This document shows, piece by piece, positions 1-64,000 of a stretch of DNA of 64,000 nucleotides. Location: NCBI GenBank assembly GCA_965221695.1, contig OZ244905.1, positions 2,560,001 to 2,624,000 of the forward strand. The letters run 5' to 3'. This DNA comes from Gammaproteobacteria bacterium. GTDB taxonomy: Bacteria > Pseudomonadota > Gammaproteobacteria > Eutrophobiales > Eutrophobiaceae. Below the pieces are notes generated by a model. That model was not told where the DNA came from, ran no database searches, and worked only from the letters and a program-made list of their open reading frames with translations. Every line of letters begins with the position of its first letter. Positions within the stretch are counted from its first letter, which is position 1. A program made the position numbers and the translations under genes.

Positions 1-3
1 TCA

Positions 4-3000
4 TCACGAAAACTCCCATTCGCGCCAGGCGCGTAGCAATGGGAAGTACAACCCGAGATGTATGGGTCGATCATCCAGGGCGGACATGATGTTGGCGTAT
101 TTTTCCAGTTGTGGCTGGTAGCGGTCCTGTTGCATGTCCAGGAATTGGTCGATGTCGCCGGATTCGTGGCGCGAGGTTTTGTAGTCGATGATCCAGCGTG
201 TGCCTTGCTCATCAATGAAGGTCCGGTCGATGATGATATTGACGATGTTGCCTGCATGGACACCGCTCAATGCATATTCGTTTTTCTGTTCCTCGTGTGC
301 GGCCAGCAGCCAGCGGCCCCTGGGGTCTTGCAGGACGCCGTTCAGCGCTTGTTCCACCCAAGCGCAGGTCGTATCCAGCTCCAGCTCGGGCACGCCCAGA
401 CCACGCAGGGATTCTCTGAACAAGGGTTGGCGCGCGCGGATTATCGCTGAATCCCAGCGTTCAACTCCTTGCTCAGCCATCAAGCGCAAGTAATGATGCA
501 CGACGGCGCCGGTGTGCATCAGGGCGCGCCCCGCCCACAGGTATTCGATCTTACCGTCTTGCGGCGCGCTCTCAGCGAGATCGTCATCCACCAAATGGGA
601 CGGCGTCCATTTTGTCCTGGGTGGCGGCTCGGGTAACCGCCAGTCCGCGCGCAACCGCCGCAGGAAGATATCCCGCGCCTCAGTAAACGAACTGGGCGCG
701 TCCGGCGGCGGATACTGCGCAGCAAGACAGTCCTCAAAATCCTGCTCCAGCGCCGGCCACAGTTGCGCCAGCAAGGTGTTGGCGGCAGGCGGTTTAAGAG
801 CCACCGATTCATTATCCGTCTCCACTTGCACGCTGCCGATCAGATGCAGTTGTTTGCGCGCCCGGGTCACCGCGACGTAAAGCAGGCGGCCCTCCTCGTA
901 ACGTTGTTTTTGCTTCTCCAGGTGGCTGATGAAATCATAAATGGGTGAAGCCTCCTCGTCGCTCGCCTTGATCGGCGCCAGCAGCAGGTCGGAACCTTCC
1001 GGGTAAGGGTTTTCCGACCACAGCAGCAATTGTGTTTCATCAGGCCGAAGCGGCCGGGACAGACCGGGCAGGATGACATGGTCGAATTCCAGCCCTTTGG
1101 CGCTATGAATGGTCATGACCTGCAAGCTGTCGTCCGCGCGGGTGTCGGCGCCGGCATAGAGCTCATCCACACGGCGGTGAAGTTCCTCCGGGTTGGTCAG
1201 GTCGCCGCCCTGGTCCAGTTCGTCCAACAGGCCGAAAAACCGTTCGGCGTTGCGTAAGTCGGCGGGCTGGTCCAGGGTGGCCGGGCCGCCCAGGTTAAGC
1301 CATGCGCCCTCTACCCAGCGTCTGAGCGTCGTTCTGCCCCGGCGCACCCAGGCTTCCTCGATCACGCGGCACAGGCGCTCCACGCGGCGCTGCCCGCCGG
1401 CGCTGAGTTTTGATCGCAGATGTTGATCGCGCAAGCATTGCAGGACGGTTCCATTCTCATTGCCGCCGCACAGAGCAAGGAGGTCTGCGAGGCTCAATCC
1501 ACTCCAGGGCGCGCGTAGCAACGCCAGCCAGGCCACACGGTCCGCGGGATGGTGCAGGGCGCGGGTCAGCGCCAGCAAGTCCTGGATCGCGGGACGGGTT
1601 TGTAACGGGTCCAGTTCCAGCGCGCGAAATGGTATTTCCTGCCGGGTCAGCAGGGCTGTGATAGCCTTCAGGTGGGAGCGGCTGCGCGCCAGTATCGCAA
1701 TGCTATCGGAGTTGGATGCGGCCCGGATGTTGCCAATCCGGTCCAGTACCAGTTCGGCCTCCCGCGCGTCATCCCGTTTTCCGCCATATACCAGGATCGG
1801 ATGGATGTAGGCGCCGGTTTTACCCGTCAAGGTTTTAAACGCGTTGGCCGGCGTAAAGCCGACCGCGCCGCGCGTGACATCCGCCACCTCGGGCAGCACA
1901 AGGGGGAACGTTTTGTTCACCCAATTTACCACTGCCGGGTCGGAGCGGAAGTTCACCTGGATTCTGACCGGATTGACGGGAACCTGGCCCAGACGCTGCT
2001 GCTCCCAGGTATTCAGGAACACGCCGACTTCGGCCTTGCGAAAACGATAGATGGACTGCATCGGATCGCCCACCAGGAACAGGCTGTGACCATCTTCCAT
2101 CGACCAGCCGGCTGTCAGTCTCTCCAGCAACACGTACTGGTTGATGGACACATCCTGGTATTCGTCCACCAGGATGTGGCGGATGCGGTAATCCAGGTAC
2201 AGAGCGAGATCGGTCGGTTCTTCTTCGGTTCCCAGCGCCCGCAACGCGCCCAGAGAAAGCCCGGTGTAATCCACCTGGTTACGGGCGGCGAACAACAGGT
2301 GCAACTGGGCATTGGCCAGCGTCAGCAACAGGTACAACGCTTCGAGCGCCAGCCATTGCTCGTCACTGTATTTGACCGGTGGCAGCCGTTTGATTTCCCG
2401 GAACAGTTCCAGCAGGCGCGGATTCTCGGAGAACCTTGCCAGCAAAGTCTGAAACCGCTCTTTCATATCGGCGCCGGCCTTGCCCGCCGGGAACCCGGCC
2501 CTTTTGTCCACGCCCTGGCGCCACTCGTTCTTGGTTGTCAGGCACAGGGAGACCGCATACTGCCAATACGGCAGGTCGGCAGCGTCCGGGCGGGGTAAGC
2601 CCTCTATCCTGCTGGGCGCGTTTTCCAGGTTGGCTGCCGCATAGCGGATACAATCGGCCAACTCCGGCAACGATTGCTGCGGCAAGACCGCCAGGGTAGC
2701 TTCCAGGGTGGCCTCCACGAAATGCGCCAGTGCGCGCTCCAGGTCGGCGCGATCGGGAGGTTGCCCCGTCACGTAGCGCAACCATTGATCGCGTTTTTGC
2801 AGCATCGTGACCAACATATCCCTGACCCGCGGCAGGTCGTTATCCAGGCGTTCCAGCAGGATTGCAACGGCAGCGCCTCTGTCTGCCTGTTGCCCGTCTT
2901 CCGTTGTGTCGTCCTCAAGCAGCTTCAACGTGTTTGCCGCCGCTTCCCGGTACAAGTCACTGGCGTCCTCAATAATATCCGGCTGCCCTCCCAGTTCCGA

Positions 3001-3414
3001 CAACAGTGGCATTTGTTGGGTCAGGGAAGCGCAAAAGGAATCGATGGTCTGGATTTTCAGCCGCGCCGGGTTTTGGGTGAGCCGCCAGCCAAGCTCGCTG
3101 TCTCTGGCCAGCGCCGCGGCTGCCAGCGGCGGTTTGTCGCCATCCTGGCTCGGGTCTTGCGACGCGCCGGCGCGCGCGGCCTCCGCTTCTTTCAATGCTC
3201 TGATGATCCTTTGCCGCATCTCTGCCGCAGCCTTGCGGGTGAAGGTGATGGCGATAATCTCTTCCGGCGCGCCGACCACCGCCAGCAGACGCAGGTAGCG
3301 CCTGACCAGCAACTCGGTTTTGCCCGAACCGGCCGGCGCTTGGACGATAAAAGACTGGTCCGGAGCCAGTACGCGATCCCGGTTTTGCTGATCAACAGGA
3401 CGGCCTTCAATCAT
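4..3414 (-). CDS. addA: AddA-type UvrD-family helicase-nuclease (double-strand break repair)
   Basis: Walker A QAPAGSGKT, TFTRKAA, VDEYQD, VGDPMQSIYRFR, MTIHSAKGLEF, LYVAVTRA and a C-terminal RecB-like nuclease (IIDR...IIDYKT). Start moved to ATG 3414, which overlaps the upstream gene's stop. Confidence 0.9.
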   Translation of the reverse strand: MIEGRPVDQQNRDRVLAPDQSFIVQAPAGSGKTELLVRRYLRLLAVVGAPEEIIAITFTRKAAAEMRQRIIRALKEAEAARAGASQDPSQDGDKPPLAAAALARDSELGWRLTQNPARLKIQTIDSFCASLTQQMPLLSELGGQPDIIEDASDLYREAAANTLKLLEDDTTEDGQQADRGAAVAILLERLDNDLPRVRDMLVTMLQKRDQWLRYVTGQPPDRADLERALAHFVEATLEATLAVLPQQSLPELADCIRYAAANLENAPSRIEGLPRPDAADLPYWQYAVSLCLTTKNEWRQGVDKRAGFPAGKAGADMKERFQTLLARFSENPRLLELFREIKRLPPVKYSDEQWLALEALYLLLTLANAQLHLLFAARNQVDYTGLSLGALRALGTEEEPTDLALYLDYRIRHILVDEYQDVSINQYVLLERLTAGWSMEDGHSLFLVGDPMQSIYRFRKAEVGVFLNTWEQQRLGQVPVNPVRIQVNFRSDPAVVNWVNKTFPLVLPEVADVTRGAVGFTPANAFKTLTGKTGAYIHPILVYGGKRDDAREAELVLDRIGNIRAASNSDSIAILARSRSHLKAITALLTRQEIPFRALELDPLQTRPAIQDLLALTRALHHPADRVAWLALLRAPWSGLSLADLLALCGGNENGTVLQCLRDQHLRSKLSAGGQRRVERLCRVIEEAWVRRGRTTLRRWVEGAWLNLGGPATLDQPADLRNAERFFGLLDELDQGGDLTNPEELHRRVDELYAGADTRADDSLQVMTIHSAKGLEFDHVILPGLSRPLRPDETQLLLWSENPYPEGSDLLLAPIKASDEEASPIYDFISHLEKQKQRYEEGRLLYVAVTRARKQLHLIGSVQVETDNESVALKPPAANTLLAQLWPALEQDFEDCLAAQYPPPDAPSSFTEARDIFLRRLRADWRLPEPPPRTKWTPSHLVDDDLAESAPQDGKIEYLWAGRALMHTGAVVHHYLRLMAEQGVERWDSAIIRARQPLFRESLRGLGVPELELDTTCAWVEQALNGVLQDPRGRWLLAAHEEQKNEYALSGVHAGNIVNIIIDRTFIDEQGTRWIIDYKTSRHESGDIDQFLDMQQDRYQPQLEKYANIMSALDDRPIHLGLYFPLLRAWREWEFS

Positions 3415-6127
3415 CCCGTTCTTGCTCCGTAAGTTGCGCGTTGACTTCATGAATACGGCAAAAAGGTTGCTGTTCGCACCAGTCGCAAGCACGCGGCTGC
3501 GGTGTTACGCTGGCGACGCCGCGGCTGAATTCGTCCGCCAGGTTTTCCAGCACATCGCGCCAGCGATTGAACAACTCATCCCATTCAGGCGAAGCTTCGG
3601 GCTGATCCGCGCCATCCAACAGCTTTTTTGCGAGCCTGTCCTGGGCAAATGCCATCGTATTCGGCAATATACCTTCAGCATCAGCCAGCCCATGAAAACC
3701 GAAATCCTTGCCTCGCTTGAGCCTGGCGTAGGCCAGCGCGGCCACGGGTTCGGGGTAGCTCACCGCGTAGAGCGGCAACTGCGGTTCCCGCGGGCGCTCG
3801 CCTGCCCAGGCATAGGCGCTGGCCTGTCCGCTTTTGTAATCAATGATCACGCGGCGGCCGTCTTCCAGCTCGTCAACACGGTCCAGTCTGGCGGAAAATT
3901 CCACACCTGCGATCGCGCCGTGCATCTCAGCTTCCATATCGACCACGGAAAACGGCGCCCGTTGCAATTCAAGTTGCAGCCATTCATCCAGTATCCGCGC
4001 CAGCCGGGCGCGTTCCATCGCGGCGAAGCGCTCGTTGAGGAACAGCGGATTATGTTTGCGCGAGTCCCTGATTACATCGCGCGCCAGGGTTTCGGCCAGG
4101 GTTTTCCGTTGCTCATCGGTCATGGCGGTCAGGGTTTCCTGGTTTTGCAGCCTTGACCAGGCATTTTCCATCAGCCGGTGCAACAGGATTCCACGGGCTT
4201 TTGCGTCCAGGCCGATATCCGCCTGTTCCGGTTGTCGGGCCTGCAACCGGTGCCTGGCAAAAGCCCGAAACGGGCATTGGGACTGGTCGCGGAACAACGC
4301 GGTCCCGCCGCGCTGGTCGCCGGCAACAGGCGGCGCGATGGAGTCCACAATGGTTTCCAGGGTCGCTTCTGTCCTGCTGCGGAATATCACCTGGTCATAA
4401 GTCGTCGCCAGGAATGGTTGCGCCGCCGGTTCCCCCGGCACAGAAGTGTTCGCCGAACCGGCCGGCGGCATCTGTATTTCGGAAGCCGGTTCCAGCCCCT
4501 GCAACAGCGGGCTCGCCAGCAACGGGCGGTCTGCTTCATTGCGGGCGTGGCTCAGAATGATATGCGGCGTGGACCGGACCAGCGCAGCCTGCAACGCCTC
4601 GGCCTGCTCCAGCGCCAACTCCGTATCGGCCCCCGGCATCCCGTACTGTTTCTGCAATGCGATGGGGATGAAAGGATTGGGCCTGTGGCGCGGCGGCCAG
4701 GCCTCCTCGCTCAGGCCCAGCATCCAGATGCCGTCAAAAGCCATCGCAGCCGCGCCCTGGGGGTCGACAACCTGGATCGGTGTTTCTGCGGTTTCCGGCT
4801 GGAAACCATCCTCGGCGATGCGCCGCAGTTGGGACAATGCCTCAGCCCGGGTCATTTGCGCCCTGACGACGCGCAACGAAACCAGCTTGTCCAACGCCGC
4901 GTTCCAGGCTTGCGCCTGCTGGTATTCGGCGCTGTCCAGCGGCCGCTCACCCGGCCAGCCCAGAACTTCAACAAACCGGGTAAATCCAGCCGCCCATGCC
5001 TCGGGCGACTGGCGCGCGGGCAGCTCATCAATCAGGGCACGGAGCTCGCGCAAAATGCCGCCCAGAATCGGAACGCCCGGTGTCTTACTGCCGATCAAGT
5101 GTGTCAGGTCGTCCCAGCTAATCGTAAGTTGCCCGCGGGAGCGCAATCTCTCGTCGAGCAAGGCCCGTTGCGAATATTCCGTCTGATGGCCACGGATAAA
5201 CGGTGTTCGCAGCAGAACGCCGAGGTTATCCAGGTCCAGCGGCATCTTGCCACCCAATGAGAGCAGCGAGAAGAGCACATGGATAAGCGGGTAGTCCGCC
5301 AGCGGTTGGCCTGTGGAAACGCTGAACGGCAGCGTATTGTCTGTGTTCGGGTAATACAGGTTGCCTGGCGCCAGCGTATCATCAAGGATACGGTGCAAGC
5401 GGGTTCGCAGCCGGCGCAGGTCCGGCGCGATGATGCCTACCACGCATGCCGGGTCGGCTTCTATGCACTGGCGCGCCCAGATCGCGGCGGCCCGGATCTC
5501 TTCGTCAATATCGGCAAAATCAGCCACTTGCGCCGACTCGTTCCGATCGTTGATCGGGTCAACACGCACAGTGACCCCGGAATTTCTCAAGGCTTCACAC
5601 AACAACGCCTGTTCCGGGGTTAACCTGTCGAAGCCGGCCAGGACCAGCTCACCGGCGCCTATGTCGCGCGCGTCGGCGATACCAGGCAACAGCGTGTCCA
5701 CAAGGGACGCGTGATCGATCCAGTTGTTGCGCCGGCAAATCGACTGGAATTCATCTGACCAGTCTCGGAAGGCGGCGGTATCCTTGTTCAGCGCGGTTCC
5801 GTCCGGAAATATCGGGACCCGGTATTGTTGCAGCCGCTGCCAGGCCGCGGCGGCCTGTGCCGCGACCGCTGAAGCCTGCAACAGGCTATGTTTGTGCGCG
5901 GAACCCTCGATCACCTGCTGCCAGAGAACGTTCGCCTGCCGATCGCTGAGCAAAACCTCCTTGGTTTCTGCGCGGGCCTCCCATAAGCGCAGCAACCACG
6001 CCTGCCAGGGCAATATATCGGGACTTTCCCAGGCGCGCTGCCCGCGCCGCAACTGTTCCTGGGTATGACGCAGACGCAGGCGGCGCGCAAGACGCTTATT
6101 TGCGCACAGGGTAGTCAGTCCGCGCAT
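3407..6127 (-). CDS. addB: AddB-like inactive helicase + PD-(D/E)XK nuclease subunit
   Basis: Degenerate helicase N-terminus, RLDRVD...IIDYKSG nuclease motif, QLPLY, four Cys (QCPF...CDWC...FC) consistent with an Fe-S staple; coupled to addA. Confidence 0.85.
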   Translation of the reverse strand: MRGLTTLCANKRLARRLRLRHTQEQLRRGQRAWESPDILPWQAWLLRLWEARAETKEVLLSDRQANVLWQQVIEGSAHKHSLLQASAVAAQAAAAWQRLQQYRVPIFPDGTALNKDTAAFRDWSDEFQSICRRNNWIDHASLVDTLLPGIADARDIGAGELVLAGFDRLTPEQALLCEALRNSGVTVRVDPINDRNESAQVADFADIDEEIRAAAIWARQCIEADPACVVGIIAPDLRRLRTRLHRILDDTLAPGNLYYPNTDNTLPFSVSTGQPLADYPLIHVLFSLLSLGGKMPLDLDNLGVLLRTPFIRGHQTEYSQRALLDERLRSRGQLTISWDDLTHLIGSKTPGVPILGGILRELRALIDELPARQSPEAWAAGFTRFVEVLGWPGERPLDSAEYQQAQAWNAALDKLVSLRVVRAQMTRAEALSQLRRIAEDGFQPETAETPIQVVDPQGAAAMAFDGIWMLGLSEEAWPPRHRPNPFIPIALQKQYGMPGADTELALEQAEALQAALVRSTPHIILSHARNEADRPLLASPLLQGLEPASEIQMPPAGSANTSVPGEPAAQPFLATTYDQVIFRSRTEATLETIVDSIAPPVAGDQRGGTALFRDQSQCPFRAFARHRLQARQPEQADIGLDAKARGILLHRLMENAWSRLQNQETLTAMTDEQRKTLAETLARDVIRDSRKHNPLFLNERFAAMERARLARILDEWLQLELQRAPFSVVDMEAEMHGAIAGVEFSARLDRVDELEDGRRVIIDYKSGQASAYAWAGERPREPQLPLYAVSYPEPVAALAYARLKRGKDFGFHGLADAEGILPNTMAFAQDRLAKKLLDGADQPEASPEWDELFNRWRDVLENLADEFSRGVASVTPQPRACDWCEQQPFCRIHEVNAQLTEQERDD

Positions 6128-6147
6128 CGCCTGGTGAGATATCCGCG

Positions 6148-6918
6148 CTATTGGGAAAGGCGGCGCGCCAGGGACTTCAGTTTCGTGATGCGTTCAATCG
6201 AAGACGGGTGCGTACCGGAAAATCCACCGGACAGGCGCTTGCTCATTTTATAAACCAGTTCCTGCAGGCGCACCGCCCCTTGCGGGTCGTAACCGGCCTC
6301 GACCGCCCAGATCGCGCCCAGGTAATCCGCTTCCCGTTCATTGTCGCGGCTGTATCGGGTGTTGGAGGCTGTGCGTATGTCGGTAGTGCGCTTGTTTTTG
6401 TGATCTTCACCGTGATTCAACTTCAGGTGGCCCAGTTCATGGCCGATCAACGCGGCGGCCATGTGCACATCCAGACCGAGCAACTCGAGCATGCCGAAGT
6501 TTATGCCGATGATGTTGATTTCAACCGCATTGTCCTTGTCGATCGGTTTGCTGTCCGCAATGGCTTTGCCTTGCAGGCTGACTTTCTCGGGGTCAGCGCT
6601 GTTGCCACCGGGTTCCACCGGCGTCAGTTCCGCTAGCCCCTTGGTGGCAAACGCATTCGGTTGTTCACCATCGGTGATGAGCAACTCGGAACGCAACTCC
6701 GAAACTTCCTCAAGCGCCTGCATCACCGAATAAAGATAGATCATCTGCTTGGAATCAATGCGCTTCAGCAGCCTGTTGTTCTTGTCGCGCAACTCAATGG
6801 TATCGGCATTGGTTCTGGCAAGATCCTCAATACGCCAGGTATGGCTGAACGGTGCGGCCAGCCCGTGGTCGGAAAACAACAATGCCAGACAGGCGCTCAG
6901 GATGATTTTTTTGAGCAT
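6148..6918 (-). CDS. Exported M48-family zinc metalloprotease
   Basis: Signal peptide, PNAFA, HELGH, EREAD, THP motifs. Confidence 0.85.
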   Translation of the reverse strand: MLKKIILSACLALLFSDHGLAAPFSHTWRIEDLARTNADTIELRDKNNRLLKRIDSKQMIYLYSVMQALEEVSELRSELLITDGEQPNAFATKGLAELTPVEPGGNSADPEKVSLQGKAIADSKPIDKDNAVEINIIGINFGMLELLGLDVHMAAALIGHELGHLKLNHGEDHKNKRTTDIRTASNTRYSRDNEREADYLGAIWAVEAGYDPQGAVRLQELVYKMSKRLSGGFSGTHPSSIERITKLKSLARRLSQ

Positions 6919-7160
6919 ACACAGGTTACCTCGTTGTCTTTAGGGACCTTCGATTCAGCGAGAGGTTCCTTGAATAACACCAGTATGCAAAAGTATACCA
7001 CCCCCTGGGAGTACGGGCGTCCAGCATGCATGCTGGCACCGGCCCGCCCCGGAATCACGACCTGATTAGATATCTTCCCCTGGAAGCGCCGCGCTGTTGC
7101 AAAAAGCAAAGGGAATGTCACCTGGCGCAACAACCGCGGAATTTTTCAGATCCTTCGATG

Positions 7161-8558
7161 TTATATAGGATAGTGACCGGGTTCACTTTCAACCGTTATC
7201 CAGCGCAGTTCCGTAAAACTGTCAATACCTGCTTTCCCGCCGAATTTACCGTAGCCGGAAGCGCCGACTCCACCAAAGGGCATTTGCGCTTCGTCATGTA
7301 CGGTCGGACCATTGACATGACAGATACCGGATTGAATTTGCCGCGCGACCTTGAGACCTCTTGTCGCGTCTGAGGTAAACACTGAGGCGCTCAAGCCGTA
7401 TTCCGTGTCATTGGCGATACGAATGGCATCGGCTTCATCATTGGCTCGAATAATCCCTGCCACCGGACCAAAACTCTCATCAGAGTAAATATCCATGCCG
7501 GCAGTGACCCGATCAACCAGCGTTGCGGACATCAATACTGAGTCGTTTGTGCCGCCAACCAAAACAGACGCGCCTTTCGCTACGGCATCCTCAATCAGTG
7601 CGTTAACCCGCTCAACAGTCTTCATATCAACAACAGCTCCAAGCGGCGTTTTCCCTTCTCGCGGATCCCCGGCAACAAGGGTTTCCACTTTATCCCTGAG
7701 CTTTTGTACAAACTCTTCCGCCACGTCATCCACAACGATAATGCGCTCGGTTGACATGCAGATCTGCCCCTGGTTCATATAGGCGCCGAAGGCTGCGGCC
7801 TTCACAGCCTCGTCAAGATCGGCATCCTCCAGTACTACTAAGGGGGCCTTGCCGCCGAGTTCCAATAAACAGGGCTTGAGATGGGTGGCAGCGCGCTGTG
7901 CGATGATTCGGCCGACTGCAGTGGAGCCGGTAAAATTTATTCGCTTTACTGTCGGGTGATCGATGATAGCGCCGACAACTTCAGCAGCCGACTCGGGTGC
8001 ATTGGTCACAATGTTGATAGTCCCTTCCGGGAACCCCACTTCATTGCATGCATCAATGATCAGTTCATGGGTCCGCGGGCAGATTTCCGAGGCCTTGAAT
8101 ATGACGGAATTTCCACAGGCAAGAGGAGTGGCAATCGCCCTGACAGCAAGAATTATTGGCGCATTCCAGGGAGCGATACTGAGAATCACACCTACAGGTT
8201 CACGCAAGGTCATTGCCATACAACCCGGTTTGTCCGAAGGAATGACTTCACCACTAATCTGCGTGGTGATCGATGCTGCCTCTCGCAGCATGGAGGCTGA
8301 CAGCATGAGGTTAAACATAGTCCAGCCGGCAGTAGCGCCGATCTCATTTGCCATTGCCTCGAGAAACGCATCCTTTTTTTTCTCAAGCGCTTCAGCGGCT
8401 GCCATCAATAATTGGCGACGGTTATTTGGGCCCTGTTTTGACCAGGCTTGAAAACCAGACTGGGCCTTCTCACATATTGCCGGAATATCCGATGGCTGCA
8501 TCGCCACGGTTTTGCTTGCCAATTCCCCGGTAAGCGGGTTAAGACGTTCAAAATTCAT
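7161..8558 (-). CDS. vdh: NAD-dependent aromatic aldehyde dehydrogenase (vanillin/benzaldehyde dehydrogenase-like)
   Basis: PWNAP, FTGST, LELGGK, catalytic Cys in GQICMS, ESFGP; clustered with hydroxycinnamoyl-CoA hydratase-lyase and CoA ligase. Substrate inferred from context. Confidence 0.8.
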   Translation of the reverse strand: MNFERLNPLTGELASKTVAMQPSDIPAICEKAQSGFQAWSKQGPNNRRQLLMAAAEALEKKKDAFLEAMANEIGATAGWTMFNLMLSASMLREAASITTQISGEVIPSDKPGCMAMTLREPVGVILSIAPWNAPIILAVRAIATPLACGNSVIFKASEICPRTHELIIDACNEVGFPEGTINIVTNAPESAAEVVGAIIDHPTVKRINFTGSTAVGRIIAQRAATHLKPCLLELGGKAPLVVLEDADLDEAVKAAAFGAYMNQGQICMSTERIIVVDDVAEEFVQKLRDKVETLVAGDPREGKTPLGAVVDMKTVERVNALIEDAVAKGASVLVGGTNDSVLMSATLVDRVTAGMDIYSDESFGPVAGIIRANDEADAIRIANDTEYGLSASVFTSDATRGLKVARQIQSGICHVNGPTVHDEAQMPFGGVGASGYGKFGGKAGIDSFTELRWITVESEPGHYPI

Positions 8559-8603
8559 ACATTATTTCCTCTGATATTCTGTACATTGATTTTTCGCTCC
8601 GCC

Positions 8604-9704
8604 CTATACCGCCTTTTTGTACATACAATTATTATTGATGGCATCGACAACACTGCGGGTCACCTCGCTTGTTGTGGCTGTGCCACCAACATCCGGCGTC
8701 AGAATGCCGGCGCCTGTTGTTTGCTCAATAGCCGACATTAATACTTCGGCCGCTTCTGTTTGTTCAAGGTGAATGAGCATTTGTACAGCAGTCCAGAAGC
8801 TGGCAATGGGATTGGCAACCCCTTTACCGGTGATGTCAAAGGCCGCGCCGTGAATGGGTTCGAACATGGAAGGATAACGTCGTTCCGGGTCAATGTTTGC
8901 AGTAGGCGCAACGCCGAGGCTACCTCCAAGCGCGCCGGCAAGGTCCGAAAGGATATCCGCTTGCAGATTTGTGGCGACTATCGTGTCCAGGCTTGCGGGG
9001 TCCAGAGTCATTCTCACAGTCATAGCGTCAACGAGCATTTTATCCCACCTGACCTCCGGAAATTCAGTCGCTATTTCTGCCGCTATCTCGTCCCACATCA
9101 CCATACCATGTCGTTGAGCATTGGATTTGGTTACGACGGTTAGCAGTTTTCTGGGTCTCGATTTTGCCATTTGAAAAGCGTAGCGCATGATTCGGGTAAC
9201 GCCCACTCGTGTAAAAATAGCTACCTCCGTACCGATCTCCTCCCGGTGACCCCTGTGGGCACGACCACCATGACCCGAGTATTCACCTTCGCTGTTCTCC
9301 CGTATTATTACCCAGTCGAGGTCCCCTGGCTCACAGTTGCGCAGTGGTGAGGATATCCCCGGTAGCAGCCGGCTTGGTCTTACATTGGCGTACTGGTCAA
9401 ATCCCTGACAAATCTCCAGCCGTAAGCCCCATAACGTAATGTGATCGGGCACATCCGGAGCGCCTACCGCACCGAAAAGGATTGCATCGAATGGTTTTAG
9501 TATCTCCAACCCGTTCTCCGGCATCATCACGCCGTGTTTCTTGTAATAGTCCGAGCCCCAGTCGAAAGTTTCAACGTTGAATCCTATTTCAGGAAAGCAC
9601 ATTTGAATTGCCTTGAGCACTTCTATGGTTTCAGCAATCACCTCAATACCGATACCATCTGCCGGTATGGCTGCAATGTTATAAACGCATTTATTTTTAT
9701 TCAT
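8604..9704 (-). CDS. ttuC: Tartrate dehydrogenase/decarboxylase (D-malate dehydrogenase type)
   Basis: IPADGIG, PDHITLWGL, FDQYANVRP, RENSEGEY, TKSNA, SMFEPIHG; the LWG/DQY signature fits the tartrate subfamily of IDH/IPMDH enzymes. Confidence 0.85.
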   Translation of the reverse strand: MNKNKCVYNIAAIPADGIGIEVIAETIEVLKAIQMCFPEIGFNVETFDWGSDYYKKHGVMMPENGLEILKPFDAILFGAVGAPDVPDHITLWGLRLEICQGFDQYANVRPSRLLPGISSPLRNCEPGDLDWVIIRENSEGEYSGHGGRAHRGHREEIGTEVAIFTRVGVTRIMRYAFQMAKSRPRKLLTVVTKSNAQRHGMVMWDEIAAEIATEFPEVRWDKMLVDAMTVRMTLDPASLDTIVATNLQADILSDLAGALGGSLGVAPTANIDPERRYPSMFEPIHGAAFDITGKGVANPIASFWTAVQMLIHLEQTEAAEVLMSAIEQTTGAGILTPDVGGTATTSEVTRSVVDAINNNCMYKKAV

Positions 9705-9740
9705 TAGCTGTTCCTGACTTGAGAGTGTAATTGATATATT

Positions 9741-11036
9741 TCATTGCCGCTTACGCAGGTGCGCCAGAAGAAGCACCAGTAGAGATGAAAAGATCAATGC
9801 AGCGGCAACGCTGATCAACCCACTATTAAATTCTCCCGTTTGTTCTTTCATCCAGCCGATGATGAACGGACCGGCAAAACCACCCAGATTTCCAATCGAG
9901 TTAATCGTCGCAATACCGGTCGCGGCGGCCGCTCCTGTGAGAAATTGGGTGGGGATACTCCAAAGGGGTGGCTTGGCAGAGCTGACGCCGGCGCTTACCA
10001 GCGCCAGTGACAGAACCACCAGGATAAGGCTGGTGGAATACGCTGCGAGTACCAGCCCCATGGCGGCGACCAGACAGGCTCCCACTACGTGCCAGTTTCG
10101 CTCGCCGGTGCGGTCAGAATGTCTGGCCCAAAACACCATGACAAAGACCGCGAACAGCGGCGGAATTGCATTGATTATACCTGTGGCCAGGGGACCAATA
10201 CCGTACTGGGCGATAATCTGTGGAGACCAGATATTCACAGTGTAAAGCCCTGCGGAGGTACCAAAGTAAATCAGCGCCAGCGAAAGTACCCATGGGTCGA
10301 TAAGGCCGCGTAATACCGACTGGGTTTTGTGTTCATTTGCCACATTCTGTTGTTCGGCCTGCATCTTGGCAATCAACCAGTTCCGCTCTTCTTCGGTCAA
10401 CCATTGCGCCTGTTCCGGTCTATCCGTGAGGTACACAAGAACAACCCCGGCCAACAGCACTGCGGGAGCGGCTTCAACCAGAAATAACCACTGCCAACCA
10501 TGCAGGCCAAGCACGCCATCCATGGTCAGTAACGCACCGGAAATCGGCGAACCCAACGCAATTGATATCGGTACGGCCGCCATGAACAGCGCAGTCACAC
10601 CCGCGCGCTGTTGCGCAGGGAACCAGTAACTGAGATACAGAATAATTCCAGGGAAAAAACCTGCTTCTGCAGCGCCCAGCAAAAAGCGCAATATATAGAA
10701 ACTTGTAGGTCCCTGCACAAACGCCATAGCGCCGGAAATGATTCCCCAGGTGAGCATGATGCGAGCAATCCAGATGCGTGCGCCGACTCGATGCAGGATC
10801 AGGTTCGAAGGCACCTCAAACAGAAAATATCCGATAAAAAAAACACCCGCGCCAAAGCCGAAAGCGGCTGCCGACAAACCGACATCTTCGTTCATGGTCA
10901 GCGCAGCAAAGCCGACATTAACCCTGTCGAGATACGCGACAAAATAGAGCAACATGATGAAAGGCACTATTCGCCGCGTCAATTTGCGAATTACGCGCTG
11001 TTCAATCGTTGTGGTCTGTGTTGGAATTTCGGCCAA
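9741..11036 (-). CDS. ttuB: MFS transporter, ACS family (TtuB tartrate transporter-like)
   Basis: YLDRVN, FEVPSN, GARIWIARI, AEAGFFPG, INSIGNLGGF; directly upstream of tartrate dehydrogenase. Confidence 0.75.
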   Translation of the reverse strand: MAEIPTQTTTIEQRVIRKLTRRIVPFIMLLYFVAYLDRVNVGFAALTMNEDVGLSAAAFGFGAGVFFIGYFLFEVPSNLILHRVGARIWIARIMLTWGIISGAMAFVQGPTSFYILRFLLGAAEAGFFPGIILYLSYWFPAQQRAGVTALFMAAVPISIALGSPISGALLTMDGVLGLHGWQWLFLVEAAPAVLLAGVVLVYLTDRPEQAQWLTEEERNWLIAKMQAEQQNVANEHKTQSVLRGLIDPWVLSLALIYFGTSAGLYTVNIWSPQIIAQYGIGPLATGIINAIPPLFAVFVMVFWARHSDRTGERNWHVVGACLVAAMGLVLAAYSTSLILVVLSLALVSAGVSSAKPPLWSIPTQFLTGAAAATGIATINSIGNLGGFAGPFIIGWMKEQTGEFNSGLISVAAALIFSSLLVLLLAHLRKRQ

Positions 11037-11144
11037 TTTTCATTCTTCTCTGTGGTCAACCAAAACCGTTACAGTAGCCTTATTCATCGTTGACAGCACT
11101 GATTGCGATGATTATATTAATTTTATGAATTATAGGCACTCCGG

Positions 11145-12053
11145 GTGAACCTTAATCTTTTGCGGTGCTATGTTGTTGTAGCAGAGGAACTTCATTTTGG
11201 CCGTGCCGCAAGACGATTGAACATTCTCCCCTCTTCTCTCAGCAGAAATATCAACCTGCTGGAACAGGAACTGGGGCTACGCTTACTATCCCGCACGACT
11301 CGCGATGTTGCCCTGACTCAGAGCGGGCATTCACTGGCGCAGGAAGCCAAGTCTTTGCTTGAACATTCAACTGAGGTTGCCGACCGGGTCAGAAGTTCTG
11401 CCACGAGTAAAGAGCGGGTATTTCGAATTGGCGCGATGGACAGCGCCGCGATCGGCTTGATACCACAGCTTATTCATGATTTTCGTGAATTGGTGCCCGA
11501 ACTGGAATTACGCCTGCTGGAGGAGAAGAGCGCCAGGCTGTTACCGAAGCTGTTATCGGGTGCGCTTGATGTGGCAATTATCAGCCAGCCGGAATGGCCA
11601 TTTGCCGAAATTGAATCTGAGTTCCTGCTCAACCAACGCATCATTGTCGCATTACCGGCCAATCATCCACTGGCAAAACACGTCATGCTGCGTGTCGATG
11701 ACCTTGCAGACGTTCCACTGATACTACCATCACCCAGGAGCCGGCCTCATAGTCACAACCTGACCATACAGCTTTTTCAGGATGCTTCATTACAGCCTCG
11801 CATCGTCCAGCAAGCAGAAGAGAAACAGACCATAATCAACATGGTTGGCGCGGAAATCGGCGCGGCCATCGTGCCTTACTGGGCTAGTCGAAATGTGGTT
11901 CAGGGAGTGGTTTTTCGACCTTTGGTAAACCATTCAGGCAAGCCCATAGAGGAATTGCCGTTAGCGGCTGCATGGATAAAAGGAACTCATGATGTGTTCC
12001 GCGACAAGTTAATGGGTTTGCTCAGAAACAACCTGGAACGCTACTCAAATTGA
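11145..12053 (+). CDS. LysR-family transcriptional regulator
   Basis: EELHFGRAARRL HTH, LEQELG..L..RTTR; divergent from the transporter-dehydrogenase genes. Confidence 0.92.
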   Translation: MNLNLLRCYVVVAEELHFGRAARRLNILPSSLSRNINLLEQELGLRLLSRTTRDVALTQSGHSLAQEAKSLLEHSTEVADRVRSSATSKERVFRIGAMDSAAIGLIPQLIHDFRELVPELELRLLEEKSARLLPKLLSGALDVAIISQPEWPFAEIESEFLLNQRIIVALPANHPLAKHVMLRVDDLADVPLILPSPRSRPHSHNLTIQLFQDASLQPRIVQQAEEKQTIINMVGAEIGAAIVPYWASRNVVQGVVFRPLVNHSGKPIEELPLAAAWIKGTHDVFRDKLMGLLRNNLERYSN

Positions 12054-12056
12054 GCG

Positions 12057-12992
12057 CTATTCTCTGTTAATCAGATACTTGTCGAACCAACTCAGCATTG
12101 CGCCGATGTAATCGGGTGGATCGTCCGGTTCTCGCCTGACCCTGCTGCCATTAACTACCTGGCTCGCCTCGAAGCGTGGTCCATGCCCGCCACCCTGCAC
12201 CGGTAACAGTTCGGTATCAATACCGGCCTGTATAAGCGCAGCATGCATTTTGACGGAGCGATCATACGGAACAACCGGATCAGCATCTCCATGTATCAGA
12301 AGGAAGGGCGGATCGTCGGGCGTAACATAAGTAATCGGCGAAGCTTCTGCGAGCAATTGAGATTCGACACTTCCCTTTTTTGCTGCATTTGTTCGAAAAC
12401 CGAACAATGGCGCATCAGGGTTGTCGCGGAGATCCATAGGCGCTGCGCGTGTTACCACAACTTGCACTTTTGCGCTTTCGCGGTTTATCTCGTTGGGATC
12501 AGTCGGGTCGCCGTCACCATCCATGACGCCAAGCATACTGACCAGGTGTGCGCCTGAGGAGCCTCCCATCGCGCCGATACGCGTCGGGACAATTCCGAAC
12601 TTTTCCGCATTGTAGCGGATATAACGGACTGCTCTTTGAACATCCTCGAGTGGCGCAGGGTAGCGAAAACGCGGCGCGGCCCTATGATTGATATTAAATA
12701 CCGTATAGCCGGCTTGCGCCAGCGGTTGTGCGTAGATCTTCTCCTGACCGGTTTGTGTAAGCGGAATTGCATCAAGGCTTAGTTCGCGGGTCCAGCCGCT
12801 TCCAGAGATAAAAATGATGCCATAGCCATTGGGTTTCTCCGGGTAATAGACATCCATCAGCAATGCAAGGCCAGAGTACATTCCGTAGATGACATTGGAA
12901 TCAACCCTGGTTTCGGCGCTTGCCAGTCCCGGTTTGCCCAGGCAAGCCAGCGCAAAAATAATGAGGCAAACATGTGAATTTGGTAATTTCAT
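12057..12992 (-). CDS. Exported alpha/beta-hydrolase esterase (BD-FAE/feruloyl-esterase-like)
   Basis: Signal peptide, GGSSGAHL nucleophile motif, HGDADPVVP, GGGHG; GGAG RBS before ATG 12992. Confidence 0.8.
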   Translation of the reverse strand: MKLPNSHVCLIIFALACLGKPGLASAETRVDSNVIYGMYSGLALLMDVYYPEKPNGYGIIFISGSGWTRELSLDAIPLTQTGQEKIYAQPLAQAGYTVFNINHRAAPRFRYPAPLEDVQRAVRYIRYNAEKFGIVPTRIGAMGGSSGAHLVSMLGVMDGDGDPTDPNEINRESAKVQVVVTRAAPMDLRDNPDAPLFGFRTNAAKKGSVESQLLAEASPITYVTPDDPPFLLIHGDADPVVPYDRSVKMHAALIQAGIDTELLPVQGGGHGPRFEASQVVNGSRVRREPDDPPDYIGAMLSWFDKYLINRE

Positions 12993-13207
12993 ATCGCTCC
13001 TGGAATATGCGAATCTTAGCGGACGACGGTAGTGGAACAATTGTTGCATTTTTTTGTATAAAGTTCAGTATCGGAAGGTGCCTGCTTTTCTGAAATACAC
13101 TGAGTTTCACTTGTGGGGCTGTCTGCTGCTGACAATCGGGATATTCATTGAATATGCCACGCCTTCGGTTCGAACCAACCCTACTAACAGTGACTCGGGG
13201 GACTATA

Positions 13208-16090
13208 ATGAAACAACAACCTACTGCATCAATGCCTACCATCGCCCGCACTTTTTTGATGGTATTGTTCGGATACGTAATTACCCTGTCGGGTAACCTG
13301 GTAATAGCCCAGGACCAGGAAGGGGAAACCCTGGAGGAAATTGTTGTCACCGGTTCACGCATTGCCCGTAGTGACTTTGTATCGCCCAGCCCCTTGGTAA
13401 CTACTGAAATGGAATCGATCGTCTATTCCGGCCGATCAACGATTGATGACTATCTGAAGGACCTTCCTCAATTCGCTCCAGGGAGTGGTGACTACAGTAA
13501 TGACAGTAATGGTGGAACCGCAGGTCGTGCGACGTTGAACTTGAGAAACCTCGGAGCAAAACGCAACCTTGTTCTCATGAACGGGCGCCGTCTGATATCT
13601 TCAGGAACTGACGGCGCCATTGATATCAACACGATTCCATCACTTGCGATTGGAAAAATCGAGGTTATCACGGGTGGGGCCTCAGCGACTTATGGTTCTG
13701 ACGCCCTGTCCGGTGTCGTGAATTTCAAGACCCGTACAGACCTGGACGGCCTGGACTTCCAGGCCCAGTACTCTGTCTTGGATGGCGCCGGTCAGGACAA
13801 CTACAAAATCGGTGCGGCCTACGGAACAGACTACGCTAACGGCAGGGGCAACCTTCTGATTTCAGCAGAATTTACCGACCGTGGCGGTGTTCGCTACTTC
13901 GAACGAGATTTCTTCAATGTAAATCCTCAAGCAAGTCAGTTCACGGCGTATGGGTCTTCCCGTTTGTTACCTCGCGGTCAATTGATCTCGGCCAATAACG
14001 ACGGTACGGCATTCAACGCGAGTAATACTTCTTCACCTACAGGCGCTGGCGGGACAACTTTCAACGGAATTACCGAGCTTCCATTGCTGATTGACAGCCG
14101 AGGAACACTCAGAACCCATGGCCAGTTCAGAAACTGGATACAGGTACCGCTGGAACAAACAAACGTGTTCGGTACGACCGACTTTGAGTTTGATAATGGT
14201 ATTACGGCTTACGGACAGTTCCTGTACGCGTCTTCAACGGCTTTTAACGTCGGCGCAGAGCCAATTTCAGCAGGAATTTGGGGCATAAGGATACCCCAAG
14301 ACAACTTTTATCTGAATCAGGTTCCGGACATTGCCGGGTTAGTCGGCCCTGCTGGAATCAACGACTACCAGATTCGTTTTGTACAAGCCGGAAACCGGGT
14401 CTACGAGACTGACAACGATGTATACCAGGTTCTTGGCGGACTGAGCGGAAGCTTTGGAGAGCACGACTATAACTGGGATATTCACTTCTCTTACGGTAGA
14501 ACAGAAACATCTGACAGAACAATTTCCGGTTCCGTGAATTTCGCAGCCGTTCAGGACGTTATTGATACAACGGATGCGGCGACCGGCGTTAGCCCTCTTT
14601 GTGCGGGCGGCTTTAATCCATTCGGAGGAAGCGCCCCGCTGTCTGCCGAGTGTCTGGAATTCGTTTCTCGTACACCTGTGAACGATACGACTCTGGAACA
14701 GATCATCGTCGAAGCCACGTTAGAAGGAAGGCTTGCTGATATGCCGGCTGGCGAAGCCCGTTTTGCCTTGACCGCATCATACCGTGAAAATACCTATGAG
14801 TTTGATCCTGACGCTGATATAGCTGCAGGGGAGTTGGCAAACCTGGCGAGCGCCGGGTTCACGAAAGGAGAAATAGATGTTGTCGATATTTCAGGTGAGG
14901 TTCTGCTGCCACTCATTTCCGACGCTGAGATGCTCGATTCCATGAACCTGACGATGGGCGCGCGTTATTCGGATTATAGCCCTGCGGGTTCGCAGGAAAC
15001 CTATAAGGCTGAAGTTGATGCGCGAGTGAACAGCAACTTCATGTTGCGCGGTGGCTTCCAACATGCTGTTCGAGCGCCCAATGTTGAGGAATTCTTCAGG
15101 GCCAGTCTTTTGCGAGTTCAACCTTTCCTTGATCCCTGCAGCTCTCGATATAGAGGTGTAAGTGTGGACCGAGCTGCTGAATTAGCGCTTTGCGCGCTTC
15201 AAGGCGCTGACCGTAGCTATACTCAACCCGGTTCATCGGCGCCAACTTTCACAAACGGCAACCCCGACCTGACCCCTGAAGAAGCCGATACTTTTACCAT
15301 TGGCGCAGTCTTTGATTTTGACCTTGGCAATCTTGGCGCTCAGATTACCGTCGATTACTACCACATCAAGATTGACAATGCCATTGAGACCTTGTCAGCA
15401 CAGCAGATCATGACCAAGTGTTTCAACCTGGATGGCACATCCAATCCGACTTATGACAATAACTATTTCCCATGCCAGCAAATCAACCGTCCGGTTCTGG
15501 CGCCTGCGACAACCGCGTTTGATCTTGATCCGGTTAATCAACCGATCCTGAACCTGGGTGGAATTAAAACATCCGGCATCGACATATCGGCAAATTTCAA
15601 TCTTCCGGTGGAGAAGCTGGTCTGGGGCAACGGTGGCGGCGGCATTTACTTCTCGTCATACGTTAACATTCTTGATAAGCATAAAATTCAGGCTTTCCCA
15701 GACGAAGACTTTGCCGACTTTGCCGGACTTGTCGACCTGACCGTAGCTTACCCTGAATTAAGGCTGACCAACTCCCTGACTGTGGAAACAGGCCCTGTAA
15801 CACTCACCGGGGTGTGGCGTCATATTTCAGACATGGATGACATTTCAGCAGTCGGAGGCGCCGCTACCACCATCGAAGGCGCGGATTCGTATGACTACTT
15901 TGATTTGATTGCACGCGTAAATGTTAATGATAAGTTTGAAATCTATGGGGGTATCAACAACATCAGTAACAAGCAGCCACCTCAACTTGGTGGTGAACCG
16001 GTCGGCACCGTATTCTCGAATACCAACCAGGGATATTACGACGGCATTGGCCGTTCATTCTACCTTGGTGTGAATGCCGGTTTCTTCTAA
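13208..16090 (+). CDS. TonB-dependent outer-membrane receptor
   Basis: EEIVVTGSRI TonB box, plug motifs (NLRNLG...LMNGRR, GASATYGSDA), C-terminal Phe. Confidence 0.93.
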   Translation: MKQQPTASMPTIARTFLMVLFGYVITLSGNLVIAQDQEGETLEEIVVTGSRIARSDFVSPSPLVTTEMESIVYSGRSTIDDYLKDLPQFAPGSGDYSNDSNGGTAGRATLNLRNLGAKRNLVLMNGRRLISSGTDGAIDINTIPSLAIGKIEVITGGASATYGSDALSGVVNFKTRTDLDGLDFQAQYSVLDGAGQDNYKIGAAYGTDYANGRGNLLISAEFTDRGGVRYFERDFFNVNPQASQFTAYGSSRLLPRGQLISANNDGTAFNASNTSSPTGAGGTTFNGITELPLLIDSRGTLRTHGQFRNWIQVPLEQTNVFGTTDFEFDNGITAYGQFLYASSTAFNVGAEPISAGIWGIRIPQDNFYLNQVPDIAGLVGPAGINDYQIRFVQAGNRVYETDNDVYQVLGGLSGSFGEHDYNWDIHFSYGRTETSDRTISGSVNFAAVQDVIDTTDAATGVSPLCAGGFNPFGGSAPLSAECLEFVSRTPVNDTTLEQIIVEATLEGRLADMPAGEARFALTASYRENTYEFDPDADIAAGELANLASAGFTKGEIDVVDISGEVLLPLISDAEMLDSMNLTMGARYSDYSPAGSQETYKAEVDARVNSNFMLRGGFQHAVRAPNVEEFFRASLLRVQPFLDPCSSRYRGVSVDRAAELALCALQGADRSYTQPGSSAPTFTNGNPDLTPEEADTFTIGAVFDFDLGNLGAQITVDYYHIKIDNAIETLSAQQIMTKCFNLDGTSNPTYDNNYFPCQQINRPVLAPATTAFDLDPVNQPILNLGGIKTSGIDISANFNLPVEKLVWGNGGGGIYFSSYVNILDKHKIQAFPDEDFADFAGLVDLTVAYPELRLTNSLTVETGPVTLTGVWRHISDMDDISAVGGAATTIEGADSYDYFDLIARVNVNDKFEIYGGINNISNKQPPQLGGEPVGTVFSNTNQGYYDGIGRSFYLGVNAGFF

Positions 16091-16152
16091 AGAAGCTCTG
16101 CACGCCACGATTGCATATAACTGTTGGCACAGACCAGGACATTACCCCATAG

Positions 16153-16180
16153 CACTCCCGCAATAGCGGGAGTCCGGTCA
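16153..16180. repeat. REP family A single arm
   Basis: CACTCCCGCAATAGCGGGAGTCCGGT, the reverse complement of the family-A arm ACTGGACTCCCGC...GCGGGAGTGG. Confidence 0.7.
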
Positions 16181-16184
16181 AATA

Positions 16185-16709
16185 ATGAAAATTATTCCGC
16201 TTATTTTCTCTCTACTGATTGTTATTTCGCTTCCATGCTTAGCCAATAAAGATCAAGAATCCATCTTTGAGCAATACCCGTCCAAACCGCCCGGCGTCGG
16301 CGCTGAGCCAGTGCTTCAGCTATACGTCACCTTGACTGCTTCGATTGATGTGGGGCAGACAGACGATGGGCAACGCTATATCGTTCCAATTACCGGCGGT
16401 TATTTTACAGGAAACGGAATTTCCGGGGAGGTGCTGCCCGGTGGGGCAGACTGGCAGGTCGTGCGCGCCGACGGAATAAAGAAAATTATCGCCTTGTATT
16501 CGATCAGAACATCTGATGGGGAAGTCATCATAGTGGACAACCAGGGTATCAGTTACACGGATGATGACGGGCGCTACAGACGAACCATTCCAAAATTTCA
16601 TGCCCCCAAGGGAAAGTATGACTGGCTGAACAAAAGCCTGTTTGTCGGAACAATTACGTCCATAAAACAACCGCGTGCGGTTATTATTAGAGTATACGAA
16701 GTGAAATGA
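16185..16709 (+). CDS. Exported DUF3237 (UPF0311) family protein
   Basis: IVPITGG.F.G..ISGEVLPGGADWQ, Y.RT.PKF.AP.GKYDWLN..LFVG; signal peptide. Confidence 0.85.
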   Translation: MKIIPLIFSLLIVISLPCLANKDQESIFEQYPSKPPGVGAEPVLQLYVTLTASIDVGQTDDGQRYIVPITGGYFTGNGISGEVLPGGADWQVVRADGIKKIIALYSIRTSDGEVIIVDNQGISYTDDDGRYRRTIPKFHAPKGKYDWLNKSLFVGTITSIKQPRAVIIRVYEVK

Positions 16710-16799
16710 GCGGGTCCCACGGCGACGCAGCGTTTGATCTTTGCTGCGCCAGAGACTTTTATCATTGGCGGCACGTTACAAACTGGAGGATTTATCTGT

Positions 16800-17639
16800 A
16801 TGAGCGCTGAAAGAAAAGAAGAAGATACGGTTGCATACGAGATTGAGAACCAGATTGCCTGGGTCAGGTTCAATCGCCCCGAAAAGCGTAACTGCATGAG
16901 TCCCAAACTGAATCGACAGATGATGCGCGTTCTTAAAGATATCGAGTTTCGAGAGGATGTTGGCGTGCTGGTCCTGACCGGTGAGGGAACAGCATGGTCT
17001 GCGGGCATGGATTTGAAAGAATACTTCCGCGAAACCGAGGCACAAGGTCTTGGCGCTATCCGGGAAGCCCAGAGCGAAGCCTATGGCTGGTGGCGCAAGC
17101 TGCGTTGGTACCAGAAACCTACGATAGCAATGGTTAATGGTTGGTGTTTCGGCGGTGGTTACGGCCCGCTCCATGCCTGTGATTTGGCATTTGCCGCAGA
17201 AGACGCGCAGTTCGGCCTTAGCGAAATAAATTGGGGCATCCTGCCCGGCGGTGGGGCAACCAAGGTTGCCACCAATTTGCTGAATATGCGGAATGCGATG
17301 TATCACGCCCTGATGGGAGAGAACATTGATGGCAAAACTGCTGCGGCATGGGGATTGGTAAACGAGGCGGTTCCTCAGGCAGCACTGAAAAGCCGTGTTA
17401 TTGAAGTGGCTGAGACTTTGCTGGAAAAGAACCCCGTGGCGCTGAAGGCAACCAAGGATGCAATTCGCCGGGTGATGGAAATGACTTATGACAATGCTGA
17501 GGATTTCCTGATTCGAGCACAGGAATCCGCAAACTTTTTTGATAATCAGGGTCGCAAAGCGGGAATTAAGCAATTTATAGATGAAAAGACCTACAAGCCG
17601 GGTCTGGGAGCATACGACAAGTCTAAACAGGCTGACTGA
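16800..17639 (+). CDS. ech: p-Hydroxycinnamoyl-CoA hydratase/lyase
   Basis: NRPEKRNCMSP, WSAGMDLKEYFRE, GWCFGG, LSEINWGI.PGG, FIDEKTYKPGLG match HCHL; GGAGGA RBS. Confidence 0.92.
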   Translation: MSAERKEEDTVAYEIENQIAWVRFNRPEKRNCMSPKLNRQMMRVLKDIEFREDVGVLVLTGEGTAWSAGMDLKEYFRETEAQGLGAIREAQSEAYGWWRKLRWYQKPTIAMVNGWCFGGGYGPLHACDLAFAAEDAQFGLSEINWGILPGGGATKVATNLLNMRNAMYHALMGENIDGKTAAAWGLVNEAVPQAALKSRVIEVAETLLEKNPVALKATKDAIRRVMEMTYDNAEDFLIRAQESANFFDNQGRKAGIKQFIDEKTYKPGLGAYDKSKQAD

Positions 17640-17654
17640 GGACGATCCGCGGAA

Positions 17655-19121
17655 ATGGATTATGTAGCGCTACATGCGCGTTTTCGGCCAGACAAGCTGG
17701 CGGTTTCCGACTTGGCACACAAGCGTCACTGGACCTACTCACAGTTTGATCAATGCATCGCCCGCTGCGTAACAGCGCTTCAAACGAGCGAAATAGCGGC
17801 AGGAGACAGGGTAGCCGCTCTTTCGAAAAACAGGGCGGAGCTGATTACTCTCCACCTGGCCTGCGCGCGCATGGGCGCTATATTTGTTCCCTTGAACTGG
17901 CGGCTCTCTCCTGCGGAAATTAGTCACCTTATTGATGACTGTATGCCGACCCTGCTGATGGGTGACAGCATGGCGGGAAGCGTTGGTGTTGATTACCAGC
18001 CTATCGAAGAATTATTTGAGCGCTGCGATAGCTGCGAGCCAGCTTTTCCACCTGCGGTATCGGCGGACCTGCCATCTTTGATTCTTTATACTTCGGGTAC
18101 CACCGGTAAGCCCAAGGGTGTCATGCTCAGTGAGCGTAACATTACGGAGACCGCTATCAACTTTTCGATATTGGGAGATGTGGAAAGTCAGAGCGGGTTT
18201 CTTTGTGAATCGCCCATGTTTCACATAGTAGGATTGATCACATCAGTTCGACCACCATTTCTGCGAGGTGGGCATGTTGTCATTTCGGATGGTTTTGTTC
18301 CTGAACGCACGCTGAGCCGGTTGTCAGACCCGGAGCTTAACATCAGCCACTTTTTCTGTGTTCCGCAGATGGCTCGTGCCTTACGCAGAGAGGATAGTTT
18401 TGATCCTGAAAAATTACGTCACCTTAAAGCAATTTTTACAGGTGGCGCGCCACATCCGGAGGCACAAATCCGCGAGTGGTTGAACGATGGTATCGCGCTT
18501 GTTGACGGGTACGGCAGCTCAGAAGCAGGCACTGTTTTTGGCATGCCCCTGGACAGAACCATCATTGACTCGAAAGCAGGTTCTGTTGGTGTGCCGACAC
18601 CGCGTATCGGTCATCGACTTGTGGACAACAATGGAAATACAGTTCCTGACGGTATTGAAGGCGAATTGCAGTTGCGGGGAGACAATGTCACTGCCGGTTA
18701 CTGGCAGCGGGAAAATGATTACTCGGAATATTTTACCGACGACGGCTGGTTCCTTACCGGTGATATCCTGATGATCGACGAAGATGGTTTCTATCGAGTT
18801 ATTGATCGAAAAAAGGATATGTATATATCCGGCGGTGAAAATATCTATCCCGCCGAAATTGAAGCGCTTCTGGCCAAATTTCCTGGTGTGACGGAAATAA
18901 CAGTAGCGGGTGTTCCTGACAAAAAGTGGGGGGATGTCGGTTGTATTTTTTACGTCACAGATTCGGCAACTGTTACGATTGAAGAGTTTTCTGATTTTCT
19001 CAGCGGAAAACTTGCCCGCTACAAGTTACCACGCAAAGCGCTGAAGCTGGAAAAAATACCCAGGAACAGCGCAGGAAAAATTCTGAAGCACGCACTTAAA
19101 GAAATGTTCATAGGCCAGTGA
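17655..19121 (+). CDS. fcs: Acyl-CoA synthetase, probable feruloyl/hydroxycinnamoyl-CoA ligase
   Basis: YTSGTTGKPKG, GYGSSE, TGD, DRKKDMYISGGENIYP; adjacent to HCHL. Confidence 0.8.
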   Translation: MDYVALHARFRPDKLAVSDLAHKRHWTYSQFDQCIARCVTALQTSEIAAGDRVAALSKNRAELITLHLACARMGAIFVPLNWRLSPAEISHLIDDCMPTLLMGDSMAGSVGVDYQPIEELFERCDSCEPAFPPAVSADLPSLILYTSGTTGKPKGVMLSERNITETAINFSILGDVESQSGFLCESPMFHIVGLITSVRPPFLRGGHVVISDGFVPERTLSRLSDPELNISHFFCVPQMARALRREDSFDPEKLRHLKAIFTGGAPHPEAQIREWLNDGIALVDGYGSSEAGTVFGMPLDRTIIDSKAGSVGVPTPRIGHRLVDNNGNTVPDGIEGELQLRGDNVTAGYWQRENDYSEYFTDDGWFLTGDILMIDEDGFYRVIDRKKDMYISGGENIYPAEIEALLAKFPGVTEITVAGVPDKKWGDVGCIFYVTDSATVTIEEFSDFLSGKLARYKLPRKALKLEKIPRNSAGKILKHALKEMFIGQ

Positions 19122-19122
19122 T

Positions 19123-20424
19123 ATGAGAAATAACCCTCAGCAGATTCTGGATGAAATGCCCATGGGGCGACTACAGGTCGCCGCCGTTTGCATTTGCGTA
19201 TTGCTTAACGGCCTGGACGGTTTTGATGTCCTGGCAATCAGTTTCGCTGCGCCAGGTATCGCCGCGGAATGGGGGATCAACCGCGCTGCGCTGGGTGTCG
19301 TACTGTCGATGGAGTTGATAGGCATGTCCATAGGATCTATTTTTCTGGGCGGAGTTGCGGACCGCTTTGGCCGCCGACCGATGATTCTGCTTTGCCTGGT
19401 ATTGATGACAGCGGGTATGTTTCTGGCAGCACAAGCGGGAGATGTCGTCACATTGTCACTGATTCGTCTTGTCACAGGTCTAGGAATAGGCGGTATGCTT
19501 GCCTCGACCAACGCCATGGTAGCGGAATATTCCAATGCCAGGCGACGTGACTTTTGCATTGCAGTGATGGTAGCCGGATATCCGTTGGGAGTAATAATCG
19601 GAGGTACCTTCGCTTCGATGCTGTTGGCATATTTTGACTGGCGATCGGTGTTCCTGCTCGGGGCAGTAGGAACAGCGGCCATGTTCCCGGTAGTGTGGCT
19701 ATTTTTACCCGAGTCAATTGCTCACCTGGTACATAAACGGGGACCGGGGGCATTGGAAAAGATAAACGCCACATTAAAACGCATGGGGCACGGTATTATT
19801 GATGCATTGCCGGAACTTGCAGAAGAAGGTCCCAAAGCCAGTTGGCGGGACCTGTTTTCGCCCGGCCTGGTCCGTATTACCCTGTTACTCACCCTGTGTT
19901 ACCTGACGCATATCATGACCTTTTACTTCATTTTAAAATGGGTGCCCAAGATAGTCGTAGATATGGGCTTTGCTGCCTCAGCAGCCGGTGGCGTACTGGT
20001 CTGGGCGAGCGTAGGCGGCGCCGCTGGTTCGTATCTGTTCGGGTGGTTAACACATTATTTTCGGCTGCGAAGATTGGTCATATTTGCGATGGCAGGTTCA
20101 GTGATAATGGTCAACATCTTCGGACAAGGTCAGTCCGACCTGACAACATTGGCTGCAGTCGCTTGCCTGGCAGGAATATTTACCAATTCCGCAATTGTCG
20201 GCCTGTATGCCTTGTTTGCCCGATTGTTTCCAACGCATTTACGCGCAGGGGGCACTGGTTTTGTTATAGGTGTTGGTCGCGCCGGCGCCGTTCTTGGCCC
20301 GATAATAGCAGGCATCCTTTTTGAAAGCGGCGAGGGACTGGCTGGGGTTGCATTCATCATGGCGTTGGGTTCTCTCGTTGCCGCAATCCTGCTAACGATG
20401 TTGCGCGATCCCGATCCATCTTGA
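19123..20424 (+). CDS. MFS aromatic acid:H+ symporter family transporter
   Basis: LDGFD in TM1, ADRFGRR, GLGIGG, FP..LRAGGTG...GVGR. Confidence 0.85.
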   Translation: MRNNPQQILDEMPMGRLQVAAVCICVLLNGLDGFDVLAISFAAPGIAAEWGINRAALGVVLSMELIGMSIGSIFLGGVADRFGRRPMILLCLVLMTAGMFLAAQAGDVVTLSLIRLVTGLGIGGMLASTNAMVAEYSNARRRDFCIAVMVAGYPLGVIIGGTFASMLLAYFDWRSVFLLGAVGTAAMFPVVWLFLPESIAHLVHKRGPGALEKINATLKRMGHGIIDALPELAEEGPKASWRDLFSPGLVRITLLLTLCYLTHIMTFYFILKWVPKIVVDMGFAASAAGGVLVWASVGGAAGSYLFGWLTHYFRLRRLVIFAMAGSVIMVNIFGQGQSDLTTLAAVACLAGIFTNSAIVGLYALFARLFPTHLRAGGTGFVIGVGRAGAVLGPIIAGILFESGEGLAGVAFIMALGSLVAAILLTMLRDPDPS

Positions 20425-20539
20425 CATGGTCAGGAAAACAGACTGCACCAAACCATACCAACCACACCCGTTCAGTGCAGGAAGGGAACGATTTACACTG
20501 AATCCTGTCGAACTTTAACGTACTATTGATCCTTGCTTG

Positions 20540-20568
20540 ACTGGACTCCCTCTTGCGCGGGAGTGGTA
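20540..20568. repeat. REP family A single arm
   Basis: ACTGGACTCCCTCTTGCGCGGGAGTGGTA. Confidence 0.7.
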
Positions 20569-20657
20569 AGGTGGCGACTTGGTTGCGCGTGGTCTCACAA
20601 GTCCAGGATGGACTTGTCCAGAACAATCTAAGATAATGCGGGTGCGGGGAATAACTT

Positions 20658-21605
20658 ATGTATTTTACAAAAAACGTAATAAGAGCATTAAGACCTTCGC
20701 TTATTATTGTCTTGCTGGCCCTGGTGGCCGGTTGTAACACGACGCCCGTAAGCCGGACATCCGGTGCGCCGGGCGCGCCAGGGTCGCCTGGATCGCCCGG
20801 GCCATCAGGCTCCCCCGGCTCAACCGGTTCTTCCGGCCCATCCATACAGGTGGAGGCGCCGGGCATGCCCGGTGTGCCTGGCGTACCGGGCGTGCCGGGG
20901 CTGCCCACAACCGGTTCGGGTGATGGTGGGGGCGCCTCCGCTCCTGTTACGGTCTCCATACCAACGCCGTCGACCGGCGCCCCGCCCGCAAGCGCCGGCA
21001 CAGGTCAGCCCACGACGCAGACCGGCGCAGCACAACAACCGGCCGGCTCTACACCCAGCGTCGGCGGCCAGGGCAAGAGCGACGATCAAATCCTGGCGGA
21101 AGCCTTGGAGGAACTCAATAAACGGCCCGGCGCGGGGCAACCGGGCGAGAGCGCTGCCGGGCAAACGCCACAGGCTGGTGGCGGCAATCCGGCAACTACC
21201 GATGCCGAGAAGAAGCAATCCCTGGGCAAGGAACTGGAACAGGGTTTTGCCGAATTCGACGAGCTGATGCTGAACGAAAAGCAGGCAAACAGGCAGCGCG
21301 CGGACCAGGAGGGCTTCGCGGACTTCCCCGAGGATGATGACCTGCTTGCCGGGAACGATCCGGCGCAAGGCGGCGCTGAAGGGCCCTTGCAGACCGCAAT
21401 GGTGGATTCCGACCCCGCATCCATCAAGGGCGATATGAATATCCCGACACGCAGCCACAGCCAGGTCCCGCCTGATCTGGCGGATGCCAAGGATGACGAT
21501 ATTATTGCGCGCCAATTGCGCGAGGCCGCGATGAAAGAACAGGATCCCGAGCTAAGGGAAAAGCTCTGGGACGAATATCGCAAGTACAAGCGAGATTTAA
21601 GATGA
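20658..21605 (+). CDS. Lipoprotein with Gly/Pro-rich linker and charged C-terminal domain
   Basis: Lipobox LVAGC, PGx repeats, C-terminal DDDIIARQLREAA...LWDEYRKYK. Confidence 0.75.
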   Translation: MYFTKNVIRALRPSLIIVLLALVAGCNTTPVSRTSGAPGAPGSPGSPGPSGSPGSTGSSGPSIQVEAPGMPGVPGVPGVPGLPTTGSGDGGGASAPVTVSIPTPSTGAPPASAGTGQPTTQTGAAQQPAGSTPSVGGQGKSDDQILAEALEELNKRPGAGQPGESAAGQTPQAGGGNPATTDAEKKQSLGKELEQGFAEFDELMLNEKQANRQRADQEGFADFPEDDDLLAGNDPAQGGAEGPLQTAMVDSDPASIKGDMNIPTRSHSQVPPDLADAKDDDIIARQLREAAMKEQDPELREKLWDEYRKYKRDLR

Positions 21606-22804
21606 AAACAAGTCATTTCAAACTGGCAGCGACCGTTGTATTGGCATGTTTCAGCCTGGTTGCATGCAACACGACCACGGTAAAGACAACCAGTTACGAG
21701 GAAGTGGCGATCGAAGCCGAGACGACGCCGGAAGAATTATTGCTGGATGTGGGGATCGGCATCTTCAACCCTGGTACTGACACGTTAAGCGTTGAGGAAG
21801 AGGGTGTGTTTCCGAAGATTCGCGAGGCAGAGGCGCGTTTCATGCCGTACAAACTGATGGAGACACTGCAGCATACCGGCAACTGGGGCGTGGTGCGGGT
21901 GATTCCGGACCGCCTCAGCGAAATGGATCTGTGGGTTGACGGGGAAATCCTGAAGTCTGACGGGGAAAACCTGTGGCTGCAAATTACCGTGGAAGACGCG
22001 ACGGGAAAACGCTGGTTCAGCAAGAAATATACAGGGGTGGCCGGGAAGTACTCGTATGACGATACGACTTCCAATGACCGCGAACCGTTCCAGAGGGTCT
22101 ACAACCAGATAGCTAACGATTTGCTGGGTTATCGCAGCCTGTATGACGCGGCTGAGATCCGGAACATGCGTACCGTTGCAGAGTTGAAGTTTGCCCGGGA
22201 TTTCTCTCCGCAGGTGTTCCACGATTACCTGGCGTTGGATGACAAGGGACGCTATGTGGTGAAACGCCTGCCCGCCGCAGATGACCCGAGCCTGCAACAG
22301 GTTCGCCAGATCCGGGAGCGGGACTACATCTTCGTCGACACGTTGCAGCAGTATTACGCCTCGTTCGTCGACCAGATGGAGGAGCCGTACCGGGAATGGC
22401 GCGAGGCATTCTACCTGGAAAGCCAGGCATTAAAGGAGGTCAGGTCGGAAGCGAACACCCGACTGGTCGGCGGCGCGCTGGCCGTGCTGGCCGGCATCCT
22501 GGCCCAGGGCGTTGACAGCCGGACGGCAAATACTGCCGGTTGGGTCGGTATCGGCGCCGGCGCGGCCGCGATCCAGAGCGGATTGCAAAAGCGTGAAGAG
22601 GCCAAGATCCATGTGGAAGCGCTGGAAGAGGTGTCCGCTTCCCTGGATTCGGAGATAGAACCCCATTCCATAGACCTGGAGGACCGCACGGTTACTCTAT
22701 CGGGTTCGGTAAATGAACAATACGGTCAATGGCGACGGATTTTGCAGGAAATTCATGCTACGGAAACCGGACAGCCATTGATTCCGGCAAATGACGGGTC
22801 CTGA
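21602..22804 (+). CDS. Uncharacterised lipoprotein
   Basis: Lipobox LVAC; ATGA overlap with the upstream stop; glycine-zipper-like segment near the C-terminus. Confidence 0.75.
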   Translation: MKTSHFKLAATVVLACFSLVACNTTTVKTTSYEEVAIEAETTPEELLLDVGIGIFNPGTDTLSVEEEGVFPKIREAEARFMPYKLMETLQHTGNWGVVRVIPDRLSEMDLWVDGEILKSDGENLWLQITVEDATGKRWFSKKYTGVAGKYSYDDTTSNDREPFQRVYNQIANDLLGYRSLYDAAEIRNMRTVAELKFARDFSPQVFHDYLALDDKGRYVVKRLPAADDPSLQQVRQIRERDYIFVDTLQQYYASFVDQMEEPYREWREAFYLESQALKEVRSEANTRLVGGALAVLAGILAQGVDSRTANTAGWVGIGAGAAAIQSGLQKREEAKIHVEALEEVSASLDSEIEPHSIDLEDRTVTLSGSVNEQYGQWRRILQEIHATETGQPLIPANDGS

Positions 22805-24341
22805 AGATCCCGGTTTTGTTCCCATCAAGCCGGCGGCGGTCGACCTGACCGCCGCCCCCGCGCAACAACAGAAAACACCGCGCTTCGGCAACCGGCCCCT
22901 GCTATGGCTGGGGGCGGGCGCGTCCTTGTGCGTCGCCGCGCTGGTTGTTTTCCTGCTGCCGCATTGGATTGACAAACCCGTTATCGAACCCGGCAGGACG
23001 GCGCCCGCGGCTGCGCCGAGCGTGTCGGAACCGGCATTACCCGTCGGGAATGCCTCACAACCGGCGCAGAGCGCGGTTGCCGCAGGCGATGCGCCCTGGC
23101 GGAAGGCGCAACAATTCTCCCAGCGCAAAGCGAGCCAGGAAATTCTGGAACAGTTGCTGGAGGTGCAACAAACCCTGGAAGAGAAGGGGGTGACGGTATG
23201 GGGCAGGAAAGAATACGAGCGCGCGCTGGAACATGCCAGAGCCGGTGATGCGGAATACAGCCGGCAGAATTTCCCCCAGGCACATGATCATTATGCCCAG
23301 GCATTGGAAATCTTCACCGGGTTGCTGCAAGGCGTGGAGGAATTATTCTCCGGCGCCATGGACTCCGGCAACGCGGCGTTGTCAGCCGGCGATGCAGCGG
23401 CGGCCACAGACGCGTTCACTATCGCGCTCGCCATCGACCCCATTGATCGGTCAGCGCTGCAAGGGATGGAACGGGCGGAGACCTTAGATGAGGTCATGGG
23501 CCTGGTTGGCAGGGGCGATGAGTTGTTGCGGGATGGCAACGCAGAGCAGGCCAAAGCCCTGTACCAGCAGGCCCTGGCGCTGGACAGCCAATCGGAGCGT
23601 GCCCGGCAACAACTGCAGTCAGCGGAAAGCGCTATCAGCGAGGGCGCCTTCAACCAGGCCATGTCTTCGGGTTTCCGTTTGCTGGAGCAAGGGCAATATG
23701 CGCAGGCGCGGGACGCGTTTTCCGACGCGCTCAAACTGAAGCCGCGTTCACGGGCCGCACGCAACGGCCTTGAGCAGACGCAACATCGAATCACCTCAGC
23801 AAAGATTAACGCAGCGTTGCAACAGGCAGAAACCGCCCAACAGAACGAGGACTGGCAGGGCGCTGTTGCCGCATACGATGTTGCTCTGAAGCTGGACCAC
23901 AGTTTGGGCAATGCCCGCGAAGCCAGGGACCGGGCAGCCCTGCGCAGTGAAATACACACGAGGCTGGAGCAGATACTGGCCCAACCGGAACGGCTGTTTG
24001 ACAACAGTGTGTATACGGAAGTTGCCGGTTTTCGTGATCGGATACAATCGCTGTCCGAACCGGGTCCCGTGCTGACAAGACAACTGGCGGAACTGAACCG
24101 CATCCTGGCCCTGGCGGATACGCCGGTAACGGTGGAGTTCAGGTCCGACAGCCAGACCCGGGTCACCCTCTACAAGGTCGGTGAACTCGGTTATTTCACT
24201 ACTAAAAGCCTGTCGCTGCGCCCGGGCCACTACGTGGCCGCCGGACGCCGTGACGGTTATCGCGATGTACGCGTTGAATTCTTTGTTGATCCTGACAAAG
24301 CCCTGCCGCCAGTGCTTGTCAGCAGCAGCGAAAAGATCTAG
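22791..24341 (+). CDS. Single-TM tetratricopeptide-repeat protein
   Basis: N-terminal TM, repeated A...Y..AL.LD/KP TPR patterns, C-terminal beta domain (LRPGHY...RDGYRDVR, PEGA-like). Confidence 0.8.
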   Translation: MTGPEDPGFVPIKPAAVDLTAAPAQQQKTPRFGNRPLLWLGAGASLCVAALVVFLLPHWIDKPVIEPGRTAPAAAPSVSEPALPVGNASQPAQSAVAAGDAPWRKAQQFSQRKASQEILEQLLEVQQTLEEKGVTVWGRKEYERALEHARAGDAEYSRQNFPQAHDHYAQALEIFTGLLQGVEELFSGAMDSGNAALSAGDAAAATDAFTIALAIDPIDRSALQGMERAETLDEVMGLVGRGDELLRDGNAEQAKALYQQALALDSQSERARQQLQSAESAISEGAFNQAMSSGFRLLEQGQYAQARDAFSDALKLKPRSRAARNGLEQTQHRITSAKINAALQQAETAQQNEDWQGAVAAYDVALKLDHSLGNAREARDRAALRSEIHTRLEQILAQPERLFDNSVYTEVAGFRDRIQSLSEPGPVLTRQLAELNRILALADTPVTVEFRSDSQTRVTLYKVGELGYFTTKSLSLRPGHYVAAGRRDGYRDVRVEFFVDPDKALPPVLVSSSEKI

Positions 24342-24477
24342 ACAACATGCTTGAACCTGCGCGCAAGCTCAAACACGAAGCTTTTGGCTTTCACCAAGCG
24401 CTGCTCGACACTACGCTGGGAGCGCGGGTGCCACCAGCTTGGGATCGCCCGATGTATCTGCCAGTCTGATTGAAGCC

Positions 24478-26550
24478 ATGTCAAAAGATCCCTCAACGAA
24501 TGAAGACAGGCCCGGCCGAATCGAGGCGGCACAGTATGTACCGCTCTCGTCAAAAAAATCCGCCCGATCCATTCGGGTTAATCCGCGGCGTTTCCTCATC
24601 GCCGCGTTGCTGACGCTCGGCGCGTTTTGCGCGTGGTTCATGTTCAGCGCCAGAGCCGTTTATATCGAAACAGAGCCCGCGAATGCCGGCATAGAGCTGT
24701 CCGGCTCACTGAAACTGAAGCTGGCGCACCGCTACCTGCTGCGCCCCGGCGCCCATGATCTTCTCGTCTCCGCCGAGGGCTTCCGGCCGTTACGGGAAAC
24801 ACTTGTCGTCAGCGCAGAGGCTGCCCAACACTACCTGTACCGGCTGGAAAAACTGCCCGGCCACCTGCTCATCGACAGCGGCGCGGTAACCGGCGCAGAG
24901 GCGCTGCTGGACGGTATTTCCAGAGGGAACACGCCGTTGCGCGTCGGCGACCTGGCGCCGGGCGAGTATCTGCTGGAGATCAGGGCCGAGCGTTATCTGC
25001 CATGGCGCGGGGAGATAATGATAGAAGGAATGGATCGTGAACAGTCGGTGAGCGCAGAGTTAAAGCCGGCCTGGGCGGAAGTCAGTATTGCGTCGGAACC
25101 GGCTGCTGCGCAGGTGTTCAGCGGGGACGAAATACTTGGCACAACGCCGCTCAGCGCGCAACTGCTGCAGGGCAGGTATGAGATCAGGATCAAGGCAGAC
25201 GGCTACAAGGTCTGGCAGGACTCGATTAACGTGGTCGCGGGCAAACCACAGTCCCTCTCCGACATCAGGCTGGAACCGGCAGACGCCACGCTGTTCCTGG
25301 TGTCCACGCCAGCCCGGGCGAATGCCACCATCAACGGCAACTTCATGGGCCTGACGCCGCTGGAAGTCGCAATCACGCCCGGAGAAGCCACCCGAATTCG
25401 ACTGTTCAAACAGGGTTACAACCCGGCCACGAACTCCGTGACCGCGCAGTCGGGCGAGCAGAAAAGACTATCTGTAACCCTGGAACCGGAACTGGTGGCG
25501 GTGGCAGTCAGGGTCGATCCTGCTGATGCGCAATTATTCGTCGACGGCGCGCCGGTTGGAGAGGGCAGCCGTACTTTGCAGTTGCCCACTCGCAAACACC
25601 GGATCGAGGTGCGCAAGCAGGGTTACGTCGATTACAAGACTGAGCTGACACCCCATTTCGGAGTCGAGCATGAATTGGTCGTGCGCTTGAAGTCGGTCAA
25701 ACAGGCAAAGCTGGAGGCTCTCAAACCAGTCATTACGGCGCCGGCCGGTCAAACCCTGAAGCTGTTGTACCCGGACGCCGTTACCATGGGCGCGTCGCGC
25801 CGGGAACCAGGGCGCGGGGCCAATGAAATCCTGCGCAACGTCAAGCTCACGCGGCCGTTTTACCTGGCGCTGAAAGAGGTGACAAATCAGGAATACCGGT
25901 TGTTCGACAAGGGTTTTACGTCCGGGGCCGAGCGCGGCAACAGCCTGAATGGGGACAAACAGCCGGCGGTAAAACTCACCTGGGAGCAGGCGGCAAACTA
26001 TTGCAACTGGTTGAGCAAAGAAGCCTCCCTGACCCCGTTCTACGTTGAACAGGACGGCAAAATTACCGGTTTTGATAACACCGCAAACGGCTACCGCCTG
26101 CCGACCGAGGCGGAATGGGCCTGGGCCGCGCGTACCACGAGCACAGGGCAAACGCTAAAGTTCCCTTGGGGCGCAGAGATGCCTCCCACAAAAAACAGTG
26201 GCAATTACGCCGACCGTAAAGCCGCATCCTTGTTCAGCAGGGTCATCGTCAACTACGATGACGGTTATGTCGTCAGCGCGCCGGTAGGCAGTTTTCCGCC
26301 CAACGGCAAAGGCCTGTTCGACCTGGGCGGCAACGTCGCGGAATGGGTCAACGATTTCTACGGCGTCGAAGTCAGCGCCGGCGGCAAAGTTGAACTCGAC
26401 CCCATGGGACCGGCAAGCGGCGAGTTCCGAGTCATCCGCGGCTCAAGCTGGGCACACGGCGCCATTACCCAACTACGCCTGTCATTCCGCGACTACGACA
26501 ACAAGGCCCGAAACGACGTAGGCTTCAGGATTGCCCGTTTTGCGGATTGA
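24478..26550 (+). CDS. Single-TM multi-PEGA protein with C-terminal FGE-sulfatase (SUMF1-fold) domain
   Basis: Several S.P..A.V..G...G.TPL PEGA repeats; EVTN, RLPTEAEW, GLFDLGGNVAEW, RGSSW, GFR motifs. Confidence 0.88.
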   Translation: MSKDPSTNEDRPGRIEAAQYVPLSSKKSARSIRVNPRRFLIAALLTLGAFCAWFMFSARAVYIETEPANAGIELSGSLKLKLAHRYLLRPGAHDLLVSAEGFRPLRETLVVSAEAAQHYLYRLEKLPGHLLIDSGAVTGAEALLDGISRGNTPLRVGDLAPGEYLLEIRAERYLPWRGEIMIEGMDREQSVSAELKPAWAEVSIASEPAAAQVFSGDEILGTTPLSAQLLQGRYEIRIKADGYKVWQDSINVVAGKPQSLSDIRLEPADATLFLVSTPARANATINGNFMGLTPLEVAITPGEATRIRLFKQGYNPATNSVTAQSGEQKRLSVTLEPELVAVAVRVDPADAQLFVDGAPVGEGSRTLQLPTRKHRIEVRKQGYVDYKTELTPHFGVEHELVVRLKSVKQAKLEALKPVITAPAGQTLKLLYPDAVTMGASRREPGRGANEILRNVKLTRPFYLALKEVTNQEYRLFDKGFTSGAERGNSLNGDKQPAVKLTWEQAANYCNWLSKEASLTPFYVEQDGKITGFDNTANGYRLPTEAEWAWAARTTSTGQTLKFPWGAEMPPTKNSGNYADRKAASLFSRVIVNYDDGYVVSAPVGSFPPNGKGLFDLGGNVAEWVNDFYGVEVSAGGKVELDPMGPASGEFRVIRGSSWAHGAITQLRLSFRDYDNKARNDVGFRIARFAD

Positions 26551-26687
26551 ACGGGATAAGCATCAATTGTGTGTCGGTTTCTTTTCGTTATAGGGTGAAC
26601 CTGGCTGTTGGCCTGCGACCGGAAGGCGTTTCAGACTTTAATATCCATCCGGATACCTTCGTCTTTGATTATTTCAGGAACCGGGGC

Positions 26688-27875
26688 TCATGGTTCCTGC
26701 TTGGCAATTCTTTTAATATAGTTCATTAATGTGGGAATGCCCGGGTAGTACAGTCCTTGATCCAGCGGGTTTGACTGCCAGATGTAACCTTCATTTATTA
26801 GTTTGTCTCTTGCTGTGTCAGGGGTCAGGTTCTCTGGCAATCTCTTGTCTATGGCATTAAATAGTGTTGTTAGATTATTTTCTGTTATGGTGTGATTGTT
26901 CTCAAAGTGATTGGCCAGTTGAATGGCTGGAAGAAGTAATTTTTCTTTTCTTATTTTGCTGTATCGATCGGCATAAAATGACTGTCTTTGAGTTTCTATT
27001 TCATTAAGCGATTGAGTGGCAATCTCTTTGTCTATATGTGTATGCTTTCGTGCTTGAAGCGTTTTGAACAGAGCTTCTCCCCAAAGCTGGGTAAAATAAG
27101 GATACCCCTGGCTGTCCTTGATTATGTTTCTCATGGTTTCGTCGTCGAATGTAATAGCATATTTTTTTAACGGATCGAGGATCGCTTTGAGAGAATCTTC
27201 CGCAGAAAGTAGTCCAGGGTAGATCTTGTAGTTTCTTTCCCAGAATGTTGAAGATAGTGTGCCGAGATGCTCCCGCAGACCGGGTGTTCCAGCCATGACG
27301 AGTAAGAACGGCGCTCTTTTTTTGGTTTTTTGACTGGCGTTCAGCAATGCTTGACCAACTGGTCGTTCAAGGTTATGAGCCTCGTCAAGTATCAGCAATG
27401 TCGGTTTCTTTAAACAGCGTTGTGTCAACGCAGTTGCAACGGTGGTGAATGCAACCTGCTGCTCCGGGTTGAGTTTTGCGCCTATGCTGGCTTCTGCGGG
27501 TATGCCAACAGGGACAGCAGAGGCGCTGGCCCTGATATTCCCTTCTAATCTGCTGAGCAGGTTTCTCTTATGACTGGCTGGCGCGAGGGCGTTTACAAGT
27601 TCCAGGGTTGTATTAATATCATCAGGCGTAAGGTCAATGATATCGATCTCTTCGGCTGCTTGTCTTGAAGTTTCTTTTTCTAGCCATGTGAGCAATGCTG
27701 TTTTCCCATTGCCGCGGGGTGCGCAAAGGAGAGTATCTTTGGATGGACTGCTTTGTTGTTTCAGTTCATTGATCAATGTGTGGAAATGGTGTTGTTCTGT
27801 CTGCCGTCCGGGGAAGGACGGGGGGACTTGTCCGATTCCTGGCCTGAAGGGATTAATGGTGTTTTCAGGGATCAT
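26688..27875 (-). CDS. AAA-family (AAA_16/STAND-like) ATPase
   Basis: NPFRPG, GRQTE, Walker A APRGNGKT, Walker B LILDEAH, GYPYF.QL; AT-rich DNA. Confidence 0.8.
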   Translation of the reverse strand: MIPENTINPFRPGIGQVPPSFPGRQTEQHHFHTLINELKQQSSPSKDTLLCAPRGNGKTALLTWLEKETSRQAAEEIDIIDLTPDDINTTLELVNALAPASHKRNLLSRLEGNIRASASAVPVGIPAEASIGAKLNPEQQVAFTTVATALTQRCLKKPTLLILDEAHNLERPVGQALLNASQKTKKRAPFLLVMAGTPGLREHLGTLSSTFWERNYKIYPGLLSAEDSLKAILDPLKKYAITFDDETMRNIIKDSQGYPYFTQLWGEALFKTLQARKHTHIDKEIATQSLNEIETQRQSFYADRYSKIRKEKLLLPAIQLANHFENNHTITENNLTTLFNAIDKRLPENLTPDTARDKLINEGYIWQSNPLDQGLYYPGIPTLMNYIKRIAKQEP

Positions 27876-27923
27876 GGTTTTGATGTCTGATCAATATTAG
27901 AATACGATGTATGGCAGTTTCGG

Positions 27924-28229
27924 TTACACCACCTCGGCATGGCCATGCAGCGCACGCAACGCATGCTCCGGGTCTGCGTACAGAATCCTCAGCAACGCTC
28001 GGGCTGGACCGGCTGGCTTTCTGCGACCCTGCTCCCAGTTTTCCAAGGTACGCTTGCTGACACCAAGCAGTGCAGCAAAATGCTTCTGACTCAGACCGGT
28101 CTTCTCGCGAATCTGCCTTACCTCCGGTTCGGAAAACCGGGTGACCCTGCCAGGTGGCAACTCGCCCCCGACTATCCGGTCCATCTCGTGCATGCTTTCC
28201 AGCAATTCATTGAACAGTTCTTTTTTCAT
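27924..28229 (-). CDS. XRE-family HTH protein (NadS/HigA-type antitoxin)
   Basis: ELFNELLESM N-terminus, IREKTGLSQKHFAALLGVSKRTLENWEQGRRKP.GPARALL. Confidence 0.85.
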   Translation of the reverse strand: MKKELFNELLESMHEMDRIVGGELPPGRVTRFSEPEVRQIREKTGLSQKHFAALLGVSKRTLENWEQGRRKPAGPARALLRILYADPEHALRALHGHAEVV

Positions 28230-28240
28230 CTGACCACCCC

Positions 28241-28269
28241 CTTATACGCCTATGGCGTACCAAAGTCAA
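28241..28269 (-). promoter_or_regulatory. Sigma70-like promoter with overlapping palindromic operator
   Basis: Minus strand TTGACT-N17-TATAAG; palindrome TACGCC-TAT-GGCGTA at 28245-28259 overlaps the spacer and -10. Confidence 0.65.
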
Positions 28270-28270
28270 A

Positions 28271-28408
28271 TATTTTCTGTGTAGATTTTACTGACTAACC
28301 TGCGCCCCGTACCATTCCCGCGCAAGCGGGAATCCAGTAGACAAAGGGTCGCCCTGCGGGCGACACAGTATTACACTGGACTCCCGCTTTCGCGGGAGTG
28401 GTACGGAG
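28271..28408. repeat. REP family A full element (dRS3-like arms)
   Basis: Leader, ACCATTCCC-N8-GGGAATCCAGT, central GTCGCCC/GGGCGAC hairpin, inverted arm ACTGGACTCCCGCTTTCGCGGGAGTGGT. Confidence 0.85.
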
Positions 28409-28580
28409 GAATGCCTTGGCCATGGAGTCGAATCCTGGCTGACATGACCTGACTTTCACGGAAGAGTTTGGCGCGCGTCCAACTATTCTTTCAGCCATGC
28501 TATGGATATATGTAATGAGTGCATTCTGATTGGCTGTATAATTCGCAAATCTTTTCTGAATGCAGCCTTGGAGAATAACA

Positions 28581-29300
28581 ATGACAAGAAATATCCAGGA
28601 AGTACCTCAAGAACAACATAACGAAGACCGGATACGGCGCGCCGAGAGCTGGCTCAAACGAAGCGAGGTGGCCGAGGCAAATCGCAAAAAAGCCGTATCT
28701 GATGAGGATAAGGCTGCTTTTGATTGCGAGCAGTTTATCTTTCTTTGGATAGCATTTAATGCCGCATATGGTCGCGAACTGCTTGATAATGATAGTGACG
28801 CCGACAACCCGACTGAGTCTAAAAAGTTTAACGAATTTTTAGCCAAAATCTTAGAACGAGATACGAAGCAAGCTATCAGAACCACGTTGTGGAGAACATT
28901 CTCCAATGCCACTCGTGAGCTTTTGGAAAATCATTACGTGTTCTATTTGTTCTGGCGTTCGCTCAAGGATGCCAATAACAGCATTAATTGGAGGCGCGAG
29001 TTCGAAAGACGAAATAAAACAGTGTCTTCAGCCCTACACGATCATGATATTCAAACAGTTCTTCGCGAGGTTTTCTCGAGACTTTATGTGCTCAGAAATC
29101 AACTATTTCACGGTGGCGCAACGTTTGCCACAGGTTGGGGCAAGTCTCAAGTCAGGGATGGGAGTCGTATCATGGCCAGACTTGTCCCAGCGATTCTAAA
29201 AATTATGGAGACAGACATGCAAAATAATCCCGCGTCAGATATTTGGGGACCCGTTGCATTTCCACGGGTCAATGAAGGTCCTGACCACGGGATAAGGTAA
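28581..29300 (+). CDS. HEPN-domain protein (ApeA-like), predicted RNase
   Basis: FIFLWIAFNAAY and Rx4H motif LYVLRNQLFHGG; GGAG RBS. Confidence 0.75.
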   Translation: MTRNIQEVPQEQHNEDRIRRAESWLKRSEVAEANRKKAVSDEDKAAFDCEQFIFLWIAFNAAYGRELLDNDSDADNPTESKKFNEFLAKILERDTKQAIRTTLWRTFSNATRELLENHYVFYLFWRSLKDANNSINWRREFERRNKTVSSALHDHDIQTVLREVFSRLYVLRNQLFHGGATFATGWGKSQVRDGSRIMARLVPAILKIMETDMQNNPASDIWGPVAFPRVNEGPDHGIR

Positions 29301-29315
29301 AAAGGTTACCTCCCT

Positions 29316-29338
29316 GTGGGCGAGACACCCGCGCCCCC
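29316..29338. repeat. REP family B arm
   Basis: GTGGGCGAGACACCCGCGCCCCC, related to 37038-37092. Confidence 0.6.
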
Positions 29339-29431
29339 AAGGGCGGCTTAGCGCTATATCTTTTCCGACACAGCGCTTACAAGTTAAGGAAACTCAGCAG
29401 CTTTTTCCTCTTTGTCGATACGGAATAGAAT

Positions 29432-30130
29432 ATGGATCACGAACGCAAACAACATCTGCTGCGATTTTATAATCTGATCGATCAGCTCGAACAAAACATT
29501 GGCGGCGCTTGTAAGTTGTCTGAATGCACAGGTCGCATGAATTGGCCACAACGAGGTGTTTACTTCTTCAGAGAAGCAGGCGAGAACCGGGATCATACAA
29601 GCTCGGGGCGTCGTATAGTAAGGGTCGGCACACATGCCCTGAAGACAGGTTCTCGCTCCACGCTCTGGACACGGTTATCGCAGCATAAAGGACAGGCGCA
29701 AAGCGGCGGTGGCAACCATCGTGGTTCGATCTTCCGACTGATAGTCGGCACAGCCCTGATTAGACGAGACAGTCTCGATTACCCGACCTGGGGCCAAGGC
29801 AGCACCGCCAAATCCGAGATAAGACAGCAGGAGATATTACTGGAACAAGCTGTCAGTAGAGTCGTTGGAGCAATGCCGTTTCTGTGGCTGGACATTAACG
29901 ATGAACCTGGCCCTGACAGTCTCCGCGGGAATATAGAGCGCAATGCGATTGCGTTATTGAGCAATTACGGCAAAATGTCTCTTGACCCACCATCGCCCAC
30001 GTGGCTTGGTCAGTTCTGCAATCGTCCATTGGTAAGAGAGTCGGGGCTATGGAACCAGAACCATGTTGCTGAACGATACGACCCGGCTTTTCTCGATTCG
30101 TTGGAAGAACTGGTACACGACATGAAGTAA
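29432..30130 (+). CDS. Divergent GIY-YIG-like nuclease (putative)
   Basis: GVYFF...IVRVG...LWTRLSQH...IERNAI fits the GIY...YIG...R..QH...E layout. Confidence 0.55.
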   Translation: MDHERKQHLLRFYNLIDQLEQNIGGACKLSECTGRMNWPQRGVYFFREAGENRDHTSSGRRIVRVGTHALKTGSRSTLWTRLSQHKGQAQSGGGNHRGSIFRLIVGTALIRRDSLDYPTWGQGSTAKSEIRQQEILLEQAVSRVVGAMPFLWLDINDEPGPDSLRGNIERNAIALLSNYGKMSLDPPSPTWLGQFCNRPLVRESGLWNQNHVAERYDPAFLDSLEELVHDMK

Positions 30131-30135
30131 ACATT

Positions 30136-30786
30136 ATGATAATCATTATTCAATGCGCAGCATCCAAACAACAAAATGCCGGCTATTTGCGCCGACAAGA
30201 AGGCCAAAAAGTTCTATTCGTTGCCGACCCGCGCAAAGCGCCGACCAATGAGCGCTACATACATGCTCATCCGGATGATATTTCAGATACTGGTAATTCA
30301 TGGCGGAAGGAACTGCTGAACTATAACGATGCTCCGGGTAACAACCCGTTCGGATTACTGCCCGCATGGAAACTTTATAAGAACCGAACTTATGGGCTCC
30401 TTGCAGAGCATTACGGATTGGAAAAACTCTATATTCTGTCGGCAGGATGGGGGTTAATTCCGGCGAACTTTTTGACACCTTGCTACGATATCACTTTCAG
30501 TAACCAGGCTGACACCTATAAACGCAGGAGAAAGCGGGATGACTACCGGGACCTGCAGATGCTGCCAACAGATACCAGGGAGGAAATAGTATGCTTTGTG
30601 AGCCAAGGCTATATCCCGCTGCTGAATGAACTGACAAAGAACATCAATGCGCCCAAACGCCTGTTTTACCGTAGCGAAAAAATCCCGTACGCGCCAGGTT
30701 TTAAATTATATGAGCATACCACCACAACACGGACCAACTGGCATTACGAGTGCGCCCGGAAGTTTATGAGCGAGACGACTGCATAA
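30136..30786 (+). CDS. YaaA/DUF328/DUF6884-like protein
   Basis: IIIIQCAASK, PAWKLY, YILSAGWGLI, YDITF motifs. Confidence 0.6.
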   Translation: MIIIIQCAASKQQNAGYLRRQEGQKVLFVADPRKAPTNERYIHAHPDDISDTGNSWRKELLNYNDAPGNNPFGLLPAWKLYKNRTYGLLAEHYGLEKLYILSAGWGLIPANFLTPCYDITFSNQADTYKRRRKRDDYRDLQMLPTDTREEIVCFVSQGYIPLLNELTKNINAPKRLFYRSEKIPYAPGFKLYEHTTTTRTNWHYECARKFMSETTA

Positions 30787-30842
30787 GCCGGGTAAACTTT
30801 TCAAAGATACTATGTTGATTGGTACGCTTGAGTACATTATTT

Positions 30843-30878
30843 GACTGGACTCCCGCTTTCGCGGGAGTGGTACGGAGG
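30843..30878. repeat. REP family A single arm
   Basis: ACTGGACTCCCGCTTTCGCGGGAGTGGTACGGAGG, identical to the right arm of the element ending at 28408. Confidence 0.85.
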
Positions 30879-31067
30879 CATGAACAAGCTTGGGTTAACA
30901 GTTACGCCGGGTGCTGATCATGAGGGTTGAGCTTCCCGATACATAATATGGATGAGTGTTCAGTAGGAAACCGGGATTGCCTTACCGACATTCTCAGCAT
31001 ATGATTGAATGATTATGCTTATCAGCAGTCAAATCAAAGAACATCTTTAGAAAAACCATCCGGTTCA

Positions 31068-31280
31068 ATGTATAGAACAATCCTATTACTCGCGCTAGCC
31101 AGTTTCACGGCTATGGCGCAGCAGGCGGCGGATGTTTCCGAAGCTGAGGCTGCGCAAGCCCAAGAGGGAACAGGGGAGCCGCAGGCTGAGCAGGAAATCG
31201 TCGATGCTGCGCCGGATATCTTCGACCCGACTGAGGAGGTTTCCGAGGATTATCCCGTGGATTTTCCTGTAGACATATAA
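31068..31280 (+). CDS. Small acidic exported protein
   Basis: Signal peptide from ATG 31068, then an acidic tail ending FDPTEEVSEDYPVDFPVDI. Confidence 0.65.
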   Translation: MYRTILLLALASFTAMAQQAADVSEAEAAQAQEGTGEPQAEQEIVDAAPDIFDPTEEVSEDYPVDFPVDI

Positions 31281-31297
31281 CCCGGATCAGCCCTGTT

Positions 31298-32095
31298 ATG
31301 AAATTTAATCGGACAACAGACTTTTTCTACCAGTTATTTACGCTGATCGCTGCGATCATCATCGTTCATGCGGTATATGTTGCGGTGATCCGGCCGAACG
31401 CGGAAGCCCTGTTGGAGGAGCAACGCATACAGCAGGAGGCGGGCGCCAGCTATGAGGTCAAGCGTTCCGTCTATATTGTGATCAAGGACTTTGAACAGGA
31501 GGCCTGTTTTATCCTGGCATTGTGGGTCGTGGCCATCATCGGCCTGAAGGCCCGGTTTGCGCTCTCCGAAAGACGGCTGCTGAGCCGGTCCCTGCTGGAA
31601 GTGGCGCCCGGCGCGACTATCCTGCCCGAGGATACCCGGCAATACATCAGGCCGTTACAGGCGCTGCCGGAAAACGAACGGGAATACCTGTTGCCGCGGG
31701 CGTTGCAGGCGGCCCTGCAACGGTTCGGGTCCACCGCGGATATACAAGATGTGTCCTCGGCCATCAGAGAGATATGCGAGACCGAATCCGACCGGCTGGA
31801 TTCCGAGTTGTCGATGATCAGGTACATCATCTGGGCGATACCTTCCATCGGCTTCATCGGCACCGTGCGCGGCATCGGCGAAGCCCTGGGGCAGGCCCAC
31901 CGCGCAGTGGAAGGCGATATTGTGGGCGTAACCGTGAGCTTGGGAGTGGCCTTCAACTCCACGTTCATCGCACTGATTATCAGCATCTTCATCATGTTCC
32001 TGATGCACCAGTTACAGTTGCTACAGGAACGGCTGGTACTGGACTCCCAGAATTATTGCGACGTCAACCTGTTGCGCCACTTGCAAGTCCGGTAA
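31298..32095 (+). CDS. MotA/TolQ/ExbB-family proton channel
   Basis: WAIPSIGFIGTVRGI...LGVAFNSTFIAL, the ExbB/TolQ TM-hairpin signature. Confidence 0.88.
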   Translation: MKFNRTTDFFYQLFTLIAAIIIVHAVYVAVIRPNAEALLEEQRIQQEAGASYEVKRSVYIVIKDFEQEACFILALWVVAIIGLKARFALSERRLLSRSLLEVAPGATILPEDTRQYIRPLQALPENEREYLLPRALQAALQRFGSTADIQDVSSAIREICETESDRLDSELSMIRYIIWAIPSIGFIGTVRGIGEALGQAHRAVEGDIVGVTVSLGVAFNSTFIALIISIFIMFLMHQLQLLQERLVLDSQNYCDVNLLRHLQVR

Positions 32096-32116
32096 AAGCA
32101 AACGGCAGAAGTTTGA

Positions 32117-33463
32117 ATGAACATCGCAGTCATAGAACTGAACGACTCGGAGGTCACCCTGGTCCAGTCCGGACAGATCGTGGCGCGCAGCCCCGGCATT
32201 GCCGTGATCAAGGAGGACCGCATTGAGCTGGGGCAGGCGGCGCTGCAATCCACGCATATTGACCCCAGGAATACCTTCAGCCGGTTCTGGAGCAACCTGA
32301 ACCAGGACAACCTCAAGCACAAGACGAAACTCGCCAGGCATAATGCCGACCTGGCCTTTGCGCACTTGTCTGCTTTGCATGACATGGCGGGCGAGGTGGA
32401 GGAGGCGCTTCTTGCCGTGCCCGGTAGCTTCACCAGCGCGCAGCTCTCGTTGCTGCTGGGCCTGGCGCAAGCCTCTCCGTTTTCGGTGACCGGCCTGGTG
32501 GACGCCGCAGTGGCGGCAACCGCGGCGACGGCCGGGCCAGGCAGTTACAACCACCTGGACATCCAACTGCACCAGACCGTGGTCACCTCCCTGGAGGTTT
32601 CAGGCACCGCGAAGCGCGTCGCAGTGAAAGTGATTGACGATGTCGGGCTGCTGGAGATTCAGGATAAGTGCTTGAATCACATCGCTGACCTGTTCATCCG
32701 CCAATCCCGGTTCGACCCGCTGCATCATGCGGCAACAGAACAAGCCCTTTGCAACAGTCTGACACAATGCCTGGAAGAACTCCGGACCGAGGCAGACTCC
32801 CTGGTCGATATCGGGTTCGAGAACGCACGTTACCAGGCTCGGGTGAGTCGGGAACGCCTGGTAGAAACTTTGGAACCATTGTATAACCGGATCAGCGCCG
32901 GCGCCGACAGCGCCCGAGTTTGTCTGGTAAACAAGCGTCTGGCCGGGCTTCCGATGTTTACCGAACACCTGGCCGCAAGCGGTAACGAGGTTCGCATCCT
33001 GGACGAGCGCGCGGTCTTTGCCGGTTGCATGGATTATGCGTCGGAGCGCAAAACCGGGGATGACGGAATTTATTTCGTTACCGAACTCAAGACCATTGGC
33101 GAACCACCGGCAATCAGCGGCACAGCAACCGCGTTGGCGCAAGAACCTGAAGCCGGTCCGACCCATCTCCTGGTGGATGCAGAGGCCCACCCGCTTGGAC
33201 AGGCCCCGTTATACCTGTCCGCGCAAGGCGCATTATCCGCATCCGGCGGGCAGGAATTCCTCTGTTCGCTGACCCTGAACGGTGCGGCGGCAACCCTGGT
33301 CCCGGCGGACGCCGGCACAGAGATTTATGTCAACGGTCATACCGTGCGCGGTCATGTCAGTCTCAGCTTGGGTGATAACATCAGTTTTGCCAACTCGGAT
33401 CGCGCATTTACCCTGATCAGGACGCTGGCGGCAGGACAGGAACCCCTCTCCGGAGACAGATGA
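32117..33463 (+). CDS. Degenerate Hsp70/actin-like fold protein with C-terminal FHA-like domain
   Basis: AVIELND, LAVPGSFTSAQ, LVDAAVAA, HLDIQ parallel the DnaK NBD motifs; C-terminal IYVNG...LSLGDNISF. Confidence 0.6.
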   Translation: MNIAVIELNDSEVTLVQSGQIVARSPGIAVIKEDRIELGQAALQSTHIDPRNTFSRFWSNLNQDNLKHKTKLARHNADLAFAHLSALHDMAGEVEEALLAVPGSFTSAQLSLLLGLAQASPFSVTGLVDAAVAATAATAGPGSYNHLDIQLHQTVVTSLEVSGTAKRVAVKVIDDVGLLEIQDKCLNHIADLFIRQSRFDPLHHAATEQALCNSLTQCLEELRTEADSLVDIGFENARYQARVSRERLVETLEPLYNRISAGADSARVCLVNKRLAGLPMFTEHLAASGNEVRILDERAVFAGCMDYASERKTGDDGIYFVTELKTIGEPPAISGTATALAQEPEAGPTHLLVDAEAHPLGQAPLYLSAQGALSASGGQEFLCSLTLNGAAATLVPADAGTEIYVNGHTVRGHVSLSLGDNISFANSDRAFTLIRTLAAGQEPLSGDR

Positions 33464-34545
33464 GGAACAAGAGACTGCTGACCCCTTTCAGCCTGTCGTT
33501 CCTTGACATCATGTCATGCGGCTTCGGCTCGGTGGTGCTGCTGTTCCTTATCATCAAGCATAACGTCGATACCCATACCATTATTCCTGTTGACACCCGG
33601 GACCAGACTGCTGAGGTGATGCTGCTGGAGGAGGAGATACTGGAAGGCAAACAAAACCTTGCCAAGGCCCGCAATACCATCTCGGAAATTGACGAGCAAC
33701 TGGCGCTTGCGCAAGGCATGGCCCGGCGCATCATGGAGAAGATCCGGGAAACACGCTCGCTCGCGGACCAGTTGACCGATACCACCAGCACTGTGGAACT
33801 GGACCGCTTGAAGCTGAATATCAAGGAGTTGGAGGAACAGAGACAACAGTTGCAAGAGGAGGTCAAGGACACGGGAGGCAATGTCCGGCGCCTGGTGGGC
33901 GATGGCAACCGCGAGTACCTGACCGGTCTGAAACTGGGAGGGAAACGCATATTGATTCTGCTGGATGTCTCCGGCAGTATGCTGGACGATACCATCGTCA
34001 ACATCATCCGCTTTCGCAATATGCGCGATGGGCTCAAGCGCAACGCGCCCAAATGGGTGCAGACCTTGCGCATGGTGGAATGGCTCGTTGCCGGGTTCCC
34101 CAGAGACAGCCAATACCAGATCTATGTGTTCAACACGGAAACCCGCTCGCTATTGCCGGGCTTGACCGGGAAGTGGCTGGACATAAGCAACAAGCCGGAA
34201 CTGGATTCGGCGATGGGTGAGCTCGGCAAGATCGTGCCGGAGGGTGGCACCAACCTGGAAAACGCGTTTGCCGCGATTGGCAAGTTGCGACCGCGGCCAG
34301 ACAACGTCTACCTGATCACGGATGGCCTGCCGACGCTGGGTTCGAGGAACCTGCGCGGCGTCACCATTACCGGCAAGCAACGCCTGAACCTGTTCACCAG
34401 GGCGATAAAGCAGATGCCCGGCAATGTGCCCGTTAACGTTATCCTGGCGCCGCTGGAAGGCGACCCGGAAGCGGCTTTTGCCTACTGGCGCCTGGCTTTG
34501 AACACGGGCGGCTCGTTTCTCATCCCGAGCGAGGACTGGCCATGA
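33460..34545 (+). CDS. Membrane-anchored coiled-coil + vWA protein 1
   Basis: TM SFLDIMSCGFGSVVLLFLII, coiled coil, MIDAS LDVSGSM, GGTNL, LITDG. Confidence 0.85.
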   Translation: MRNKRLLTPFSLSFLDIMSCGFGSVVLLFLIIKHNVDTHTIIPVDTRDQTAEVMLLEEEILEGKQNLAKARNTISEIDEQLALAQGMARRIMEKIRETRSLADQLTDTTSTVELDRLKLNIKELEEQRQQLQEEVKDTGGNVRRLVGDGNREYLTGLKLGGKRILILLDVSGSMLDDTIVNIIRFRNMRDGLKRNAPKWVQTLRMVEWLVAGFPRDSQYQIYVFNTETRSLLPGLTGKWLDISNKPELDSAMGELGKIVPEGGTNLENAFAAIGKLRPRPDNVYLITDGLPTLGSRNLRGVTITGKQRLNLFTRAIKQMPGNVPVNVILAPLEGDPEAAFAYWRLALNTGGSFLIPSEDWP

Positions 34546-35546
34546 GGAAAAAACGGCGGGAAAACGAGGCGTTCAGCATCTCGTTTCTGGACGTCATCAC
34601 TTGCGGATTTGGCGCCATCATACTGTTGCTGATGATCGCCAAGACCGGAGACAGCCCCATCCTGGAGAGCGCGCTGGAATCCATGCAGGGTATTGTTCGG
34701 GAATTGCAGGTGCAGTTATTTGAAATCCGCGGCGAGGCCAAAATCCTCAATCGTGAACTGGACGCCAAACATGAGCAGCGTTCGGAATGGGATCTGCGGG
34801 TCGCGCGCCTGCAAGCGGAACTGGCACAGGAAGAACTGCGTTATAACAGTGTGCGAGATGACGCCGCGGTCGGCGTCATCATTAAAGGAGAGCTAGAGCT
34901 GGCACTGCAGCAGCTCACGGATGAGATGAAACGCCTGCTGTCACAAGAAGACCGCGTTCGGACGGGCCTGGTTGGCGGCATACCGGTAGACAGCGAGTAT
35001 GTTATTTTCATCATCGATACCTCGGGCAGCATGGTGAACTACCATTGGGAGAACATGATCAACCAGTTGATTACCACTCTTGATGTATACCCCCGCTTGA
35101 AGGGGATACAGATTATGAGCGACATGGGCGATTTTCTGTTTTCCCAGTACCGGAACAAGTGGATTCCCGATACCAAAGGCAGGCGACAGGTGATCATCCG
35201 AACCTTGCGTTCCTGGCGCGCATTCAGCAACAGCAGCCCGGTGGAAGGTATCACCCGGGCTATCCGCGCCTTTTATGATCCCGCAAAGAAGATCAGCATC
35301 TACGTATACGGCGATGAGTTTACCGGCCCATCAATCCGGGAGGTTCTCAATACGGTTGCGCGCATCAACCCGAAGGACAAGGGCGGCAATCCGCGGGTGC
35401 GCATCCATGCGGTCGGCTTTCCTGTTCCATCCAGCGCATCTGAACATTTCCTTTTGACCAACAAGCGTTATGCGTCGCTGATGCGCCAACTGACCCACGA
35501 AAACGGCGGCGCTTACGTCGGCCTGAATGACCCAGGAGCGCGATAA
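34542..35546 (+). CDS. Membrane-anchored coiled-coil + vWA protein 2
   Basis: TM SFLDVITCGFGAIILLLMI, coiled coil, IDTSGSM, YGDEF, RIHAVGF. Confidence 0.85.
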   Translation: MRKKRRENEAFSISFLDVITCGFGAIILLLMIAKTGDSPILESALESMQGIVRELQVQLFEIRGEAKILNRELDAKHEQRSEWDLRVARLQAELAQEELRYNSVRDDAAVGVIIKGELELALQQLTDEMKRLLSQEDRVRTGLVGGIPVDSEYVIFIIDTSGSMVNYHWENMINQLITTLDVYPRLKGIQIMSDMGDFLFSQYRNKWIPDTKGRRQVIIRTLRSWRAFSNSSPVEGITRAIRAFYDPAKKISIYVYGDEFTGPSIREVLNTVARINPKDKGGNPRVRIHAVGFPVPSSASEHFLLTNKRYASLMRQLTHENGGAYVGLNDPGAR

Positions 35547-35547
35547 T

Positions 35548-36186
35548 ATGAACTTAAGACCTTTTTACATTGCCGGCATAGTGTTAATTCTCAGCGCCTG
35601 TGAGCAATCCGTTTCGCTCAAGGTAGACAGCGAGATACCCACCCCGGTCATCGCCAGGATGCCGGTAACCATCGGCGTTTACCTCGGGGATGAATTGCGT
35701 AACTTCGCATACGAGGAAAATTCCGAAGACCGGCCCAACTGGAAGATCGATAGCGGCTCCTCTCATGTGGCCTTGTTCGAACAAATCCTCGGCTCCATGT
35801 TCGTGCAGACACTGGAAGTAACGAGTACTGAGGCCAGCGCAGGCGTCGACGCAGTCCTGGCGCCCAGCGTCTCGGAAATGCAGTTTGCGCTCCCCGCGGA
35901 AACCAGCTCGGAATTTTATGAAGCCTGGATAAAATACGATATAGCGCTCTACAACGCCGATGGCAGCGCCATTGCAAACTGGTCGGTCACCGGTTACGGC
36001 AAATCGTCCACCGAGTTCATGAAGAGCCGCGACAAGGGGCTGAACGCCGCAGTCAACCAGGCCCTGCGGGATGCCGGCGCGAAATTTGCGCTGGGCTTTC
36101 AAAAGGTAGAAGCAGTCAACACCTGGCTTGAAGGTTTGACACCTGCAGATGACTTGGGTGGTTTATCCACAGATGGCGCAGAATAG
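35548..36186 (+). CDS. Uncharacterised lipoprotein
   Basis: Lipobox LSAC; starts 2 bp after the upstream stop. Confidence 0.75.
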   Translation: MNLRPFYIAGIVLILSACEQSVSLKVDSEIPTPVIARMPVTIGVYLGDELRNFAYEENSEDRPNWKIDSGSSHVALFEQILGSMFVQTLEVTSTEASAGVDAVLAPSVSEMQFALPAETSSEFYEAWIKYDIALYNADGSAIANWSVTGYGKSSTEFMKSRDKGLNAAVNQALRDAGAKFALGFQKVEAVNTWLEGLTPADDLGGLSTDGAE

Positions 36187-36190
36187 CGCA

Positions 36191-36277
36191 GACTAACCCG
36201 AGCGCCCCCATCCCATACCCGTAAACGGGAATCCAGTAAAACAACAGGTCGCTCTGCGAGCGACACAATATTAGACT
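36191..36277. repeat. REP family A partial element
   Basis: CCCGTAAACGGGAATCCAGT plus GTCGCTC/GAGCGAC hairpin. Confidence 0.7.
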
Positions 36278-36320
36278 ATAATTTAAAGTTGTAACAAACA
36301 TCTATGTGCATTGCGCAAGT

Positions 36321-36989
36321 ATGAAAATCCTGTCGAATATCATCGTACTGGTTGGTTTGGTCCTGTTGGCCGGGTGTAAGAGCACCACTGTGATCGACGA
36401 GTATCGGGAAACTTCTGTTGCAAAGATAGTCGGTGGCGAGTCCATTGTGATACTGGGCCGGCGCCACAGCTCCGGCTATGAGACCGAGGACGACTTCATA
36501 AACTGTGTCGGCAAGTCGGTGACACAGGGGCAGTCCGAGATCAACGTGATCCCGGAAAAGGATTTTATCGACAGCATGTACCCGTACTTCGAGACCAGTA
36601 CCGCACCGATGGACGTGAGGAACCTGGGTAAGCTGGCGCAGATCCCGGTCATTGCCGACAAGTTCAACGATTTTAACCTGCGTTATTTTGTCTGGATTGA
36701 CGGCGCTACCGAAAGAACGGATTCCTCCGGTTCCGTGTCCTGTGCCGTGGGACCGGGCGGCGGCGGGTGTTTCGGTTTTGCCTATTGGAAAGACGAGGCG
36801 AACTATGAGGCCAGCATCTGGGATTTCAAACAACTGGCCCTGTCCGGCAAGATCAATGCCGAGACCAAAGGCACCTCGTTCATGCCGGCGATAATCATCC
36901 CCATCCCGATGCTGGCCCGGGTCCAGGAAAATGCCTGCAAGTCCCTGGCCAACCAGATCAAAACCTTCTTCACTGAACAGCCAGGCTGA
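36321..36989 (+). CDS. Uncharacterised lipoprotein
   Basis: Lipobox LAGC; internal CAVGPGGGGC. Confidence 0.75.
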   Translation: MKILSNIIVLVGLVLLAGCKSTTVIDEYRETSVAKIVGGESIVILGRRHSSGYETEDDFINCVGKSVTQGQSEINVIPEKDFIDSMYPYFETSTAPMDVRNLGKLAQIPVIADKFNDFNLRYFVWIDGATERTDSSGSVSCAVGPGGGGCFGFAYWKDEANYEASIWDFKQLALSGKINAETKGTSFMPAIIIPIPMLARVQENACKSLANQIKTFFTEQPG

Positions 36990-37037
36990 CCCTCAGCCGC
37001 AGGGCAACCGCACATTTTGTGTTTTACCGCTTTCTCC

Positions 37038-37092
37038 GGGAGCGCGGGCGTCTCGCCCGCCAGTCAGACGCGAGCAAGACACCCGCGCTCCC
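37038..37092. repeat. REP family B doublet between convergent genes
   Basis: GGGAGCGCGGGCGTCTCGCCCGC...GCGAGCAAGACACCCGCGCTCCC inverted pair. Confidence 0.75.
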
Positions 37093-37169
37093 AGGAAATT
37101 AGTGACCGATTTATCGCGCCTTAACGGCGCAGCGGGTGTCAGGATTCAAAGGATGCGGTTGCCCGGCCC

Positions 37170-38417
37170 TCAGCCCGCAGCCATCTCCAGCATCGCGTGC
37201 AGCAGAACGTTGCAGCCGGCTTCCACATCTTCCCTGCTGGCATTTTCTGCCTCGTTGTGGCTTAGTCCACCCTCACAGGGAATGAAGATCATGCTGGTGG
37301 GCGCTACCCTGGACACATTCACGGAATCGTGGCCGGCGCCGCTTACCATCTCCCTGGCGTCGTACCCCAGTGTGGCGGCCGCAGTACGTACAGCATTAAT
37401 GCAGCCCTCGTCAAAATCAATGGCCGCGTATTCAAGCTCCTGCATGACTTCCGCGGACAAACGGTATTTTGCGCATTCATTACTGACGATTTCACGCATA
37501 ATCCGCGCCATGTTCTCTACTTGCCGCCGTTCGGGGTGGCGCAGATCTGCGGTGATGATAACCCGTTCCGGCACGGTATTGCGCGCGCCGGGTTCGGCCC
37601 TGATATCGCCGAAGGTAATTCTTGCCTGGGGCTTGAAATCGTCGGCAAGCTGGTAGAGCTTGTCCAGTATCCCGTGCAAGGCCATGAACGGGTCCCGGCG
37701 CACCTCCATCGGTGTCGTTCCCGCATGGCACGGAACACCGCCGATGATCAGGTCATACCAGCCAATGGCCTGGACTCCGTTCACTATGCCGATCTGCAGG
37801 CCCTCATGTTCCAGTATCGGACCCTGCTCGATATGGACTTCGAATGCGGCCTTCAGCGGTTTTGGCTGGCATGGCTCAGGGCCAAGATAACCGATTCGCT
37901 GCAATTCTTCTTTTACGGTCTTTCCTTCCTTATCCACGCGGTCGTGTCCGTAATCCAGGTCGAACGCGCCGGCCCATACCCCTGAACCCAGCATCGCCGG
38001 CGCGAAGCGGGCGCCTTCCTCGTTGGTCCAACTTACAACTTCCAACGGGTGCCGGGTCTCCACACCCTGGTCATTCAGGGTACGGATCACTTCAAGACCG
38101 GCAAGAACTCCGTATACACCATCAAACTTCCCTCCCGTGGGTTGGGTATCCAGGTGCGAACCGGCAATCACTGGCGGTAGCGAATCATCCGCGCCCGCAC
38201 GGCGGGCGAAGATATTGCCCATGGCGTCGGTGGTCACCGTGCAACCGGCAGCCTTGCACCAGGATACAAACAGGTCCCGGCCCGTCCTGTCTTCCGCAGT
38301 AAGAGCCTGGCGGTTACAACCCCCACGCGGCGTTTTCCCGATCTCGGCCATTTCCATCAGGGATGACCATAGCCGGTCACTGTCAATCCTGATTGTGGCG
38401 TTGCTTGCTGATGTCAT
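37170..38417 (-). CDS. M20 Zn amidohydrolase (N-carbamoyl-amino-acid hydrolase / beta-ureidopropionase type)
   Basis: GSHLDTQPTGGKFDG, NEEGARF, EVHIEQGP, HAGTTPM, SGAGHD, SHNEAE. Confidence 0.9.
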   Translation of the reverse strand: MTSASNATIRIDSDRLWSSLMEMAEIGKTPRGGCNRQALTAEDRTGRDLFVSWCKAAGCTVTTDAMGNIFARRAGADDSLPPVIAGSHLDTQPTGGKFDGVYGVLAGLEVIRTLNDQGVETRHPLEVVSWTNEEGARFAPAMLGSGVWAGAFDLDYGHDRVDKEGKTVKEELQRIGYLGPEPCQPKPLKAAFEVHIEQGPILEHEGLQIGIVNGVQAIGWYDLIIGGVPCHAGTTPMEVRRDPFMALHGILDKLYQLADDFKPQARITFGDIRAEPGARNTVPERVIITADLRHPERRQVENMARIMREIVSNECAKYRLSAEVMQELEYAAIDFDEGCINAVRTAAATLGYDAREMVSGAGHDSVNVSRVAPTSMIFIPCEGGLSHNEAENASREDVEAGCNVLLHAMLEMAAG

Positions 38418-38422
38418 ATTAA

Positions 38423-38573
38423 GGAACCTCTGATTAAGTCAGAGGTTCCTACGATACAAGGATGTATCGTCAATATCAATGACTGTAAGGCATTGATATT
38501 GTGAGGAAAACAAAAATCGCATTTTTGTTTTCCGTACTCTGACAAGTCCAGGATGGACTTGTTCAGAGTTTCC
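38423..38573. mobile_element. 151-bp MITE copy 1
   Basis: Terminal inverted repeats GGAACCTCTGA / TCAGAGTTTCC, TTAA on both sides; inverted copy at 42677-42827. Confidence 0.85.
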
Positions 38574-38581
38574 TTAAATTA

Positions 38582-38676
38582 ATTTGCTGTGTGTATTTTG
38601 TATAACCTATCCCCGATACCATTCCCGTGCAAACGGGAATCCAGTAAAATAAAGCGTCGCCCTGCGGGCGACACCC
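38582..38676. repeat. REP family A partial element
   Basis: ATTTGCTGTGT leader, ACCATTCCCGTGCAAACGGGAATCCAGT, GTCGCCC/GGGCGAC hairpin. Confidence 0.8.
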
Positions 38677-38746
38677 TGTTCATGATCACCCACAACTGCT
38701 GACGCAAATCTATTCGATGAACCGGTAAGGTATCCGAGTTAACATT

Positions 38747-39490
38747 ATGGAGTTTATCACAGACCCATTCTTTTACCTGATCGCGGTTCCCGCCGTGCTG
38801 TTCGTCGGCATTGCAAAAGGAGGATTTGCCGGGACTCTTGGGGCGATAACCGTGCCCCTGATGTCATTCGCTGTCGACCCGTTCACGGCTGCGGCCATAC
38901 TGTTGCCGATCCTGTGCGTCATGGACATTCTTGCTGCCTGGAATTTTCGTCATGCTTTTGACGTCTCCCACCTGAAGGCGCTGATCCCGGGCAGTGTCAT
39001 CGGTATTGCGCTGGCATCGCTGCTGATGGGCAAGTTGACGGAAGACCATGTACGCATCATGGTCGGGGTCATCGCCGTCAGCTTCAGTCTGAACCATTGG
39101 CTGCGCCTGTCCGAGCGCGCAACCAAGCCGGGGAAGGCCAGCGCTTATTTCTGGGGCGGTGTTGCCGGGTTCACCAGCACCCAGGTGCATGCCGGTGGCC
39201 CGCCGCTGAGCGTCTACATGCTGTCCCAGCGCCTGGAGAAGAAAACCCTGATCGGCACCATGGTCATGTTTTTCTTCTTCATCAATTATGTGAAGCTGAT
39301 TCCCTACACCTACCTGGACCTGCTGACCCTGCGCAACCTGACGACTTCACTGATACTGATGCCGATCGCACCGTTGGGAATAAAACTGGGCTATTGGCTG
39401 CTGCATAAGCTTTCAGAGGAACTGGTATACAGGATCCTGTACCTGTCACTATTCGTCCTGGGGATCAAAATGATACTTGATGGGATATAA
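38747..39490 (+). CDS. TauE/SafE (TSUP) family membrane exporter
   Basis: GIAKGGFAG, AAAILLPIL, GFTST..HAGGPP, NYVKLIPY. Confidence 0.88.
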   Translation: MEFITDPFFYLIAVPAVLFVGIAKGGFAGTLGAITVPLMSFAVDPFTAAAILLPILCVMDILAAWNFRHAFDVSHLKALIPGSVIGIALASLLMGKLTEDHVRIMVGVIAVSFSLNHWLRLSERATKPGKASAYFWGGVAGFTSTQVHAGGPPLSVYMLSQRLEKKTLIGTMVMFFFFINYVKLIPYTYLDLLTLRNLTTSLILMPIAPLGIKLGYWLLHKLSEELVYRILYLSLFVLGIKMILDGI

Positions 39491-39701
39491 CGCCAGGTTT
39501 GCCTTTGCTGTTGGCACACTGTTGCGTAATCCCCGTGTCATGCTCCTGGCATTGGATGTCTGCGTCTCGCTTGTCGAAATCGGCAGGGCTTACTCTGGTG
39601 TTGCCGTTCAGCCTACATCCATCCTGGTTCATATTGCCGGTTGCATTTGCCTTTGCTGTCACCATCACAGCCAGTACCTTCCGGAAGTATCTCTGATATA
39701 G

Positions 39702-39755
39702 TTGACTGTAATAATACAGTCTGTTAAGCTGTATTACGTCGCTGTAATTTTACAG
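39702..39755 (+). promoter_or_regulatory. Promoter and twin operators of the Xre-RES operon
   Basis: TTGACT-N17-TAAGCT; palindromes ACTGTA-ATAA-TACAGT (39705-39720) and CTGTAA-TT-TTACAG (39742-39755). Confidence 0.65.
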
Positions 39756-39769
39756 TAATGGAGGTGTAT

Positions 39770-40171
39770 ATGATCGCTCAAGCCGAACAATTGCTGCAAC
39801 GTGGTTCCAGTGTAACCAGTTCCCTGCTGCCGGCGATTTTTAATATCTTCAGTCAGTGGAAACTGACCGGCGCCCAGCAAATGACCCTGTTGGGACTCAG
39901 CAACGAGAAAACGCTTTACAACTGGAAGGGTCAGCCGCAAAAAGCCAAGTTGACACGGGATTTGTTGGAGCGGGCCAGCTATATCCTGGGTATCTACAAG
40001 TCGCTGCAAATCCTGTTGCCCGATCAGGCTCAGGCCGATCAGTGGCTGTCTTCGCCCAATGACAATCCGCTCTTCAACGGCACAGCGCCGCTGGATCGGC
40101 TTCTGGCCGGTCATGTAGTAGACCTGGCCGTGGTCAGAGATTTCCTCAATGCGGAGCGGGGTGGCTGGTGA
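39770..40171 (+). CDS. Xre/MbcA/ParS-type antitoxin
   Basis: W.L...Q..LLG HTH, ERASYILGIYKSLQIL, W...PN..PLF.G..PLD. Confidence 0.88.
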   Translation: MIAQAEQLLQRGSSVTSSLLPAIFNIFSQWKLTGAQQMTLLGLSNEKTLYNWKGQPQKAKLTRDLLERASYILGIYKSLQILLPDQAQADQWLSSPNDNPLFNGTAPLDRLLAGHVVDLAVVRDFLNAERGGW

Positions 40172-40860
40172 TCAATGTGGAAGAGCTGCCCTACAGTGAA
40201 GTGAATGAACCAGTGTACCGGGTCATTCTTTCTCGCTACCCCCAGATAGATTTATTTGAACGTGTATCCAATCCGGAGGATTGGGATGTGCTCTATGCGG
40301 TGGAGTCTCTGACCAATCCCAGGTTGCGTGATGAGCTTGGGGATATTCGACTGGTACCACCGGAAGATCGGGTCTACGGAGATGGCGCATCCTGGATTAT
40401 GGCTGCTTTCACCCACCCGCCAGTGGACGGTCGTGGAGGACGGTTCAACCGCGACTTCGGTATCTATTACTGCGCGGCTGACGAGGCAGTAGCTATTGCT
40501 GAGTCTTCCTTTCATCGAGCCAGGTTTCTCCAGGATTCCCGAATTGAACAAACCACCCAGGAGATGCGCGTGTTACGCGCGCAACTGGGCGCGGCATCTT
40601 TACACGACTTGCGGGAACTGACCGGGCACGCGATTTATCATCCCGACGACTACGGAGAAGCACAGCAACTCGGCTATGCGTTACGAGATGCCAGGAGCTA
40701 TGGCGCTCACTACCAAAGCGTCAGAACCCGGGGAGAGTGTTACGGCGTGATGCGCCCCCGAGCGTTATCGGATGCTGTCCACTGGCGCTACTTGCGTTAC
40801 CACTACGATCAGGGGTCAATTATGGAAGTTGAATCTCTGGACGGGAGCGACAGAAGGTAA
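40168..40860 (+). CDS. RES-domain toxin (NAD+ phosphorylase/ART-like)
   Basis: YRVI..R, GGRF...FGIYY, AIAE, YQSVR; GTGA overlap with the antitoxin stop. Confidence 0.88.
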   Translation: MINVEELPYSEVNEPVYRVILSRYPQIDLFERVSNPEDWDVLYAVESLTNPRLRDELGDIRLVPPEDRVYGDGASWIMAAFTHPPVDGRGGRFNRDFGIYYCAADEAVAIAESSFHRARFLQDSRIEQTTQEMRVLRAQLGAASLHDLRELTGHAIYHPDDYGEAQQLGYALRDARSYGAHYQSVRTRGECYGVMRPRALSDAVHWRYLRYHYDQGSIMEVESLDGSDRR

Positions 40861-41029
40861 TGATCGTGCATAACGAACTTAGTCAGCCCGAGTGCCACCC
40901 AGATATACCGTCACGCCCTGTTGTAAAATCCGTGAGATATCCGGTTTAGGGGCGATATTTACATTCGGCTATACCGGCGCACTTCAAACTGGCCATATGA
41001 TAGCCTGGCCTCAAGCTCAAGTCCGGCCA

Positions 41030-41692
41030 TTACTCGCCTAGAACTTCCAATGCATAGGCAAGTGTGCCCTCGCCATCTACTCGCACTTGGTAATCCTCGA
41101 CGAAGATCTTGCCGGCAATCTTCATCTCCGAATCGACCACGAACACTCCAGGGTGAGGGATACCGTATGCGGCTTCCCCCGGTTCGTACCGCTCATTCAA
41201 GATGCCGAGCGTCTTAATGGTTACCGCATCAATATCCGAGAGGAGCGGATAGGTAATGGAGGCAGCATCAATGAACTCCTGTTGCAACGCCGGCGCATCG
41301 TAAGTGATCGCAACGATGCCGAGACCAGCCTCCTCGAAGTCTGCCGCATGTTCCTGCAACTGCACGAGTTGCCTTTTGCAGTAGGGTCACCAGTCCGCCG
41401 AGCGTACTGCGACGAAGACTCCCCCACGCTCGCCCATAAACTGATCGATACTGGTAATCTCCTGCCCCATATGGAGCGCCCGGATGGCCGGGAAGCGGAT
41501 GCCGGTAGAAAGGCCCGGACTGAAAGTGTCCGTATCTTCGGAAACGAACATGCCATCGGTAAGCGGGTCTTCAAGGAGTCCGACAACCTTGCCACCGAAC
41601 AGCTTAATCGGCGGGGCATCCAGGATGACCGCCGCAAAAGGCAGACCCAGAATGATCACGAGTATTGCAAAATTTTTAAGAATCTTGTTCAA
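41030..41692 (-). CDS. Membrane-anchored AhpC/TSA-type redoxin with in-frame UGA (probable selenocysteine, W-U-P-Y-C)
   Basis: Two track ORFs are one reading frame joined by TGA at 41387-41389, at the first position of the CxxC site; a hairpin follows; TTG start after GGAG. Confidence 0.8.
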
Positions 41693-41745
41693 GTTACACT
41701 CCAGCAAACCCAGCGCCGGCAAACATCTCTGCAACGGACAGGCGG

Positions 41746-42324
41746 CTACAGTGACAAAAGCCGTTCACATTCACGCACCCATTGCCACACATGTTGACTG
41801 TTTTCCAATTCGAACCCTCCCTCGTGCGCAATCCGAGTATAAGCAAGTAGTGCAATATCGGCAATGGTCAATTTGTCTCCAACCAGCCATTGGCGCCCTG
41901 CCAGGTGATTGTTCATATAACCCAGCGCTTGCTCACCGCGTTCCACCCGCCAGGGTTCGCGTGACCCGCTGGATTTTCCCTGGTAGTGCATATGAAAGCG
42001 GCAAACGGCGATATAGGGCTCATGGCTGTATTGTTCCCAGAACAGCCATTCGTCTACCTTCGCCTGAAGATAGGGATCTTCGGGTAGCAGCATGGTACCC
42101 TGGGCAAGATAGCGGATAATCGCATTGGACTGGGCCAGGCAAGCCCCATTGTCAAGTTGTATCACCGGTACCTGCCCCTGTGGATTTATCCGCAAAAACT
42201 CCGGGGTTCGACTTTCTCCCTGCATTATATCCACATCTTTCCACTCATACCCAAGTCCCAGGTAATCAGCAGTATATTTCACCTTGAGACAGTTACCGGA
42301 ATCGATATCGCCGTAAATTTTCAT
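41746..42324 (-). CDS. Glutathione S-transferase
   Basis: SGNCLKV, INPQGQVP, QSNAI, TIADIAL; start at MKIYGD. Confidence 0.9.
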   Translation of the reverse strand: MKIYGDIDSGNCLKVKYTADYLGLGYEWKDVDIMQGESRTPEFLRINPQGQVPVIQLDNGACLAQSNAIIRYLAQGTMLLPEDPYLQAKVDEWLFWEQYSHEPYIAVCRFHMHYQGKSSGSREPWRVERGEQALGYMNNHLAGRQWLVGDKLTIADIALLAYTRIAHEGGFELENSQHVWQWVRECERLLSL

Positions 42325-42676
42325 CCGGATCGTGCAAGGCAAGAAAATGCCTGGTATACCGGGGCCCGGTTGCCGAGGTGAAGCTGGGCGACCGGGCACA
42401 GCGGCACGGCCTCCGGAAGGGCTTCGGCATGTTCCATGATGCGCTGGGAAAGACTGCGTCTGCTTCGCATCTCAAACTCAACGTGTCGGAAATTCAATGA
42501 TTAGAATACTACGAAACAACATCAGAGCAAAACGACCCTGGCCGTTGAACAGTATGCGATTATCCCGTCTTGCTCCATAAGTTCATCCCTAAACTACATT
42601 AACCCAGCGCAGTTCTGGTAGACTATGGCGCTGCAAATTACGTTAGCCAAATTTTCTATTTGCTGTGTAAATTTAA

Positions 42677-42827
42677 GGAAACTCTGAACAAGTCCATCCT
42701 GGACTTGTCAGAGTACGGAAAACAAAAATGCAATTTTTGTTTTCCTCACAAAATCAATGCCTTACAGTCATTGATTTTGACGATACATCCTTGTATCGTA
42801 GGAACCTCTGACTTAATCAGAGGTTCC
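42677..42827. mobile_element. 151-bp MITE copy 2 (inverted)
   Basis: Reverse complement of 38423-38573 with three substitutions; TTAA on both sides. Confidence 0.85.
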
Positions 42828-42830
42828 TTA

Positions 42831-43005
42831 ACTAACTGACCTGCGCCCCATACCATTCCCGCGCAAGCGGGAATCCAGTGAGACAAAGGGTCGCCCTTCG
42901 GGCGACACAGTATTGGACTGGACTCTCGTTTTCGCGGGAGTGGTTCAGTAGCAAGGAGACACAGTGTTTGACTGGCCTCTCGCTGTTGCGGGAGTGGTAC
43001 GGGGG
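42831..43005. repeat. REP family A full element plus an extra arm
   Basis: Collinear with 28291-28408, followed by a further ACTGGCCTCTCGCTGTTGCGGGAGTGGTAC arm. Confidence 0.85.
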
Positions 43006-43119
43006 AATGTTCTAGTTTGTGCCAAGATTTACATGCGTGTGCAGAGATCTGATTATGAAGGTTTATGCAAGACAAAACGGGGCGTTAATGGTGGCTCCTG
43101 ATAACTCTAAGGGCTTTTC

Positions 43120-44322
43120 ATGAGAATCATCTGGCTGGTTAATCTTGCCATCTTGTTTGCCTTCATCAAGGTATTTGAAATACCTTCGATGATTCCGGTC
43201 TTTGTTGACGAATTACAAATCAGTTATGCCCAGGCTGGCTTATTCATGACGGCTTATACCGTGGTCAGGTGTCTGGCCAGCTTGCCGGCCGGCTCAGTGA
43301 CGGACAAACTGGGCGCCGCGCCGGTTATCTCCGTTTGTCTTCTTTGTGTTGGGCTGCTGGGTATCCTGGGTACATTCGGCAATAACTATCATGTTTTACT
43401 GACGCTGCGAGTATTGGTTTCCATCGGCATCGCAATTATATTTATCGCCGCGGTCGATGCCATTCCGAAATACATGCCCCCGGAACAGGTAGGCAAGGGC
43501 ATTGGTTATATAAACGGTTCGCTTAACGTTGGCATTGCCCTGGCGTTGTTCATGACGCCGATACTCGCTGATTCTTTGGGCTGGCGCTGGACGGCGCGTA
43601 TCTATTCGGTGTCTTTACTGCTTCTCTTCGCAGCATCCATCCCGATATTGAGAAGCCTGCCGCAAACAGCCAAGCCGGACAAAACCGCCGGCAATGAAGG
43701 CGCTGTCACCATGACCGACCTGTTACGCAATCCCTCGGTCATGCTACTGGCGTTCGGCGCTTGTATCCTGTTTGTTGAGCTCTACGGGACGCTGACCTGG
43801 GTTCCCGTATATCTGGACGAAGTTTATAATTATTCTCCTGCTGAAATCGGGGTTGGCGCTACCATGTTCGGTATCGCGGCAATCCCGGCGTCTATAATTA
43901 CCGGTTTTCTCTGCGCAAACCTGCGCCGGATAGTACTGTTATGCGTCTCGGGAGGAGTCCTGGCCTGCGCCGGCATTCTCATCCTGATGAGCGCATCGGT
44001 CCTGCCGTTGTGGCTGACTGTCATGGTCATTACCATGATCGCCTGGGGACATTCTCAGGTCATTGTAACCATCATGAGCATCGCTGCGATGATCGCGCCG
44101 TCAAACAGTTCAGGCAAAGCGCTGGGTCTGATATTCACATTCGGTTACGCCGGTTCGATACTGGGGAGTTATTCAGGCGGTTACCTGCTGGAAAGAACGG
44201 GCGATTATGATGCGTCATTTATTCTCTTTGCTGTTTCTGCCAGCGCCAGTATCATCGCGGTACTGGCCGTCAGCAGAATATTGCATAAACGGCCGCCGGC
44301 GCATTTTAAACTGAGGATGTGA
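43120..44322 (+). CDS. MFS transporter
   Basis: About 12 hydrophobic segments, GSVTDKLG motif-A variant, LGWRW. Confidence 0.85.
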   Translation: MRIIWLVNLAILFAFIKVFEIPSMIPVFVDELQISYAQAGLFMTAYTVVRCLASLPAGSVTDKLGAAPVISVCLLCVGLLGILGTFGNNYHVLLTLRVLVSIGIAIIFIAAVDAIPKYMPPEQVGKGIGYINGSLNVGIALALFMTPILADSLGWRWTARIYSVSLLLLFAASIPILRSLPQTAKPDKTAGNEGAVTMTDLLRNPSVMLLAFGACILFVELYGTLTWVPVYLDEVYNYSPAEIGVGATMFGIAAIPASIITGFLCANLRRIVLLCVSGGVLACAGILILMSASVLPLWLTVMVITMIAWGHSQVIVTIMSIAAMIAPSNSSGKALGLIFTFGYAGSILGSYSGGYLLERTGDYDASFILFAVSASASIIAVLAVSRILHKRPPAHFKLRM

Positions 44323-45128
44323 AAGTTATGGATGTTCCCAAACCGCGTAATTATTACACGCAACCGCAGTTTATTGACGTGAATGGCCTGAGCACAGCCT
44401 ACCGGCGCAAAGGCAACGGCGAGCCGACGCTATTCCTGCATGGGGCGGGCTTGACACGCAGGTGGTTGCCCATGTACGAGCGCCTCTCGGAGGCGGTTGA
44501 TTTTATCGCGCCGGAACATCCGGGCTTCGGAGAAACGCCCCGTCCGGACTGGTTGCGGAGTTTCAACGATCTTGTCATTCACTATGATCAATTCCTGGCT
44601 CAACTGGACATCACTGATTTCCACCTGATCGGCTGGTCGCTGGGCGGCTGGACCGCGGCCGAATTCGCATCCTATTATCCACGCCGTTTGAAATCCATGA
44701 CTTTGATCGTTCCCATCGGACTGCGCCTGGTTGACAATCCCGGTGTGGACTATTTCAAACTGCTGCCGGAGGAATCTGCTGAACTGGTGTTCAACGACAA
44801 GACGGCGCTGGAAGCGGTTGCCCCGGACCCGGACGATTTCGATGAACTCTGTCAGGCTCATTATGAAGCTTCCACCTTCGCTAAGCTGGTCTGGTCGCCG
44901 CGTTACAACCTGGCGCTGGAACATCGGCTGCAAAGGATCGGGTTTCCGACCCTGCTGGTCAAGGCCGAGGATGACCGGCTGGTTCCAGGCGAGATGGCCG
45001 ACCGGTTTGCTGAAATCATACCGGGCGCAAAAACTGTCAGCATCCCGGAAACAGGGCATGCGTTGTGTGTTGAACGTCCCGATGAAACCGCAGCGGCGAT
45101 ATTGGAGTTCATTGAGGAGAACAGATGA
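44319..45128 (+). CDS. Alpha/beta-fold hydrolase
   Basis: FLHGAG, HPGFG, GWSLGG, DDRLVP, TGH. Confidence 0.88.
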   Translation: MKVMDVPKPRNYYTQPQFIDVNGLSTAYRRKGNGEPTLFLHGAGLTRRWLPMYERLSEAVDFIAPEHPGFGETPRPDWLRSFNDLVIHYDQFLAQLDITDFHLIGWSLGGWTAAEFASYYPRRLKSMTLIVPIGLRLVDNPGVDYFKLLPEESAELVFNDKTALEAVAPDPDDFDELCQAHYEASTFAKLVWSPRYNLALEHRLQRIGFPTLLVKAEDDRLVPGEMADRFAEIIPGAKTVSIPETGHALCVERPDETAAAILEFIEENR

Positions 45129-46483
45129 TGAACAAGCTGAAATTCTATTTTTTCCACCTGATGCCCTACGGTTATGTGCCCAGGTCCAGCGAATTTGATT
45201 CGTCCTGGGTGACACTGTCCAACGAATATTACGACCCCACACGCGGCCACCAGCTCTATAACGAGTACATTGATCTCCTGGTGGCAGCGGAAAAATACGG
45301 TTACGACGGCGCCATCGTCAATGAACACCACGCCAACGCCTATGGCACCATGCCGTCTCCCAACCTGATCGCGGCCATGGTGGTTGCCCGGACGCAGCGC
45401 ATGCCTGTCGGTATCGTCGGCAACGCCATTCCGCTGCATGGCAACCCGGTGCGGGTTGCAGAGGAGATTGCCATGCTGGACGTGATCTCCGGCGGCCGTA
45501 TCATCTCCGGCTTCGTGCGCGGCATCGGTTGTGAATACTTCAACAATCCCGTGTCGCCCACGGATTCCGTGGAAAGGTTCTGGGAGGCCAATGAACTGAT
45601 CCTCAAAGCCTGGACTGAACCTGGACCGTTTACCTGGCAGGGCAAGCATTATTACATCCCCAATGTCAATTTGTGGCCGCGTCCCATCCAGAAACCCCAT
45701 CCGCCGGTGTGGCTGCCGGGCATGGGTTCGCTGGAGACACTGCGTGAGTGCGCCAGGAACCGGTACACCTATATGATGATCTTCGCGCCCACCTGGATGT
45801 GCAAGTGGGCCTTCGACAAGTTGAAGGAGGAGGCAGAGCTCTGCGGTTATGAGTTGCCGAAAGACCAGTGCATGGCGGCTATCCCCACCTATGTCGCCGA
45901 AACAGATCGGCAGGCGCACCGGGAAGCCAAGGCCCATATGCAGTGGCTGTTCAATACCGGCCTGAAGATAAAGTCCAGCCATTATTTCCCGCCCGGCTAC
46001 ATGAGTGATCGGTCTTTCCGCGGCTATTGGTCTGCCGTGCGTGATAAAGGCGCCAAAGCGCCAAAAGACCTGAGCTACGACGACCTGATCAAGCAAGGAT
46101 ATATTATCGTTGGTTCGCCACAGACGGTGGCTGAAGGTTATGCGGAATACTGCGATGAACTCGGCGCCGGCGGCGTGCTCTGCGCTGGTTCGCCTTCCGG
46201 TCCCATGCCGAATTGGATGGCTGTAAAAAACATGCAGATGTTCGCTGAGGAAGTCATCCCCTTGTTCCGCGAGGCTGACGGCAAACCGGATTACTTGAGA
46301 GAAGAACCAAACATCGGCGCCACCAACGCCGAGCGCTCCGCGCAACTGGGCGAACCCGGGAATCCGCCCACAGCGCCGATCCAGGGCATGGACAATATCG
46401 CCGACCTGCGAACCATCCATCTGCCGGAAATGATCGACGCCTCGCTTTATGAGGGAGTCACCAAGGAACTGATGGAGGACTGA
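45125..46483 (+). CDS. Luciferase-like (LLM) flavin-dependent monooxygenase
   Basis: NEHH, PVRVAEEIAMLDVISGGR...GFVRG, PRPIQKPHPPVW. Confidence 0.9.
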   Translation: MMNKLKFYFFHLMPYGYVPRSSEFDSSWVTLSNEYYDPTRGHQLYNEYIDLLVAAEKYGYDGAIVNEHHANAYGTMPSPNLIAAMVVARTQRMPVGIVGNAIPLHGNPVRVAEEIAMLDVISGGRIISGFVRGIGCEYFNNPVSPTDSVERFWEANELILKAWTEPGPFTWQGKHYYIPNVNLWPRPIQKPHPPVWLPGMGSLETLRECARNRYTYMMIFAPTWMCKWAFDKLKEEAELCGYELPKDQCMAAIPTYVAETDRQAHREAKAHMQWLFNTGLKIKSSHYFPPGYMSDRSFRGYWSAVRDKGAKAPKDLSYDDLIKQGYIIVGSPQTVAEGYAEYCDELGAGGVLCAGSPSGPMPNWMAVKNMQMFAEEVIPLFREADGKPDYLREEPNIGATNAERSAQLGEPGNPPTAPIQGMDNIADLRTIHLPEMIDASLYEGVTKELMED

Positions 46484-46614
46484 CCCAGAGATCTCACCGG
46501 GCGATGCGATGATTGCGCCGGGTTTTTTGATGCGTCTATCCTTGGGGCGCCAGCTCCGGGTATCCTTCAGATATCCAAATCCACTCCAGGCGGGCTTGCG
46601 AGATATCCGGGTTA
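46481..46614. repeat. Degenerate inverted-repeat element (family C) between convergent stop codons
   Basis: TGACCCAGAGATCTCAC ... GCGAGATATCCGGGTTA; related ends at 6134, 40932, 48307 and 53826. Confidence 0.5.
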
Positions 46615-47007
46615 AGCTCTAACTCCGTTGTAAAACCAGAACTCCATCTCCACCGCGGCGTTGAGCGGCAACGCGGTAACGCCGACGGCAGTGCGGGCGG
46701 GCAAGCGCATGTCAGCGCTGATAACGGTTTCCCAAGCCTTGTTGATATCCGGGAACCGGTCCATTTGCGTTGTGAAGATGGTGACGCTCAACAGGTCATC
46801 GAGGGACAAGCTGAAATCGGGCAGGGCTTCCAGCAGGTTGCTGAGGATCCTGGCGGTTTCTGCGCCGGCGCCGCCGGGTTCCAGTTCGCCGGTTTCCATA
46901 TTAAGGGCGATCATGCCGGCGGTTTTGTAGAATGGCCCGGCCTTGACTAACGGGCTGTAACGAAACCTGGGAGCGGGCAGATTTTTTGAACTTAGAGCTT
47001 CAATCAT
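46612..47007 (-). CDS. RidA/YjgF family protein
   Basis: YSPLVKAG, IN..W, PARTAVGV..LP....VEME. Confidence 0.88.
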   Translation of the reverse strand: MIEALSSKNLPAPRFRYSPLVKAGPFYKTAGMIALNMETGELEPGGAGAETARILSNLLEALPDFSLSLDDLLSVTIFTTQMDRFPDINKAWETVISADMRLPARTAVGVTALPLNAAVEMEFWFYNGVRA

Positions 47008-47010
47008 GGA

Positions 47011-48069
47011 TTATGATCCTCGTGCTTGCATGTCTTTGGGGATTACGTGACCGTCCTTGACGATGATGTCGTTGTCCAGCCACAAAGAGCAGTTCTTCAT
47101 GGGCAGGTCGAGGTGGCAGGCGGTATCGTTGTCGCCGCCGAACTCGGTGTTGGGACCGGTGGAAAACAGGACATTGCCGTAATAGGCCCGCCCGTCCATA
47201 CATATCCCAGGCAGGGTCACATCCCACACTGCGTCCTCATTCAGACCCCAGCCTATGTGCGAGACGGCATAGGCGCGAGGGTCGTCAAAGCTTTCCATGT
47301 GCTCAGCCAGCCGCCAGGCATCCGCGCCGCCGTCAATGCCGGTGATGTAACCGTCCTTGATACTGAACGCAATAGGCGTTTCCACTATCACCTTTTGAGG
47401 CAGGATCAAGTCGCCGGCGTCCATGACTACCCGGCCTTCGACGCCGGTCACCGTGCCGGTGGATGCGAGAAAACCGCTGGGCCAGTGGTCCCAGCGTCCC
47501 GGGATGTCGGTATAACCGTACTCGGTCAGTATGCACCGGGGCGGCGGCCCGTCCAGGCGTTCCAGTTCATAGATGACATCAGTCCCTGCCCGATTGGTAA
47601 AGCGCAAAGTTCGCGCGGCCCGTATGCGCCGTTCCCCGGCTTCCACCCGGCGGCGTATGGCCTCCGTGGGAAACAGGCGTTTCAATATCTCGAAAGGTTC
47701 GACTACCAGCAATATGCGCGTGCCGGCGCGTTGTATCTCTATCTGCTCGGTCGAAAACAGCAGGAAGACCAGATCGATAACCAGGTCCGCTTCTTTCAGA
47801 GTTGCCAGGGCCGCGCTGTTATTTTTCAGCGAATTGCCGCCCAGATCGCCCAGGTAAGCGTCTGCGCCTGCCGTATTTGCGGAGGCGAGATGGACATGGG
47901 TTGTCACTGCGCCCAGGTTGTCGCCGGCGCGTAGGAATGCTTCGGCGTAATCCTGCAGGTTGTCGTTTTCCGAGAGCACGGCGAGCTTCTGACTCGAATC
48001 CAGCTTGCAAAGCCGCAAAGCTGCCTCGAACAAGTCGATCATTTCCAGCCTGTCTGCCTGCTTGCCCAT
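47011..48069 (-). CDS. nicX: 2,5-Dihydroxypyridine 5,6-dioxygenase-like protein
   Basis: EYGYTD.PGRWDHWPSG, SHIGWGLN, MDGRAYYGN.LFSTGPN.E.GG, CHLDLP match the NicX family. Confidence 0.8.
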   Translation of the reverse strand: MGKQADRLEMIDLFEAALRLCKLDSSQKLAVLSENDNLQDYAEAFLRAGDNLGAVTTHVHLASANTAGADAYLGDLGGNSLKNNSAALATLKEADLVIDLVFLLFSTEQIEIQRAGTRILLVVEPFEILKRLFPTEAIRRRVEAGERRIRAARTLRFTNRAGTDVIYELERLDGPPPRCILTEYGYTDIPGRWDHWPSGFLASTGTVTGVEGRVVMDAGDLILPQKVIVETPIAFSIKDGYITGIDGGADAWRLAEHMESFDDPRAYAVSHIGWGLNEDAVWDVTLPGICMDGRAYYGNVLFSTGPNTEFGGDNDTACHLDLPMKNCSLWLDNDIIVKDGHVIPKDMQARGS

Positions 48070-48095
48070 AACGATACTCCGTGCCGTTCAGCCTG

Positions 48096-48290
48096 TTACC
48101 GCCGGCGCCGGACGGGCGGTCTCCCGTAAGGACTGAAATGATGCTCGGTCAGCCAGACCGTGTTATACCCCAACGCCTCGGCAAAACTGATCTGCTCGGC
48201 GATATGTTCATACGGTTCCGGCATTCCGTCCATCACCTGTGGAGCCAGTATCAGGCTGAACTTCACGTTAGTTTCCTCACTGTCGAGCAT
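48096..48290 (-). pseudogene. N-terminal fragment of an LLM monooxygenase
   Basis: KFSL...AEALGYNTVWLTEHHFSPYG, then ends at about 60 aa. Confidence 0.75.
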
Positions 48291-48306
48291 CCCATATGAT
48301 AGCGCT

Positions 48307-49203
48307 TTAACCCGGGTTTCTCACCGCTTCGGCGGAACCGGACTGCCCACCTTGCGTAATCATCCTGATAATGGCTTGAAACAGCGGGCTTTTCGAATTT
48401 GCCAGTTCACCGATAATGGAGAAGTGGTCGTGGTCGGCCACCTCCATATGGGTAACGGGATACCCTGTTTCCCTGAGAACGCTCGCATAAGCCGCAGTCT
48501 GACGGCGGAATTCGGCGGACTCATTCCCTCCGCAAGCGATGATGGCAGGCGTGGGCTGGCCGGATGAGTGAAAAATCGGGCTGTAGCGCCGAGCCGAAGC
48601 AGAGTCCAGTCGCAGCTTTTCATTAGGTTCGCATTCAAGCAGTGGCTCCAGTTCGTACAGGCCGCTGATGGCGCAGGCGCCTTTTACCACGTCAACGGGC
48701 AGACCAAACTGCTCCGGCCAGTCATCGCTGAGCAGTTCCGCGGTCAGGTGCCCGCCGGCGGAGTTACCACTCACATAAATCCGGTCGGGGTCACAGCCGT
48801 ATTGCGCGGCATGTTGATACAGCCATTTCACCGCGTTTCTTATGTCGGCCACGATCTCGCTCATGGTTACGGCCGGCGCCAGCCGGTAATTGATGGGAAC
48901 CCAGGCAATGCCGCGGGGAGTGAACTCACGGGCTGGAAAACGCCTCGGCTCCTTGCTGTTGAAGAACCAGTAGCCGCCATGGATGAACACCAGTATGGGC
49001 GCGCCGTCCGTATCAGGCGCGAAGATGTCCAGAGTCTGGCGCGGACCGGCAGGGCCGTAAGCCAGGTCCAGCGCGCCCGGCAGGGTCCGAACCAGTTCAT
49101 CGCTGAGCTGCTCGTAGCGGCGCACATGATCGCCCATGTCGGGTGTCAGGTTGGTCAGGTACTGGCGCCGCAGTTCGTCCAGCGGATAGTCACGCCAATT
49201 CAT
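48307..49203 (-). CDS. Alpha/beta hydrolase, arylformamidase (kynurenine formamidase)-like
   Basis: LDIF, FIHGGYW, GNSAGGHL, ISGLYEL, ES.EF, DHF. Confidence 0.8.
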   Translation of the reverse strand: MNWRDYPLDELRRQYLTNLTPDMGDHVRRYEQLSDELVRTLPGALDLAYGPAGPRQTLDIFAPDTDGAPILVFIHGGYWFFNSKEPRRFPAREFTPRGIAWVPINYRLAPAVTMSEIVADIRNAVKWLYQHAAQYGCDPDRIYVSGNSAGGHLTAELLSDDWPEQFGLPVDVVKGACAISGLYELEPLLECEPNEKLRLDSASARRYSPIFHSSGQPTPAIIACGGNESAEFRRQTAAYASVLRETGYPVTHMEVADHDHFSIIGELANSKSPLFQAIIRMITQGGQSGSAEAVRNPG

Positions 49204-49513
49204 TCTTCATCTCCTCGGGTACACGTCAGGATCAAAACAGTATTTGGCTATTTATTCAAGCGTTTCTCTTGGGCTCGTGGAGGTCTCACGCGCGTCAATC
49301 GGCCGGTAGTCGGGCATGCGACGGGTTGGCCGTCCGCACGCGGGCGAGACCCAGGGGGAACATGCTGTCAAGTCACAAGCCGCTCATGTAATGGGTCGTC
49401 TGTAAGACGACTTATTGTATAATCCCCCGGTCCTCCAGGGGAACTCAACAAATATGCAAATCCCTTTGTAAATATGGGACAGCCTATGAATACTATGATG
49501 TTCGGGCGAGGTT

Positions 49514-50662
49514 ATGACCAGAACCCGGAATAATCACATCGAAGACTACCGCGTCCTCACCATCCTATCGTTGTTGAATACTTGTGGCGCGGCCGTGTTT
49601 TTCTTTGCTCCGCTGCTGGTTGGCGGTTATGTAACCCAGCTTGGGTTCAGCAGCCAGCAGAGCGGCTATGTGATCTCATCGGAATTGGCCGGATTTGCCC
49701 TGGCGCCGATACCTGCCGCCATCTGGGTGAGAAAGATCAGTTGGCGCGTTACCCTTTACTGCTCCATAGCCATGGTCATTCTGATGAACCTGGTTACTGG
49801 TTCGCTGTCTGGTTTTTCGGCTTATCTGGCGGTCCGCTTTGTCTCCGGGTTTGCCGCCGGCGTCCAGTTGGCCGTTTGCATGGCGGTGATCCACAGCGCT
49901 CGCGACCCGGATCGTAGTCTCGGCTTCTGGTTCAGCCTGCAATTGCTGCTGGGGTCTGTCGGGCTGATCTTTCTGCCTGGATTGATTGGCGCCTTTGGTG
50001 TAGGCGCAGTGTTCTTATTGCTGGCGGTGTCGCATGCCTTGTTACTGATCTTCATTCATAAAATTCCTGATGGGGCGACAACCGGGCCCACGCCTGAGGT
50101 CAAAGCAACCGGGTCCGTTTACACCTGGGCCTTCCTGGGCTTTTCCGCGATCTTCCTGTTTGAATTCGGCATCATGGGTATCTGGACTTATTACGAACGC
50201 ATTGGCGCGGCTGCAGCTATCCCGAACCGGACCATTACCTTTGCCTTGTCAGCCAGTATTTTTCTCGGCTTTGTCGGCGCTAGCGCCGCGGCATACCTGT
50301 CCACGCGCTTCAGCCGCATCGTCCCGGTCGTGGTCGGCAGCGGCCTGGCCGTACTCAGCATGGCACTGTTGCTCGGCCAATTCTCAACCACCGCCTATAT
50401 CATCAGCGCCGGTCTGTATGGCTTCGCCTGGTATTTTACTCTGCCGTATCTGATGGCCTCCATCGCCAACGTAGACAGCAGCGGCCGGCTGCTGATCTTG
50501 TCCAACATGGTCGCGAATCTTGGTGTAGCTGCAGGCCCCGCCTGTGCCGCGCTGTTGCAAAGCGGGGAGGATTATACCCTGGTCTTATACATGGGGATAA
50601 GCGCCATGCTGTTGTCCTTGCTGTTCATCATACGGGTGGCGGCGCAGCCGGCCAGGGAGTAG
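49514..50662 (+). CDS. MFS transporter
   Basis: About 12 TM segments, W.YYERIG motif. Confidence 0.8.
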   Translation: MTRTRNNHIEDYRVLTILSLLNTCGAAVFFFAPLLVGGYVTQLGFSSQQSGYVISSELAGFALAPIPAAIWVRKISWRVTLYCSIAMVILMNLVTGSLSGFSAYLAVRFVSGFAAGVQLAVCMAVIHSARDPDRSLGFWFSLQLLLGSVGLIFLPGLIGAFGVGAVFLLLAVSHALLLIFIHKIPDGATTGPTPEVKATGSVYTWAFLGFSAIFLFEFGIMGIWTYYERIGAAAAIPNRTITFALSASIFLGFVGASAAAYLSTRFSRIVPVVVGSGLAVLSMALLLGQFSTTAYIISAGLYGFAWYFTLPYLMASIANVDSSGRLLILSNMVANLGVAAGPACAALLQSGEDYTLVLYMGISAMLLSLLFIIRVAAQPARE

Positions 50663-50824
50663 TTGGTCAATAAACCATCTCCACCGTCTTCTCGTCCCCT
50701 GCTTACACCATGCTGGGGCAGCTTTCACGGGCATGGTGCAGCGCACTGGCAAGTCAAAAATATTTATACAAATCACGCAGAAAATGTCTTGCCTCGCCTA
50801 GCAACTTCAGGTTAACTTGAACAA

Positions 50825-51451
50825 ATGAATGAAACACCAAGCGCAGGCATTGTTTATGTCTTGACCAATCCTGCCATGCCGGGTCTGGTCAAGATTGGGA
50901 GAACCGCACGCGACAGCATGAATGCCAGGTTGAATGAACTGTACTCCACAGGCGTGCCGGTCCCGTTTGAATGTGTTTTTGCCGCTCGGGTTAATGATGA
51001 GGCAAAGGTTGAAAGCGCATTTCATCGCGCATTCGGGCCATATCGACTGAATCCCAGGCGGGAGTTCTTTGACATTGAACCGGAGCAGGCGATTGCATTG
51101 CTTGAGTTGATGGCCGACGAAAATGTTACGCCAGACCTCCAGCGGGAGGCGGACGCCGTTGATACGGAGGCCAGGGATGCGTCGAACAAACTCAATGCTC
51201 GCCGTCCGAGTCTGAATTTTTTGGAAATGGGCATTCCGGTTGGTTCTGATCTACAGTTTTATAAACCGCCGCATGAAACCGTTCTGGTTGTTTCTGAGCG
51301 CAAGGTTGAATTCAGGGGAGAGTCAACCTCATTGACGGCGGCCACCAGAGAGTTGCTGGGTACCGATAATCCAGTTAATCCAACGCGGTACTGGGTCTAC
51401 CGGGGTCGGAATCTGCGCGACATTTACATTGAGACATACGATGCGCTTTGA
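50825..51451 (+). CDS. T5orf172-type GIY-YIG nuclease with additional C-terminal domain
   Basis: GIVYVLTNPAMPGLVKIGRT, R..ELY.TGVP.PF, E..FH, REFF. Confidence 0.85.
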   Translation: MNETPSAGIVYVLTNPAMPGLVKIGRTARDSMNARLNELYSTGVPVPFECVFAARVNDEAKVESAFHRAFGPYRLNPRREFFDIEPEQAIALLELMADENVTPDLQREADAVDTEARDASNKLNARRPSLNFLEMGIPVGSDLQFYKPPHETVLVVSERKVEFRGESTSLTAATRELLGTDNPVNPTRYWVYRGRNLRDIYIETYDAL

Positions 51452-51808
51452 GATTTTATTGTCAAGGCCGATCGCAATACGTGTTTTCACCCGGGTTTAA
51501 ACTTGGGCATAACGATGTCGGGTATCCTTTATCCTGTCGGGAATTCAGGAGAGCGTATGATGATGCATTGCAGACGACCGAAAGTTGATAGAATATATGA
51601 AGAGTTCAAGATGATCTTCTGTATGAAAGAGTCTTGAGATAAGTTTAGCAGAGAGTTAAATTAAGAGATTTACAGCCAGGGCTAAGATATCGAGTTTCTT
51701 GAGAGTTCAGATAGCCACAAACCTGAATATAATGTGGCAGGATTGCGGAGGGATCAGGCGCTTGTATCTGGATAACGTAATACATGAGATGTTCGGGTTA
51801 TATTGATC

Positions 51809-52579
51809 ATGAGTCAACGCCGCCGTTATAAAAATCCACCCATAGAGGAGGCAATTTGTGAATTTCACTTCAGCCCCGGTCAGGAATGGGATTTAACTAT
51901 TCCTGGTAAACTACATACTGAATTGAGTGATAATTACACAGGTAAGCCTCAAGAGCACAAGGTGGTTCAGGTTGGATTGGAAACCCAAGATGGCAAGCCT
52001 CCCAATCTTCGGTATGGTGAAGGTCTGGCGAAGATTCAACTGTTGACAGAAGACGGCACGAGGATGATTGGAGTGGGTCCGGATGTCCTTAGTGTTCATA
52101 TTCTGCGTCCCTACCAAACTGCTATTGATTCTGAAGCAAGTGGTTGGGATGAGTTCTACCTGAGGATTCAGAGGGCAATTGAAGCATACTGGAAAGTGTC
52201 GGAGCCGAACGCTGTAAATCGTATCGGTATCAGGTACATAAACAAGATTGTGGTCCCACAGGAGATAGTTAAGATAGAGAACTACATAAAATGTGCCTTG
52301 CCGAATGTAAGTGGATTACCAGACCATGATAGCTTTATGAGTCGCGCTGAGTATAACTATCAAGACAATGTCCAATTGATAATTTTGCAGGGGTCAATTG
52401 AGACGCCTCCAAATCGTTCGGGCTTTCTTCTTGATCTCGATGTCATCTGGCAGGATGCTGAGCCGGTAAAACAAGAAGAAGCAATGACAAAAGTCAGTGA
52501 GTTACGTGAACGTGAAAGAGAAGCGTTTGAAGCCATAATTACAGATCAGGCCAGGGACCTTTTTGATGCATCTGACTGA
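51809..52579 (+). CDS. TIGR04255-family protein
   Basis: YKNPPIEEAICEFHF, RIGIRYINKI, FLLDLDV, FEAIITDQAR. Confidence 0.75.
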   Translation: MSQRRRYKNPPIEEAICEFHFSPGQEWDLTIPGKLHTELSDNYTGKPQEHKVVQVGLETQDGKPPNLRYGEGLAKIQLLTEDGTRMIGVGPDVLSVHILRPYQTAIDSEASGWDEFYLRIQRAIEAYWKVSEPNAVNRIGIRYINKIVVPQEIVKIENYIKCALPNVSGLPDHDSFMSRAEYNYQDNVQLIILQGSIETPPNRSGFLLDLDVIWQDAEPVKQEEAMTKVSELREREREAFEAIITDQARDLFDASD

Positions 52580-53294
52580 AAGTCAACCAACTCAGCGCTA
52601 CGCACTCTCGAAGATAATTCCGAAGGCATTTATTGCAAACGGTCAGCCGGAGATCTTTTCTGGTAATTCTAGTTGGGTACCCATGACTAAAGGCTCATTC
52701 GCGGTCTCTTCAAATGCCGCGTCAGCGCAAAAAAGAATGAAGGAACTTGAAACTCAATTACTATCCTGTGAAACGTACAGGACGCTAATTGATTCGCCTA
52801 TCGTTGCAGGCCTGTTTCAAATGCATTTGAATTTACCCGCATTTGAAGAAACATGGGACCAGGGTTCGTTTATTAATGAAAAAGAACGAGCCCAACTTGA
52901 AAACAGGTTGCTGACAACCTTTGAAGCTGAACCAGTTGAGGATGGCATAGATCATCCGGCTGATAATATTATCAGAGATTTATTGGAAACCGGAGAAAAC
53001 CAAAACATTCTCGACATGTTGCAGGCTTTTTCTTTGAATGAGTCGTATTCAAGTTTTGCAGCCTCAGTTCTGCGATGTTTAGGACGCCAACCTCATCTGG
53101 GGACTGTTGCCTGGCGCACAACTCTGGTGCGCGATGCTTTGTCCATAAACGATGTAGAGATAAGAGACGCCGCAATACAAGTGGCTGAGTTGTGGGCCGA
53201 TAGAGAAATGCGTCCTGTTTTGGAGCAACATACTGAATCGGAGCCGTGGCTTCGAGACTACATCAGCGATGTGTTAACTGATTTGGGCGACTAG
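52566..53294 (+). CDS. Hypothetical protein with C-terminal HEAT-like helices
   Basis: Overlaps the upstream stop; AL...DVEIRDAAIQVAELW...E.EPWL. Confidence 0.6.
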   Translation: MHLTESQPTQRYALSKIIPKAFIANGQPEIFSGNSSWVPMTKGSFAVSSNAASAQKRMKELETQLLSCETYRTLIDSPIVAGLFQMHLNLPAFEETWDQGSFINEKERAQLENRLLTTFEAEPVEDGIDHPADNIIRDLLETGENQNILDMLQAFSLNESYSSFAASVLRCLGRQPHLGTVAWRTTLVRDALSINDVEIRDAAIQVAELWADREMRPVLEQHTESEPWLRDYISDVLTDLGD

Positions 53295-53298
53295 ATGT

Positions 53299-53814
53299 AT
53301 GTTTCTTGCACGGAAGATTACGCGCGCCAAGTGGGAGTCCAAGCCTGGTTTATCCGAGGATGAAATCTCTGCAGATGCAATTACCAGCGACCTAAGGACA
53401 CAAAATAACACTCTATCCTTCTGGCGATGCGATATTGCGGAACAGAATAAACTCGAAGAGGCAGCGCTAGCTATAGCTGCAGGACGTGATTCGATTGACA
53501 GGCTTGATATTGTTTGGTTGGCTGATGATGATTTACGGGAAGATGGTCAAACTCTCGAGAACACTGAAGGGCGTACACCTGCCATTGAACTGTCCAAGCG
53601 ACATGTTGATGTATGCAGACTCGATTATCTCAGACTTGGTAAAATTGCTTATTGCATTGTTAAAGCTTTGAAAGAAAACCGCTATCAACGGCTAACAAAA
53701 AACCATGTTAGAAAACTCCTGACATCAGCTGTGGGACAAGGACGCATCGACATTAATGATCTTGGGGTTAAAGTTAAAAAAGAATTACTGGAATTCCTTC
53801 AGAGAGAAAAATAA
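53299..53814 (+). CDS. Hypothetical protein, possible ADP-ribosyltransferase-fold toxin
   Basis: Third gene of a tight AT-rich cassette; N-terminal strand with Arg (FLARK), DLRT..NTLSFW, later HVD. The ORF is secure; the fold is inferred. Confidence 0.5.
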   Translation: MFLARKITRAKWESKPGLSEDEISADAITSDLRTQNNTLSFWRCDIAEQNKLEEAALAIAAGRDSIDRLDIVWLADDDLREDGQTLENTEGRTPAIELSKRHVDVCRLDYLRLGKIAYCIVKALKENRYQRLTKNHVRKLLTSAVGQGRIDINDLGVKVKKELLEFLQREK

Positions 53815-53838
53815 CGGCAAATTTATGACACATCCGGC

Positions 53839-55182
53839 TTAATCAGCCCCCAGTCTCATATCCTCCCGACCCTCCCACAACGCCCGCCAGTGGTTGACCA
53901 TGTAAAATGGTATGGACAGTACCGGCTTTTCATATTGCAGTGGCGCGGTTGATATTTTAATTCCCCATTCCTGGTGTTTTTCCTGGAGAAACAGGTGCAG
54001 ACTTTTCAGTCTGCCGGTTTTTCCCGCTTTTACTTCTACCGGTACCAGGTCGGTATCGGACTGGCAGACATAATCAATCTCGGCGCTGCTGTTTTTGGCC
54101 TCCCTGGCCCAATAATACAGCGCCGGTTTGTCGAAACAGTCCTGGCTGGCGATGAGTTCCTGTCCTACGAATTGTTCCATTAATGCCCCCCGGTAAATCT
54201 TCATAAGGTCTTTTTCCAGGATAATATCCGAAGCCAGGCCGCATAGATTTTGCATCAAGCCGACATCTAGAAACAGTACCTTGAAAAAACGTTCGTTGAT
54301 GTTTGCTCCGAGGGGCAAACCCTCCGCAGAGGATCTGATCACTTTGTGATAGACGCCGGCCAGCGCCAGTAAATCCAGAGCGTTTTTTGTATTTTTTGAC
54401 AGTTCGTCGGGGTCCACCCTGACGTATTTGAATTTGTGACCCACCTGTTGCACAGCGGATTGAAAGACCTTGCCGATGTGTTCCAATCGTCCGAATTTTA
54501 CATACTTGTTGAAATCATCCCGGTAGGTTTGCAGTAGTGAGGTCTGAATACGGCGACAGCGCTCATAACTGCCGGACTGCCGGTATTCTGCCACGACTTC
54601 CGGCATCCCGCCGATCAGCAGGTACTCTCTTACCCTGTTGAGCATCGCATTGTGAACAGCCGGTTCCGTGAACAAAGCCCGATCATGCGCAAGCGCTTCC
54701 ACTGCTGACTCCTGTCCTTGGGCAAGCAGAAATTCCTCAAAACTCATGGGCTTCATATGAAGGTATTGCACACGTCCCACCGGCATCGAAAACCCGCTTG
54801 CGTTCAAGGCTAACTCCAATAATGAACCTGCTGCAACCACATGAAGTTCCGGCGTTTGTTCATAAAAATAACGCAGGGCAGCAACAGCTTTGGGAAATGC
54901 CTGGATCTCGTCAATAAACAATAATGTTTTGCCGGGAACTACCTTTTGTCCAGTCAGTATTTCGACCTTGTTCAGTATCTCCTGAGGCTTCATGCTGTTG
55001 AATATCTCCGCAACCTGAGGCTCCGCTTCTAGATTGATAACGGCCATATCGGAGAATTCCTGTTTTCCGAACAGGCTCACGGAATAAGACTTGCCTACCT
55101 GGCGCGCGCCACGAATTAATAACGGCTTGCGTCGGGAATCATTTCGCCAACCTCGCAGCACAGCATCAATAGAACGCTTCAT
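53839..55182 (-). CDS. AAA_14 ATPase + DUF4143 protein
   Basis: GARQVGKS, FIDEIQ, AAGS, GGMPE, DVGL, EIDY...PVEVK. Confidence 0.88.
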   Translation of the reverse strand: MKRSIDAVLRGWRNDSRRKPLLIRGARQVGKSYSVSLFGKQEFSDMAVINLEAEPQVAEIFNSMKPQEILNKVEILTGQKVVPGKTLLFIDEIQAFPKAVAALRYFYEQTPELHVVAAGSLLELALNASGFSMPVGRVQYLHMKPMSFEEFLLAQGQESAVEALAHDRALFTEPAVHNAMLNRVREYLLIGGMPEVVAEYRQSGSYERCRRIQTSLLQTYRDDFNKYVKFGRLEHIGKVFQSAVQQVGHKFKYVRVDPDELSKNTKNALDLLALAGVYHKVIRSSAEGLPLGANINERFFKVLFLDVGLMQNLCGLASDIILEKDLMKIYRGALMEQFVGQELIASQDCFDKPALYYWAREAKNSSAEIDYVCQSDTDLVPVEVKAGKTGRLKSLHLFLQEKHQEWGIKISTAPLQYEKPVLSIPFYMVNHWRALWEGREDMRLGAD

Positions 55183-55390
55183 GGTTGGTGTCACCGGAAA
55201 TGAAAAAGGCAATATACTGCTGAGCAGTCAAAAATACAAGGTATAAAAAGAGTTTTAGAGACTGTAATACAAGGTAATAAAAGAGAGGAATTTTCGAAAA
55301 TACCGTACTGGAACAGATTTATCTGCATGAGCATGGCCGCGTCCGGGCAGAAATCCGGGCTCAAGAATTTGAGCTCAAACCAGAAATTCC

Positions 55391-57784
55391 TTATATCTTA
55401 CCCAACGCCCTCAATATTCTCTCCGGTGTGAACGGTTGTTCGGTCACCTCGGCGCCGAAGGGTTCCAGCGCGTCATTAATTCCGTTCATGATGGCGCCAC
55501 AGACCGCGATGATACCGGCTTCGCCGCAGCCTTTTGCGCCCAGTTGTGTCGCTTGGGTGGGTGTTTCGATATGGCCGACTTCGATGTCAGGCATCTCCCC
55601 GGCCATGGGCAGCAGGTACTCAAACATGTTGCCGTTCAACAACTGTCCGCTTTCATCGTAAACGCACTCTTCGTACAGGCTGGAACCGATGCCCTGAACA
55701 ATGCTGCCGCGCAACTGTTCCACCACCAGTTTCTCGTTGACGATGCGGCCGCAATCGTCCACCGCCCACACTTTGTGCAGCGTGACCAGGCCGGTATTCA
55801 CGTCCACTTCCAAGGACACACCGAGAGCGCAATTGGCATACACCATGAGTTGCTGGCGTTGGCTGTAATGGCGGGTCACGATTAGTTCCGGCTCAAATTC
55901 AGCCGGTAGCGTGTGCGTATTGAAATGGACTGTATTACCAATCTGCGCCAGGGACGAAACCTTCCCGTTTGTCTCCAGGTTGATGATGTCGCCGTTGCAT
56001 ATGGTGAGTATATCCGCCGGCTGTTCGAGGACTGCCGCGGCCACTTCCAGTATTTTCTCCCGCATCTCTGTCGCCGCCAGCAGGCATGCCTCGCCGGCGA
56101 TGGCTGTGCCCCGGGAAGCCCAGGTGCCGCCGCCGAACGGGGTGGTAGCGGTGTCGCCCATGACGACATTGATATCATCCCGCGACATACCCAGGACCGA
56201 GGACACGATGGATGTCACCACAGCCTCGCCGCCTTGACCCTGGTCGGTCAGGCCCGTGGCGCAGGAGATGTTGCCATCCGCCTCCAGGCGCAGAGTACAG
56301 GCGTCCCTCGAACTGATCGGCGCGCCGCCTGCGGCGTACAGGGCCGGGCTGGGCGAGGTGCCCTCTACCACGGTTGTCAAGCCGATACCCCGGTAAATGT
56401 CTTGCTTGCGATCCGCATCGCGTTGCCGGCACAATCCGCGGTAATCCATCATGCCCAGCAGCTTGTCCAAGGAGGCCTGCTGGGAGAGACACTCCAGATA
56501 CTCGCCGGAGATGCCGGTAACCGGGTAGGCGTCATCCTTGAATAGATTGCGTTTCCTGATCTCTGCCTTATCCAGTCCGATCGTCCTGGCGGCTGCATCG
56601 ACCATGCCTTCCGCCACCAGACTGGCAACCGGCATGCCTACGCCACGGTATTGGCCGGTACTGACTTTGTTCTGGTAGACCAGCGCCGCGCGGGCGCGGT
56701 ACTGTTTCAGGTCATAGGCCAGGGGCGTGCAAATGGCGACCAGCAGGGGTTCGATTACACTGGTGCGGGGATGGATCAGATAAGGCCCGGCCCCGGCCAG
56801 GTCGTCCACTTCCAGGGCTTGGATGGCTCCGTCTGTATTGACTCCCATCCTGGCTTTTACCCTGTGCCCCCGGGCGTGGATGTCGGACACGAACGATTCC
56901 AACCGGTCGGCAACGAACTTCACCGGCCGGCCAATCAACATGCTGATCGCGGCAGTGGCTATTTCGTCGGAGTAAACATGGAGTTTCAGGCCGAAACCGC
57001 CGCCGATATCCGGACAGATGATGCGCACATTTGCTTCTTTAAGGCCCAGTTGCCGGGCATAGATATAGCGTTGGATGTGGGGAACCTGGCTGGTGAGGTA
57101 CAGAGTCAGGTGGCGTCTGGCTGGATCATAATCGGCGATGGCGCCACGGGGTTCCAAGGTGACACCGGTTTGCCGGTTCACCTCGAATGTTCTCTCTATA
57201 ACCACATCAGACCCGGCTATGGCTTTATCCACTCCATCCGAATCGATGTTGATGGACCAGGCAAGATTCGTCTTAAGTTCAGGATGGACCAAGGGCGCAT
57301 CCGGTCTGAGCGCGGTTTCCGGGTCTGTGACCGCCGGCAATTCTGTGTAATCTACCTCGACCTGTTCCGCCGCATCTTCGGCAATAGCTCGTGAGCTCGC
57401 AACGACTGCCGCTACCGGCTCGCCTTGCCATCGAACCACATCCGTGGGCATGGCCGCTTGCGGCGCGCTGTTCATTTCCCCCAGGTTGGTCAGCCGCGCG
57501 TGCCAGGGGCGGCACACCCGCGCCAGTTCCCTGCCAGTGAAAACATGGTTGACTCCGCTTATCTTCAGCGCTGCCGCGGTATCGATGCCGACAATTTTTG
57601 CATGGGCGTAGGGACTGCGCACAAAACTGATATGCAGCATGCCGTTGACCGAGATATCGTCCAGGTAGCGTCCTCGACCCTGGACGAACTTGCGCGCTTC
57701 CGGTCTGGCAATATCCGGATCAACTTCGCGCCCCCCAGGTCTGGCGGCGTCAGGATCAATGCTGCGCGGGTCAGGCACCAGCAA
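55391..57784 (-). CDS. Xanthine dehydrogenase-family Mo-binding large subunit
   Basis: RSPYAHA, GGGFG.K, QYRGVG active-site loop, GQG, GAKGCGEAG. Confidence 0.92.
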   Translation of the reverse strand: MLVPDPRSIDPDAARPGGREVDPDIARPEARKFVQGRGRYLDDISVNGMLHISFVRSPYAHAKIVGIDTAAALKISGVNHVFTGRELARVCRPWHARLTNLGEMNSAPQAAMPTDVVRWQGEPVAAVVASSRAIAEDAAEQVEVDYTELPAVTDPETALRPDAPLVHPELKTNLAWSINIDSDGVDKAIAGSDVVIERTFEVNRQTGVTLEPRGAIADYDPARRHLTLYLTSQVPHIQRYIYARQLGLKEANVRIICPDIGGGFGLKLHVYSDEIATAAISMLIGRPVKFVADRLESFVSDIHARGHRVKARMGVNTDGAIQALEVDDLAGAGPYLIHPRTSVIEPLLVAICTPLAYDLKQYRARAALVYQNKVSTGQYRGVGMPVASLVAEGMVDAAARTIGLDKAEIRKRNLFKDDAYPVTGISGEYLECLSQQASLDKLLGMMDYRGLCRQRDADRKQDIYRGIGLTTVVEGTSPSPALYAAGGAPISSRDACTLRLEADGNISCATGLTDQGQGGEAVVTSIVSSVLGMSRDDINVVMGDTATTPFGGGTWASRGTAIAGEACLLAATEMREKILEVAAAVLEQPADILTICNGDIINLETNGKVSSLAQIGNTVHFNTHTLPAEFEPELIVTRHYSQRQQLMVYANCALGVSLEVDVNTGLVTLHKVWAVDDCGRIVNEKLVVEQLRGSIVQGIGSSLYEECVYDESGQLLNGNMFEYLLPMAGEMPDIEVGHIETPTQATQLGAKGCGEAGIIAVCGAIMNGINDALEPFGAEVTEQPFTPERILRALGKI

Positions 57785-58247
57785 CCTCCGCGATCGCGTC
57801 GATGATGGCGTGATAGCCAGTGCAGCGGCAGTAGTTGCCGGACAGGAACTCCCGGATCGCGGCCCGGTCTGTGCCGCCGCCGTTGGCCAGGTATTCCGCT
57901 GCGGTGATCAACATGCCGGGCGTGCAGAATCCGCACTGCGCGGCATTGTGCTTGAGAAATGCTGCCTGCAGCGCAGCCAGTTCGCCGCTCCCGGTCATGC
58001 CTTCTATGGTGTCCACGCGCTGACCATGGGCCTGGGCCGCCAGGGTCAGACAGGAGCGGGCAATGCGCCCGTCAAGGCTGACCGTGCAGGCGCCACAGAT
58101 GCCCTGTTCGCAGCCGACATGGGCGCCAGTCAGTCCTACACGGTGACGCAGAAAATCTGCCAGACTTTCCCGCGCCGGCGCATCGGCCTCGACCAGTTCG
58201 CCGTTGACCGTCACGGACACAAAAAAATGTGGCTCTTTATCTTTCAT
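57771..58247 (-). CDS. [2Fe-2S] small subunit (CoxS/CutS-like)
   Basis: CEQGICGAC, QCGFCTPG, CRCTGY. Confidence 0.92.
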   Translation of the reverse strand: MKDKEPHFFVSVTVNGELVEADAPARESLADFLRHRVGLTGAHVGCEQGICGACTVSLDGRIARSCLTLAAQAHGQRVDTIEGMTGSGELAALQAAFLKHNAAQCGFCTPGMLITAAEYLANGGGTDRAAIREFLSGNYCRCTGYHAIIDAIAEVAGA

Positions 58248-58251
58248 CAAG

Positions 58252-59112
58252 TCAGAGTTTTTCACGCAGCTCCTCAATAACTCCTCTCAGATAATGTTTT
58301 GCCAGATGTTGTTTCATCTCAGCGCTCATGTGCGTGTCGCCGGCAATATCCACATCATCGGCCAGAACGGCGATGGCCTGTTCTATGCGTTCGTTCGTCA
58401 GTGGCGTGTTCACCAGGCGTTGCGCGACACCGGCGGCCAGCATGGGAGTGTTGGAGACGGCAAAAAACACCGGGCTGAACGAACTGAACTGACCGTCTTC
58501 AAGCTCCGCATTAACAGCCAGCCCGGTAGAGGCAAAGTCGCCCTTGCGCCGCACAAACTCGCGGAAGGCGCAGACTGTCGTTTCTCTGGCGATAGGAAAA
58601 GCTATCGAGCTTAGCAATTCGTTTTCCCGCAGGTCTGTTTCATACAGGTCTCTGAAGTAATCACGAGCGCGAGTGTCTCTGGTTCCTTGCCTGTTCTGAA
58701 TAGTGATCATCGCATCCAGGGCGACACAACAGGCAGGCAGCTCCGAGGCCGGATCAGCCAGCGACACATTGCCGCCTAGAGTCCCCCGGTTGCGAATGGC
58801 GGCATGGGCCACATGCGTGATAGCTTTTGCCAACAGGGGAGTGTGTCTTGAAACCAGTTCCGACCGTTCGAGTTCCGCGTGCCGCGTTAGCGCGCCTACT
58901 CGCAACATGCCGTCCGTTAATGTAATCCCCTTCAGTTCATCCAGATCGTTGATGTCTATGAGCAGGTCGGGCGTTGACAGGCGCATATTAAGAGTGGGAT
59001 TCAGGCTCTGTCCTCCTGCAAGGATTTTGGCGGAACCTGCCTGATGTTCAAGCAACTCAAGGGCCTGGTCTACGGACTGCGCCCGGACATAGTTGAATTT
59101 AGCCGGTTTCAA
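58252..59112 (-). CDS. FAD-binding medium subunit (CoxM/CutM-like)
   Basis: MKPAKF.Y, AGGQSL, IRNRGTLGG, ADPASE. Confidence 0.92.
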   Translation of the reverse strand: MKPAKFNYVRAQSVDQALELLEHQAGSAKILAGGQSLNPTLNMRLSTPDLLIDINDLDELKGITLTDGMLRVGALTRHAELERSELVSRHTPLLAKAITHVAHAAIRNRGTLGGNVSLADPASELPACCVALDAMITIQNRQGTRDTRARDYFRDLYETDLRENELLSSIAFPIARETTVCAFREFVRRKGDFASTGLAVNAELEDGQFSSFSPVFFAVSNTPMLAAGVAQRLVNTPLTNERIEQAIAVLADDVDIAGDTHMSAEMKQHLAKHYLRGVIEELREKL

Positions 59113-59171
59113 TGTGTGTATTTACCTTTCCATGTTGGCATCGTGAGGGGATATTCTTGTAAACGAATAGG

Positions 59172-59642
59172 TTAAACTCTTCCGTTGTTGTCCGCAGTTC
59201 CTTCAATTGCTTCGCATATGTTTCCAGCCAGCTTATCCCAGATGGCATCGGCTTTTTTCATCATCATGCCAGCTCCGTATTTGCCCAAGCGACCGGTGAT
59301 GGATGATTCCGAACTGCAATATACCTCGGTAGAGCCATCTTCATTAGGGGTCAGGCGGACGATATTGTGCGCCGTCAATATGCTGGCGCGGGTTCCTTCC
59401 TCGCCGCTGGTTCTGGAAATGATTTCCAGCGGCGGTGTCTCCTCAATGATCTCCAGGTTCAGGTTGAATTTTGCCGAGATAGGGCCAACTTTGACAACCA
59501 CATGGGCTTTGTAACGCGTCGCATCGACGGCTGTGATTGTCTTGCAGCCTGGTATGCATTGCGCCATTTTTTCCGGGTCTTTGGCAAAATCCCAGACTGC
59601 TTGCGGGGCTGCCCGAACGGTGAAAGTCTTTTCAACTTTCAT
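59172..59642 (-). CDS. CoxG/SRPBCC family protein
   Basis: VWDF..DPE.MA.CIPG, VKVGPI, GRLGKYG. Confidence 0.85.
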   Translation of the reverse strand: MKVEKTFTVRAAPQAVWDFAKDPEKMAQCIPGCKTITAVDATRYKAHVVVKVGPISAKFNLNLEIIEETPPLEIISRTSGEEGTRASILTAHNIVRLTPNEDGSTEVYCSSESSITGRLGKYGAGMMMKKADAIWDKLAGNICEAIEGTADNNGRV

Positions 59643-59696
59643 GAACGCGATTCTATACGCAGGTGACGCAGAGTTAACCGCGAATGGTATCTGACA

Positions 59697-59752
59697 CGGG
59701 CGAGACGCCCGCACCCCCATAAACGATTCCTCTGGAAACGGGAATCCAGTTG
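59697..59752. repeat. Adjacent REP family B arm and degenerate family A arm
   Basis: CGGGCGAGACGCCCGCACCCCC followed by ATTCC...GGGAATCCAGT. Confidence 0.6.
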
Positions 59753-59765
59753 ATTACGGGTCGCT

Positions 59766-62120
59766 TTAACCTGTGTCATCTGTGGATTGCAGCGCCCTGA
59801 GCGCTCGCTCCGGCGTGACTGGAATTTCGTTGATGCGCGCGCCGGTCGCGTGTTTTATCGCATTGGTGACAGCGGGCGCCGGCCCGACCGCGCAAATTTC
59901 ACCGACTCCCTTGGCGCCGAACGGCGCCGTGTCTTCGGGCGTCTCAATGATCAGGGGATGAATCTTGAGCGGGACATCCGCCATGCCGGGTATTTTGTAA
60001 TCCATCATGCTCGGGTTGAGCATACGGCCGTTGTCCCACAACATTTCCTCTGTCAGGGCATAGCCCAGCATTTGCGCGATGCCGCCCTCTATCTGACCCT
60101 CAACCGAGGCGGTGTTGATGGCGCGGCCTACATCATGGGCTGACCAGAACTCCAGAACTTCCACCTGTCCGGTTACTTCGTCGACCTCCACTTCGGCAAC
60201 CTGCGCGGCGAAGGTAAAGATACCGATGGCGTCAGGCATTAGCGCAAACCCGCCCAGCGTCATGCGCTTGGGATCCATGCGTTCTTGCGGTGTGTACAGC
60301 CAGTTGTGAGATCCCATGATCGGGCCGCCCGTTTCCCACATCGCCCTGCCGGCCACTGCCGCAAACGGCAAGACTGCGTCCGGCGACCCTTTCACGCCGA
60401 CCATCCCGCCCTGCCTGAGTTCCAGGTCGGCGCTATCGCACTCGAATATCTCACTGGCATGACGGTATACCTGTTCCCTGACCTCGTCGCTGGCCTGTTT
60501 CACTGCAACGCCGATCACGTAGGTGTTGCGACTCGCCGCGGTCTGGAACTGGAAGGGCGATGAATCCGTATCCGGCGCGGCAAAATTGACCTGATCCATG
60601 TTCAATGCCAGCGACCCGGCCACGATCTGGGTCAGGATCGTATCCGATCCTTGGCCGATATCCACGGCGCCGCAGTTCAGCGAGACGCTGCCGTCTTCAT
60701 TCAGCAACACGTTCGCGCCGGCGCCGGCCAGGCCGGAGATATGGCTCACGGCAGCCACGCCGATACCGCGCCGTTTACCGGGCCGAGCCGGCAGGCTACC
60801 ATTTCGTTTTGCGTCCCAGCCCGATGCGCCCCTGACCTTCTCCAGGCAAGCGCGTATCGTGGCGTTTTCAATGGTTTTGCCACAGAAAAACTTGTCATCC
60901 TGTTCCAGGGCATTTTTTATGCGCATACCGATCGGGTCCATATTCAGTTTTTCCGCCAGCTCATCGATCTGCGATTCGCTGGCGAAGCTGGCCTGGGGAT
61001 TGCCGAAGCCCCGGAAGGCGCTGGCCCGTGACAGATTGGTGTAAACCGCCCAGGCTTCCGCCCGCATATTGGGGATGCGGTATGGGCCGCGGCTGAAGAA
61101 TGCCGCTACCGGCGAGACTTCCGGGCTCTCATCGGCATACGCGCCGCCGTCGAGAACGATCCGGCAGTCGCGCGCGATCAGAATGCCGTCTTTTGTGGCG
61201 CCGGTCTTCATGTAGATGACGCCGCCGTGGCGCCGCTTCATCATGGTCATGTCGTCTTCGCGCGAGTAGGTGAGCTTGACCGGCCGCCCCGTTGCCTGGG
61301 CCAGCAACGCGGTGATGGGTTGGTTGGTAAACTCGCACTTGCCGCCGAATCCGCCGCCGATACGCGGCGCAATCATGCGGATTTTCGACATGGGCAGGCC
61401 CGTGGCCATGGCGGTGTACATCTGAGAGCGGGCCACCCCCTGGGTCGAGGACCATAAGGTGATTTTACCGCTGCTGTCCATTTCCGCCACGGTGGAACTA
61501 GGTTCCATGTAGGCATGATACTGGGCCGGCAGGCGGTACTCGCCTTCCACGACCACATCACATTCGTCCCAAGCCGCGTTCGGATCGCCTTCCATGAATT
61601 CGGTATAACAGATGGCGTTCGGTTCCTTGGGCAACTCGTACATGCAGGGGTATTCATCACGTTTTTCGTGAACGACCGGCGCGTCCGGTTCCAAGGCCTT
61701 TATAACATCAAACACCGGTTCCAGTTCTTCGTATTCAACCTCGATCAGGCGCAGGGCCCGCCTGGCGGTGTTCAGATCGACCGCGGCCACCGCGGCCACC
61801 GGATCGCCCACATAGCGAACCGTGTCCGTGGCCAGGGGCAACTGGTCCTTGATGAACATACCGATGTAGTTCAATGGCAGGTCGGCGCCGGTGAGGACGG
61901 CTTTCACGCCTGCCAACGCTTTTGCCTGGGAAGTATCGATGGACAGGATCCGGGCATGGGCGTAATGGCTACCCAACAGCGCCGCGTGCAACATGCCGGG
62001 GCGGCTAATATCGTCGGTATATATCGCCCGTCCGGTTGCCTTGTCCGGGCCTTCTATACGCGGGACGGAGGCCCCGATAATCTCGTTGATGTGCAGGTCA
62101 TCAGCCAGGTTTGCGCTCAT
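59766..62120 (-). CDS. Second xanthine dehydrogenase-family Mo-binding subunit
   Basis: KATG.A.YTDD, GGGFGGK, AFRGFG, GQG, GAKGVGE. Confidence 0.92.
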   Translation of the reverse strand: MSANLADDLHINEIIGASVPRIEGPDKATGRAIYTDDISRPGMLHAALLGSHYAHARILSIDTSQAKALAGVKAVLTGADLPLNYIGMFIKDQLPLATDTVRYVGDPVAAVAAVDLNTARRALRLIEVEYEELEPVFDVIKALEPDAPVVHEKRDEYPCMYELPKEPNAICYTEFMEGDPNAAWDECDVVVEGEYRLPAQYHAYMEPSSTVAEMDSSGKITLWSSTQGVARSQMYTAMATGLPMSKIRMIAPRIGGGFGGKCEFTNQPITALLAQATGRPVKLTYSREDDMTMMKRRHGGVIYMKTGATKDGILIARDCRIVLDGGAYADESPEVSPVAAFFSRGPYRIPNMRAEAWAVYTNLSRASAFRGFGNPQASFASESQIDELAEKLNMDPIGMRIKNALEQDDKFFCGKTIENATIRACLEKVRGASGWDAKRNGSLPARPGKRRGIGVAAVSHISGLAGAGANVLLNEDGSVSLNCGAVDIGQGSDTILTQIVAGSLALNMDQVNFAAPDTDSSPFQFQTAASRNTYVIGVAVKQASDEVREQVYRHASEIFECDSADLELRQGGMVGVKGSPDAVLPFAAVAGRAMWETGGPIMGSHNWLYTPQERMDPKRMTLGGFALMPDAIGIFTFAAQVAEVEVDEVTGQVEVLEFWSAHDVGRAINTASVEGQIEGGIAQMLGYALTEEMLWDNGRMLNPSMMDYKIPGMADVPLKIHPLIIETPEDTAPFGAKGVGEICAVGPAPAVTNAIKHATGARINEIPVTPERALRALQSTDDTG

Positions 62121-62243
62121 GTCAGTTCTCTTCTGTTAGCTGGGGGCAGTCCGAATATGTTATGGACAGCAACCACCTATCCGACGGCAACATGCGAAAC
62201 GGAGTAAGGTCAAGTCTCTCTCCCCTTCATGAAATCAGTCTGG

Positions 62244-62717
62244 TTACGCCTCGGCGCCAACCAGGGATGAAACAGCGTCAGCGATTTTCACATAACCGGT
62301 ACAGCGGCACAGGTTACCGCTCAATTCGCTGCGTATCTCCTCAAGAGTCGGATTGGGATTCCGGTCCAGCAAGGCTTTTGCGGAGATGATCATGCCGGGG
62401 GTGCAGAAGCCGCACTGCAGGCCATGGCGCTCGATGAACGCGCGTTGCACGGGATGCAGGTCTCCGTCGCTTCCCAGCCCTTCGATGGTGGTGATCTCTC
62501 GTTCCGTCGCCGCCACCGCCAGCATCAGACAGGCGCGCATGGGCTCGTCGTCCACCAGCACCGTGCAACTGCCGCATACTCCGTTGTTGCAGCCGCATTT
62601 GGTTCCGGTCAGGGACAGATCTTCGCGCAAGATCTGGAGCAAGGTCCGGCGCGTATCAGTTGTTACATCATGCAGGTCGCCGTTAATGGATAAGCTTATG
62701 GATTGTTTATCAGTCAT
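62244..62717 (-). CDS. [2Fe-2S] subunit
   Basis: GTKCGC..GVCGSC, QCGFCTPG, GNLCRCTGY. Confidence 0.92.
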   Translation of the reverse strand: MTDKQSISLSINGDLHDVTTDTRRTLLQILREDLSLTGTKCGCNNGVCGSCTVLVDDEPMRACLMLAVAATEREITTIEGLGSDGDLHPVQRAFIERHGLQCGFCTPGMIISAKALLDRNPNPTLEEIRSELSGNLCRCTGYVKIADAVSSLVGAEA

Positions 62718-62822
62718 GGTTGCTTCCTGTTAACCGCAGATCGTGTGATGTTTCCGTCTCATGGAAATTCAAAAATACTTTTGCGCCCATTATATAGACC
62801 AAGTTCCAAACAAGTCCATTCC

Positions 62823-64000
62823 CTAACCCATCATTACTTCCCGGACCCTGTCCGGCGTGAATGGGATATGGCGTAAGCGTTTCCCGGTCAATGCGGCAAA
62901 TGCGTTGGCCACGGCCGCGGGCGCCAGGATCGAACCGGTCTCGCCGACGCCGGTGGGTTCGCCGTCACCGCTCAGAAGTTCTACCCGTACCGGTGGCGCA
63001 TCGGCGATACGCGGCACCGCATAATCGTTGAAGTTTCGTTGTTGAATCAAGCCGTTCTTAATCGTAATCCGTTCCGACAGGCAGTAGCCCAGTCCGTGGA
63101 TAATGCCGCCTTCCAGTTGCGCTTTGACGTTGTCCGGCTGGATGGCAAGGCCGACATCGGCAGCGACCCACATGTTGTGCGCGATGATCGTTTCCCGTTG
63201 CCGGTCGTAAGAAATTTCAGCGATGGCCGCGGCCACGGTATCCACGTAGTGAGTATAAGCGATTCCCAGCGCTCGCCCAGCGCCTGTGCGTTGCCAGTCG
63301 GCCATCCCGGCAACAGTTTCAATGATGCGCTTGCCCCTTGTTGAGTGACGCAACAGCCTTAACCGGAATGCAACCGGGTCGGAATCGAGGCGTTCGGCCA
63401 GTTCGTCCATAAACGATTCGATAGCAAAGTTATTGGGAGTGGCCCCAACACCGCGCACGGGATAGAGGCGGACGCCGGTATCAATCCCGATATGTTCAAC
63501 CAGCCGGTTCGGCAGGTCGTAGGCATTGGCTGTCCCTTGCTCTGCGCTACGGTGGGATGATCCAAGCATGGAAGTCACCGGCGCCTTGCCGAATGCCTCG
63601 TAACTGGGCCGGTCCAGCAGCTTGATGGATTCGTCACTGGCCACCCGGTGCTGCCAGGCCGAAATATTGCCTTGGTTGTCTATGCCGGCGCGCAGGTAGT
63701 GAGCTGTTATCGGCTTAAGATGCGCGCTGCGCAGGTCGTCTTCGCGGGTCCACACCACTTTTACCGGCCGTCGCAATGTCTGCGACAGCCAGGCGGCGTC
63801 CACCACGAAATCCATGGACGGCACGGTGCGTCGCCCAAAGCCGCCGCCCAGCAGGGAGCGGTTCAACTTCACGCCGTCAGGCGAAATATCCAGCGTCCTA
63901 GCCACCGCGTCAACCGTGTTCGCCGGCGCCTGGGTTCCGGCCCATATTTCGGCTTTTTTTCCATCGTTGCTGACCGAGACCACGGCATTCAACGGCTCCA
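62823..64000 (-). CDS. IorB-type (isoquinoline 1-oxidoreductase beta-like) Mo-binding subunit, 5' end outside the window
   Basis: LGGGFGRR, VWTREDD, FAIESFMDELA, PTGVGE; frame open to the window edge. Confidence 0.85.
   Translation of the reverse strand, partial: EPLNAVVSVSNDGKKAEIWAGTQAPANTVDAVARTLDISPDGVKLNRSLLGGGFGRRTVPSMDFVVDAAWLSQTLRRPVKVVWTREDDLRSAHLKPITAHYLRAGIDNQGNISAWQHRVASDESIKLLDRPSYEAFGKAPVTSMLGSSHRSAEQGTANAYDLPNRLVEHIGIDTGVRLYPVRGVGATPNNFAIESFMDELAERLDSDPVAFRLRLLRHSTRGKRIIETVAGMADWQRTGAGRALGIAYTHYVDTVAAAIAEISYDRQRETIIAHNMWVAADVGLAIQPDNVKAQLEGGIIHGLGYCLSERITIKNGLIQQRNFNDYAVPRIADAPPVRVELLSGDGEPTGVGETGSILAPAAVANAFAALTGKRLRHIPFTPDRVREVMMG

Follow-up and report, generated by a model that had tools for sequence, protein, structure and literature searches.

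The analysis of a 64,000-nucleotide stretch of gammaproteobacterial DNA (the window) identified a block at positions 7161-20424 that may be a horizontally mobile locus for the utilisation of hydroxycinnamoyl-tartrates, that is caftaric, coutaric, fertaric and chicoric acids. Judging from sequence, we put the probability of this reading at about one half. It gains from the identities of the genes, from homology of one half of the block to the ttu genes of Agrobacterium/Allorhizobium vitis (A. vitis) and from the recurrence of the esterase together with the ttu genes; it loses from the behaviour of the vdh-type gene, which had been thought to tie the two halves together, and from a version of the island without HCHL and ligase. 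All ten genes named in the original prediction were found in the block by ORF calls, Pfam and NCBIfam, and their identities were upheld by Pfam, NCBIfam and comparison with solved relatives. The predicted AT-richer composition was also confirmed: GC content is about 50% in the block versus about 60% in the flanks (0.48-0.54 at 8-20 kb, compared with 0.59-0.64 at 1-6 kb and 0.58-0.62 at 21-26 kb). The host of this 13-kb block is a marine bacterium.

By homology, the tartrate half is clearly a ttuABC counterpart. It consists of a ttuC-like tartrate dehydrogenase/decarboxylase homologue (8604..9704, minus strand; TIGR02089, 554.4 bits against an NCBIfam cut-off of 470.4; 350 bits to P. putida tartrate dehydrogenase, PDB 3flk), a ttuB-like ACS-family MFS transporter (9741..11036, minus strand; PF07690) and a ttuA-like LysR-type regulator (11145..12053, plus strand; PF00126, PF03466). 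The transporter is a putative tartrate importer, which scores under the NCBIfam cut-offs of the HpaX and D-galactonate subfamilies. On the A. vitis plasmid NZ_AP023271.1 the annotated order is a LysR gene divergent from an MFS gene, followed by tartrate dehydrogenase, glycerate kinase and pyruvate kinase. The proposed LysR-divergent unit proved to be a syntenic homologue of this operon, with the same order and with identities of 50% for LysR (full coverage), 68.5% for the MFS protein (93% of length) and 77.4% for the dehydrogenase. The island lacks ttuD and ttuE. A TtuD-type kinase was not found in any of five genomes, and no tartronate-semialdehyde reductase scored above cut-off in the genome of the window (G000). 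The divergent ttuA/ttuB control region (11037..11144) contains a near-consensus candidate lysR promoter, TTGACA-17-TATATT (11 of 12 matches, 11090-11118, plus strand), and an AT-rich box that is kept in all six aligned ttuA-B intergenic regions and is common to the ttu regions of A. vitis and Paracoccus.

The other half is a tightly spaced row of five genes on the plus strand, with gaps of 94, 24, 15 and 1 nt. The first gene encodes a TonB-dependent outer-membrane receptor (13148..16090; plug PF07715, barrel PF00593), whose start is probably near 13209. It is followed by an exported DUF3237 protein (16185..16709; PF11578, 107 bits, signal peptide), every solved relative of which is an uncharacterised UPF0311 protein. 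The third gene encodes p-hydroxycinnamoyl-CoA hydratase/lyase (HCHL/Ech; 16734..17639), which scores 457 bits with NF006588 (NCBIfam cut-off 276), 446 bits with the feruloyl-CoA hydratase/lyase 7xwc and 291 bits with P. fluorescens HCHL, 2j5i. Next is an AMP-forming acyl-CoA ligase (17655..19121; PF00501, PF13193), probably a hydroxycinnamate-CoA ligase of the Fcs type; its NF006572 score of 663 bits is slightly under the cut-off of 696, and its top solved relatives, the fatty-acyl-CoA synthase 8weu (288.4 bits) and the feruloyl-CoA synthetase 8wev (288.3 bits), are nearly tied. The row ends with an MFS protein of the aromatic acid:H+ symporter (AAHS) family (19123..20424), a presumed hydroxycinnamate importer, with 347.7 bits to TIGR00895 (under the cut-off of 418.6) and about 205 bits to the PcaK and MhpT models. 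By its gene families, the aromatic half constitutes a pathway of CoA-dependent cleavage of the side chain. The layout of the row groups the receptor with these aromatic genes.

Divergent from the receptor, as predicted, is a gene for an exported BD-FAE-family serine esterase (12057..12992, minus strand, with the ORF extending to 13049; PF20434, 148.5 bits). The second methionine, at 12992, is probably the start; translation from there gives a signal-peptide-like N-terminus. Ser145, Asp238 and His270 (numbered on the 311-aa form) do not vary among 42 homologues. The best solved relatives, the metagenomic esterase 6nkf, the acetyl xylan esterase 6xyc and the GH43-CE protein 6mly, score 95-117 bits at low identity, and from sequence the family by itself suggests just a carboxylesterase. 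The position of the receptor in the aromatic row, together with the divergent exported esterase, points to a conjugate that is imported and then hydrolysed outside the cytoplasm. The control region between the two genes (12993..13208) includes a non-coding block of about 50 nt (~13030-13100) that is conserved among the window and loci L001, L004 and L003, and partly in L065, where it lies upstream of the esterase gene. A ttuA-box-like site at 13049 (plus strand) ranked seventh in the window by matrix scan and is suggestive only; the conserved block 5′ of the receptor cannot clearly be equated with the box of the ttuA-B region.

The last gene of the ttuB-ttuC row encodes an aromatic aldehyde dehydrogenase of the vanillin/salicylaldehyde dehydrogenase type (7161..8558, minus strand; PF00171, 484 bits). 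Among solved structures it scores highest with salicylaldehyde dehydrogenase 6qhn (776 bits, ~75% identity) and vanillin dehydrogenase 9ihb (745 bits, ~71% identity). The gap to the tartrate dehydrogenase gene is 45 bp with no terminator-like site, and such a site is present beyond the gene at 7013-6999 (minus strand). Its location behind ttuC had been taken as tying the two halves together. The adjacency is real in the window, but it is confined to the island copy of G000: the gene is missing from all three further genomes with this same island, and none of the four other island-bearing genomes (G007, G016, G022, G524) has an orthologue at E≤1e-80.

The block was then compared between genomes. 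Island proteins of G000 are 88-96% identical to those of L001, L002 and L004, whereas housekeeping proteins of the same hosts are 55-89% identical (CsiV 55%, AddB-like 59-61%, ThiL 68%, RibD 71%, DUF815 79%, NrdR 84%, SHMT 89%), and the flanks of the island differ between hosts. The higher identity of the island and its differing flanks indicate that the block moves as one piece. Among 126 genomes of the order of G000, orthologues of the esterase, of the tartrate dehydrogenase (at least 94% identity) and of HCHL occur in the same four. The esterase gene lies no more than 6 kb from the LysR-MFS-tartrate dehydrogenase genes in three differently ordered versions of the island, at about 70% protein identity. 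Variant A comprises the window, L001, L002, L004 and L058, and within it the receptors are 91-92% identical. Variant B is L003 (esterase 72%, tartrate dehydrogenase 70%, receptor 68%, DUF3237 protein 59%), with a short relative, L059, that stops before the ttu region would be reached; SHMT of the L003 host is just 72% identical to that of G022. The DUF3237 gene is directly 3′ of the receptor gene in all variant A and B loci. Variant C is L065 (esterase 67%, HCHL 76%, tartrate dehydrogenase 78%, MFS 81%, LysR 72%).

Recurrence of the linkage between ttuBC, ech-fcs and the esterase was thus seen in part: the esterase–ttu pair stands in three architectures, but variant B lacks HCHL and ligase, and all linked examples come from one narrow esterase clade (at least 67% identity) in a few marine gammaproteobacteria. 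In favour of the reading, more distant esterases stand apart: among 77 metagenome loci whose esterases are at most 64% identical, 26 of them at least 8 kb long, none had a ttu or HCHL orthologue, and the same was true of genome G673. Against it, 18 loci of other gammaproteobacteria centred on the tartrate dehydrogenase gene contained no esterase, receptor or HCHL.

These data have to be weighed against a rather unlikely alternative, in which two independent modules share one mobile island: ttuABC for free tartrate, and a hydroxycinnamate-conjugate unit for another ester, for instance chlorogenate, feruloylated oligosaccharides or hydroxycinnamates of the alkyl or glyceryl kind. In that case common descent and co-transfer, and no common substrate, would account for the linkage, and the few linked loci may all descend from one ancestral island. 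Since the ttu unit is complete with its own regulator, transporter and enzyme, and stands alone on plasmids of A. vitis and Paracoccus, mere co-location may be sufficient. Variants B and C are of mosaic make-up and include many further catabolic genes; however, the esterase–ttu pair persists through three rearrangements, its proteins being about 70% identical, and genes of the acyl side are swapped around it. There is no obvious operator common to the esterase/receptor and ttuA-B control regions, but neither is there a second regulator for the receptor and esterase rows, LysR being the sole regulator gene in variants A, B and C. According to the accessible text of PMC8165983 and the names of PDB entries, xylan esters are substrates of BD-FAE relatives, yet Pfam revealed in the island neither glycoside hydrolase genes nor genes for quinate or another alcohol moiety.

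Variant B suggests another explanation, which we regard as less probable still. This variant (L003/L059) has no HCHL or ligase orthologue, with esterase, receptor, DUF3237 and ttuABC kept. Its esterase row also encodes an acyl-CoA dehydrogenase and a CitE-like lyase, the latter with 152 bits to CLYBL. Adjacent to the row are genes for a CoA-transferase III and for a MaoC protein that, among solved structures, scores best with itaconyl-CoA hydratase (217 bits). As this itaconate-like CoA module replaces HCHL and ligase, the acyl partner may not be hydroxycinnamate. The core of receptor, DUF3237, esterase and ttuABC could have a general role in the use of acyl-tartrates or related conjugates (substituted tartrate or malate), and the acyl partner would depend on the variant: hydroxycinnamate in A and C, and in B an acid that is either C5-dicarboxylate-like or of the dihydro-phenylpropanoid type. 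Alternatively, the substrate of the dehydrogenase could be D-malate or a substituted tartrate in place of tartrate. Members of this enzyme family, such as P. putida TDH, are known to accept D-malate and meso-tartrate as well, and 3flk is named 'tartrate dehydrogenase/decarboxylase'; the synteny with A. vitis and the 77% identity to its dehydrogenase nevertheless favour tartrate itself. Moreover, variant B carries an AAHS-type MFS gene (385 bits) along with one for an aromatic-type FAD monooxygenase, and its MaoC/CitE pair, which is under the itaconate equivalog cut-off (RipC 162 versus 375), could stand in functionally for HCHL as an analogue. It is very improbable that receptor and esterase serve iron/catechol uptake, with catechol-bearing conjugates as iron carriers and catabolic neighbours that are incidental: the receptor does match siderophore, B12 and haem receptors of NCBIfam, but weakly, in the plug region only and far under all cut-offs, it heads a row with HCHL, ligase and MFS, and Pfam found no iron-regulation or siderophore genes in the island.

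For hydroxycinnamoyl-tartrate utilisation, we infer the substrate and the compartment of each step as follows. The anionic ester would cross the outer membrane via the TonB-dependent receptor and be split in the periplasm by the esterase, assisted in some manner by the exported DUF3237 protein. Tartrate would be imported by the TtuB-like protein and oxidised by the TtuC-like dehydrogenase, the products passing to glycerate and a GlxK-type kinase encoded outside the block. The hydroxycinnamate would enter through the AAHS-type transporter, the ligase would form its CoA thioester and HCHL would cut this to acetyl-CoA and a benzaldehyde, which in G000 only could be oxidised to benzoate by the aldehyde dehydrogenase behind ttuC. 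Degradation of the benzoate would depend on PobA and LigB-type dioxygenases encoded outside the block. The single LysR regulator may control both halves jointly. The presence of a tartrate unit, exported esterase, receptor and caffeate/ferulate pathway in a mobile 13-kb block makes it a testable candidate for breakdown of plant phenolics such as chicoric acid. According to the accessible parts of PMC9262712 and PMC3982519, chicoric acid is a main phenolic of Posidonia oceanica and is contained in other seagrasses too, so a candidate substrate exists in the sea.

As the original prediction had held, our literature search found no publication in which these bacterial genes are connected with caftaric or chicoric acid. 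Several known systems come close to the island. With BD-FAE feruloyl/acetyl xylan esterases and the cinnamoyl esterases of lactic acid bacteria, the island esterase shares the BD-FAE domain and the invariant Ser-Asp-His triad, although it is just a distant relative of solved proteins of this type. Bacterial esterases that hydrolyse caftaric or chicoric acid are reported in the accessible portions of PMC6857119 and Bel-Rhlid 2012; those enzymes are not described there as part of a dedicated locus or in connection with a receptor or the catabolism of tartrate. The CoA-dependent, non-beta-oxidative Fcs-Ech-Vdh pathway of Pseudomonas, Sphingobium and Amycolatopsis is matched by HCHL above its equivalog cut-off, by an aldehyde dehydrogenase close to vanillin dehydrogenase and by a ligase with feruloyl-CoA synthetase among its best solved relatives, about level with fatty-acyl-CoA synthase. 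In contrast to that pathway, the aldehyde dehydrogenase gene is in the tartrate row and only in G000, there is no MarR-type regulator, and the pathway genes are co-linear with those of a TonB receptor and DUF3237.

The chlorogenate hca genes of Acinetobacter baylyi ADP1, linked to qui/pca, resemble the island in logic: genes for a hydroxycinnamate ester stand together with those for both of its halves. The hca cluster includes an outer-membrane porin and the esterase HcaG. The alcohol half there is quinate and here tartrate, and the regulator there is the MarR-type HcaR (accessible text of PMC5487221) and here LysR.

The tartrate genes have their counterpart in the TAR (ttuABCDE) regions on plasmids of A. 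vitis, a grapevine pathogen. The names ttuB, ttuD and ttuE, along with a mutational analysis, reportedly go back to Crouzet and Otten in 1995. Both loci have LysR divergent from MFS and then tartrate dehydrogenase, with the AT-rich box between ttuA and ttuB. The accessible part of PMC9219206 links TAR regions with ttuA and ttuC to L-tartrate use and presents the trait as accessory and mobile, as the island is. In the island, however, an aromatic aldehyde dehydrogenase takes the position of glycerate kinase (ttuD) and pyruvate kinase (ttuE), and the tartrate genes are joined by esterase, receptor and hydroxycinnamate genes that are absent from the A. vitis locus.

Gene calling combined with Pfam and NCBIfam searches assigned ten genes to the island (7161-20424). 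Three of them form a row on the minus strand: an ACS-type MFS transporter (9741-11036, below the HpaX and D-galactonate cut-offs), a member of the tartrate dehydrogenase family (8604-9704; TIGR02089, 554.4 against a cut-off of 470.4) and an aldehyde dehydrogenase (ALDH, 7161-8558; PF00171, 484 bits). The gene of a LysR regulator with PF00126 and PF03466 domains (11145-12053, plus strand) is divergent from this row, and the gene of a BD-FAE esterase (12057-13049, minus strand; PF20434, 148.5 bits, cut-off 26.8) ends 4 nt past the LysR gene on the opposite strand. Divergent from the esterase gene is a plus-strand row of five genes separated by gaps of 94, 24, 15 and 1 nt. These encode a TonB-dependent receptor (13148-16090; Plug PF07715, 56 bits, and barrel PF00593, 79.7 bits), a DUF3237 protein (16185-16709; PF11578, 107 bits), p-hydroxycinnamoyl-CoA hydratase/lyase (HCHL, 16734-17639; NF006588, 457.1 against a cut-off of 276), an AMP-forming ligase (17655-19121; 663 with the generic acyl-CoA synthetase model NF006572, short of the cut-off of 696) and an aromatic-acid-type MFS (19123-20424; TIGR00895, 348, below the cut-off of 419). 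The esterase, the HCHL, ligase and ALDH, and ttuBC are thus all inside 13.3 kb. GC content is 0.48-0.54 over 8-20 kb compared with 0.58-0.64 on either side. The gene calls and the GC profile therefore confirm the observation behind the original prediction, as all ten genes named there were found and the AT-richer block was measured as a GC dip.

When the plasmid collection was searched with the island MFS as the protein query, MFS genes of A. vitis plasmids matched with 68.5% identity. The A. vitis locus is annotated as LysR divergent from MFS, tartrate dehydrogenase, glycerate kinase and pyruvate kinase; a Paracoccus plasmid locus has LysR divergent from MFS, tartrate dehydrogenase and glycerate kinase. 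The order of the ttu genes is identical in the window and both plasmid loci, and identities to the A. vitis and Paracoccus loci, respectively, are 50% and 42% for LysR, 68.5% and 69% for the MFS, and 77.4% and 74% for the dehydrogenase. The latter also matched the solved P. putida tartrate dehydrogenase/decarboxylase with 350 bits. The tartrate-type transporter and dehydrogenase of the original prediction are thus borne out by the TIGR02089 score, by synteny and by identity with the A. vitis ttu genes. The genes named ttuB, ttuD and ttuE were reportedly subjected to mutational analysis by Crouzet and Otten in 1995. Passages of PMC9219206 link the use of L-tartrate to TAR regions on A. vitis plasmids, in which ttuA codes for a LysR-like regulator and ttuC for tartrate dehydrogenase.

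The ttu unit looks imported. The best dehydrogenase outside the island reached only 70% identity in 400 scored genomes sampled from the same class, and orthologues of the esterase, receptor, DUF3237, LysR and MFS were found at none of 18 loci around dehydrogenase genes that were drawn from the samples of the order and the class. Both ttuD and ttuE are absent from the island, where ALDH occupies the place behind the dehydrogenase. With the A. vitis glycerate kinase as a query, none of five genomes gave a match at E<=1e-10; a GlxK-type kinase is encoded elsewhere in the genome of the window, beside an aminotransferase and a short-chain dehydrogenase, and no tartronate-semialdehyde reductase scored above its cut-off in this genome. 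Three other genomes of this order have more distant genes of the tartrate dehydrogenase family (44-47% identity), at G008:C4:366120-367181, G086:C110:6413-7465 and G050:C20:1609-2670. Each of these has in-frame stop codons inside the match and may represent either a broken gene or a run-over of the alignment.

Of the proteins of the aromatic half, HCHL gave 446 bits to the solved feruloyl-CoA hydratase/lyase 7xwc and 291 bits to the P. fluorescens enzyme. The ligase carries AMP-ligase domains (Pfam), and its top solved relatives are nearly tied: fatty-acyl-CoA synthase 8weu (288.4 bits) and feruloyl-CoA synthetase 8wev (288.3 bits). ALDH is about 75% identical to the solved salicylaldehyde dehydrogenase 6qhn and about 71% to the solved vanillin dehydrogenase 9ihb. 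Further on, a route from benzoates to central metabolism is plausible in the genome of the window: PobA scored above its cut-off (573 bits) and there are five LigB-family matches, while a search of this genome for the protocatechuate 3,4-dioxygenase beta subunit gave nothing above cut-off.

The esterase has a signal-peptide-like N-terminus when read from the second Met, with GGAG shortly upstream, and for this reason its start is probably at 12992. Its family comprised 3023 proteins at E<=1e-30, with about 65 clusters at 64-77% identity. Alignment of 42 members showed Ser145, Asp238 and His270 to be invariant. The relatives of known structure are only distantly similar and go by the names esterase/lipase, acetyl xylan esterase or GH43-CE; the plasmid collection gave no match to the esterase at E<=1e-30. 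PF20434 (BD-FAE) takes its name from a bifunctional enzyme that acts as both a feruloyl and an acetyl xylan esterase (PMC8165983). Membership of this family alone leaves the substrate unspecified, and it is the genomic context that points to a putative feruloyl or hydroxycinnamoyl activity. The receptor, composed of Plug and 22-strand barrel domains, has the features of a TonB-dependent receptor and reached none of the substrate-specific NCBIfam models. A signal peptide is also predicted for the DUF3237 protein. On plasmid p1 of Novosphingobium sp. ES2-1 (6009-10309 of the compared locus, L140), an alpha/beta hydrolase gene immediately precedes a DUF3237 gene whose product is 45% identical to that of the window, and a TonB-dependent receptor gene is 0.7 kb off. 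No island orthologues were found near DUF3237 genes on sphingomonad plasmids. The hydrolase-DUF3237-receptor theme may be wider than the island.

Among 40 relatives, orthologues of the dehydrogenase (94-95% identity) and HCHL (94%) were present only in three genomes (G007, G016 and G022), where their spacing is about 8 kb, as in the window. The corresponding loci (L004, L002 and L001) contain the entire stretch between the dehydrogenase and the aromatic MFS, both included, with 85-96% protein identity. Their flanks are unlike those of the window: ThiL, RibD, NrdR and GlyA are found on one side, and this housekeeping block is located about 1.5 Mb from the island in the genome of the window. Comparison of that genome with the other hosts gave identities of 59-61% for the AddB-like protein, 55% for CsiV, 68% for ThiL, 71% for RibD, 79% for DUF815, 84% for NrdR and 89% for SHMT. 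The 85-96% of the island proteins is well above most of these values, and it follows that the block was passed between lineages as a unit. At E<=1e-60 the esterase was detected in 4 of the 126 genomes of the order, the same four that have the dehydrogenase at 94% identity or more, and in a single genome of the 400 in the class sample, which is that of the window itself. There is no tRNA gene in the window, and no convincing direct or inverted repeats flank the island at its borders.

Several other stretches of the window were recorded. To the left of the island, 4-6127 contains the genes of an AddAB-like pair: a UvrD-type helicase of 1162 aa and a 'probable DNA repair protein' of the PD-(D/E)XK type (TIGR03623, 810 bits), the latter only 59-61% identical in congeners. 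To the right, 20658-26550 encodes a protein of 315 aa that weakly matches collagen repeats, an ORF of 400 aa belonging to no family, a TPR protein of 516 aa and a protein of 703 aa in which PEGA repeats are combined with an FGE-sulfatase domain. A second low-GC stretch (26688-30786, 0.48-0.51) contains the gene of an AAA-ATPase together with three ORFs (216-246 aa) that have no Pfam match; it may be another acquired island and perhaps a defence system. The lowest GC of the window (0.44-0.49) is at 50825-55212, which encodes a T5orf172/MUG113 protein, an AAA_14/DUF4143 ATPase and three ORFs without a Pfam match, and looks like mobile or defence DNA.

Linkage of the esterase to the ttu genes was found in three architectures. 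Variant A has the gene order of the window and is represented by five copies, three of them in MAGs: the window, L001, L002, L004 and a metagenome contig (L058) which may be from the same organism as L002. Variant B was found in the genome of an uncultured Pseudohongiella sp. (L003) and on a short metagenome contig (L059). Its first segments are receptor and DUF3237, followed by CoA-transferase III and a MaoC-like protein divergent from esterase, CitE-like lyase, acyl-CoA dehydrogenase and an AAHS-type MFS; then come LysR divergent from MFS and dehydrogenase, and finally enoyl-CoA hydratase and FAD monooxygenase. Identities of L003 to the window are 68% for the receptor, 59% for DUF3237, 72% for the esterase, 60% for LysR, 69.5% for the MFS and 70% for the dehydrogenase. 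As the search of the order of the window genome found no dehydrogenase of about 70% identity such as that of L003, and as the SHMT of the Pseudohongiella genome is 72% identical to that of G022, the former genome was taken to be outside the order. Variant C (L065) is part of a 108-kb metagenome contig, LXNI01000086.1. Here an AAHS-type MFS (52%), ALDH (45%) and the esterase (67%) are encoded on one strand, followed on the other by a ligase (43%) and HCHL (76%); next come two unrelated genes, beyond which are the dehydrogenase (78%), MFS (81%) and divergent LysR (72%). Upstream of this esterase (L065 232-8284) is a row of DUF35/ChsH2-type OB protein, thiolase-like, GST, CoA-transferase III, CMD-family and Amidohydro_2 genes, typical of the catabolism of aromatic side chains and ring substituents.

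In all three variants the esterase is within 6 kb of the LysR-MFS-dehydrogenase unit. A metagenome scan for the esterase yielded 80 loci; ttu or HCHL orthologues were found at none of the 77 with an esterase of 64% identity or less (26 of these loci are at least 8 kb and 35 are under 4 kb), and the neighbourhoods of these distant esterases are heterogeneous, with no recurrent partner. In a sample of 151 genomes from the family of L003, the esterase was detected only in the genome of L003 and in one other (56%), beside which there were no island partners. All the linked loci belong to a narrow clade; since they may go back to a single ancestral island, their independence is incomplete. The original prediction had proposed a search for such linkage across genomes. 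The esterase-ttu part of it recurs, but HCHL and the ligase are lacking from variant B. It had also regarded ALDH behind the dehydrogenase as tying the two halves together. This point is weakened: the arrangement is confined to the window, the other variant A copies being devoid of ALDH, and no ALDH orthologue was found at E<=1e-80 in G007, G016, G022 or the genome of L003.

In place of HCHL and the ligase, variant B has a MaoC/lyase pair that could be explained in two ways. It could be a hydratase and a retro-aldol lyase acting like HCHL on phenylpropanoid-CoA; the AAHS-type MFS (385 bits) and the adjoining aromatic-type monooxygenase lean that way. Alternatively, the pair could be a true C5-dicarboxylate module: the MaoC protein gave 217 bits to a solved itaconyl-CoA hydratase, and the lyase gave 152-138 bits to CLYBL and malyl-CoA lyases, but only 162 with the itaconate equivalog, under its cut-off of 375. 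The Rhodococcus cou genes were considered as a model; the beta-oxidative route ending with an amidohydrolase, as outlined in portions of PMC4737184, did not settle the question.

LysR is the sole regulator gene in all three variants. An AT-rich box by the lysR start was present in all six aligned ttuA-B regions (the window, L001, L003, L065, A. vitis and Paracoccus); in the window it overlaps a near-consensus lysR promoter (11/12 matches). A conserved 50-nt block was also seen upstream of the receptor, and it is not clearly the same as the ttuA-B box. When a matrix built from five ttuA-B boxes was used for scanning, the receptor-upstream site had rank 7 in the window, rank 6 in L003 and rank 4 in L065. 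These ranks are suggestive at most, and a common operator of the two control regions is a lead only, because AT-rich intergenic DNA scores well anyway and the sites are mutually homologous.

Overall, we give a probability of about one half to the island being a hydroxycinnamoyl-tartrate utilisation locus. What the sequence shows is which gene families are present, which proteins carry export signals, how the rows are built, the homology to the A. vitis operon, the mobility and the recurrence; we infer the substrate, the compartment of each step and joint regulation, and likewise that the genes for the acid half and those for the alcohol half serve one ester. In the proposed scheme the receptor would take up the ester, which would be hydrolysed in the periplasm. 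The products would then enter through two inner-membrane transporters, tartrate being oxidised by the ttuC-type enzyme and the hydroxycinnamate shortened by ligase, HCHL and ALDH. The interpretation offered originally, an island for cinnamoyl-tartrate esters such as caftaric, chicoric and fertaric acids, is partly supported. It is favoured by the gene families, the A. vitis homology and the recurrence of the linkage, and weakened by the restriction of the ALDH tie to the window and by the HCHL- and ligase-free variant B. Should it be wrong, two known catabolic modules have simply come together in an ordinary mosaic. If it is right, the locus would provide a gene marker for removers of such phenolics in marine plant habitats and an esterase of practical value for freeing caffeic acid from its tartrate esters; it would also illustrate how an ester-utilisation locus can recruit a tartrate unit of the plasmid type.

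More tentatively, and with the odds somewhat against it, the esterase, receptor, DUF3237 and ttuABC might be a conserved, horizontally traded 'acyl-tartrate' uptake and cleavage core of marine gammaproteobacteria, including sponge-type MAGs, with interchangeable acyl modules (HCHL and ligase for some hosts, a MaoC/CitE-type hydratase-lyase for another). No earlier bacterial locus would then have been dedicated to the chicoric and caftaric acids of seagrasses, and in DUF3237 the receptor-mediated uptake of phenolics would have a new partner in the periplasm. Seagrasses, grape, chicory and Echinacea all have chicoric and caftaric acids among their major soluble phenolics. Sections of PMC9262712 and PMC3982519 give chicoric acid as a main phenolic of Posidonia oceanica and name further seagrasses that contain it, and the former also contains a report that phenolics in Posidonia sediments restrain microbial sugar use. 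The ecological fit of chicoric-type substrates is reasonable.

An esterase of lactic acid bacteria splitting caftaric and chicoric acids is said to have been described by Bel-Rhlid in 2012, and esterases of these bacteria with this activity are mentioned in part of PMC6857119. In the full-text literature covered, which excludes most subscription journals, caftaric or chicoric acid was never joined with tartrate dehydrogenase, HCHL, feruloyl-CoA synthetase or TonB uptake; in agreement with the original statement, no described gene cluster was found there.

Three known systems can be compared with the island. As in the ttuABCDE operon of A. vitis, LysR is divergent from the MFS, which is followed by the dehydrogenase, but the glycerate kinase and pyruvate kinase of that operon are missing from the window unit. 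The Fcs-Ech-Vdh hydroxycinnamate pathway has counterparts in the window for HCHL and the vanillin-type ALDH. The closest logic is that of Acinetobacter ADP1, in which chlorogenate/hydroxycinnamate (hca) genes lie beside quinate and protocatechuate genes, a cluster described in excerpts of PMC2265553. As in this hca-qui type, an esterase gene is combined in the window with acid-half and alcohol-half genes in one cluster. The island is a further form of this known type of ester-utilisation cluster, and differs from that of ADP1 in that the alcohol half is tartrate instead of quinate, a TonB receptor with DUF3237 is added, a LysR-type protein is the regulator and the genes are packed into a compact, mobile unit.

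Follow-up and report, generated by a model that had tools for sequence, protein, structure and literature searches.

The stretch of gammaproteobacterial DNA analysed here (64,000 nucleotides, referred to as the window) contains a conserved envelope operon of up to eleven genes, g1 to g11, which probably encodes an ion-driven motor. The motor would consist of a MotA/ExbB/TolQ-type channel and a pair of vWA-tipped partner subunits, linked to the four envelope proteins g1-g4. The initial annotation had interpreted the locus in essentially this way, and its interpretation is supported as a whole. Two points on which it could have failed, namely the conservation of an Asp in the partner helices and the co-occurrence of the two gene blocks, were examined, and both turned out in its favour. 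The features of the locus are the following.

20658..21605, + strand: g1, core, lipoprotein (lipobox VAGC, Cys26)
21602..22804, + strand: g2, core, lipoprotein (lipobox LVAC, Cys22)
22791..24341, + strand: g3, core, bitopic inner-membrane protein (hydrophobic segment 37-55, TPR_2)
24439..26550, + strand: g4, core, bitopic inner-membrane protein (hydrophobic segment 52-70, PEGA and FGE)
26551..31067, no strand: insertion outside the machine (4.4 kb, low GC, defence-like genes) that divides the operon
26688-27875, - strand: AAA ATPase in the insertion (AAA_22 in Pfam)
28365-28413 and 30834-30882: two copies of a 49-nt REP-like repeat
28560-29300: ORF of 246 aa in the insertion
29432-30130: PDC-M57B in the insertion (E 1.1e-86)
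30136-30786: DUF6884/PDC-M57A-like gene in the insertion (DUF6884 in Pfam)
31068..31280, + strand: g5, accessory, small secreted acidic protein (~70 aa, signal-peptide-like N-terminus)
31298..32095, + strand: g6, core, MotA/ExbB/TolQ-type channel subunit (PF01618), presumed pentamer
32117..33463, + strand: g7, accessory, cytoplasmic protein of 448 aa between channel and vWA1, predicted Hsp70/actin-type fold
33460..34545, + strand: g8 (vWA1), core, presumed pore partner (basic tail, TM helix 14-32, coiled coil, vWA head)
34542..35546, + strand: g9 (vWA2), core, paralogue of g8 (TM helix 15-33, coiled coil, divergent vWA head)
35527..36186, + strand: g10, accessory, lipoprotein (lipobox LSAC, Cys25)
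36306..36989, + strand: g11, accessory, lipoprotein (lipobox LAGC, Cys24)

ORF calling confirms the eleven co-oriented genes of the initial annotation, with several overlaps of 4-20 bases. They had been described as two blocks, g1-g4 and g5-g11. Both blocks are real, but they belong to one operon, which is split at 26551-31067 by an insertion that is not part of the system. Gene content and order, both blocks included, are the same in all 14 relatives. In 58 of 59 loci, no more than 640 bp separate the blocks, and g1-g4 lie upstream of block 2 in 56 of the 61 loci with enough upstream DNA. All of 13 more distant loci keep g1-g4, the channel gene and both vWA genes. The two blocks are thus a single, widely conserved envelope operon. 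Its 7-gene core, made up of two lipoproteins (g1, g2), the TPR protein (g3), the PEGA-FGE protein (g4), the channel (g6), vWA1 (g8) and vWA2 (g9), is retained in 56/61 loci in one survey and 13/13 in the other. The remaining genes, g5, g7, g10 and g11, are accessory and missing from some lineages, and an 11-gene form can be distinguished from the 7-gene core.

The insertion differs from its surroundings in base composition, with a GC content of 0.496-0.497 at 26001-30000 versus 0.577-0.605 at 20001-26000. Most relatives have no insertion at the g4/g5 junction, and others carry different cargo there, the defence genes varying from genome to genome. The gap between the blocks is a mobile insertion, and its defence genes arrived later. 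The 4.4 kb may uncouple the two halves of the operon transcriptionally; a promoter-like site at 30977-31005 is at chance level (9 sites found, 9.2 expected).

We now turn to the channel subunit. The MotA_ExbB family (PF01618) matches g6 with E 2.6e-15 and 56.7 bits, against a Pfam cut-off of 22.9, while the tolQ model of NCBIfam matches below its cut-off (E 1.5e-5). Two threonines of g6, T189 (in GTV) and T222 (in NST), align with the Thr residues of the GTV and ATA motifs in the TolQ structure 8odt, which we take to be the pore-ring residues T145 and T178. Together with P182 they are conserved in all 78 orthologues. The gene itself is found in 78 of 80 loci, and the two without it (L035 and L070) have little DNA upstream of vWA1. 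As noted earlier for the neighbourhood of the channel gene, no ExbD, TolR or MotB lies beside it: a Pfam scan of 20 proteins at the locus gave no ExbD, MotB or OmpA-type family. In the whole genome, all five ExbD matches adjoin four other MotA_ExbB loci and MotB_plug has no match. The genome has no spare ExbD.

In place of such a partner, the operon carries the two vWA genes, which adjoin each other in 80/80 loci. In vWA1, a basic tail precedes the membrane helix (14-32, containing D16); next come a coiled-coil region (~50-145) and the vWA head, whose MIDAS motif is complete (D169, S171, S173, T264, D288). VWA_2 matches this protein slightly below the Pfam cut-off (E 1.3e-5, 26.2 bits versus 27). 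In vWA2, D17 lies in helix 15-33, and the head has DxSxS (D159, S161, S163) and D258, with no counterpart of the MIDAS Thr identified. No Pfam family matched vWA2, which gave weak matches to coiled-coil and integrin I-domain profiles. A comparison of the two proteins with hhalign (99.7%, E 1.8e-25) covers the first 240 residues of vWA1 and 214 of vWA2, DxSxS included, and shows that vWA2 is a paralogue of vWA1. The membrane motifs SFLDIMSCGFG and SFLDVITCGFG are present as first described, and the paired architecture is confirmed, each protein having a basic tail, a single Asp-bearing membrane helix, a coiled coil and DxSxS. Neither vWA protein has a peptidoglycan-binding domain.

The helix Asp is nearly invariant. 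Across 80 loci, D16 is found in 79 and D17 in 78. The metal-site residues of the heads are nearly invariant as well, with D169/S171/S173/D288 of vWA1 in 80/80 and position 264 being Thr in 70 and Ser in 10, and in vWA2 DxSxS in 79/80 and D258 in 78/80. A database search with vWA1 yielded 2293 representatives at E<=1e-3. Among the 150 listed, 29 had no recognisable N-terminal helix and were set aside; of the 121 scored, 119 have the helix Asp.

The partner had also been proposed to be heterodimeric. A model of the helix and coiled-coil parts of vWA1 and vWA2 weakly supports this, with an ipSAE of 0.52 compared to 0.00 for the best of three controls, at least 78% contact agreement between runs and a partner pLDDT of at least 76. 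The ipSAE mark that it passes is reached by 116/157 solved complexes and 2/215 mismatched pairs, but the score falls in the band up to 0.60, which holds only 18 of the 157 solved complexes and both of the passing mismatches. It should also be kept in mind that coiled coils readily pair in such complex models.

The periplasmic and outer-membrane placement of the parts follows from the lipoboxes of g1, g2, g10 and g11 and from the single hydrophobic anchor in each of g3, g4, vWA1 and vWA2. In an alignment of 29 orthologues, conservation of g1 is confined to the last ~45 residues. These form a near-invariant acidic motif (P271, D280, D281, ARQLREAA, DPELREKLWDEYRKYK) at the C-terminus of a variable tether of low complexity, rich in Gly, Pro and Ser. 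The motif is common to 292 proteins; the 120 of these that were listed are all without a Pfam family, and the few named ones among them are called hypothetical protein. For g2, with no family in Pfam or NCBIfam, the predicted structure (mean pLDDT 78.0, residues 290-322 below 50) has an N-terminal domain (~45-185) of the PelC/FlgT/DUF330/CsgG/TolB-N/LptE fold, followed by a long helical hairpin (229-350) with a Gly-rich tip. The VIA Z values are 10.7 for the FlgT ring (rmsd 4.8, 173 aligned), 10.2 for DUF330, 9.9 for PelC (rmsd 2.3, 108 aligned) and 9.4 for TolB, and the Foldseek E is 1.4e-4; as modelled, the domain folds like outer-membrane lipoproteins that form rings. A periplasmic TPR region (TPR_2, E 1.3e-16, and other Pfam TPR models) and a C-terminal beta domain make up the rest of g3. 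In g4, five PEGA stretches (E 3.6e-45) precede an FGE-sulfatase domain at residues 448-700 (E 8.1e-38, both Pfam). Its only cysteines are C64 and C522, and the FGE-fold domain thus has no Cys pair.

On this basis, we propose the following mechanism. The g6 subunits would form a pentameric ion channel of the TolQ/ExbB/MotA type, and g8 and g9 would replace ExbD/TolR/MotB, each contributing one N-in helix with its Asp (D16, D17). We infer a 5:2 assembly, in which these helices would sit inside the pentamer, level with the conserved Thr ring (T189, T222), and a flow of protons (or another ion) via Asp and Thr would turn the pentamer against the dimer. On a coiled-coil stalk of ~90 residues, the two vWA heads would reach into the periplasm, where their metal sites could hold an acidic ligand from the four always-linked partners g1-g4. 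Candidates are the acidic C-terminal motif on the long g1 tether, g2 as a ring-type outer-membrane lipoprotein, and the FGE head of g4, which would be non-catalytic and sits atop the PEGA stalk, with the TPR protein g3 as a putative scaffold. Ion-motive force would in this manner power mechanical work at the peptidoglycan or outer membrane, beside the canonical Tol-Pal system.

The proposed motor shares with the 5:2 motors ExbB-ExbD, TolQ-TolR and MotA-MotB the MotA_ExbB domain with both pore threonines and a partner that crosses the membrane once, N-in, with an essential-type Asp towards the cytoplasmic end of the helix. In contrast to these systems, the partner is a pair of paralogues with coiled coil and vWA head, without ExbD domain, MotB plug or OmpA-like peptidoglycan-binding domain, and the operon has no TonB/TolA-like transducer gene. 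In the type 9 secretion/gliding apparatus, with its GldL-GldM motor and GldK/GldN ring, the dimeric motor partner crosses the periplasm, and a non-catalytic, structural FGE-fold protein occurs together with TPR and lipoprotein partners. The best NCBIfam match of g4 is indeed GldK/PorK (E 4.4e-31), the one model of this apparatus that was compared, but its 108.6 bits lie below the cut-off of 350, and the anchor of g4 is a membrane helix at the N-terminus rather than a lipid. Furthermore, no GldM/PorM, GldN or SprA-type genes were seen, and the host belongs to the Gammaproteobacteria and not to the Bacteroidota. The locus resembles Tol-Pal in its TolQ-like channel, in a helical element that spans the periplasm, in its TPR and outer-membrane lipoprotein components and in the TolB-N-like fold of g2; TolA, the TolB propeller and the Pal OmpA domain are, however, lacking at the locus, and a separate Tol-Pal cluster exists elsewhere in the genome, where TolB adjoins an ExbB/ExbD-type pair. 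The Agl-Glt gliding machinery of Myxococcus is also reported to combine a TolQR-type motor with lipoproteins, TPR proteins and a vWA protein, the adhesin CglB. CglB is, however, an outer-membrane lipoprotein whereas the vWA proteins here would be Asp-bearing motor partners, and Glt homologues were not identified at the locus.

The initial annotation had called the system uncharacterised, which holds at bench level, but the idea of such a motor is already in print as a prediction. The paper 'Origin and Evolution of Bacterial Periplasmic Force Transducers' (Mol Biol Evol 2025;42:msaf138, PMC12204202) proposes on computational grounds a TPH-vWA / tolQ-like motor family, mainly from Proteobacteria. 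Its members combine a tolQ-like gene with heterologous pairs of vWA genes and have no tolR/exbD/motB. Their trans-pore helix is N-terminal and contains a conserved Asp but no SHLS/His motif, and the channel has a conserved Thr ring, in which an AlphaFold 3 5:2 model places the Asp pair. The present locus agrees in the tolQ-like gene without tolR, the paired vWA genes, the Asp helix and the Thr ring, and looks like a member of this family, as judged by shared features and not by sequence comparison with the Idiomarina example. What differs from the published description is the conserved accessory set, organised as a 7-gene core and an 11-gene form. PEGA, FGE and sulfatase are never mentioned in the paper's text or in one supplement, and its section 8 makes no mention of an Hsp70-fold protein or of linked lipoproteins.

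The same paper predicts that another vWA family binds the motor edge, in the manner of TolA/TonB. Here too, the vWA proteins might be rim binders of the TonB/TolA kind, or membrane-anchored periplasmic scaffolds or adhesins whose genes simply accompany that of the channel, with the channel acting alone or with a distant ExbD/TolR, and a weak heterodimer pass (ipSAE 0.52) would be in line with that. We nevertheless consider it unlikely. By sequence reading, neither vWA helix has a His or SHLS-type motif, and both carry a near-invariant Asp at the position of the ExbD/TolR/MotB Asp. In addition, every ExbD in this genome already sits beside an ExbB, and the vWA pair constantly adjoins the channel gene.

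A motor of the MotA/ExbB type also underlies Zorya, and the operon could be an anti-phage defence system, a MotAB-like envelope sensor motor with effectors, as the defence-like cargo within it (PDC-M57B, E 1.1e-86) and the other cargo found there in relatives might suggest. This is very improbable, however: the PADLOC models gave no match to any of the 11 proteins beyond weak coiled-coil noise (E ~1e-3), and Pfam and NCBIfam reveal no nuclease, helicase or other effector domains. Of the 22 genomes from the genus, 21 have the operon at the same chromosomal site. Its GC content (0.56-0.61) is higher than that of the cargo (~0.50), whose defence genes are later, genome-variable insertions. We give just as little credence to a Bat-like membrane complex without a motor, in which the MotA/ExbB protein would be a mere ion channel or anchor. 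Bat operons encode two membrane-anchored vWA proteins (BatA, BatB) and a TPR protein (BatC), and the same type of trio is present here, g3 even showing a weak NCBIfam match to the BatC TPR model (E 1.1e-4). That match reaches only 21.7 bits against a cut-off of 175, a MoxR ATPase and DUF58 partner were not found in the locus by Pfam, and a complex of this kind would have no use for the invariant Asp in the membrane or for the Thr ring.

As to what an ion-driven motor of this kind would do in the cell, envelope maintenance or tethering is our leading candidate, at roughly somewhat less than an even chance. A function outside those named here comes next, surface adhesion or gliding appears rather unlikely, and secretion more unlikely still. 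The operon encodes neither an outer-membrane barrel nor a secretin, and an output at the cell surface therefore has no obvious route.

Finally, some details of the accessory proteins can be given. The longest ORF of g5 begins at 31005, but the ATG at 31068 is backed by orthologues; its acidic C-terminus is conserved, and the gene is present in many loci, although not in all, being missing from the 7-gene type. The same type lacks g7, which is found in 78/80 loci and has neither a hydrophobic segment nor a Pfam family. Its model (pLDDT 89.4) shows a nucleotide-binding-domain fold (~1-320) and a C-terminal beta domain (~350-435). Foldseek matches it to DnaK/Hsp70 with E 1e-18, the matches to the nucleotide-binding domain only having TM 0.58-0.60 and rmsd ~4. 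The beta domain may be FHA-like, a lead on which one check was negative. The lipoproteins g10 and g11 belong to no known family in Pfam or NCBIfam. Translation of g11 probably starts at an ATG that lies five codons inside the ORF, and the two genes occur jointly in 51 of the 74 loci with at least 2 kb of downstream DNA.

The region 20658–36989 of the window holds 11 ORFs, all on the + strand, as the initial annotation had claimed, and the PEGA-FGE, TPR and lipoprotein genes listed there are recovered by Pfam (g4 and g3) and by lipoboxes (g1, g2, g10 and g11). The genes are called g1–g4 in the first block (20658–26550) and g5–g11 in the second (31068–36989), g5 encoding a small secreted protein and g7 a protein of Hsp70 fold.

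Main features of the locus (window positions)
22791–24341, + strand: g3, TPR protein (Pfam)
24439–26550, + strand: g4, five PEGA stretches and an FGE-sulfatase domain (Pfam)
26551–31067: insertion with an AAA ATPase (− strand), a 246-aa ORF, PDC-M57B and a DUF6884/PDC-M57A/DpdC-like gene
31298–32095, + strand: g6, channel protein of 265 residues, MotA_ExbB PF01618 at 56.7 bits vs the Pfam cut-off of 22.9
33460–34545, + strand: g8 (vWA1), 361 residues, VWA_2 at 26.2 bits, just below the cut-off of 27
g9 (vWA2), + strand: 334 residues, no Pfam vWA match

A single hydrophobic anchor is present in each of g3, g4, g8 and g9, and no hydrophobic segment is found in g7. Sub-threshold chance matches aside, Pfam assigns no family to g1, g2, g5, g7, g9, g10 or g11. 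Scans for promoters and terminators gave counts at chance level (9 vs 9.2 and 21 vs 18.0, respectively), which makes them uninformative on an internal promoter. We also considered the 11 genes as a defence system, either Zorya or another catalogued one, and rejected this, as PADLOC gives no match apart from coiled-coil noise at E ~1e-3.

The two blocks are a single operon, which is split here by a low-GC insertion. GC content is ~0.50 in the 4.4 kb that separate g4 from g5, vs 0.58–0.61 in the preceding block and 0.56–0.58 in the following one. In a set of 14 loci from relatives, 20 kb each, both blocks occur in the same order in all 14; the spacing between the blocks is below 700 bp in eight of these and ~0.8 kb in one (L031; L numbers denote individual loci), while the other five, all from the window's own genus, carry 2.5–3.7 kb of cargo at exactly the g4|g5 junction. 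A wider set consisted of 80 loci from named public genomes, kept of 582 and scored with HMMs of the 11 proteins. Here, 61 loci extend at least 9.4 kb upstream, and g1–g4 lie there in 56 of them. The exceptions are L038, in which an insertion displaces g1 beyond the edge, L058 and L095, with no g1–g4 nearby, L090, in which g2 is undetected, and L103, in which both g1 and g2 are undetected. The spacing from g4 to the next gene is at most 640 bp in 58/59 loci. The synteny survey that the initial annotation had called for shows thus that the two blocks co-occur and abut elsewhere.

As to the insertion itself, its PDC-M57B match (E 1.1e-86) marks a candidate defence protein. In the nearest relative (L034, 97–100% protein identity over the 11 genes), the insertion contains just the ATPase and, of the 246-aa ORF, a 73-residue N-terminal piece. 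The three-gene PDC-M57 module is flanked by a 49-nt direct repeat, 92% identical and with a GC hairpin, at window positions 28365–28413 and 30834–30882. The 34-nt core of this repeat has 55 genomic copies at up to 3 mismatches (31 forward and 24 reverse; reversed control 0), which identifies the repeat as a REP-like interspersed element. Given this genome-wide distribution, the flanking repeat is no att site; cargo may perhaps recombine at it. No tRNA was found in window positions 19000–39000.

Within the genus, the g4|g5 junction is a hotspot of variable cargo (L024:7926-11615, L025:8523-11431, L027:8809-11516, L033:9818-13385 and L021:10786-11411), with insert GC of 0.44–0.50 vs 0.56–0.57 for the loci. 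Among the cargo are nucleotidyltransferase/PDC-S09, DUF2939/PDC-S55, BrnT, PIN/VapB, and type II methyltransferase and restriction-enzyme fragments. A second insertion of ~1.4 kb, with a BrnA antitoxin-like ORF, lies between the channel gene and g7 at L033:7390-8795.

The channel gene g6 is located 1.4 kb 5′ of g8 in the same operon, and this linkage of channel and vWA genes is found in 78/80 loci of the wider set and in 13/13 more distant ones. In L105, L108, L109 and L111, the channel gene follows vWA2 rather than preceding g7, the remaining order being unchanged. When solved structures are searched by sequence with g6, TolQ is the sole match (E 0.68). T189 and T222 of g6 align with the Thr residues of the GTV and ATA motifs in solved TolQ, which we take to be the pore-ring residues T145 and T178. 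These two Thr residues and P182 are each present in 78/78 channel orthologues.

The absence of an ExbD, TolR or MotB gene beside the channel, pointed out in the initial annotation, is borne out, with zero Pfam matches to ExbD (PF02472), MotB or OmpA-type families on the 20 proteins scanned. Neither g8 nor g9 matches the ExbD/TolR family PF02472 at E<=0.01, and in both of them the helix is followed by a coiled coil and a vWA head in place of the ExbD domain. The whole genome contains 8 MotA_ExbB matches and 5 ExbD matches, all five of the latter adjoining four other loci, and it has zero MotB_plug matches. There is no spare ExbD-type partner for g6 in the genome.

A canonical Tol cluster with TolB is present elsewhere in the genome. 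A second orphan MotA/ExbB gene (L019, G000:C1:2738976-2742299), of 257 aa and without ExbD, has an FHA protein upstream and a 245-aa FHA-containing protein and a PP2C phosphatase downstream. In a third case (L020, G000:C1:3364656-3367937), the orphan gene has 248 aa, the protein after it (197 aa) belongs to no known family, and a YkuD L,D-transpeptidase adjoins.

The N-termini of g8 and g9 consist, as had been claimed, of a basic tail followed by an Asp-bearing helix, which reads SFLDIMSCGFG in g8 and SFLDVITCGFG in g9. No His or SHLS motif can be read in these helices, and no peptidoglycan anchor is found on either protein. The two genes are adjacent, and they are paired in 80/80 loci. g9 is a paralogue of g8, with a profile match of 99.7% (E 1.8e-25, 20% identity in aligned columns). 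The matched part, the N-terminal 240 residues of g8 and 214 of g9, takes in helix, coiled coil and DxSxS loop. Conservation of the helix Asp had been set beforehand as a check that could refute the proposal. The residue is present in vWA1 (D16) in 79/80 loci and in vWA2 (D17) in 78/80, and also in 119 of the 121 database representatives whose N-terminal helix is recognisable; a further 29, out of 150 listed, were set aside since they have no such helix, apparently owing to truncated or miscalled starts.

The initial annotation had also assigned a vWA domain with a MIDAS, for which we take the motif to be DxSxS...T...D, to both paralogues. This holds for g8 in all motif residues: D169, S171, S173 and D288 are each present in 80/80 loci, and position 264 is Thr in 70 and Ser in 10. 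For g9, it stands as regards DxSxS (79/80) and D258 (78/80), but no equivalent of the Thr was identified. A precomputed list gives PF13519 or PF13768 for many of the close homologues of g8. A sequence search of solved structures with vWA2 gave just coiled-coil noise and integrin alpha-M at E 0.3.

To model the pairing, the helix and coiled-coil parts, g8(1–155) and g9(1–145), were used. The resulting ipSAE is 0.52, vs 0.00 for the best of 3 controls, on a scale whose mark is passed by 116/157 solved complexes and 2/215 mismatched pairs, with just 18 of those 157 complexes and both passing mismatches at 0.60 or below. The contact agreement between runs is at least 78% and the partner pLDDT at least 76. 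The model points weakly to a helix/coiled-coil heterodimer of g8 and g9.

A motor of this general type has been put forward in print. PMC12204202 (Mol Biol Evol 2025;42:msaf138) describes membrane-tethered vWA homologues, mostly in heterologous pairs, that tightly co-occur with tolQ homologues without tolR or exbD; their trans-pore helix carries a conserved Asp, and an AlphaFold 3 model puts the Asp pair inside the Thr ring. The reference there is the Idiomarina loihiensis cluster. Our locus has in common with this TPH-vWA family the linked tolQ/MotA_ExbB gene, the lack of tolR, exbD and motB, the heterologous vWA pair, the Asp helix without SHLS or His, and the conserved channel Thr. On these shared features, with no Idiomarina record among the 80 loci kept of 582, we assign the locus as a new member of the predicted TPH-vWA/tolQ-like motor family. 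Since the motor idea is already in print, the locus adds detail to it. Our literature search on vWA-partnered ExbB/MotA motors and on PEGA/FGE returned that paper as the only relevant one, and the words PEGA, FGE and sulfatase are absent from its text and the one supplement searched. The fixed partner set appears to be undescribed in the literature text searched.

Some of the linked proteins could be characterised further. The model of g7 (pLDDT 89.4) displays an Hsp70/actin-type nucleotide-binding domain and a C-terminal beta domain, and it matches DnaK/Hsp70 chains at a Foldseek E of 1e-18, with domain-only matches at TM 0.58–0.60 and rmsd ~4. An Hsp70 Pfam match is found in 0/36 g7 family members. 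At the positions that we take to be those of the Gly-rich phosphate loops of such ATPases, g7 has IELNDSE and HLDIQLHQT; by reading, the loops appear to be absent. The Pfam FHA family is matched by 2/36 members (best E 0.0044), and the Atlas neighbours of a g7 homologue include clusters that are 94% FHA, at a score of 0.96. Comparison of the g7 C-terminus with one FHA protein of the same genome gave an hhalign probability of 0.4%, and we treat an FHA-like C-terminus only as a lead. In three small genomes of 1.7–2.0 Mb (L115, L116 and L117), g7 is short (~300 aa, weak matches at E 1e-14 to 2e-18), possibly without the C-terminal beta domain.

The g2 model (pLDDT 78.0) shows an N-terminal domain with the fold seen in FlgT, DUF330, PelC, CsgG, TolB-N and LptE (VIA Z 9.4–10.7 vs a typical background of 7–8; Foldseek E 1.4e-4), followed by a long helical hairpin with a Gly-rich tip of low confidence. 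According to the alignment, g1 is conserved solely in an acidic C-terminal motif of ~45 residues, preceded by a variable low-complexity tether, and a search with this motif returned just g1-like hypothetical proteins, with no other context. Catalytic FGEs carry an active-site Cys pair in the C-terminal part. The FGE domain of g4 contains no such pair, the only Cys residues of the whole protein being C64, in the membrane anchor, and C522, and there is none within the last 180 residues. The best NCBIfam match of g4 is GldK/PorK (TIGR03525), yet at 108.6 bits vs a cut-off of 350; and whereas GldK/PorK has a lipoprotein signal, g4 has an N-terminal membrane helix without a lipobox.

Flagella, TonB uptake, Tol-Pal and gliding all run on ion-driven 5:2 motors, and we consider such a motor to be the most likely reading of the operon, and a probable one. 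The g8/g9 heterodimer would in that case be the Asp-bearing motor partner, and the vWA heads would engage the always-linked periplasmic and outer-membrane partners g1–g4. A far more specific picture, which we regard as rather unlikely when taken as a whole, is that the operon adds a further class to the periplasm-spanning 5:2 machines known from Ton, Tol-Pal and GldLM. Its axle, a heterodimeric coiled coil, would carry two metal-dependent vWA 'hands' that reversibly grip the invariant acidic end of the long-tethered outer-membrane lipoprotein g1 and reel it against the ring-type g2 and the PEGA-FGE stalk g4, with g7, of Hsp70 fold and possibly FHA-bearing, acting as a clutch on the cytoplasmic face of the channel. 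Neither the accessory set nor this grip-and-pull mode was found described in the literature text searched. If the family is indeed a motor, the Asp-bearing partner would be swappable for a very different output module, consisting of a coiled coil and vWA heads.

The vWA1 family is common. At 50% clustering, its profile matches 2293 representatives at E<=1e-3; tightening the threshold to E<=1e-10 leaves 1069, and to E<=1e-30, 408. In an even sample of 400 genomes from the class, matches at E<=1e-20 occur in 36, corresponding to 30/321 genera; one of the 36 (G063) is flagged as unpublished. Closer to the window, vWA1 is present in 21/22 other genomes of the genus, and beyond the genus it was found in one further genus of the same family and in a single genome from a different family of the class. 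Cultured hosts among the carriers, namely Microbulbifer taiwanensis, Maricurvus nonylphenolicus, Marinibactrum halimedae and Seongchinamella spp., would permit testing.

The genes g1–g4, the channel, vWA1 and vWA2 occur in this order in 13/13 more distant loci, and a seven-gene form without g5, g7, g10 and g11 is found in 7/13 of these, in the genome G036 and in a Kordiimonas contig (L112). The core consists therefore of seven genes, the other four being accessory. What the survey adds is thus a fixed partner list, in the form of the seven-gene core and the 11-gene form, together with candidate ligands of the vWA heads. One genome (G215) has both the 11-gene and the seven-gene form, on different contigs (L123 and L124).
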